64,000 nucleotides of DNA from Saccostrea cucullata (Eukaryota): the NCBI RefSeq assembly GCF_032062105.1, contig NW_026926606.1, forward strand, positions 1 to 64,000, given 5' to 3'. The translations under genes and the position numbers were made by a program. Positions 1 through 64,000 of the stretch are shown here, in pieces. The stretch's first letter is position 1, and the number at the start of each line of letters is the position of its first letter. The notes below the pieces were generated by a model. It had not been told where the DNA came from and searched no databases. It was given only the letters and a program-made list of their open reading frames with translations.

Positions 1-140
1 CTTTGAGCTGTAAAAGTTCTTTTTTGTACCAGCACCTACTGCGACACGGGATCTCGATTTATAAGGACTCATCCAGAGGACTGTTCTCCACATTCTACTG
101 TCGACGAAAGAATCAACTTCTTACTCTGCGACGTAAGCTA
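1..140 (-). mobile_element. Degenerate SINE remnant, part of a duplicated upstream block
   Basis: cacctactgcgacacggga..ctcatcc..agga matches the better-preserved copy at 52070-52320. Further remnants at ~33120-33340, 39460-39680 and 45900-46090. Confidence 0.55.
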
Positions 141-751
141 ATGTTTACATTTATTGAAACTCATTTACTTGATATTCTTAACAACAGAACACTGTTTACC
201 GTAGAAAAAACATGCAATTGGTATTATAATAGTGTTCAAAAATGCTGAGCTTTAATTACATTTTAAACTCATCAAAAGAAAATACATTGAATTGTAAAGC
301 TGAGGAGTGAATGGAATTTTATGTCTTTGAGTAAAGCTACTAAATATTTTAAAGAATTCAATATCAATCTTAAAATGGGAATATTTGAAGAAATATACAC
401 CTTGAGACTTACGTATTTTAACTCTCTCTAAAATTTTATTACAAAGCTTCGGTTAAGACTTATAAAGCAAAATAATCAAGAAACTAACAACTTTATTCAG
501 TGAACATACGACATTATGAATAAGTATGCTATATATTAGTATGCTGGTGGATTACTACTCTGCTTTCACTAAATTCCTAACAATCCTAACAAACAGTTAC
601 ATTTCCGGGTCCATCAATTCTATACCAAGCCCCTATCTTTGCTCAGCACAAAAATTCAACTGCCTTACAGGAGAAGCTTCAGGAGTACTGAACAAAGCAT
701 ATTCTTAAATTAAAAGTGGCTATAAAGAGATCTGGATTCTCAAAATATCCT

Positions 752-1275
752 GTGATAAACGTGATGATTTTAACTTTTCTATCGTCAACTTCCCTTACTT
801 ATGCAGCAATATACCTTAATCACCTGCATACGGAGTATATATCTCAATTGATTCGATATGCAAGAGCATGCTCTACGTATGAACAATTTCTAAAACGAGG
901 TGAATTATTGACAAGCAAGTTGATGAAACAAGAATGTCAGCAGTCTCGTTTAAAGTTTTCATTTCGTAAGTTCTATGGTCGATAGAATGACCTAGTCAGC
1001 ACATACATTTTTTTGTTGAGTCAAATGCTGACTGACGTTTTCCATACAAATTGTTCGTCCATTATTTATACACTGAATTGTCGACGGAGTTTCCAGTTAT
1101 TTCCCGAACATGACAAGGAGCACACGACAGGTGTGACCGGTCGGCAGGGGATGCTCACTCCCCCATGGTACCTGATCCCACATCTGATTTTTGGAGGTCC
1201 GTGTTTGCCCTGCTCTTATTTTGTATTGTTTTATGGATTTTGATATTGAATACTGTTCGTTATCTCCATATCCTT
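752..1275 (+). mobile_element. 5'-truncated Penelope-like element (RT C-terminus and 3' tail)
   Basis: Encodes YISQLIRYARACSTYEQFLKRGELLTSKLMKQ..RLKFSFRKFYGR, then the conserved tail GGTGTGACCGGTCGGCAGGGGATGCT..CCTGATCCCAC. Confidence 0.8.
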
Positions 1276-2521
1276 CATTACAGTTAATTTTAAACATTTG
1301 AGAATAATTCTAAATCGAAATTTTTCTTAATTTTAATAATATTCTTCATTATTATTTTCATTGGATTGTCATCGGTGAAATACTCAAAATTATAAATTCC
1401 ATACAATTGTTTCCAAAATTTTATAGTTTTGCTACGAAAACAAGACAGTTTTCTTTTCTCAGTGAAAACAGTAAATTAAAACTCTCCTTCCCTTGAATAA
1501 AATTTTCTGATGATAAAATCATAATTATTCAACGATTGAATTTATCAGGTGATACTTATTTGGCTTAGTAATTGTTCGGTTGAAATATTTCCTTGAAGTA
1601 AGTACACTTTGTACACCCTGTTGACAAAGACTTTTACAGAAATTTAAAACTTATATTTCCTTTTATCCTTTTAATAGTCATTTATAATTCTTGTCTTAAA
1701 ACATTTACGCCCTGTTTCATTTATCTGGTACAATAAGAATGTCATTTTTATATTCGATTTATAAAAAAAAAAAATTTTAAAGTTAACTATGTACAATATA
1801 TAGTATTTTGCTTATTATCCTATATATTTTTTCTACACCCCACTCCCCAAAAAAGATTTAAAAAAAAGAGGAAGAAACATAACTCTTGCTTATAGACGCC
1901 CTTTCTTTACAAAAGAATTTTATATTGTAATTCACAGTTCTTTTTGTGCCAATTCAGGATATTGTAATTTCTTTCGACTAAATAGCACTAAACATGTTTT
2001 TCATACAATATCTTTCTGATGCAATTTGCGTATTTGTAAGAATTAATTAAAATTATTTATGACTAACAAAGATGCAATTAGTATGGAAACCTTAAGTTTA
2101 TGACAAGAGTTTTCTGATACTTCAAATTTCAAAATTCCATAAAGGATATGGATATTGCGAATAAATTCAATATCAAAGTCCATAAAACAATACAAAATAG
2201 GAACCTTTGTATAACAAAGATTCTTTGAAAGTTTCATTAAATTTCATTCAATGGTATAAGAGGAGTGACGGAGTTACGGACGGACGTACAGACAGCCGGA
2301 CATCCCAATCATTATACATGTATACCCTCCCACTATTCAAGCAGGGGTTTAAAAAAAACTCAATTTTTAAAATCATTTTAAAAGTTTATAAAAGTATTTT
2401 GGTTTGGTTTTGGTTTTCTCCTTCTCGACATCACATCGTCTACTTTTAAAATCACAAGATTTAGTATTAACATAAACCTGTTTATGCTTCAGCGTCAACA
2501 GTTCAAACCAAAGCCCCGGAA

Positions 2522-4172
2522 ATGACGCAATGTGACCTTTGTGAGTCTATTGAGGTAGAGGTACACTGCGATTCTTGTCTTGTCAATCTGTGTAAGGCTT
2601 GTGTTGGAGTACATATGATCTCTGATGAATGCACGGACCACAAACTCATCAAATATCAGTCAAGGAAACCTACTCGTCTCTACCCTGAATGTAAATATCA
2701 TAACAAGCAACACTGCACATTGTACTGTAACAAATGTAAAATTCCTGTTTGTAAAATGTGCCTTGCGTCTGGTCAACATCTGAGTCGTAAGTTGTCAGAA
2801 ATCTTGAAAGTTGTGAATGAAAAAAAGGAAGAAAATAATCAGAGAACGATATGAACTAAATGAGACGATTTATCCAACCTACCAGCACATTGCATCTGAT
2901 GTACAAAATAGAATGAGTCAGTTGAAAAAAATATATGGAGATCTTTCTGCAGCAATAACAGAACATGCTAGGGTCTGGCACACAGAAATTGAAAAACATT
3001 CATTAAAATTTCAAGCCAAAGTTGAAAAGATGAAGAGCACAAAATTACAGGCGCTACAGAAACATCTGGATGAAATAAACAAAAACATATCTGACCTAAG
3101 GAATGATATCAAATCAATTGAAAGGACTATAGATGCTAATGACATGTCAAAACTATTAAGGGTCACCTCTAATGTTCACCTTTACAGTAATCTTCCACAG
3201 AAAATAGCTCCTTCTCTACCAAAATCTATTCCAGGAGAGGTTCAAGGCGAAGAATTCGGTAAACTATTTGGAATCTTATTACCAAGTTCTTTAACATTAA
3301 ATGAAAATGGTTACAGCTTGAAACCCAAAAGGAGATCATCAGAAGCTAGATCCCCTCCTCAAGTCAAACAGCTGCTTGACGAACCAGAGATTGTTACAAA
3401 TATAGACACAGAGTTTGAATACCTAATCAATGTGGCATGTCTGAGTGACAAGAGGAAACGACAGTACTATGAAACTTTTTAACAATAATCAGGGATCACT
3501 ACTCAAGTCAATCAAAACCAAGTCAGGGAACATGCCGTGGGATATTGCTGTGACGAAAAGTGGATATCTAGTTTACGCTGATGTCAGTGATAGAACTGTG
3601 AACATTGTGAAGAATAAGAAGATAGAAAACGTCATCAGACTCCAGAACTGGACACCTCGTGGTGTCTGTAGCACCTCCTCTGGTGACCTCCTGGTTACCA
3701 TGTGTAGTCATGATGACAAACACTCGAAAATTGTCCGTTACTAATGTTCCATAGAGAAACAAACCATTCAGTATGATGATCACAGAAAACCTCTCTTTTC
3801 GGTATATGTATAACTGAGAATAGAAATTTGGATATATGTGTCTCCGAAAATGGCATTAGAGCTATCGTGATGGTAAATCATGCCGGGAAACTGAGATTCA
3901 TGTACACTGGACACACACTTCCTCCGAAGAACAGGCCATTCATTCCACTAGGAATCACCACAGACAGTCACAGTCACGTGTTTACGACAGATGATAATAA
4001 TCACTGCGTCCACAGTATAGATAAAAACGAACACTTCCTCCAATACATACACTGTGAACTGAGTGAACCCGTGGGACTTTGTACAGATTTAAATTATAAT
4101 CTGTATGTTGCTCAGTGTAGAAACAAACAAGTAAAGAAAATAAAATATCTGGCTAAATGCATCAAGGTATAG
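2522..4172 (+). pseudogene. TRIM-like gene copy A (2x B-box, coiled coil, NHL-like propeller), disrupted
   Basis: Four ORF pieces (2522, 2817, 3445, 3828) are collinear with intact copy F. Frameshift in the A-run near 2825, deletion near 3449, TAA at 3742, deletion near 3805. Acceptor ttatgcttcAG at 2491-2492; candidate donor GTAAGT at 1598. Confidence 0.9.
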
Positions 4173-4259
4173 ATAAAAAAAATTATGATTTTTTTTTCTT
4201 GATGAAACTTACCATCGTATGCACATGTATATTACATCGGTGGTTGTATTTATGAAAAT

Positions 4260-4652
4260 CTCGTTTTAGAAATAGTTCATATGAAGAGCATGCTCGTGCG
4301 TATCTATTCAACTGAGATATATAAACGCCGTATGCAGATGATGAAGATATATTGTTACATCAGTAAGGGAAGATAAGGCGATAGAAAAGATAATGTCATC
4401 ACGTTTATCATAGAGCTTGGTTGTTAGATAACCATTAACGTCTTTTTCAAGTAGAGTATCCAAATACGAAACAGATGTGTCAGACTCTGTGGTGTCTTTT
4501 ATCTCAAGCTCACCAGTATATATCGAATTGACAAAGGAATGGAAATTACCATTGTTAATTGACATTACGTCGTCGATATATCTAAATGTTGAGTTGAAGG
4601 CCACAGCAAGTTTTTCCTTCATTTCACGTATAAGATTTTGGACAAATTCTGC
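4260..4652 (-). mobile_element. Penelope-like RT fragment
   Basis: ORF 4308-4622: LAVAFNSTFRYIDDVMSINN..ELEIKDTTES..LTTKLYDKRDD (YIDD catalytic motif). Confidence 0.85.
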
Positions 4653-4929
4653 AGATGATTTTTTTCCCCTATTTATTCATTAGAACCCCACCACACCCCA
4701 TTGTGACCCAGCCCTACCCCTGGGGGCCCTCATTTGAACCAGTATGGCTTGGTACTACTTGAGGATGCCTCAATATCAATATGATTATTATGGCTTTTCT
4801 GTTCTTGGGAAAAAATCTTCCTTGATATTTCGAGGTAAAACTTTTATCTCCAGTTGTGGCCCACCCAACCTACTTCCCTACTCCCCCAATTATGACATGA
4901 ACAGTCTTGAATCAACATTATAAAGATAT

Positions 4930-5025
4930 TGCAATATAATGACGTGAATAATCTTATGTATTGAGTAAAGTCTAATAAATCAGTTTCCGGTTGCATCATC
5001 ATGGTGTTCTGATCTGGTTTTTACA
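4930..5025 (+). repeat. 5' LTR (96 bp)
   Basis: TGCAATATAAT..GGTTTTTACA, directly followed by the PBS; aligns to the 3' LTR with a 27-bp gap. Confidence 0.92.
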
Positions 5026-5061
5026 TGGTGTCAGAAAATTCACATCCATCGCCCCAGAAAT

Positions 5062-8000
5062 ATGGCGCATAAAGGCATTAGAACCCTTCCAGAATTTAAT
5101 CCGACTGATCCTAATTTTGGAGCAAGAGAATGGGAGTCGTACAAGCGTGATTTCCTCGTTCATTTTTATACACTAGAATTGAATGATAAATCCGGCAAAA
5201 GGAAAGTAAGTATGTTGCTCGCCAACATGGGACGTGAGGCCGTCAAAATATATTATTCCTTCACATGGGCACCTGGAATAGAAGCAGATGAAGGAAACAA
5301 CATAGAAGCACAGCTCGGAGAGGATCGCCATGACCTAGATACAGTATTCCGCAAATTCGACCGCCATTTTGGTGTGCACAATTACATGTATCGCAATATC
5401 AAGAGACAGGAATTCTTAGATACTAAGAGAGGTAAGAGCACAACTATGGACTATTTCTCGGAGCTTAAGCGTAAAGCAGAATTTTGTGAATACGGTGAGT
5501 ATAAGGAAGGCTTCATATGTGACATGATTATTAATGGTGTTAACAACAGGAAGTGCTCAGAGAAATTAATGGAAATTCCAGCCGCTAACTTAAATCTAGA
5601 CAGAGTAATTAAGACCTGTCGACAGGTCGAACTAACTAGTGCACATCTGAAAAACTTGGACGCAGAGAACCCAATGGTAAATCTAGCACACATGCATCAT
5701 GAGAAAACAAGGATGAATCGGTGACCAACGAGGGGAGGTATATACCAAGGCACTCATCCATTTTGTATCAAATGTGGCAAATACAATGCGAGTGGAAACT
5801 GTCCGCCTTATAACAAGCATTGTGATTCATATGGACAAAAGGGACATTTTACACATTCAACCTTGTGTGGAGGACGCACCACACCAGTCAGAAATTTTCG
5901 TAGAGGCAGGAGTTGGTTCAGAGGCAGTGGACATGCACCGCAGCAGTCAAGAGTATATTACGCAGAAGATAACGAATATCAGGATACCCAAGAATTGGAA
6001 CAAATATTTGATCAATGTACGTTTCAGGATGTGTGGACAGCTCAAACAGATTCCAGCCAAGAGAAACTAAGTGATTGGAAAGTCATCTTTGACGTCAAAG
6101 ATAGGAAACTTACCCTTGATATTGACAGTGGAGCACAGTGCAACATCCTTTCAAAAACAAGTGCCGATAAATTCATATCGATTGCACCGATTACAGACAG
6201 CAAAGTTATCATCAATGGAGTGAGCAACACAGCAAAAGCATGTGGACAAATCTGCCTGCCATGCAGATACCAAGACAAAGAGAGAACCATAAACTTTCAA
6301 GTGATTGACAATCCTTGTCCTTTACAGCTACTGGGGAGAAAGGACAGCATTCTTTTTGGTCTTATAGCCAGAGTGAACAATGTAAGTGTGAGTGACGTCA
6401 CGGAACAAATAAAGCAAGAATTCACAGATGTTATCGGACAGCAAGTTGGATGTCTGCCTGGCGAGTATAAGATCAAAGTTGACAACACTATAACACCAGT
6501 TATTAACGCACCAAGAGCAATTCCTGTAGCCATTCGTGAGCAAGTGAAAAGTGAGCTTGACAATCTCGTTCGCTGTGGAATTATTACCCCACCCCAGTCA
6601 AAGAACCAACCGCATGGGTAAACAGTATGGTTTGTGTAAGGAAGAAGAACGCTCGTGTAAAAATTTGCATTGATCCATCAGATCTCAATAAAGCGATTAA
6701 GCGTGGGCATTACCTTATGAACAGCATAGACGACATAGTAACCAGGTTACACGGAAGCAAGTTTTTCTCTACCCTTGATGCCAATATGGGCTACTACTAA
6801 ATAAAACTGACCAAAGCAAGCTCCTTGTTAACAACATTTAACACGTCTTTTGGAAGGTACCGATATCTTCGTATTCCAATGGGATTAAAGTGTTCAGGAG
6901 AAGTGTTCCAGAGAGAAATGGTTACTCACTTTGGCAGCATGGAAGGTTTTGAAATCGTGATTGACGATATACTGCTTCATGGGAAGACTCTAGAGGAGCA
7001 CACAAAGAGACTTACGACAGTACTCAAAAAGGCCCGATCAATTGGTCTGAAACTAAACTCAGCTAAGTGTGTACTTGTGAAGCCAGAAGTAGTTTATGTT
7101 GGTCATATCCTCACCGGAGAAGGCGAAAACCTTCAAGAGATAGGATATGAGCAATTCTTGAGATGAAGGATCCAGAGGATAGAAGCGAGCTAGAGACTGT
7201 GTTGGGCATGCTCGCATACCTAGCCAAGTTCATTCCAAGACTAAGTGAACTTACATCACCGTTACGAGAGCTTAAGATTAGAGACCAGTGGAGCTGGGAC
7301 ACGGAAGCTCAACAGGCATTTACTAATGTTAAGAAAGCACTTACCTCAACAGATGTCTTGAAGTACTTTGATGCCACACAGCCAGTGATCGTTACAGTTG
7401 ATGCATCAATGAAAGGTTTGGGAGCAGCAATCCCGCAGAAAAATGGAGTAGTGGATTATGCATCTCGAGCTCTAACACCCGCGGAGCAAAGATATGCGCA
7501 AATCGAGAAATTGTATTGGTTGGGTGTGAATGTTTTCACAAATTGCTGTATGGGAAAGCTGATGTAACCATAGAAACAGACCACAAGCAACTGGAAAGCA
7601 TCATGAAGAAACCAATACGCACAGCACCGATGCGAATTCAAAAAATGATGTTAAGACTGCAGCCGTATGAATTTAATCTCATATATGTGAAGGGGAAGGA
7701 GATCGGATTAACAGATTGTCTGAGCAGGTAATCGTTACAGGAGAGTGACGATGAAATGATGGTTTTTACTGTAGAAACACTGTCGTATACAAACCATGAG
7801 ACATTAGTAGAAGCCACGAAGAAGGATCAGCAATTACAGACTCTGAAACAAGCTATCTGCCAAGGATGGACAGAAAGGAAATGAGACTTGCCACTTGAAG
7901 TCATGCTTGAAGTCATTCTGGGACTTTCGCGATGAGTTATCTACCTACAGTGGGTTAATCTATCGTGGAGAACGAACAGTCATACCAACAGAGCTACAAG

Positions 8001-9010
8001 CCACCACACTGAAGACTATCTACAGTTCTCATCAAGGAATTCTTAAATCAAAACAAAAAGCTAGAGAGCTTGTGTTCTGGCCTGGGATGAACAAACGGAT
8101 TGAAGACGTCGTTAGTAGATGCAGCGCCTATTTGATGCATAGGAACAAGCCACAGAAGGAACCAATGATCATCCATTCAATACCTTCACTTCCTTGGAGC
8201 AAAGTTGGCACAGATCTTTTTGAGTTTGACAACCACCATTTCCTCATTATGGTTGATTACTATTCGAATTTCATAGAAGTTGCTGAATTGGAACGTGACA
8301 CAAGAGCAGCGACTGTCATTAAAATAATCAAAGAGAATATTACTCGTTATGGCATTATGGACATACTGGTAAGCGACAATGGTCCACAGTTCGCCTGTCA
8401 AGAGTTTAAGGATTTCACCAGGGCGTATGGTATTGAACACATAACGTCATCGTCCTTACATCCGCAATCCAACGGCTTGGTGGAATAGACAGTTCAAACT
8501 GTCAAGAACATTGTAAAGAAATATGCAGAATCTGGATATGATATACACTTGGGTCTCCTTGATTTACGCAACGACCCAAGAGATTCTGGAATTGGATTTC
8601 CGATGCAGCGTCTGATGTCTAGAAGAGCTAAAACATTGATACCTACCAGTGACAACCTACGTAAACCATGCATCATAGAGCCGAATCAGGTTTCAACTCG
8701 TCTAATGGAATATAGACTAAAACAGAAGTTCTATTATGATCAGCACGCGAAGCCAAGACAACAGTGTGAGCCTGGCGATTCAATACGCATTCAAACACCA
8801 GAGGGTTGGAAACCGACTGAATACATTGCGCAAACTGAAACTCCACCATCTCATCTTGTAAAAGCAGGTGTTCAGGGCAGAACATACCGCCGAAACAACT
8901 GCAAGTTGATGAAAACGACAGAGGATACACATACAATCCAACAAAACAAGAAATCCTCAATCCTCAGACTATTATTGTTCCAAAGGAGCAGCCGACAAGT
9001 AGTCCGCTAA
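5062..9010 (+). pseudogene. Gypsy gag-pol, fragmented by stops and frameshifts
   Basis: Gag 5062-5724 and Cys/His knuckle remnant near 5764-5870; protease LDIDSGAQCNIL; RT GRYRYLRIPMGLKCSGEVFQ and IDDILLHG; RNase H TVDASMKGLGA; integrase ARELVFWPGM, VGTDLF, SDNGPQF, HPQSNGLVE. Confidence 0.93.
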
Positions 9011-9454
9011 CCACAAATCAAAAAACCATACAACAGAGTGAAGCAACAGACAAACAAAATCCAGTTTTGCCAGTACCAGCTACCAACCAACAAAAAAAAC
9101 GCGTTCGGGTCGAGCTGTTGTGAAACCTAAGTACCTGTCTGATTATACCGTGTGATTCAGTAAAACATAAATCGTTGTAAAAAGGGCATGATAATCCCTT
9201 TATTTGCATGTTCAATTTGTTTACAAATGTGATGCTAAAGCAAATGAATTTCAATTTAGTTCTATGAGATTGCCTAGTCAGTGAACTTTCTAGTCTAATA
9301 TTATGTTGATATTAAGTTACCTTCATTAAGTCCTAAAATGTGATTGTATCTTATATTGTGTGATTTATGAAAATTTAAAGTATTTGATTTTTTTATCTAC
9401 TTAATTTGATACTGATTCTCATCCAAACTATTCTTTAATTTAATTGAAGGGGGA

Positions 9455-9577
9455 TGTAATATAATCACATGAATAATCTTATGTATGACTTATTTTGTAT
9501 GTGAACTCTCTAATGTGTAAAGTCTAATAAATCAGTTTCCGGTTGCATCATCTTAGTGTTCTGATCTGGTTATTACA
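9455..9577 (+). repeat. 3' LTR (123 bp)
   Basis: TGTAATATAAT..GGTTATTACA, after the polypurine tract and before the TSD GATAT; contains AATAAA. Confidence 0.92.
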
Positions 9578-10622
9578 GATATGACCAATCATGCCTTTGT
9601 GGTTTTTAACAAGAAGAGTTTAAAATATTTATCCGATGTGTTCATTCCTATGTAAAACTTTAATTTCATATGTGGCCCCGCCCTACCCCCGGGGGTCATG
9701 ATTTGTACAAACTTGAATCTACACTACCTGAAAATGTTTCCAAATATGTTTCATCTTTCCTTGCCCAGTGGTAATTGTGAAGTAAATTTTAAAAGATTTT
9801 CCTATATATTCCTATGTAAAACTTTGATCATGAATTGTGGCCCAGCCCTACCCCCGGGGATCATGATTTGAACAAATTTGAATCTACACTACCTGAGGAT
9901 GATTCCACATGAATTGCATCTTTGCCCAGTGGTTCTTGAGAAGAAGATTTTTAAAGATTCTTCCTATATATTCCTATGTAAAACTTTGATCGTCAATTTT
10001 GACCCCACCCTACTCCTGGGGGTCATGATTTGTACAAATTTTAATCTACTCTACATGAGGATATTTTCATATAAGTTTAATCTTTCCAGGTTCAGAGGTT
10101 CTTGAGAATTGAGAATAAGATTTTTGCAGATGCTTTTCAATAGAATCCTTTGTAACTTGAATTCCCTTTACCCAAGGATACTTTGTGGCAAGTTTTGTTG
10201 AAATTAGCCCAATACTTCTTGAAAAGAAGTTAAAAATGTTTAAAAAAAATTCAGACAGACGGAGAGACAAACGGACGGACACACGAACTTAAAGACGGAT
10301 GTTGCACATATTGAAATAAAATTTAGTATTTAGAGTTATCATAAAAATATCTAGGTCAGGTTCTGTTTTGGGTATGATCGGACCATTTTGGACGCAATCA
10401 TGCCCCTTTGATTTTTATTTGGGGGAAGAGGGCATAAGTGATTTGCAAACATATCTTGTATAGAAAGCTTTGAGGATCAGATTCTTCACCGAAAATACAG
10501 TAATGTTATATTTCGTCATTATTTTTCTATGAATATCTTTTAATGATAAAAGCTAAATTAATCTTGAAAGTATCCATGTTAACTTATTAATTGTTTTGAG
10601 TAGTTCTGAGAAACATTTTTGT

Positions 10623-10899
10623 AGTCCTGAACTCCAGAGATTTGTGTCCTTTGTGAACTGAATGCTGATGAGAGGAAAGCATTTGTTCAGTTTGTGACCG
10701 GCTGTTCCTCCCTCCCCCTGGGGGGCCTGGCCAATCTCCACCCACGCCTCTCCGTGGCTCGTAAAATGAGAATGAGTCCGGCTACCCTTCTGTGAACACT
10801 TGTTACCACTATCTCAAACTGCCTGAGTATTCCAGCGAGGGGATACTCCGCGATAGACTGATCACTGCTACCCGCGAAAAGCAGTTCCACTTCAACTAA
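10623..10899 (+). pseudogene. HECTD1: Orphan frameshifted terminal exon of a HECTD1-like HECT E3 ligase
   Basis: Manual translation across frameshifts: [83 protein letters not shown]. This matches the HECTD1 C-terminus as recalled, including the catalytic Cys in SVNTC. Acceptor-like tttttgtAG at 10623-10624. Confidence 0.88.
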
Positions 10900-12982
10900 A
10901 TGTGATATAAAGCTGAATCCCAGTGCTCGGTTTCTTGTTTACTGCAGGCTTATCTGTATACTCAGGCTGCCATTATCTAAAGCTTACATATCTAGGGTAC
11001 TAGCTGGGCACTAGTTAACAATTTATCTGTAAATATACGGCCGGTTTATAATGTAATGGTTGATAGCTTTTTGTACTGTGACGATGACATATGCATGCCA
11101 AGAAATCTCGACCGGTTTACGCACTGATAAAGTCAATAAAAGTGTAATTGATGCAAATCACCCATATTCCCCAAACGCTAGCAAGACAATTTACGACAGC
11201 AGATTTCGATTTTAGGGGGGGGGGGGTCATAGGTTTTCAGCTTTCTTAGTTAAAGAAAAATAAACTTGATATATTCCACCATTTATTTCTATCAGTGATA
11301 TTTTTACATTAAAATGAAAATATTAACATAGCCAATCAGGTTGCGTCACACCGGTAATTGTTTTCACTATAAAATTCCATATAGAATAAAAAGTCGTTAA
11401 AAAAAATCTGGTATTTGTTTACTTGAAAAAATATCTAGCAGGAGGTGTTAAACATTACCTTCACACTAGCTGACACACTCTCACACACAAAACGGTACCT
11501 ACACGGCATTTTCTGACTTTTTCCATCTGCAAACAGAGCTACTCTCAAATCCACGTGTTTTCAATGTGTATATAAACATTCCGAGTGTACCGCAGGAAGT
11601 AGCCTCCTAAAATTCCCGGGAAAAAATAGTTCTTGTCAAAAACCTTTATTTGTTCAAAAAGTACATAAAATTTACTAGGCACAGGTACCAAAGTTGTAAG
11701 AATGGCTTGGAAGAGAATAGAAAAACGTCTCAAAAGAAAGGAAAATCAATTTTATATGTATGGACCTACATTTGACTAAGTTCATTTTGATTGGTCAATT
11801 ACCGATGTGATACCTCTACCTATTTGGTACTCCTCTCCCCTCTTGTTTAACCAGGAAATGATGTCAACTTCCGGGAATCTGGTACCCTTTTTCCCATAAT
11901 TCGACGCGCGGTACTTCCACAACTACCAAGTTCATCGTACCCGACGTTAAAATGCTCAGGAAAAAAAACTATATGGAAATACGTAAAAAATTGAAAGCCA
12001 GCTTATTTCTACTGACAAATTAGTTTACTATAATTAATAATTTTTAACTTTCTTTTTCTTTAGCTTACTTTTTTTTTAACAGTATTTGATAAATATGACC
12101 CCCCCCCCCCCCAGAAAAAAAGAAGGGGTGCAAAGGCTTCTAAATAATTAGTTTTGTACCTATGTTTTAAACCCAGTAAAACTTAAGATCCCTCCCTCAA
12201 AACTCCTGACATTAATTGCCTCGCCAACATCTCTCGGGGGAATTTCACAGATTAACGTTAATTCGGCTTTTATTGAGTTCGCTCTCCGGAAAGACTGCTA
12301 AGATTTTCTTGGCATGTACATGTAGCTTTTTGTGACGATGCTGTGCTTTTATACAGTGTAACATTGTATGTGTATAGATCCTTTGGATTTCCTACAACCT
12401 GTGATTATAATACACTGTATGTAGGAAAATGTTTCTTCAAATCTATAATATACTTAGTAGTTATTTTCATTAGCTTGTTCACAAGAAGTGAAAAAAAAAC
12501 ATTTTGTTTAAACTCGTTTCTCAGTTTGATGATATTCTTCACACTTTGTCCTTGATTATTTGCTAGTCATCAGCTGGAAAAATAAAACAAGTGCAATTCA
12601 CTGTAGCTGACATCTGTGACATACTAATGGGGGATGTCGAAGTTAGGCCACTACAAAATTTTGTTGTAAATCGAGTGTTAATTATTGCGTGTGATATGTT
12701 TTCAGGCTATCAGCATAGCCTTTATACCACTATATAAAAATCATGTTTCCATATTGTGTTATGTGAAATCGTTAATTCTGATAAGTGATATGATTGTTTT
12801 CACTGAATATTGGTATTTAAATTTGTCATTTTCCTGACTTTGCTAATAAAGCAAGCATTTTGATTATACTGAGTTTTTTTTTAAAATTCTAAATACGTTT
12901 ATATTTGAGGTAGCTAATGTGTGATACACAGCTTCTATACAAGCCTGGACTAATGGTTTAACTCGAGCTCAATCAGTAGAAC

Positions 12983-13544
12983 GAGAGGTCAACATTACCG
13001 CTACATTGTCAAAAATTTCAACTCATTACTGCTACATTTTTCCAAAATTTTGACCGATCATTACCGCTTCATTTTTCTGACCAAAAACAACGCATTACTG
13101 CTACATATCAAATGGTATGGTTATGAATATGAGTTCCAGAATCACTATATGATCACTAATGAAGTACAATTTCAATTTTAATTCTAATCAGAATCAGTTT
13201 ATATATATGTCTGTAGTCAAAATGCAATAACATGTACTGAACACACTTGAACGTCATGGCTACTATTGAGAAGTTTGTGACAAATCGCGGCAATGCAGTA
13301 ATAGTTATCGATGGATATAAATTTAGTAAAAATAAAACTTTTAAAACTAAAAAATGTGGATTAGATGGAAGATTTGAATCATGAATCAGTGGAAACATCT
13401 CTTATGTGTGTATATGTTGTACTCTAAATCAATCAGTACACGCATAAATGGCTGACTAACGAAAGAGGCAATGTAGCGGTAATGTATACTTTTATATGTA
13501 GCGGTAATAAAAATTTCGAAAATGTAGCGGTAATGATACGCACC
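12983..13544. mobile_element. Non-autonomous Mutator-like (MULE) element, 562 bp
   Basis: Perfect 9-bp TSD CAGTAGAAC (12974-12982 and 13545-13553). About 4 copies of CATTAC(C/T)GCTACAT on the left and 3 inverted ATGTAGCGGTAAT on the right. Confidence 0.8.
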
Positions 13545-26900: not shown

Positions 26901-27079
26901 CGACACGAACAATAAAAATTGTCAAATTTTCGGGACGCCCTGTCCATTCCTCAGGACAAAGAAAAAAAGTTAAAAAGTCATAAGAACAAAGGAAAAAGAG
27001 ACACTTTTTAACTTTTTTCTCTGTCCTGAGTAAGGGACAGGGCGGCCCGAAAATTTGACAATTTTTATTGTTCGTGTCG
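26901..27079. repeat. Long inverted repeat running into an assembly gap
   Basis: cgacacgaacaataaaaattgtcaaattttcggg..ctcaggaca mirrored by tgtcctgag..cccgaaaatttgacaatttttattgttcgtgtcg. Confidence 0.85.
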
Positions 27080-27213
27080 NNNNNNNNNNNNNNNNNNNNN
27101 NNNNNNNNNNNNNNNNNNNNNNNNNNNNNNNNNNNNNNNNNNNNNNNNNNNNNNNNNNNNNNNNNNNNNNNNNNNNNNNNNNNNNNNNNNNNNNNNNNNN
27201 NNNNNNNNNNNNN
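27080..27213. other. Assembly gap (134 N)
   Basis: Run of N. Confidence 1.
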
Positions 27214-27702
27214 CTCAAGAGAAGCAGGGCTAGACGTTATCATTTTGATAAGCCAACATTCCAAGTGGTATGATATTGTATATATTTGACCCTTGGGTAA
27301 CTGTGAAACTAAGACAGGGGAGCATACTGCATTCACAATAAAATGTTCTTTAAAGGGACTCCTTTGAGCATTAAGACCCATAGGCTCTTGTGAATAGTTT
27401 TTTTTATGACATAAACATGCATTTTAAAGACTTCCACTTATGATCTAGGAACGTCAGAAGATAGCTCCCGCTTTGACTTTTCATAGAATTAGATTGCTTG
27501 AAGCTTTAACGAAATCGTTGCTGTTTGTTATCTTAACCTTTTTCATTATAAGCAGAATATATATATTATAAAGCTAGCTTTTGCTGTGAACTTTAGATGT
27601 ATAGACGATATTTTATCAACATTTTCATTTTCACTCCTATATTGCTTCAATTTGTCTCTTTAAAATTGAAAAAAGCCACAGTTGAGTCTGAAAATCGGAT
27701 TC

Positions 27703-28610
27703 TTTATGCCCCGTCATGAATATGGCCGGGGGCATATAGTGTTTGCCATGTCCGTCTTCCGTCTAGCTGTCCCTCCGTCTGTCCTTCCATTACACTTTGT
27801 GTTTAGCTTTGTTCAAATCTCAGTTTCATAGACACTATCCAAGATATTTTCATCAAACTACGTATGCTGATAGATATTGATGAAACCTATGCAACTGTAT
27901 CCATATATTTTTTTACCTTGCCCTTTCCTTTTACCTTAACCTAACTTTCTATAAATAGTGTTTAGTTCAGTTATAAAGAAACCATTCAAGATGGTGTTAT
28001 CAAAATTCACATGTTGATACATACTAATGAGAGATATTCAACTGCATCAACTTTTCTTTTACCTTGACCTTTCCTTTGACCTTGACCTAACTTTTCTTAA
28101 ATTAGTGTTTAGCTCACTTTGAAAGAAACCATTCAAGACATTTTATCAAACTTCAAATACTGATGAGAGCTATTCAACTGCATCAATGACCTTGGCCTTT
28201 ACTTTGACCTTGACCTTACCTTTCCTAAATTGGCATCAAAGTTAATATGCTGATACATACTGATGTAAGCTATTCAACTACATCAAGATTTTTTACCTTG
28301 ACCTCACTTTTATCAAACTGTGTTTGAGTTTGAAAGAAACCATTCATATTTTTTTTTCAACTTTATATGCTGATATATTCTGATGAGAACTTTTCAATTG
28401 CATCAACATTTTTTACCTTGACCTTTCATTTGACCTTGACCTCACTTTTTTGAAAGTAGTGTCAATCTTCATATGATGATACATACTGAAGAAGCACTTC
28501 AACTGCATCACTTTTCAAGATATTCTGATCAAATTTCATAGAAATTTTCATGTTGCATTGATAATATACCCTCGACGGGGCATTCATATTCTATGGTCAT
28601 GTTTCTAGTT
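27703..28610 (-). mobile_element. HINE family 2, duplicated copy of 19697-20850
   Basis: Same hairpin, microsatellite and insertion point (tgaaaatcggattc|tttatgcccc). Confidence 0.75.
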
Positions 28611-29439
28611 TTGGGGATGGTTTCTTAAAAAAAAGACGTTAACGATAAAATAATAACAAAACTTTTTGAGAAACTTGATGGCCCCAATTTTTCTGTCCTC
28701 ACCTTTCTTGGCTTTTTTAACAATATTCCATTATCACCGCATCTGGGTTTATATATCTCCCAGTTGATCCAAAAGCATACACATTCCCTCAGTGCAAACG
28801 ATTTCTTAAGCGAAACGAAATTTAGACAAATAAATTGATGAAACAAGAATATTAACAGTTTCCTTTAAGTCAGTATTTGGCAAGTTAAATGGTCGATAAA
28901 AATGACCTTGTCAGCAAAGACAAAGTATTTTTAATTCGAATGCTGACTGGGGTTTTTCAAACAAATTGATAGGCAATTAATTTACACACTAGATTGACTA
29001 ATGATTTTTATTTTGTTATTTCTTGATCATGACAAGGAGCATACGGTGGGTGTGACCGGTCGGCAGGGGATGCTTACTCATGGTTCCTGTTTCCACCTCT
29101 TTGTTTTAGAGAAGACCAGTGTTTAATTTTTGGCAGGAAACGATTTCTTCGAGTTCATTTATTCCATTGATATGCCAGAGAAAATTATTTAAAATACTGG
29201 TATCCCTTATTAAGGGAAGTTTTTCAGCAAATTACACTATAACACTGATATTACAATTTCATTAATAAATGAATCAAGTATTACACTGATAAAAATGTAT
29301 TGAACGTTCATAATAAATATTTAAAGATAAAATACTGGAGTATTATTGCATGTTACAATAATTCAGTATATTGATAATCATGTTAAAGTGATATTGCATA
29401 TAAATATTACAAAGAATGCAGCACAATGAAGTGCTAATT

Positions 29440-31102
29440 TCATTGCAGGTATTTGATTTTTCTCACATCTTGCCTTCCCCACTGAGCAACAAATAGATTG
29501 TCAATTGTATCTTTACACAATCCCCAGGGATAACTTACACAGTCTATGTAACGGAGGAACAGTCCATCCTGGTCTATGATGTGGATACAGTGACTGTTAT
29601 AATCAGCTGTAAGGATGTGACTCTGACTGTCTGTGGTGATTCATCGTAAACTGATAGGTTTACTAATTAAAGAGGTAGGACGAGCATGTACAGTGTATCT
29701 GAATCTCAGTTTCCCGGCTTGATTGACCACCACTACTGATATAGCCTCACTATCAGACACACAGATATCCAGGTTCCTGTTCTCAGTTATAAATCGTTCA
29801 GATCGACCCAATGAATAGAGGGGTTTTTCTTTATCATCAAATTGAAAGGTTTGTTTCTCTGTTAAGCCAGAGTATCAAACAAATTTGTTTGTTTGCCATC
29901 ATCACTGATCATGATAACCAGGAAGTCACCAGAGGAGGTACTACGTACAGATACCTTGAGGACTCCAGTTTTCTAGTCTGATCGCCTCTTCTATCTTCTC
30001 ATTCTTCACAATGTCCACAGTATTATTATTGAAATCAGTATAGACTAAATCTCCACTTTTGGTCAATGCTGTCAGATGGTGTGTTCCCTGATCTGGTACA
30101 GATTGACTTAAGTTGTGGGTAATCAGGATTGTGTATGCTGAAGAGTTTTATACGGTTGCCAGTTCCACTACTCCAGATATTTTCATCATTCAGACAGGCC
30201 ACCCAGTACGCATGTCAATGACAGTCTGAGGTTTATCAAGCAGCTGTTTGACTGGAGGAGAGGATCCAGCTTCTTGTGATTTCTGTGTTGTCTTCATGCT
30301 GTAACCGTGTTCATCTGATGCTAGAGAACTAGACGTTAAGGCTCCAAAATTTTCTCTTAGGATTTTTCCTGGAAACAATTTTGGTAAAGAAAATAGAAGT
30401 TTTCTGGAAGTTTTCTGTATATATGTGCATTTGATGTAACATAAAATAGTTTTGACATGTCGTAAGTGTTTATCATAGATTTTGTTGATTCGATTTCATC
30501 TTGAATGTTTGAAATTTTCTTGTTAATTTCATTAAGATGTTTCTGTAGAGTTTGTAACTGTGTGTTTTTTTATCTCATCAACTTCAGCTTTAAGTTTCTG
30601 GACAAGTTTGTCAATTTCTTTGTGCCAGTCCTCTCCATGTTTTGTTATGCCTGTTGATATCTCTCCATATTCCTTTTCTAACTGACTCATTCTGTTTTGA
30701 ACATTAGATGCAATGTCCTGGTAGGTAAATTGTCTCATTTAATATATTTCTTTCACAAATGATCATGTCTTTCTTTTTACCTAGAACTTGTAAGATTTTT
30801 GATAATTGATGACCTAATTGATGCTTGGATGCAAGGCAGCTGATGCAGACAGGAATGTCACATGGATAACAGTACATTTCACATCGTTCTTTGTCATGAT
30901 ATTTACATCCAGGGTAGAGGGGTGTGGAATTTCTAAGAGAGAATCTAAAAACGTCATGTTTTTTGGATTCATCAGAAACCATGTGTTCTCCCACACAGGC
31001 CCTACACAGTTTGACAAGACATGTATCACAGTGCATCTGTACCACAGCAGTCTCACACAGGTCACATCGCATCACGTCTTGGGAGCTGGTACGGGGGTTC
31101 AT
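29440..31102 (-). pseudogene. TRIM-like gene copy D, multiply disrupted
   Basis: MNPRTSSQDVMRCDLCETAVVQMHC..; frameshifts or deletions near 30725, 30565, 30400 and 30195; ends KIKYLQ*. Shares the HNPDYPQLKSICTR loop with copy E. Acceptor at 31125-31126. Confidence 0.9.
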
Positions 31103-31334
31103 AGTGACTTTTCCTGATCCGACACTGAGACAAAAACGATTCATTTTTTTGAATATTTACATAAAAGGAGAAAATGAATGCATTTATATATAGACTTATG
31201 AACTCAACTCTTCTAAGTACTTTCTCCCCAAAGAAATAGTTTTCAGTTTTCAGATTGGAGAAAATAATGCTTGATTTTTTTTGGGGGGGGGTTTAAAACG
31301 TTTTTGATTGGGACTTAATATCTGGTTGGGTATT

Positions 31335-33340
31335 CCCCTCCAAAAAAGTCATGATTGTACTGTTACTTTGTACGCACTTTGAAAAATTACGCAGTTTGAA
31401 AAAAAAACCTTTTCAAAGTGAGTTAAATTTGGGACCTAGTGAACGCACTTTTAAAAATTAATTTTTGCACGACTTAGAGTAGTCAATATTCTAGCAAATT
31501 TTAGATAGGATAATTAATTATTCAAACCTGGTTGGATAACTCTTTGTTGATGACGTCACTATTTAGGACCTGAGATATTGACGTTTTACATATGGCCTTT
31601 CGTGATACAGAAATCCAAGTTTTTGTGCTCGTTGTAAATAACGTTCCATCACAACGAAACGTCTTTTTATTGACATTAAATAAGACTTAAACAATCATTT
31701 AAATAGGTTAATATTATGATGTATGAATAATATTGCGCTTTATATTGTTATTTATGATTTGTATTCGATTTTATAAAGTTACTTTGACCAAAGTTTCGTC
31801 AATTGGCTATTATTCAGCAATATGGACCATGGGCCTCTCTTCTGTGTTATCATTATTTTTATGGAAAACTTTATTCATTTTTTTTCATTATTTCACGTTA
31901 ATTTTTTAAAGAGAAATATGAATACATATATTTTGATATGAAAGATACATAAATAGACTGTAAGTCCTCTTATCTGCCTTCTCCTCATTAATCTTGATAA
32001 GATCTTGGATATATAATTTCATCGGATTTTCGAAAGATATCTAAGAAAAATAGTGCTGTCTATAACTAAAATCTAAGTCCAGAAATTTTATTTCAAATAT
32101 ATTTTTTCAAAGTGCGTTAAATCACGTAGCCCCCATGGTTAAACAAAATGTATATGTACACTTTTAACACACTTTAATTTTTTTCAGAGTGCGTTAATAT
32201 TGTCCAATATTCGACGCACTTTAAATTTTTTTCTCTACAAAATGCGTTGATTTTGTCTCAATTTTAAAGCACTTTGAAAAAAAAAGTTCGTAATATTTTC
32301 AATGTGCGTTGCAACACCGCATGTCTGCTGTTTGCATGGGATTTATGTTATGCAGAAACATTAATCGTTTGAATTCTCAAAGTAGCATTCATTTGTATAA
32401 GAGGAGTTGTGGATAAGTTATAGGTACCTCAAAAGATAACAGACAGATGGACGAACATAAGGACTCAAGCGAGGGTATAATAATGGTCTATCATTGATCA
32501 ACAGTCGACTCAATGATAGATTGTATTTACTGACTTATCATCATATGAAACATAAAGTAAGCGAAATGTTGACGAGGCTGTTGATATCCTTGATTCATCA
32601 ACTGATTTGACGATAACTTTCCATTTTTTTTTTTAGAAATTGTGCATACGTGGATACTCTAGCATATTAATCATACACTTTCCTCCCGGGTGATGATGAT
32701 GAATAGTTATTAAATACATGTATAGTATTGCTACAAAACTAAGGGAAGTACTGTGAAATCACTAATTTCCGTTGGGGTTTAATTTTCGTTGTTTTCATGG
32801 TATGAAGAGACCCACGAATTTATGTCCACCACGAAATGTAAATTTTCATATGCACAACTACTAAAAAGGTCTTCACCAACGAAATCAAATCCCCACGAAC
32901 CAGCATTTTTTCCTTCAACCACGAAAATTTGACCCGATGAAAATATGGTGATTTTACAGTATTAGCTCCAATAAAAAATAATGTCATTATTGTTAGAAAA
33001 TAGACCAGGAAACATGAAATCCTAACCAGGTAAAATGATCACTTGATTGTAGTAAACTATCGCTTAAGGAGTCTTCTATTTTTATGTACCCTCTTCCTGT
33101 CAGTTTTGATTTCTTTGTAGGTTAACGCCAGTCTCGAGAATTTTTCATTTACGATAGTATATGAATGCAACCACTTGCGAAAAGCTACAAATTTGGACAG
33201 TGGTCAAGCTGTGGGAGATCTTTTTTGCACCTACTGCGACACAGGAACTCGATTTTTACGGACTCATCCGAAGGACCTGTCTCCGCATCGTGCACCAGGA
33301 TTTGAACCACTGAAGAAAGGATCAACTCCTTACTCGGCGA
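31335..33340. repeat. Segmental duplication of 43385-46090
   Basis: Continuous similarity from aagtcatgattgtactgttactttg through acagtcgact, gctccaataaaaaataatg and the SINE remnant. Confidence 0.9.
32751..32959. mobile_element. MITE with TA target duplication
   Basis: TA|CTGTGAAATCAC..GTGATTTTACAG|TA. Empty site aagggaagTAtaagctcc at ~45731-45748. Confidence 0.85.
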
Positions 33341-34233
33341 CCCAAGGGCCAATTATATATCACATCACACCACTTGGAATGTTGGCTTATCAAAATGTAA
33401 CGTCTAGCCCTGCTTCTTCTGAGAATTCGTTTGAGCGGCATCCGAGATCCTTACAGAGAATGACTCTTAATTTTTTATATAAAATTCATTCATATTAAAT
33501 CTATATTTTAGTAAAATCCTTGTCCCAAGGACCAACATTTTTATATACACTCGAATGTAGTTTTTATGAAATCGTTGCTGGTCGTTACCTTTACTTTTTT
33601 ATTAGAAGAAGGATTTATTTTAAAAAGAAAAAAAGAAGCTCTTGCTGTGACCTTCAATATTACCTTTAGAAGTATAGACGGTATTTTATAAACAATTTCA
33701 TTTTCACTACTATATTACTTCAACTTATTCCTTTGAATTCAAGAAAGCCAAAGCCGAGTCTGACAATTTGAATACTTTTTTGGATGGTTTCCTAAAAACA
33801 TTTACGATAAATAATAACAAAACATCAAAAATGAGAAACTTGATAACCGAATTTTTTCTGTCGTCAACTTCCTTTGCTTTTGAAATACTACCCTATTATC
33901 AACCGCGTATGGGGTTTATATATCTCGTAGTTGATTCATTAAGCAAGCGCATTCCCTCAGTGTGAACAATTTCTAAACGAAACGAAATATTGAAAAATAA
34001 GTTGATGAAACAAGAATATTAACAGTTTCATTTAAGTCAGCATTTTGCAAACTAAATTGATGATAAAATGACCTTGTTAGAAATACAAAATATTACCGGT
34101 ATTATATAGTCGAATACTAACTTGAGTTTTTCAAACAAATTGGTAGGCAATTATTTTACATACTAGATTCACTATGGATTTCTTTTTGGTTATTTCTTGA
34201 TCACGACAATGATCACACGGTAGATAGGACCGG

Positions 34234-36597
34234 TGTCATATAGTGAGACTTCCGCCATAGTGAGACTTCCCCCCGGAAGTCTGTCTATAGTGAGTCTTCC
34301 CCCTGGGGGGAAATATGTCTATATAGTGAGACTTCCGCCATAGTGAGACTTCCCCCCGGAAGTCTGTCTATATAGTGAGTCTTCCCCCTGGGGGAAATAT
34401 GTCTATATAGTGAGACTTCCGCCATAGTGAGACTTCCCCCCGGAAGTCTGTCTATATAGTGAGTCTTCCCCCTGGGGGGAAATATGTTTATATAGTGAGA
34501 CTTCCGCCATAGTGAGACTTCCCCCCGGAAGTCTGTCTATATAGTGAGTCTTCCCCCTGGGGGGAAATATGTCTATATAGTGAGACTTCCGCCATAGTGA
34601 GACTTCCCCCCGGAAGTCTGGCTATATAGTGAGTCTTCCCCCTGGGGGGAAATATGTCTATATAGTGAGACTTCCCCCAATTATGACCATAGTGAATCTT
34701 CCCCCTTCGGTTTTCGATTTGGATTTTATATACATTGACATAATTTAATATTTAATGTATATGCTTAAGGGACCTTTTAACTTTTATAAATTTTATGAAG
34801 TATTTTTTTAAGGATTTGTATTTCATTTTGAAAGTAAATATGCGTGATACTAAAGAAATTACATCACTATAAAATCAAATAAGATGGATTTGGGTTCTAA
34901 TACACTTTAAATCAAATTCTGACTGTCATGCATATTTTAGCAAAGGCACCGGATGCATGAATTGGGCTTAATCCCCCCCCCCTTTTTTTTAAATTCATGA
35001 CCGGAAAAATTGCATGAAAATATGTGCATCCCCTGCTCATCACACCCATACATCAATTCATACAAATATTTTTTCATTTTGGTCGTGTTTTAAAAATGGG
35101 TTTGGACGATGGGATGTTTGAATACACGTATAAAAAATACGTAAAATAAAATATATATATATATATACTGCATTGCAATTGTCACTTATTTGACTAAACT
35201 ATTTTGCACTAAAGTCGGAGATGGTTAATTGTCAATTTTAGTGTGTAGATCTGTTTGTCGCAATTTCATATTTTTACACTTTATACGATGAAAAACAGAG
35301 CGTGCATGTATGAATCAGTCATTACTTGATTGAGATAAGATATTTGAATATGAATTAAAAAAAAATAACAAACATAATTCATTTGTTAACTTCAACACAT
35401 GTGCAAACCAATAAGTTGTTTGCTATTCCACACAAATTGAAAATAAGAATACAATGTTTTAATGCGTGGGGCGAAACATACTGGTAATTTTGAATCAGCA
35501 TGTGCCATTCAACTTTTTAAATAAGTAACAAAAACTCAAGGAGAATCACCATGAAATCTTTTAATTACTTAATTGGACAGCGAGTAGACATAGTCAAAAT
35601 GCACCCCTGAATCATTGACAAGATATATGCATTTACGGACCTTCCATAAAAATCTGAGATTTATGTGCTGCAGTGTAAATTTTTGTCGAACCACTGTTCT
35701 ATGAAGTCTTTAATATTGTAAACGTCCCTGTGAATAAAGTAAATGAAATATTTTCCAATCAATTTTACATTTCAGCATATCTATTAAATGATGCTTAAAA
35801 TTATCCTTAAAGTAGATTTTAACTTTATGTACATGAAACTTTCGATAAATACAGTTAGGAAATAAGAAAATCATAATTGAGATTTGGAATGCATGTTTCA
35901 TTTTTCACATTCGAGCATAATTATTTTATTTCTCGCATAGTCTTAAAGTACTATAAATGTTTCTTCTTTTCGCTACATTTTTTATTAAATCGGTTGAACC
36001 ATATCTAATGTGTAAATAGCTAATGTTTGTACACACAAACAAAACTATGCTATCATTTTTTTTTATTCCAATGCTGAAAACATTCAGAACATTTCATATA
36101 AGTGACTCGTGAACTAATCAAATTATTCGTTATCAATACATGTAAAGGAAAGGGTATACACATGTACATATTATATACATGTATATTATATCATCTCAAT
36201 GTACATGCATATATTATAATGGATATCAAACAGTTAAAACGATATTCAAACTGTTCATGTATATAAAATAAATATATAAATACGTGTACCTATATGGAAG
36301 ATAATTTCGTCATAAATTAACACTGTTAGAATTTTTTAAAATAATAAAACAATGTTCCAGAAACTATAATAAGAGGGGGAAGTCTCGCTATGAATGGGGA
36401 AAGGCTGGCTATAAAGTGAGCCTCCCCCCCCCCGGAAGAACGGATATATATTGAAACTTCCGTGGGGGAAGTCTCACTATAAAAGCATTCTTCCGGGGGG
36501 AAGGCTCACTATATAGCCAGCCTTCCGGGGGATGACTCACTATATAGTTAGCCTTCCGGGGGAAGCCTCACTATGGGGAAAGTCTCACTATACGACA
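34234..36597. mobile_element. Non-autonomous Ginger1-like DNA transposon, 2364 bp
   Basis: TIR TGTCATATAGTGAGACTT / AAGTCTCACTATACGACA. Flanks CCGG (34230-34233) and CCGA (36598-36601). TGT..ACA ends with a CCGG target are typical of Ginger1. Confidence 0.8.
34238..34705 (+). repeat. Subterminal minisatellite, about 5.3 units of 83-85 bp
   Basis: tccgcc at 34251, 34334, 34418, 34503 and 34588; each unit has three ATAGTGAG(A/T)CTTCC motifs. Confidence 0.95.
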
Positions 36598-37010
36598 CCG
36601 ATCGACAGTCGTATTTACTCTTCCATGGTACCTGTTCCCACCTCTGTGTCCAGTGTTTAATCTTTGGCAAAAAAAATGATCTTTTGGGGTTCATTTATTT
36701 ATGTTTCCTATTTCCTTTAACATGCCAAAAAATTATTAAAAATACTGGTACCCCTTATTAAGTTTTTCAGTAAATTACAATATAAAACTGATATTCTTTT
36801 AAAATTCAACAACATTTCAATTTTCTTAATAAATGAATCACAGTATAACACTTATAAATTTTAATGAAAAAGGATGAATAATTTAAAGATAAAATACTGA
36901 AATATTATGCCTGTTACAATACTTCAGCATATTGATATTTTATAGTGATATTGTATACATATGTATATAGACCGCTAATTACAAAGAATGCAACACAACA
37001 AGTGCTCATT

Positions 37011-38693
37011 TCATTGCAGATATTTGATTTTCTTCACATCTCGCCTTCCCCATTGAACAACAAACAGATTGTCATTTGTATCTGTACACAGTCCCCAGGG
37101 ATAACTTACACAGTCTATGTAACGGAGAAACTGTCCATCCTGGTCTATGATGTGGACACAGTGATTGTTATAATCAGCTGTAAGGATATGACTCTGACTG
37201 TCTGTGGTGATTCCTTGTAAACTGATAGGTTCACAAATTAAAGAGGTAGGACGAGCATGTCCAGTGTACCTGAATCTCAGTTTCCCGGCCTGATTGACCA
37301 CCACTACTGCTTCAGCATCACTGTCAGACACACAGACATCCAGGTTCCTGTTCTCAGTTATAAATCGGTCACACCTACCTGATGAATAGAGAGGTTTACC
37401 TTTATCGTCAAACTGAAAGGTTTGTTTCTTTGTGGAGCCAGAGTATCGAACAACCTTTGTTTGTTTGCCATCATTACTGAACATGGTAACTAGGAGGTCA
37501 CCACAGCAGGTACTACAGATACCTTGAGGACTCCAGTTTTCTAGTCTGATCACCTCCTCTATCTTCTCATTCTTCACAATGTTCACAGTATTATTAATGA
37601 AATCAGAATAGACTAGATCTCCACTTTTGGTCACTGTTATGTCAGATGGCGTGTTCCTCGATCTAGTACAGATTGATTTAAGTTGTGGGTAATCAGGATT
37701 GTGGGTGCTGAAGAGCTTAATAAGATTGCCAGTTCCACTACCCCAGATATTTTCATCATTCAGACAGGCCACACTGAAAGGATGTACATACCCAGTACGT
37801 ATGTTTATGATAGTCTGAGGTTTATCAAGCAGTTGTTTGACTGGAGGAGAGGATCCAGCTTCTGGTGATATCTGTGTTGTCTTCATGCTGTAACCATGTT
37901 CATCTGATACTAGAGAACTGGACGTTAAGGCTCCAAAATTTTCTCCTAGAATTTTTCCTGGAAAGAATTTGGGTAAAGATGGTAGAAGTTTTTCTGGAAG
38001 TTTTCTGTATATATGTGCATTTGATGTAACATAAAATAGTTTTGACATGTCGTAAGTGTCTATCATAGATATTGATGATTTGATTTCATCCTGAATGTTT
38101 GAAATTTTCTTGTTAATTTCATTCAAATGTTTCTGTAGTTTGTAACTGTGTTTTTTTCATCTCATCAACATCAGCTTTAAGTTTCTGGACTAGTTTGTCA
38201 ATTTCTCTGTGCCAATCTTGTCCATGTTTTGTTATGGCTTTTGAGAGATCTCCATATTCCTTTTTTAAATGACTCATTCTGTTTATCCATCAGAAGCAAT
38301 GTCCTGGTAGGTTGGATAAATTGTTTCATTTAAAATATTTCCTTCTCTAATAATCAGCTCTTTCTTTTCACCTAGAACTTGTAAGATTTTAGATAATTCA
38401 TGACCTAAATGTTGCTTGGATGCAAGGCAACTGATGCAGACAGGAATGTCACACGGGTAACAGTACATTTCACATCGTTCTTTGTCATGATATTTACATC
38501 CCGGGAAGAGGGGTGTGGAATTTCTAAGAGAGAATCTAACAACTTCATGTTTTTTGGATTCATCATATATCATATGTTCTCCCACACAGGCCTTACACAG
38601 ATTGACAAGACATGTAACACAGTGCATCTGAACCACAGCGGTCTCACACAGGTCACATCGCATCACGTCCTGACCAGTGGTACGGGGATCCAT
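37011..38693 (-). pseudogene. TRIM-like gene copy E; B-boxes and propeller intact, coiled coil disrupted
   Basis: ORFs 38283-38831 (likely start MDPRTTGQD at 38693) and 37011-38126; lesions near 38285 and 38135-38155. Acceptor at 38716-38717; candidate donor CAG|GTAAAA at 38887. Confidence 0.88.
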
Positions 38694-39766
38694 AGTAAGT
38701 TTTTGTGATTTGATTCTGAAACAAAAATGACCAGTTTTTACGAATGTGTACACAAATGAAGAAAATAAATATACAATTATAAATGTAGACAAGTAATTTT
38801 TTTTATTTACAATACCTGGGTATATGTGCATTGAATCTTAATGGGTTCATCCAGTTTTAAAGCATTAAGTTACTTGTATATTTTTACCTGATTTTAGCAA
38901 TGTTGGTCAATCAGTCGACCAATCTCCTCCTTACACGGTTTGTCTCGAGGGACTTTTATCTAGAAGCAGAGCTACCTGTTTTATCTACCTGTCAGGTGTT
39001 TATATTTTCTTGACAGCATGGAAATGTTTAAAAGTTTGATATCTATAGAATTATTTTAAACAAACCATTACATATTGATTTGATTTCATAATTTCTTTTT
39101 TTTATTTGTAATCCAAGGAAAATGTATAGAAAGCGTTCAAAAGGTACTCGGTAAAATTACTTATATTTTGCTTTGCAATACAAGTGGAATTATGTTTGGA
39201 TCTAGCCAGAGGACCTTTTGCATTTTTACATTTTATATAGAAAAGTAAAGATAACCTAAATTCATGTACTAGTTTTGGTACAAAACTATAAAGGAAAGGA
39301 TTAGCTCCAATAAAAATAATGTCATTATTGTTAGAAAATAGACCAGGAAACATGATATTGTAACCAGGTAACATGATCATTTGATTTCAGTACACAACCC
39401 CTTAAGGAGTCTTCTACTTTTATATACCCCCTTCCTGTCAATTTTGAACTATTTGTAGTTAAACGACAGTCTCGAATTTTTTTTATTTACGATTGTATAT
39501 GAATGTAACCACTTGCGAAAGGCTGCAAATTTGGACAGTGAGCTGTGGTATATCTTTTTTGCACCTACTGCGACACGGGACCTCGGTATTTACGGACTCA
39601 TCCGAAGGACCGGTCTCCACATCGTGCAACAGGATTTGAACAATTGAAGAAAGGATCAACTCCTTACTCAGCGACGTAAGCTTTTGTTCACAGTAATTGA
39701 AATTCAAAATTTACTTGATATTCTTAACTACATAACGCTGAATGTTTGCTGTAGATTAGACATGTA

Positions 39767-53124: not shown

Positions 53125-53288
53125 TAAACAATAAAATGTCTTTCTTTGTTTGTTGTTACTGGAATGAACGGTCGCAGCTGTTGCAGAAAAATTTACATAA
53201 CCCGCTTACGCGGGTTATGTATTTTTTCTGCAACAGCTGCTTCCGTTCATTCCAGTAACAACAACCAAAGAAAGCATTTTATTGTTTA
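53125..53288. mobile_element. ~164-bp near-perfect hairpin, Crypton-like terminus
   Basis: taaacaataaaatg..gttgttactggaatgaacgg..gcagctgttgcagaaaaa..acataacccgc[tta]cgcgggttatgt, with the left arm mirrored on the right. Confidence 0.65.
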
Positions 53289-53296
53289 AATATTTA

Positions 53297-53485
53297 CCCA
53301 GCAGGCACACAACATTGAATAAACTTTAAATCAACGTTGTTTTTCTATGTTGATTCAACATTGATTTTATGTTAGATTTTGAAAATTTGTATCAACGTTG
53401 AAGTCTTAACATTGAATCAACATTGATAATCAACGTTGATTATATGTTGAAATATATGATATAGTTGATTCAACATTTATTCAAT
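53297..53485. mobile_element. Left end of an EnSpm/CMC-like non-autonomous element
   Basis: CCCAGCAGGCACACAAC start, then many (AA)TCAAC(G/A)TTGA motifs; no right end seen. Confidence 0.45.
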
Positions 53486-54594
53486 TATTCATTTTGGAAA
53501 GGGGGTGTCATATAGAAGTTATTTTGGCATACATTACGTACATTTGCATGTCATACTCCAAAAGAAGCCAATTACTTTGGAAGGTTTTAAACTAAGATTG
53601 CAAAAGGAATATGTGTGCATAACTAACCGACCGTTACATTGAAATACGTACTGTATATATGTATGAGCACACTTCAAGACAGATGTCTCAAACGGCATAA
53701 AATGAGTTAATTAATTGTGCAGGTAAACATCTCGTCTCTATGTACCTGAGGATCATTCTAAAGGAAATACATCACCGACTTCCTATAAATCTACAAAAAT
53801 CCTTTATTTTTTTTAGAGAAACAAAAACACCAATTTTTATAACAACGTTTTTTTTTAAAAAGACACTATAAAGATATTATTAAACTATTTAAACTGAAAT
53901 ACTATTTGTAAATATCGGCCTCTCGACATCTTTAATCAGCGCAGATTTTAAAGTTATTGTCAATTTAAATTCATTACAAAGACTCCAATTCAATAAAAAA
54001 AAAAATCCATAAACACGACACTGGTATATCGATCATGTGACGCAGATACACAACCAATTTACATAAGACGGCAGCCATTACATACTCTCTTCCTGTCAAG
54101 GTAAAGTTTATATTACTTGAAAATTTGAAATACTCTTGACATTTTCTACTAGTTATAATGAATCTTTGCTGTAGATTAGTCATGCATTTTATTAGTAATG
54201 AATTTACAAAATTGAAAACCCTTTAAAAGAAGAAAGTCTCGTAAAAGGTAAAGCAGAGACATGAATGGAGTGAACTTTATATGTCTTTGAATAAGATACA
54301 AAATGTATCTTATGATATCTCGCTCAACAAAAAAGGGAACTTTGACCAATTAACTACCTTGACACTTAAAATATCTTATTTTGAAAATCTCTTTTAAACT
54401 TAAACAATGTCTACATTATAAAAAAACACATGTTTGAGAGGTCTAGACTATGATTAAGGTACAAACATTCTTCAGTGACCTATGCTGTTATAATTAACAA
54501 TTCCTTTGGTGATGGATCACAATGTGATTTACGTAATCGTGTGATCTTAAAAAATATTCCAACAGAGCAAATGCTATTCATGCATAACGCCATA

Positions 54595-55339
54595 GGAACG
54601 ACTTTACTTTACCAGTCCCCAGAAAAACGCGCTAAAATGTAGTGTCGCCGAAGGCGACTTCAGTATATATGAGATCGCGTGTGCGATCGAAAAAAAATTT
54701 AAATACGAGGTTTTTTGGCCTTTTGACCCCAAAATTGAGTTCTACGGTTAAAAGTTTAGTTTAAAACTTTGTTTTTAAACAAATTTTTGAACCTCGTTCT
54801 CTGAAAAAAATTAATAAATAGTTGTTTGTTCATGGAAAAAATTGACAAAGAATAATTCTGAACGAAGCGCGTGCGGCGCATGCTTAGTGTCATTTCTTTC
54901 GGACTTAGCCAATCTTCCATGTAAACAAACGAAGGAAATGCCTATGAATCTGAATTATTATCTTGGAAAAATTACAGAAAGAACTGAATCTCTTAACTTT
55001 ACTAAAAGAACGATTCACTAACCCTAATCCATCGTATGGTATGCAAGGACTAAGACGTTCAGACGAAATCTCCCGGGCGGATGCTAAACTAACCCTAATC
55101 AGTCGAATAATGTGCGAGGACTAACCCTAATCTCTCGGATGAATGCGAGACTAACCCTAATCAGTCGAATACTAGTGCAAGGACTAACCCTAATCTCTCA
55201 GGTGGGTGCAAGACTAACCCTAATCAGTCGAATAGTGTGCAAATTTAACCCATTTCAGTTGAGTGACGTAGTTGTTACGTCATAGTCCAATCAGCGCGAG
55301 GATCTTGCGTATCTGAAACCGGTAAAGTAAAGTCTACCC
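54595..55339. mobile_element. Non-autonomous TIR element (745 bp, 8-bp TSD) carrying a telomere-motif array
   Basis: TSD ACGCCATA at 54587-54594 and 55340-55347. Ends GGAACGACTTTACTTTACCAGT / ACCGGTAAAGTAAAGTCTACCC. Confidence 0.85.
55017..55255. repeat. Array of ACTAACCCTAATC with two alternating linker types
   Basis: Exact 13-mer at 55017, 55088, 55120, 55150, 55183 and 55213; degenerate copies near 55049 and 55244. Confidence 0.95.
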
Positions 55340-55364
55340 ACGCCATATTCACTGAATTACGTTG

Positions 55365-56171
55365 TTTATCCTGCAACTACCCCTTGCATTGACCTAATAA
55401 AGGTAACCTAATAAACCAAAGCTTTATCCGGTCACTGCCCTAATAAAGCCTCGTGCATGTATTCCGACGTTCTAAAAGCATTGTGACGTCATGTATACTA
55501 CAGTGTTTACGCCATGGCGTCATAGTTTCAACCGCAGAGATGTGCCTAAATCTGTCGAAAATAGCTAGTTTTGGACGTTCAAATGTGCAGAAAATGTTGC
55601 AGGATAAACAAAATACATGATATCTGTCTTGAAATATAAGCGATATTTGGGCTCGGGTCGAAAACGTAAGAGGGCTCGGCAAGCCTCGCCCTCTATCACG
55701 TTTTCTTACCCTCGCCCAAATATCGCTTATATTTCAAGACAGTAACCATGTATTTTATATTTATCCTGCAACTACCCCTTGCATTGACCTAATAAAGGTA
55801 ACCTAATAAACCAAAGCTTTATCCGGTCACTGCCCTAATAAAGCCTCGTGCATGTATTCCGACGTTCTAAAAGCATTGTGACGTCACGTATATTGCAATG
55901 TTTACGCCATGGCGTCATAGTTTCAACTGCAGATACATGTATGTGCCTAAATCTGTCGGAAATACTAGTAGCTTGTTTTCGACGTTCAAATGTAAGAAAT
56001 ATGTTGCAGGATAAACAAAATACATGATAACTGTCTTGAAATAAAAGCGATATTTGGGCTCGGGTCGAAAACGTAAGAGGGCTCGGCAAGCCTCGCCCTC
56101 TATCACGTTTCCTTACCCTCGCCCAAATATCGTCTATATTTCAAGACAGTAACCATGTATTTTATATTTAT
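55365..56171. mobile_element. Head-to-tail dimer of a ~395-bp Crypton-like element
   Basis: Units start tttatcctgcaac at 55365 and 55760. Internal inverted gttgcaggataaa and a ~145-bp terminal hairpin centred on gagggctcggcaagcctcgccctc. Confidence 0.8.
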
Positions 56172-57196
56172 TATCTGTACTAATAGTTTTTGCATTAGAA
56201 TGACAAAGGAAATGCATATGCGTACTATTGTGCTCGTCATGATTCATAGCAATAACTGATGTTATCAGTTCCCATGCCTTTACAACAACTACACTTTATT
56301 TCTGATGCATATAACGAAAAGATTTTGTATTGATACTTGCATATTTTTCATTCAATTTAGTGTCAATAAAATGCAAGACAATGTCTTTAAAGTGTATGAA
56401 AAATAAGTGTTCCTTTTAGGTGTAAAAATGTACGAAACTTCAGTGATTTTTTGCTAATTACATTTACATGTATACGATTTCCCTCACAGCTTACAATAAA
56501 AATATATAAATATAAATAACTCTAACTTAATTACCATTTTCATTATTTTAATATTTTCTTCTTGTGCTTTAAAGCTATAAATTTCATTACATTTTAAATA
56601 GAGAAACGATGTAATTAATTCATTCAAATAAAATGATATTTTAACAGAGTTGTTCGTTTCACTGTGAAAACAAGAGAAAAAAAGTGTTATTTTCGAAGTG
56701 AAGATATAAAATTATCAAACTGTCCTTATCTTTACGGTTTACAATACTCCCTATGAGATATGGTATAAACACATTTCCCAAGCCAACGCCAGATAATGGG
56801 CGATAGGGGATACACCCCCACCCCACCCTCGCCTTTAAAAACAAAGAAACAAAAAAAAAAATCCAATCATGTTTCGTGAATATTTTCATTTTCATTCCTA
56901 CTTTACCCTCTTGACAAAAAACTACAAAACATTATTTTAAAAAATGATAAAACAAACTGTTTCCAATATGAGAGCAATTGCATTTAGGGAGTCATAATTG
57001 CAAATATAGCTACAGATTCATTGGGGTACAGAATCATTCACATGGGGATAAAACCTGAACTATAACTATCAAATATCACAATAAATAATTATACATTTTA
57101 CAACCAATTTAAGTTAGTAAAACATTTTCTCCTACAAAAATTTTAAAATAATTTTAAACTTCAACCGATTTATATTTCAGAGTTATCAGTTTAAGT

Positions 57197-58888
57197 ATGG
57201 ATACTGCTACCAGTGCCCCGGAAATCACGCAATGTGACCTTTGTGAGACTGTTGAGGTAGAGATACACTGTGATTCCTGTCTTGTCAATCTCTGTAAGGC
57301 TTGTGTGGGAGCACACATGATCTCTGATGAATCCAAGGATCACAGACTCCTTAAATATCAGTCCAGGAAACCTACCCGCCTCTACCCTGAATGTAAATTT
57401 CATAACAAGCAACATTGCACAATGTACTGTAACAAATGTGACATTCCAGCGTGTAAAAAGTGTCTTGCATCTGATGAACATGAAACTCATCAGATATCAG
57501 AAATCTTAAAAGTTGTCAATGAAAAAAAAGATAAATTAATCAAAGAACGAAATGAATTATATGAGACAGTTTACCCCACCTACCAGAACATTGCCTCTGA
57601 TGTACAAAGTAGAATGAATCAGTTAGAAAAGGAGTGTGGAGTTCTTTCTTCAGCAATAGCAAAACATGGAATGGCCTGGCACAGAGAAATTGACAAACTT
57701 TCAACAAAACTCAAAGCTGAAATTGATGAGATGAAAAATACACAGCTACAAACTCTACAGAAACATCTGGATGAAAGAAACAAGAAAATTTCTGACATTA
57801 AGAATGAAATCATTTCAATTGAAAGAGCAATAGATGCTAATGACTTGTCGAAACTATTTAATGTAACATCCAATGCACATTTATACAGTAATCTTCCACA
57901 AAAAATTGTTCCTTCTCTGCCAAAATTCATTCCTGGAAAAATACAAGGAGAAGAATTCAGTAAAGTATTTGGAGCCTTATCATCAAGTTCTTTAACATCA
58001 GATGATCATGGCTACAGCATGAAATTAATAAAGCACCAGAAGCTGGATTCTCTCCTCCAGTCAAACAGCTGCGTGACGAACCAGAAATTGTAACAATTAT
58101 AGAAACTGGGTACGAATACCTTATCAATGTAGCCTGTCTGAGTGAAGAAGAAATCTGGACAAGAGGAAACAACAGCACTATGAAACTTTACAGCATCAAT
58201 CAGGGATCACTTCTCAAGTCAATCAAAACCAAGTCAGGGAACATACCATTGGACATTGCAGTAACGAAAAGTGGAGATCTAGTTTACACTGATGTTAGTG
58301 ATAGAACTGTGAACATTATGAAGAATAAGAAGATAGAAAACGTCATCAGACTCCAGAACTGGACACCTCGAGGTGTCTGTAGTACCTTCTCTGGTGACCT
58401 CCTAGTTACCATGTGTAGTCATGATGACAAACAATCAAAAATTGTCCGTTACTCTGGCTCCACAGAGAAACAAACCATTCAGTTTGATAATCAAGGAAAA
58501 CCTCTCTATTCGCTTTACACGTGTATAACAGAAAATAGGAATTTGGATATTTGTGTATCTGACAATAAAGTTAGGGCTGTAGTTGTGGTCAATCATGCTG
58601 GGAAACTGAGATTCAGATACACTGGACATACGCCTGCTCCGAAGAACAAACCATTCATTCCACTTGGAATCACTACAGACAGTCAGAGTCACATTCTTAC
58701 AGCTGATGATAACAATGACTGTGTCCACATCATAGACCAGGATGGACACTTCCTCCGCTACATAGAATGTGGTTTGAGTGATCCCCGTGGGACTTTGTAC
58801 AGATATAAATGACTATCTGTATGTTGCTCAGTGGAGAAACAGACAAGTAAAGAAAATCAAATATCTGGGTAAATGTATCACGATTTAG
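57197..58888 (+). pseudogene. TRIM-like gene copy G with two frameshifts
   Basis: ORFs 57197-58093 and 58180-58812. Small deletion near 58030 and an extra C in atccccgtgg near 58785; ends KIKYLGKCITI*. Acceptor at 57179-57180. Confidence 0.88.
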
Positions 58889-58964
58889 AAAAAAAACCCA
58901 ATAAATAATGATAACAAACATTTTTTCTTGATTCAATTCACAATTATATATGTATATGAATGAA

Positions 58965-59665
58965 ATATTGGAGATAACGAACAGTATTCAAGCTCTGGAA
59001 ACAATACAAATTGGAGCAGAGCAAACACAGACGTCAAAACCATCAGAGGTGGGATCAGATGCCATGGAGGAGTGAGCATCTACTGCCAACTGGTCATACC
59101 CGCCGTGTGCTCTTTGTCATGATCGGGAAATACCCGGTACCGGAAAAATCCGTCGACAATTCGGTGTGTAAATAATGGCCAAACAATTACTGAGAAGGTC
59201 ATTGTATCGACCATAGAATGTTGACTTTAAATGAGATTGCTGATATTCTTGTTTTATCAACTTGTCTGTCAGTAATTTACCTCGTTTTAATAAATGCACA
59301 TATGTATAGCATGTTATTTCGTATCGAATCAACTGAGATATATAAACCCTGTTTGCAGGTGATTAAGGTATATTGCTGCATAAATAAGGGAAGTTGAAGA
59401 TTGAAACTTATAATCATCATGTTTATCATAGAGCTTGATTGTTGGATTACCATTACGACCTTTTTCAAGAAAAATATCCAAATATGAAACAGATGAGTCA
59501 GACTCTGTGATATCTATCAATTCAAGCTCACCGGGATATATCGCATCGACAAAAGAATGGAAATAACCTGGAAATTACAAGAATAGATCTGCTAATAACG
59601 GGACGCAATTGGTACCCATGGGAATTCTAATAGATTGTTGGAAGACATTGTCTCCGAAAACCACG
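58965..59665 (-). mobile_element. Penelope-like element fragment
   Basis: Reverse strand encodes VVFGDNVFQQSIRIPMGTNCVPLLADLFL, ITESDSSVSYLDIFL..KLYDKHDD and the conserved tail. Confidence 0.85.
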
Positions 59666-60384
59666 AGTTTTTACTGAAAAAGCATCTGTCAATGGTATCA
59701 AAATGGTTGTTATTAGATAGATGGGTAATGGTTGCATATAAAGTTGAAAAGTCTTAAGGTTTTATGTTGTTGATTTTGGTAAGATTTTGTGATTTCAACT
59801 TTTCTAAAAGTTCCTCGGTATTTTTTAATTGAGTATCCACATCTGCTTCACATAACCTCTACTGTGCGCAGGGTTTCGAAAAAATAGACAGATGTTTCGT
59901 TAATATTTTTCTGTCATTTGTTTCCTTCCTGACCTCATAATCTGCATTTCATTGACCTTGTAAATCTAATAATCAAATAGTACTACTAGTATATTAAAAA
60001 ACTCGTTTTCTATGTGATTCTGTGCAATAGTTTACTTAGCACATATTTTTAGCATCGTTAAAAACACAAATAATATTCTCCATCTTGAACTTTTTGGTTG
60101 CCTTTTTGGAGATAAATTTAGGCAAAAGTATTGCTGATTTCTAAATAAAAAGTATGTGCAATTTAGCCTTAATATACAATTAACCGAAACAGCAATCGGC
60201 CTAGCTTAAAAATAATGAAATAGAAAAAAATGAGATCTGTACGCAGGGTATAAGACATGGACCCCTAAAAATTCCAGAGGTGGGATCAAGTGCCTAGGAG
60301 GAATAAGCATCCCCTCCGAACTGTCACACCCTCTGTGACCCCTTATGTAATAAGCAAATCCTACAGTGCCTTGTTAGATAATAT

Positions 60385-61465
60385 AACACTTGCTGTGGCC
60401 TTCATCTTGACATTTAGATATATCGACGACGTACTGTCAATTAAAAATGGTAATTTCCATTCTTATATCGATACGATATATCCTGGCAAGCTTGATATAA
60501 ATATAAAATACATGGTTACTGTCTTGAAATATAAGCGATATTTGGGCGAGGGTAAGAAAACGTGATAGAGGGCGAGGCTTGCCGAGCCCTCTTACGTTTT
60601 CGACCCGAGCCCAAATATCGCTTATATTTCAAGACAGTTATCATGTATTTTGTTTATCCTGCAACATTTTTCTTACATTTAAACGTCCAAAACAAGCTAT
60701 TTCCGACAGATTTAGGCACATCTCTACAGTTGAAACTATGACGCCATGGCGTAAACATTGCAGTATGCGTGACGTCACAATGCTTTTAGAACGTCGGAAT
60801 AAATGCACGAGGCTTTATTAGGGCAGTGACCAGATAAAGCTTTGGTTTATTAGGTTACCTTTATTAGGTCAATGCAAGGGGTAGTTGCAGGATAAAATTT
60901 AACAAAGTCTGACACATCTGTTTCATATTTAGATAATTACCTTGAAAATGACCTTAATGGTAACCTAACAACCAAACTCTATGATAAACGTGTTGACTTT
61001 AACTTTTCTATCGTTAACTTCCCTTGCTTATGCAGCAATATACCTTCATCACCTGCATACGGAGTTTATGTATGAACAATTTTTAAAACGAGGTAAATTA
61101 TTGACAAACAAGTTAATGAAACAAGAATTTCAGAAGGGTCGTTTAAAGTCATCATTTCGTAATTTCTATGGTCGATAGAATGACCTTGTCAGCAATTTAT
61201 CATTGAGTCAAATGCTGACTGACGTTTTTCATACTAATTGTTAGTCCATTATCTATATACTGAATTGTAGACGGATTTTTCCGTTATTTCCTGATCAGAA
61301 CACGGAGCATACGGCGGGTTTGACCGGTCAGCAGAGGATGCTTACTCCTCCATGGCACCTGATCCCACCTCTGATGTTTTGGAGGTCCGTGTTTGCTCTG
61401 CTCCTGTTTTGTATTGTTTTATGGACTTTTGATCTGGAATACTCTTTGTTATCTCCATATATTTC
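60385..61465 (+). mobile_element. Penelope-like fragment interrupted by a Crypton-like element
   Basis: LAVAFILTFRYIDDVLSIKNGNFHSYIDTIYPGKL before the insert, then LTTKLYDKR..FLKRGKLLTNKLMKQ..FYGR and the tail. An isolated inverted tail lies at ~60255-60335. Confidence 0.88.
60497..60896. mobile_element. Third, inverted copy of the ~395-bp Crypton-like element
   Basis: Reverse complement of 55365-55764, bounded by ATAAA at both ends. Confidence 0.85.
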
Positions 61466-62029
61466 ATCCAAACTATTTTCCCCTTCTTTCATTTATAATC
61501 CTTTTGGAGTCATGAATACTTATGATGTAAATATAGCTAAACATAAAGACCAAAAACAGCAATAATTTCAAAATGTCCAATGTCAAGTGCCTTGGTCTGT
61601 AAAATTGCGATACAACGTCATTTCTAGTATGAATATGCTAGATAATGGGATAAATATGAAAAGGAACAATTCAAAACTCTAACAGAAAGAAGAGATAGCT
61701 TTAAAAGCTATTGAGGGATCGTAACAGAAAACTGAAATCCAAAATGAAGACCCCTGTCCTCCATCTTTCAGTAAACTTCAAATAACAAATACAATGGAAA
61801 AGCTTCATGAAATAAAACCGTTTTATTAGTGGAAGCTAATCATATTTCAGCTAGTTTTCAATACTTGTAACATTCCATACAATCAAATTGAATTTGAACT
61901 TATACTGGATTCCTACCTGACATAAATAATTTTTAAAAAACCTTTTAATGAAATATGAAAATAACGCACAGTATTCCAGCTCACAAGTCCCTTTTAAAAG
62001 ATTTTTTTTGCCAGATCGAGGCATAGCAA

Positions 62030-62700
62030 ACAAGGACCTCTAAAACATCCTGAATGTGAGACATCCTGAATGTGAGAGCAGGTGCCATGGAGTAGAAAAC
62101 ATATCCTGTCGACCTGTCACACCCACCGTGTACTCATCATATGACCAGAAAAAATTGACCAAATGGGAAAATCCGATTTAGTGTGAAAATAATGATTTTA
62201 CAATTTGTATGAATAACGTCAGTCAACATTCGACGGTGTTTGCCGACAAGGTTAATGTATCAACCATAGATTTGCAAATTGTTGACTGTAAATAAACCTG
62301 TAAATATTCTTGTTTCATCAACTTATTTGTCAATAGCTTGCCTCGTTATTGTTCATCATTAGAGCATGCTCTTGCATATTGAATCAACAGAGAGACATAA
62401 ACTCCATATGTAGGTGACAACAGTTTACTGCTACATGAAAAAAGGAAAGATGATTGAAAGGTTGAAAACATCAGTTTATCATAGAGGTTTATTGTTACAT
62501 CAACATCTTTTTCTAGTAAAATACCTCAATAAGAAACAGATGTGTTACTCTGTGGAATTGTTTTATCTAAGTTCAAAGGGATATACTGAATCAATGTAGC
62601 TATGAAAATGAATATTGTTAATTGATAAAACATTGTTGATACAGTGTATATTGAAATATTGAATCAAAGGCTACAGCAAGAGATTCTTTTGAACAGATTA
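62030..62700 (-). mobile_element. Old Penelope-like fragment
   Basis: caggtgccatggag..cctgtcgacctgtcacaccc tail and agagcatgctcttgcatattgaatcaac (LIQYARACS). Confidence 0.7.
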
Positions 62701-62852
62701 TGCTTCATAACTTTTTTTCCTTAAATTTGCATTTAACCTTGTTTCAAAGAAACTATTCAAGGTATTTTCATGTTAGCTTATGAAGTGAATGATACATAAT
62801 TAACTGAGAATTTTATCACTGTGTACATTTTTTTTTTGGTTTTACCGTCTTT

Positions 62853-62883
<31 letters not shown>

Positions 62884-64000
62884 GTAAAGTCAACATACAC
62901 TGTACATGTATCTATGGATCTAGGCCCTCATGAATGGGCTTTATTAGTATGCTATATACACAGCACTTCTTTGATGACTATGAAAACATTTCAATATAAG
63001 CAAGTTTTGAAAATAAAATAAACCATAATTAAATGACCAAAAAAGAGTAATTCTTTCAGAAACAGTTCTTAGAAAAATGAATAATTAAGTTATAACTTAA
63101 CAAATGTCAGATTACCACGTATTTATTTTACAGTTCAAGGAGTTCATGGGTGATTTCTAATTATAACAAAACAATTTTTGTTGTCAATGAATAGAATTAT
63201 TCAATTAAAGTTAACCAACTACAAGAACATGCTTTATAAATAAATACAATATCATTTGAATTTAAAATAATAATAAAATTATTTAACAAAAAAGAAAAAT
63301 AAGTTTTTAAAATGTTGTACATCTTAACATTAAATAATGAAAAGATAGCTACCTAAAAAAAAATTCAAATGGACAAAATATAAATAAAAATAGTGCCTCC
63401 ATATAACAAGTGAGATGTTATAATTTATCACAGTTTATTAGAATGACTCAGTGAAGACTAGAATATATTGGAAGCATTATTTTAAAAGGCTTGGTACATT
63501 CAGCATAACTATAATGTATAACTCTGTGTTCTTACTCCTAAGAGTACAAAGAAACTACATATATATACAGCGTATATACAAACATTATTCTATTTACTAA
63601 TGCCCAGAATACATTTTCAAAAAACATATACATATAAACATGTATTTTTTCATTATTTAGTGAAAAAAAATTTTAAATGTATACAACTGAACGAAAGATG
63701 AGAGAGATGTGCATTTTAGGATTTTTTAGATTTAGATTTATAGGATTTTTTCATAGATTAAGATATACTGTTAGAAATTCCACAGAGAGGGTGGTGAAAA
63801 TGCCAAAAAGAAACTGGTTTTAACAAGTAATTATAGGGATTATTTCAACCTTAGAAAGGTTTGAAATGTTTTCCGTTCATTAATTTAAATGAATAAGCCA
63901 ATGTCATATTTCAAAATGTAAACTCAATAAACATTTTCTTTAAAATAGTCACTCTTTTTATGTGAACAAGCATGAATTAAATATAAACATACACTACTTG

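Follow-up and report, generated by a model that had tools for sequence, protein, structure and literature searches.

The window analyzed here, a 64,000-nt stretch of a Saccostrea oyster contig, carries at 2522-58888 an array of seven RING-less paralogues, in each of which a pair of B-boxes is combined with a coiled coil and an NHL propeller of six blades. We read this array, with a probability of roughly 0.64, as one local cluster, now decaying, within an extremely large oyster family of TRIM-NHL proteins that lack a RING and serve as intracellular recognition modules, forming a diversifying cytosolic repertoire with a candidate immune role.

Array layout and protein architecture

All seven paralogues proposed in the initial annotation were located where it had placed them, and every blade-core motif and loop variant that it quoted was present in the window. 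Only two copies were intact. Copy C (minus strand, 23481-25169) encodes 562 aa and belongs to the hypervariable clade; its B-box1 spans aa 14-50, B-box2 aa 67-99, the coiled coil approximately aa 105-236, and, after a linker, the six-blade NHL propeller aa 294-561. Copy F (plus strand, 48110-49780) encodes 556 aa and comes from a diverged lineage whose top face is conserved. The other five of the seven were broken by frameshifts and/or stops. Copy A (plus strand, 2522-4172), of the F lineage and 91% identical to F at the nucleotide level, has frameshifts near 2829, 3447, and 3806 and one in-frame stop, and the C-like copy B (minus strand, 14582-16289) has a frameshift near 15369, six in-frame stops, and a 33-nt insertion. 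Copy D (minus strand, 29440-31102), the sister of E, is heavily decayed, with eight frameshifts and two stops. Copy E (minus strand, 37011-38693) is broken by a 1-nt deletion near 38285, which a stop follows directly, and by a 2-nt deletion near 38138, and its propeller frame is open; copy G (plus strand, 57197-58888) has frameshifts near 58032 and 58782 and combines an F-type face with a partly C-like, mosaic backbone. Because these breaks lie mostly outside homopolymers, A, B, D, E, and G are probably real pseudogenes. The two N runs (27080-27213 and 42823-43050) are neither inside nor adjacent to any coding sequence and are therefore not spanned by a reading frame; their flanks are collinear with ungapped paralogous stretches (19022-20520 and 46180-47408, respectively), which supports the order across both gaps.

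Homology points to a probable promoter and short noncoding exon 1 of C (minus strand, 26098-26370), a region with E-box and GATA-like motifs and a candidate splice donor near 26152. Homologous promoter/exon 1 regions, with approximate limits, lie upstream of B (minus strand, 17050-17330; 76% identical to 26098-26352) and of E (minus strand, 38850-39020). ISRE and NF-kB motifs were not enriched upstream of the copies.

Pfam identified two B-boxes (PF00643 matched in two stretches; E = 4e-11 for C) and NHL, and the B-box zinc ligands are conserved. Residues 5-235 match the B-box/coiled-coil regions of TRIM28 and TRIM3 in the PDB at the sequence level. The AF2 model of the propeller has six blades (pLDDT 97), as in TRIM-NHL proteins of class C-VII, and its best Foldseek matches were the NHL domains of TRIM2 and TRIM3 (TM ~0.8); TRIM2/TRIM3 also gave the best sequence match (E = 2e-18). 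No RING was found in the Pfam scan, as a pattern in any of the window's six reading frames, or in the Pfam domain listings of the best 120 homologues. A RING encoded on an upstream exon was likewise not found, the conserved upstream exon being short and apparently noncoding. The coding part is one exon, and RNA depth is zero immediately 5' of the ATG. No filamin domain was matched before the NHL, where the linker is only ~57 aa, and B30.2 (PRYSPRY) is absent, the C-terminal domain being NHL. The Pfam, PDB, and AF2/Foldseek matches and the RING searches support the RING-less B-box/coiled-coil/NHL architecture originally proposed. Since the open reading frames start directly with the B-boxes and Pfam finds no extracellular or membrane module, the proteins appear, judging by their sequences, to be cytosolic.

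Diversifying selection on the propeller face

Selection was assessed in 42 intact paralogues, chosen as the top-scoring intact copies; broken copies were excluded and, where translated, carry X at breaks. Codon models were run in a custom implementation, with branch lengths proportional to M0 and naive empirical Bayes. Models allowing positive selection fitted far better (M2a versus M1a, 2dL = 857; M8 versus M8a, 2dL = 714), with an omega of 4.4 to 5 in the positive class, and 21 propeller sites, hereafter the hot sites, were selected (dN/dS ~4-6). When the propeller was placed on its own tree, omega was 6.5 and the 21 sites were identical. All 21 fell in the 12 loops of the top face (d-a or b-c, the loops of the NHL propeller's top surface under the definition in PMC4015489) and none in the bottom loops (hypergeometric P value = 5e-10). 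The signal persisted when gap-free columns alone or F61 frequencies were used, when trees were built from half the propeller, and when synonymous rates were allowed to vary. Gene conversion raises omega estimates in such models; simulated recombination with omega ≤ 1 gave a 2dL of at most 49 compared with 776 observed, about 16-fold short. The 2dL of 43 for the B-box/coiled coil fell within the recombination false-positive range, and we do not claim positive selection there.

Up to 18 residues occur per hot site (10.1 distinct residues observed versus 4.8 from neutral sites), and Tyr, Trp, and Arg are enriched. The bottom loops are conserved (entropy, 0.33 versus 2.94). Diversity at four-fold sites was flat around hot codons (0.062 beside them versus 0.060), which ruled out a local mutation hotspot or older loops. 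Multi-nucleotide codon changes were in excess in the closest pairs (7 of 14 versus 19% expected). The M8-versus-M8a comparison and the top-face placement of the 21 sites indicate that the variability is beyond chance, and they bear out the earlier proposals that the variable positions lie on the top face and that the loops are under diversifying selection. The hypervariable face itself holds for the clade of C but not for the lineage of F, A, and G, whose face is conserved. The suggested likeness to the ligand face of Brat and TRIM71 held in that the top face is the variable one, but apparently not in its charge: by residue count, the top-loop net charge is near neutral (−0.7 ± 3; range, −9 to +7), and the face does not appear to be electropositive like theirs.

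Family size, probable gene conversion, and synonymous divergence

The Saccostrea assembly, which is fragmented and may hold haplotigs, contains ~800 motif matches for the family. In 79 further proteins, all faces were unique, with a median identity of 0.19 at hot sites versus 0.88 in the frame. The same positions are also variable when S. echinata is taken by itself, and this variability recurs in separate assemblies of four genera; Magallana, C. virginica, and O. edulis carry a second clade, at 48% identity, whose hot positions coincide with 14 to 18 of the 21. Even copies from two Saccostrea species that have their flanks in common show randomized faces (hot identity, 0.22), as do copies 93% identical elsewhere. 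RefSeq names the relatives "TRIM2/3/55/71-like."

Flanks are common only within small groups of copies, and the duplication units carry host exons. Spread by a transposon was rejected, as no element ends or flanks are shared across copies. We also observed that many copies lie antisense within introns of housekeeping genes and that a Ty3/gypsy-type element lies within the array, in a genome rich in mobile elements.

The seven copies do not amount to seven independent faces, because A and G, which with F have a nearly fixed face, agree with F at 16 of 19 hot sites, and D agrees with E at 13 of 20. Copy F shares 19 of 20 hot residues with L032 at a synonymous distance of 0.165, and in distant members the allelic variation falls outside the hot sites. 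Short patches of difference separate copies that are otherwise nearly identical, flanks included, a pattern that suggests gene conversion. The birth-and-death turnover proposed initially is upheld by the five dead copies of seven and needs refining, in that gene conversion appears to add to duplication and loss. Long-term movement of loops as intact cassettes was rejected, as hot sites show no linkage among distant paralogues, even within one loop. AU tests between segment trees favor each segment's own tree, a bias, and only well-supported split conflicts were used.

Between Saccostrea species, synonymous divergence in the propeller was 0.07 (0 of 144 sites in the consensus), and against Ostrea it was 0.12-0.14; for comparison, it was 0.3-0.5 in the B-boxes and ~0.27, a rough estimate, in one host exon. 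Propeller synonymous sites are thus unexpectedly conserved across species. Codon bias was rejected as the cause, as four-fold base use is even, and a host exon chosen to calibrate neutral Ostrea-Saccostrea divergence gave no match. Taken with the patchy copies and their near-identical flanks and with the excess of multi-base codon swaps, the low propeller divergence leads us to raise, tentatively and with the odds still against it, the idea that the family is a germ line combinatorial diversifier. Loop residues would be exchanged between the family's hundreds of propellers through short conversion tracts, and frame nucleotides, including synonymous sites, would be selected for exchange competence. 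If so, oysters would have an NHL-based intracellular repertoire resembling that of antibodies.

Competing explanations, known systems, and disease links

The mechanism we propose starts from what the sequences show: strong diversifying selection at about 21 positions on the top face of an otherwise constant propeller of six blades, hundreds of paralogues that each have a nearly unique face, and frequent gene death. The data also support short-tract gene conversion that swaps loop variants among paralogues and homogenizes the frame, with some lineages (F/A/G) exiting the pool and retaining a fixed face. By analogy with TRIM proteins, the coiled coil would dimerize and B-box2 would make higher-order assemblies, whose avidity might let the face, through weak contacts, capture foreign proteins with repetitive surfaces, such as viral capsids or proteins of intracellular parasites or bacteria. 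Because there is no RING, the proteins would trap the target or, in trans, enlist a ligase or an autophagy partner.

The same mechanism could have another target, with faces tracking the Gag/capsid proteins of LTR retrotransposons or other germ line selfish elements. TRIM5 recognizes retroviral capsids, the selection pattern is the same as that expected for pathogen targets, and both the genome and the array contain mobile elements; however, a retroelement nearby is no evidence in a repeat-rich genome, the family occurs in polyA RNA of an unspecified tissue, and a C. virginica member is linked to parasite tolerance, so we consider this unlikely. It is improbable that the paralogues are host-directed adaptors or decoys, each binding a different oyster protein and handing it to, or shielding it from, a RING/HECT ligase, with diversity as subfunctionalization. 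The missing RING, the older lineages with a fixed face, and the off-site allelic variants of distant members would fit, but faces randomized between flank-sharing or 93% identical copies, mostly dead copies in the window, and host substrates that do not change that fast would not.

Binding of diverse viral or host RNAs in a sequence-specific, Brat/LIN-41-like manner is suggested by the top faces of Brat and LIN41, which bind RNA, by Brat's identical domain order, and by the common Arg and aromatic residues at hot sites. We regard it as highly unlikely, since the loops, near neutral by residue count, appear unlike the face of RNA-binding TRIM-NHL proteins, which is reported to be electropositive, and the chemical variety of RNA is too small to require so many residues per site. 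Self/non-self or reproductive recognition (allorecognition, transmissible tumor cells, or gamete compatibility) is more remote still: allorecognition-type systems likewise show hypervariable faces and conversion, but the oyster proteins appear cytosolic, and hundreds of dispersed loci are unlike a compatibility locus. Finally, relaxed surface loops combined with gene conversion, alignment error, or chimeric assembly could mimic selection. Conversion, the excess of multi-nucleotide changes, and the fragmented assembly with possible haplotigs speak for this, but the conserved bottom loops, the 16-fold shortfall in simulated 2dL, the doubled residue count relative to neutral sites, and the recurrence of the same positions in separate assemblies of four genera largely refute it.

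The recognition-repertoire reading is set apart from known systems as follows. TRIM2 and TRIM3, like TRIM71/LIN-41 and Thin, share with the oyster family a B-box, a coiled coil, and a six-blade NHL propeller; the family differs from TRIM2/TRIM3 in lacking the RING and filamin domains, in its ~22% identity and single coding exon, and in having hundreds of paralogues with a hypervariable top face, which in TRIM2/3 is conserved. Drosophila Brat and Caenorhabditis elegans NCL-1 have the same RING-less layout of two B-boxes, coiled coil, and NHL, although the oyster sequences match them less well than TRIM2/3. The top face of Brat is its ligand surface (PMC4015489), but Brat is a single-copy RNA-binding regulator, whereas the oyster face differs between paralogues. 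Teleost finTRIMs and TRIM5alpha combine lineage-specific TRIM expansion and constant N-terminal modules with positive selection on the C-terminal recognition surface (PMC2657112). The oyster family resembles them in its selection on the ligand face, with NHL and no RING in place of B30.2/PRYSPRY and RING; finTRIMs are shown to be virus induced, and the oyster family is ~10 times larger by motif count. The hundreds of zebrafish NLR-B30.2 genes, mostly on one chromosome arm, show gene conversion, low synonymous divergence in the recognition domain, and positive selection (PMC4852459). The oyster family is like them in gene number, apparent gene conversion, low synonymous divergence, and positive selection, but their domains are unrelated (NACHT, LRR, and B30.2) and include a built-in signaling module, whereas the oyster proteins have no evident effector domain.

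The family was found in polyA RNA, in reads from paralogues in a related organism rather than from C or F themselves. We verified that three accessions of the "TRIM2/3-like" genes in oyster disease studies are family members. One, XP_022288810, is expressed at a higher level in C. virginica families tolerant of Perkinsus (supplement to PMC9892467), and the other two belong to a challenge-correlated but nonimmune coexpression module; such expression differences between oyster families may stem from copy presence or absence. TRIM-annotated genes, linked by annotation name, are recurrent among POMS resistance genes (PMC6971885). Papers on bivalve TRIM/B-box expansion (PMC9892467, PMC6971885, and PMC9437489) handle "TRIM2/3-like" genes as generic RING E3 ligases, and in the searchable literature, outside which most subscription journals lie, we found none that addresses the family's lack of a RING, its variable face, or selection or conversion within it.

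The "TRIM2/3-like" genes that recur in herpesvirus and Perkinsus resistance studies and are discussed there as ordinary ubiquitin ligases include members of a family in which the ligase domain is absent and which resembles a receptor repertoire in its behavior, with a binding face defined by 21 positions. The faces lend themselves to typing, to association with resistance among breeding lines, and to use as ligand baits. With this family, the NHL propeller would join the few scaffolds of mass recognition (Ig, LRR, B30.2, and C-type lectin), and the family makes directly testable the long-standing question of specific intracellular recognition in bivalves, which lack adaptive immunity.

Gene copies, transcripts and protein architecture

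Six-frame translation and tblastn recovered all seven paralogues that the initial annotation had placed at 2522-58888, together with every motif quoted from them, as copies of one gene. An open reading frame is kept only in C (23481-25169, minus strand) and F (48110-49780, plus strand), the others being broken by frameshifts and/or stops: A (2522-4172, plus), B (14582-16289, minus), D (29440-31102, minus), E (37011-38693, minus) and G (57197-58888, plus). Because these lesions mostly lie outside homopolymers, the five broken copies are probably true pseudogenes. Both N gaps (27080-27213 and 42823-43050) are intergenic and crossed by no coding frame, and the assembled order is supported, since the sequence on either side of each gap aligns in the same order with paralogous, gap-free stretches at other places in the window. 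An F-type upstream region at 41247-43180 spans the second gap with no gene copy after it and may mark an eighth copy that was lost by deletion or collapsed.

Pfam identified two B-boxes and an NHL propeller and found neither a RING nor a filamin domain. PDB sequence matches were the NHL domains of TRIM3/TRIM2 and the B-box and coiled coil of TRIM28/TRIM3; the AlphaFold model of residues 290-562 of copy C (pLDDT 97) had six blades of four strands and matched TRIM2/3 NHL best. The homologues were oyster proteins, chiefly of S. cucullata and S. echinata, which makes S. cucullata the most likely source of the window. Their TRIM-like names are arbitrary, and the domains listed for them include no RING; one is often retained in related echinoderm clusters. 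A few very long multi-repeat matches also occurred among the homologues, and some relatives annotated at 770-980 aa (P0001-P0008, P0141 and P0237) probably carry extra propeller sequence, possibly as fused gene models of tandem copies.

A block of about 150 nt lay upstream of the gene in 29 of 41 paralogues, with ETS-like, TATA-like, E-box, GATA and YY1-like motifs and a splice donor at its end. Since RNA reads end at the start codon and their loose ends resemble this block (in one of two runs, with a consensus agreement of only 0.53), the first exon is apparently non-coding and the proteins apparently lack a RING, as had been proposed. Motifs resembling the family promoter and exon 1 make 53990-54110 (plus strand, about 3 kb upstream of G) a candidate first exon. 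RNA reads from an expressed paralogue (about 110 and 69) carry a 75-nt tandem duplication in the linker directly before blade 1, at the place that corresponds to 24245-24319 in the window. PolyA RNA from a related organism contained family transcripts, and 75-79% of the aligned reads continued unlike C, so they come from paralogues rather than from C itself. Of the verified C. virginica members, one is at a higher level in Perkinsus-tolerant families and two belong to a challenge-correlated, non-immune module (PMC9892467); further oyster studies cite TRIM genes by name only.

Diversifying selection and probable conversion in the propeller

We aligned 42 intact paralogues of this genome and fitted purpose-written codon site models rather than PAML (GY94, branch lengths proportional to M0, naive empirical Bayes). 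Models with selection were favored (M2a versus M1a, 2dL = 857; M8 versus M8a, 2dL = 714), with 5 to 6% of sites in a class with omega of 4.4 to 5. The selected propeller sites (C309, 310, 327, 329, 352, 354, 370, 394, 409, 413, 444, 446, 462, 463, 492, 494, 509, 533, 535, 550 and 551, in copy C numbering) all fall in d-a or b-c loops, by which the top surface of a propeller is defined (PMC4015489). All 12 of these loops carry selected sites and the bottom loops carry none (P = 5e-10). The claim of a variable top face thus held on the C model, where the sites are not scattered, and omega at the loops is not at or below 1.

This result was stable with gap-free columns, F61 frequencies, half-propeller trees and variable synonymous rates. 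Simulations with omega ≤ 1 and extreme recombination or conversion gave 2dL ≤ 49 and omega ≤ 2.2, versus 776 and 6.5 observed; a weaker signal in the B-box/coiled-coil region lay inside this simulated noise and was not taken as evidence of selection. Diversity at four-fold sites adjoining the hot codons was not above that elsewhere. The same pattern recurred in another 79 proteins, every one with its own face, in S. echinata taken alone, and across Magallana, C. virginica and O. edulis in a second clade, which has 48% identity.

Two regimes were apparent at these positions. F, A, G and a fourth copy outside the window have most hot residues in common (16/19 to 19/20 with F), as conserved as the remaining propeller, and within four distant 90% clusters the variants differ away from the hot sites. 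In the C-like clade, even copies that are 93% identical elsewhere have faces randomised relative to each other. Being fixed in some lineages and quick to change in others, the hot positions behave as specificity determinants. The loop variants tabulated in the initial annotation are real, but that table mixes the two regimes.

Gene conversion among paralogues is supported by sequence comparison, although assembly chimaeras could mimic its patches. Two pairs of copies, whose flanks are almost the same (upstream, 0 and 1 substitutions over about 1,480 nt; downstream, 2 and 16 over about 1,495 nt), differ at 27 to 30 coding positions, in short patches, many near loops, with states mostly present in other paralogues. 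In the closest pairs, half of the altered hot codons differ by two or three bases, where 19% would be expected; tree conflicts between gene segments are well supported, and G is a mosaic. All nine S. echinata propeller frames are nearer to conspecific copies than to those of S. cucullata.

Synonymous divergence in the propeller frame was 0.05 to 0.09 within and between Saccostrea species and 0.12 to 0.14 to Ostrea, compared with 0.3 to 0.5 in the B-boxes and roughly 0.27 in a host exon (estimated from identities); the F lineage showed no such dip. Neutral conversion cannot take cross-species divergence below the species baseline, and codon bias, absent here, was likewise rejected as the cause. 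A similar within-species pattern is described for the zebrafish NLR-B30.2 family (PMC4852459).

Family size and genomic surroundings

In the assembly, a degenerate blade 5 motif matched 799 times, compared with 2 for a control, and a near-exact 20-mer of the C-like clade matched 320 times, counts that take in pseudogenes and possibly haplotigs. Because flanks are common only within small groups of copies, we ruled out the gene as cargo of one transposon. Of 11 loci (L061-L071) sampled from S. echinata and Ostrea edulis, whose assemblies have larger scaffolds, 8 lay antisense within unrelated genes (ATR, PSME4, EFL1, Sgf11 and TPR proteins), nested in introns, with host exons on both sides in three cases. 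Nine S. echinata loci spread over 19-33 Mb of one scaffold, four at 19-22 Mb oriented one way and five at 27-33 Mb the opposite way. A Crypton-like tyrosine recombinase gene (DUF3504; L068:1604-3118) lies about 7 kb upstream of one S. echinata member, at that locus only.

EFL1 exons were co-duplicated several times in this genome (one such exon in about nine copies, most broken; contigs C17847, C1837, C2638 and C885), with family genes on the same contig in at least C17847 and C1837. An orphan C-terminal HECT exon in the window (PF00632; 10631-10896, plus strand), frameshifted and split over two frames, is probably a piece of a host gene brought along by segmental duplication, not a partner ligase. 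Both observations fit local segmental duplication.

The window also contains a decayed Ty3/gypsy-type LTR retrotransposon (4900-9580, plus strand) with gag, protease, RT, RNase H and integrase in broken frames and short LTR-like direct repeats near 4959-5025 and 9511-9577 (92.5% over 67 nt). Tandem arrays of 142-168 bp units at 9644-10062, 17553-18311, 44147-44702 and 50896-51685, one ending in a short microsatellite, resemble bivalve Helentron-associated satellites; a 272-aa ORF at 50775 is read-through of one of them. Further repeats at 34234-34679, 55067-55242 and 55365-56171 comprise a young 85-bp tandem array (97% identical), a 63/30-bp array in which telomere-like seeds occur, and two copies of a 407-bp unit that recurs at 60497-60896.

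A probable diversified repertoire on an NHL scaffold

The family combines a constant frame with a diversifying face and turnover. We give a probability of roughly 0.64 to a mechanism in which conversion aids diversification of the face, the coiled-coil proteins would dimerise, B-box-driven assembly would give avidity for repetitive foreign surfaces, and an effector would be supplied in trans. That the faces target endogenous selfish elements is unlikely, and that the proteins are host adaptors somewhat more so. RNA binding is improbable: Tyr, Trp and Arg are enriched at the hot positions and the net charge of the loops is close to neutral, whereas the RNA face of Brat and LIN41 is electropositive, so that the composition fits protein binding better. 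Allorecognition is more doubtful still, and an artefact behind the whole pattern is the least probable account.

Family expansion was already known in outline; within the literature searchable here, we found no papers on the missing RING, the variable face, selection or conversion. Within the family, this window is a place where most copies are dead, and it is the family as a whole that is of interest. Unlike canonical TRIM ligases, which have a RING, and finTRIMs, which have a B30.2 domain, these oyster proteins have neither; by analogy, the family appears to work like the finTRIM, TRIM5 or NLR-B30.2 repertoires, on an NHL scaffold.
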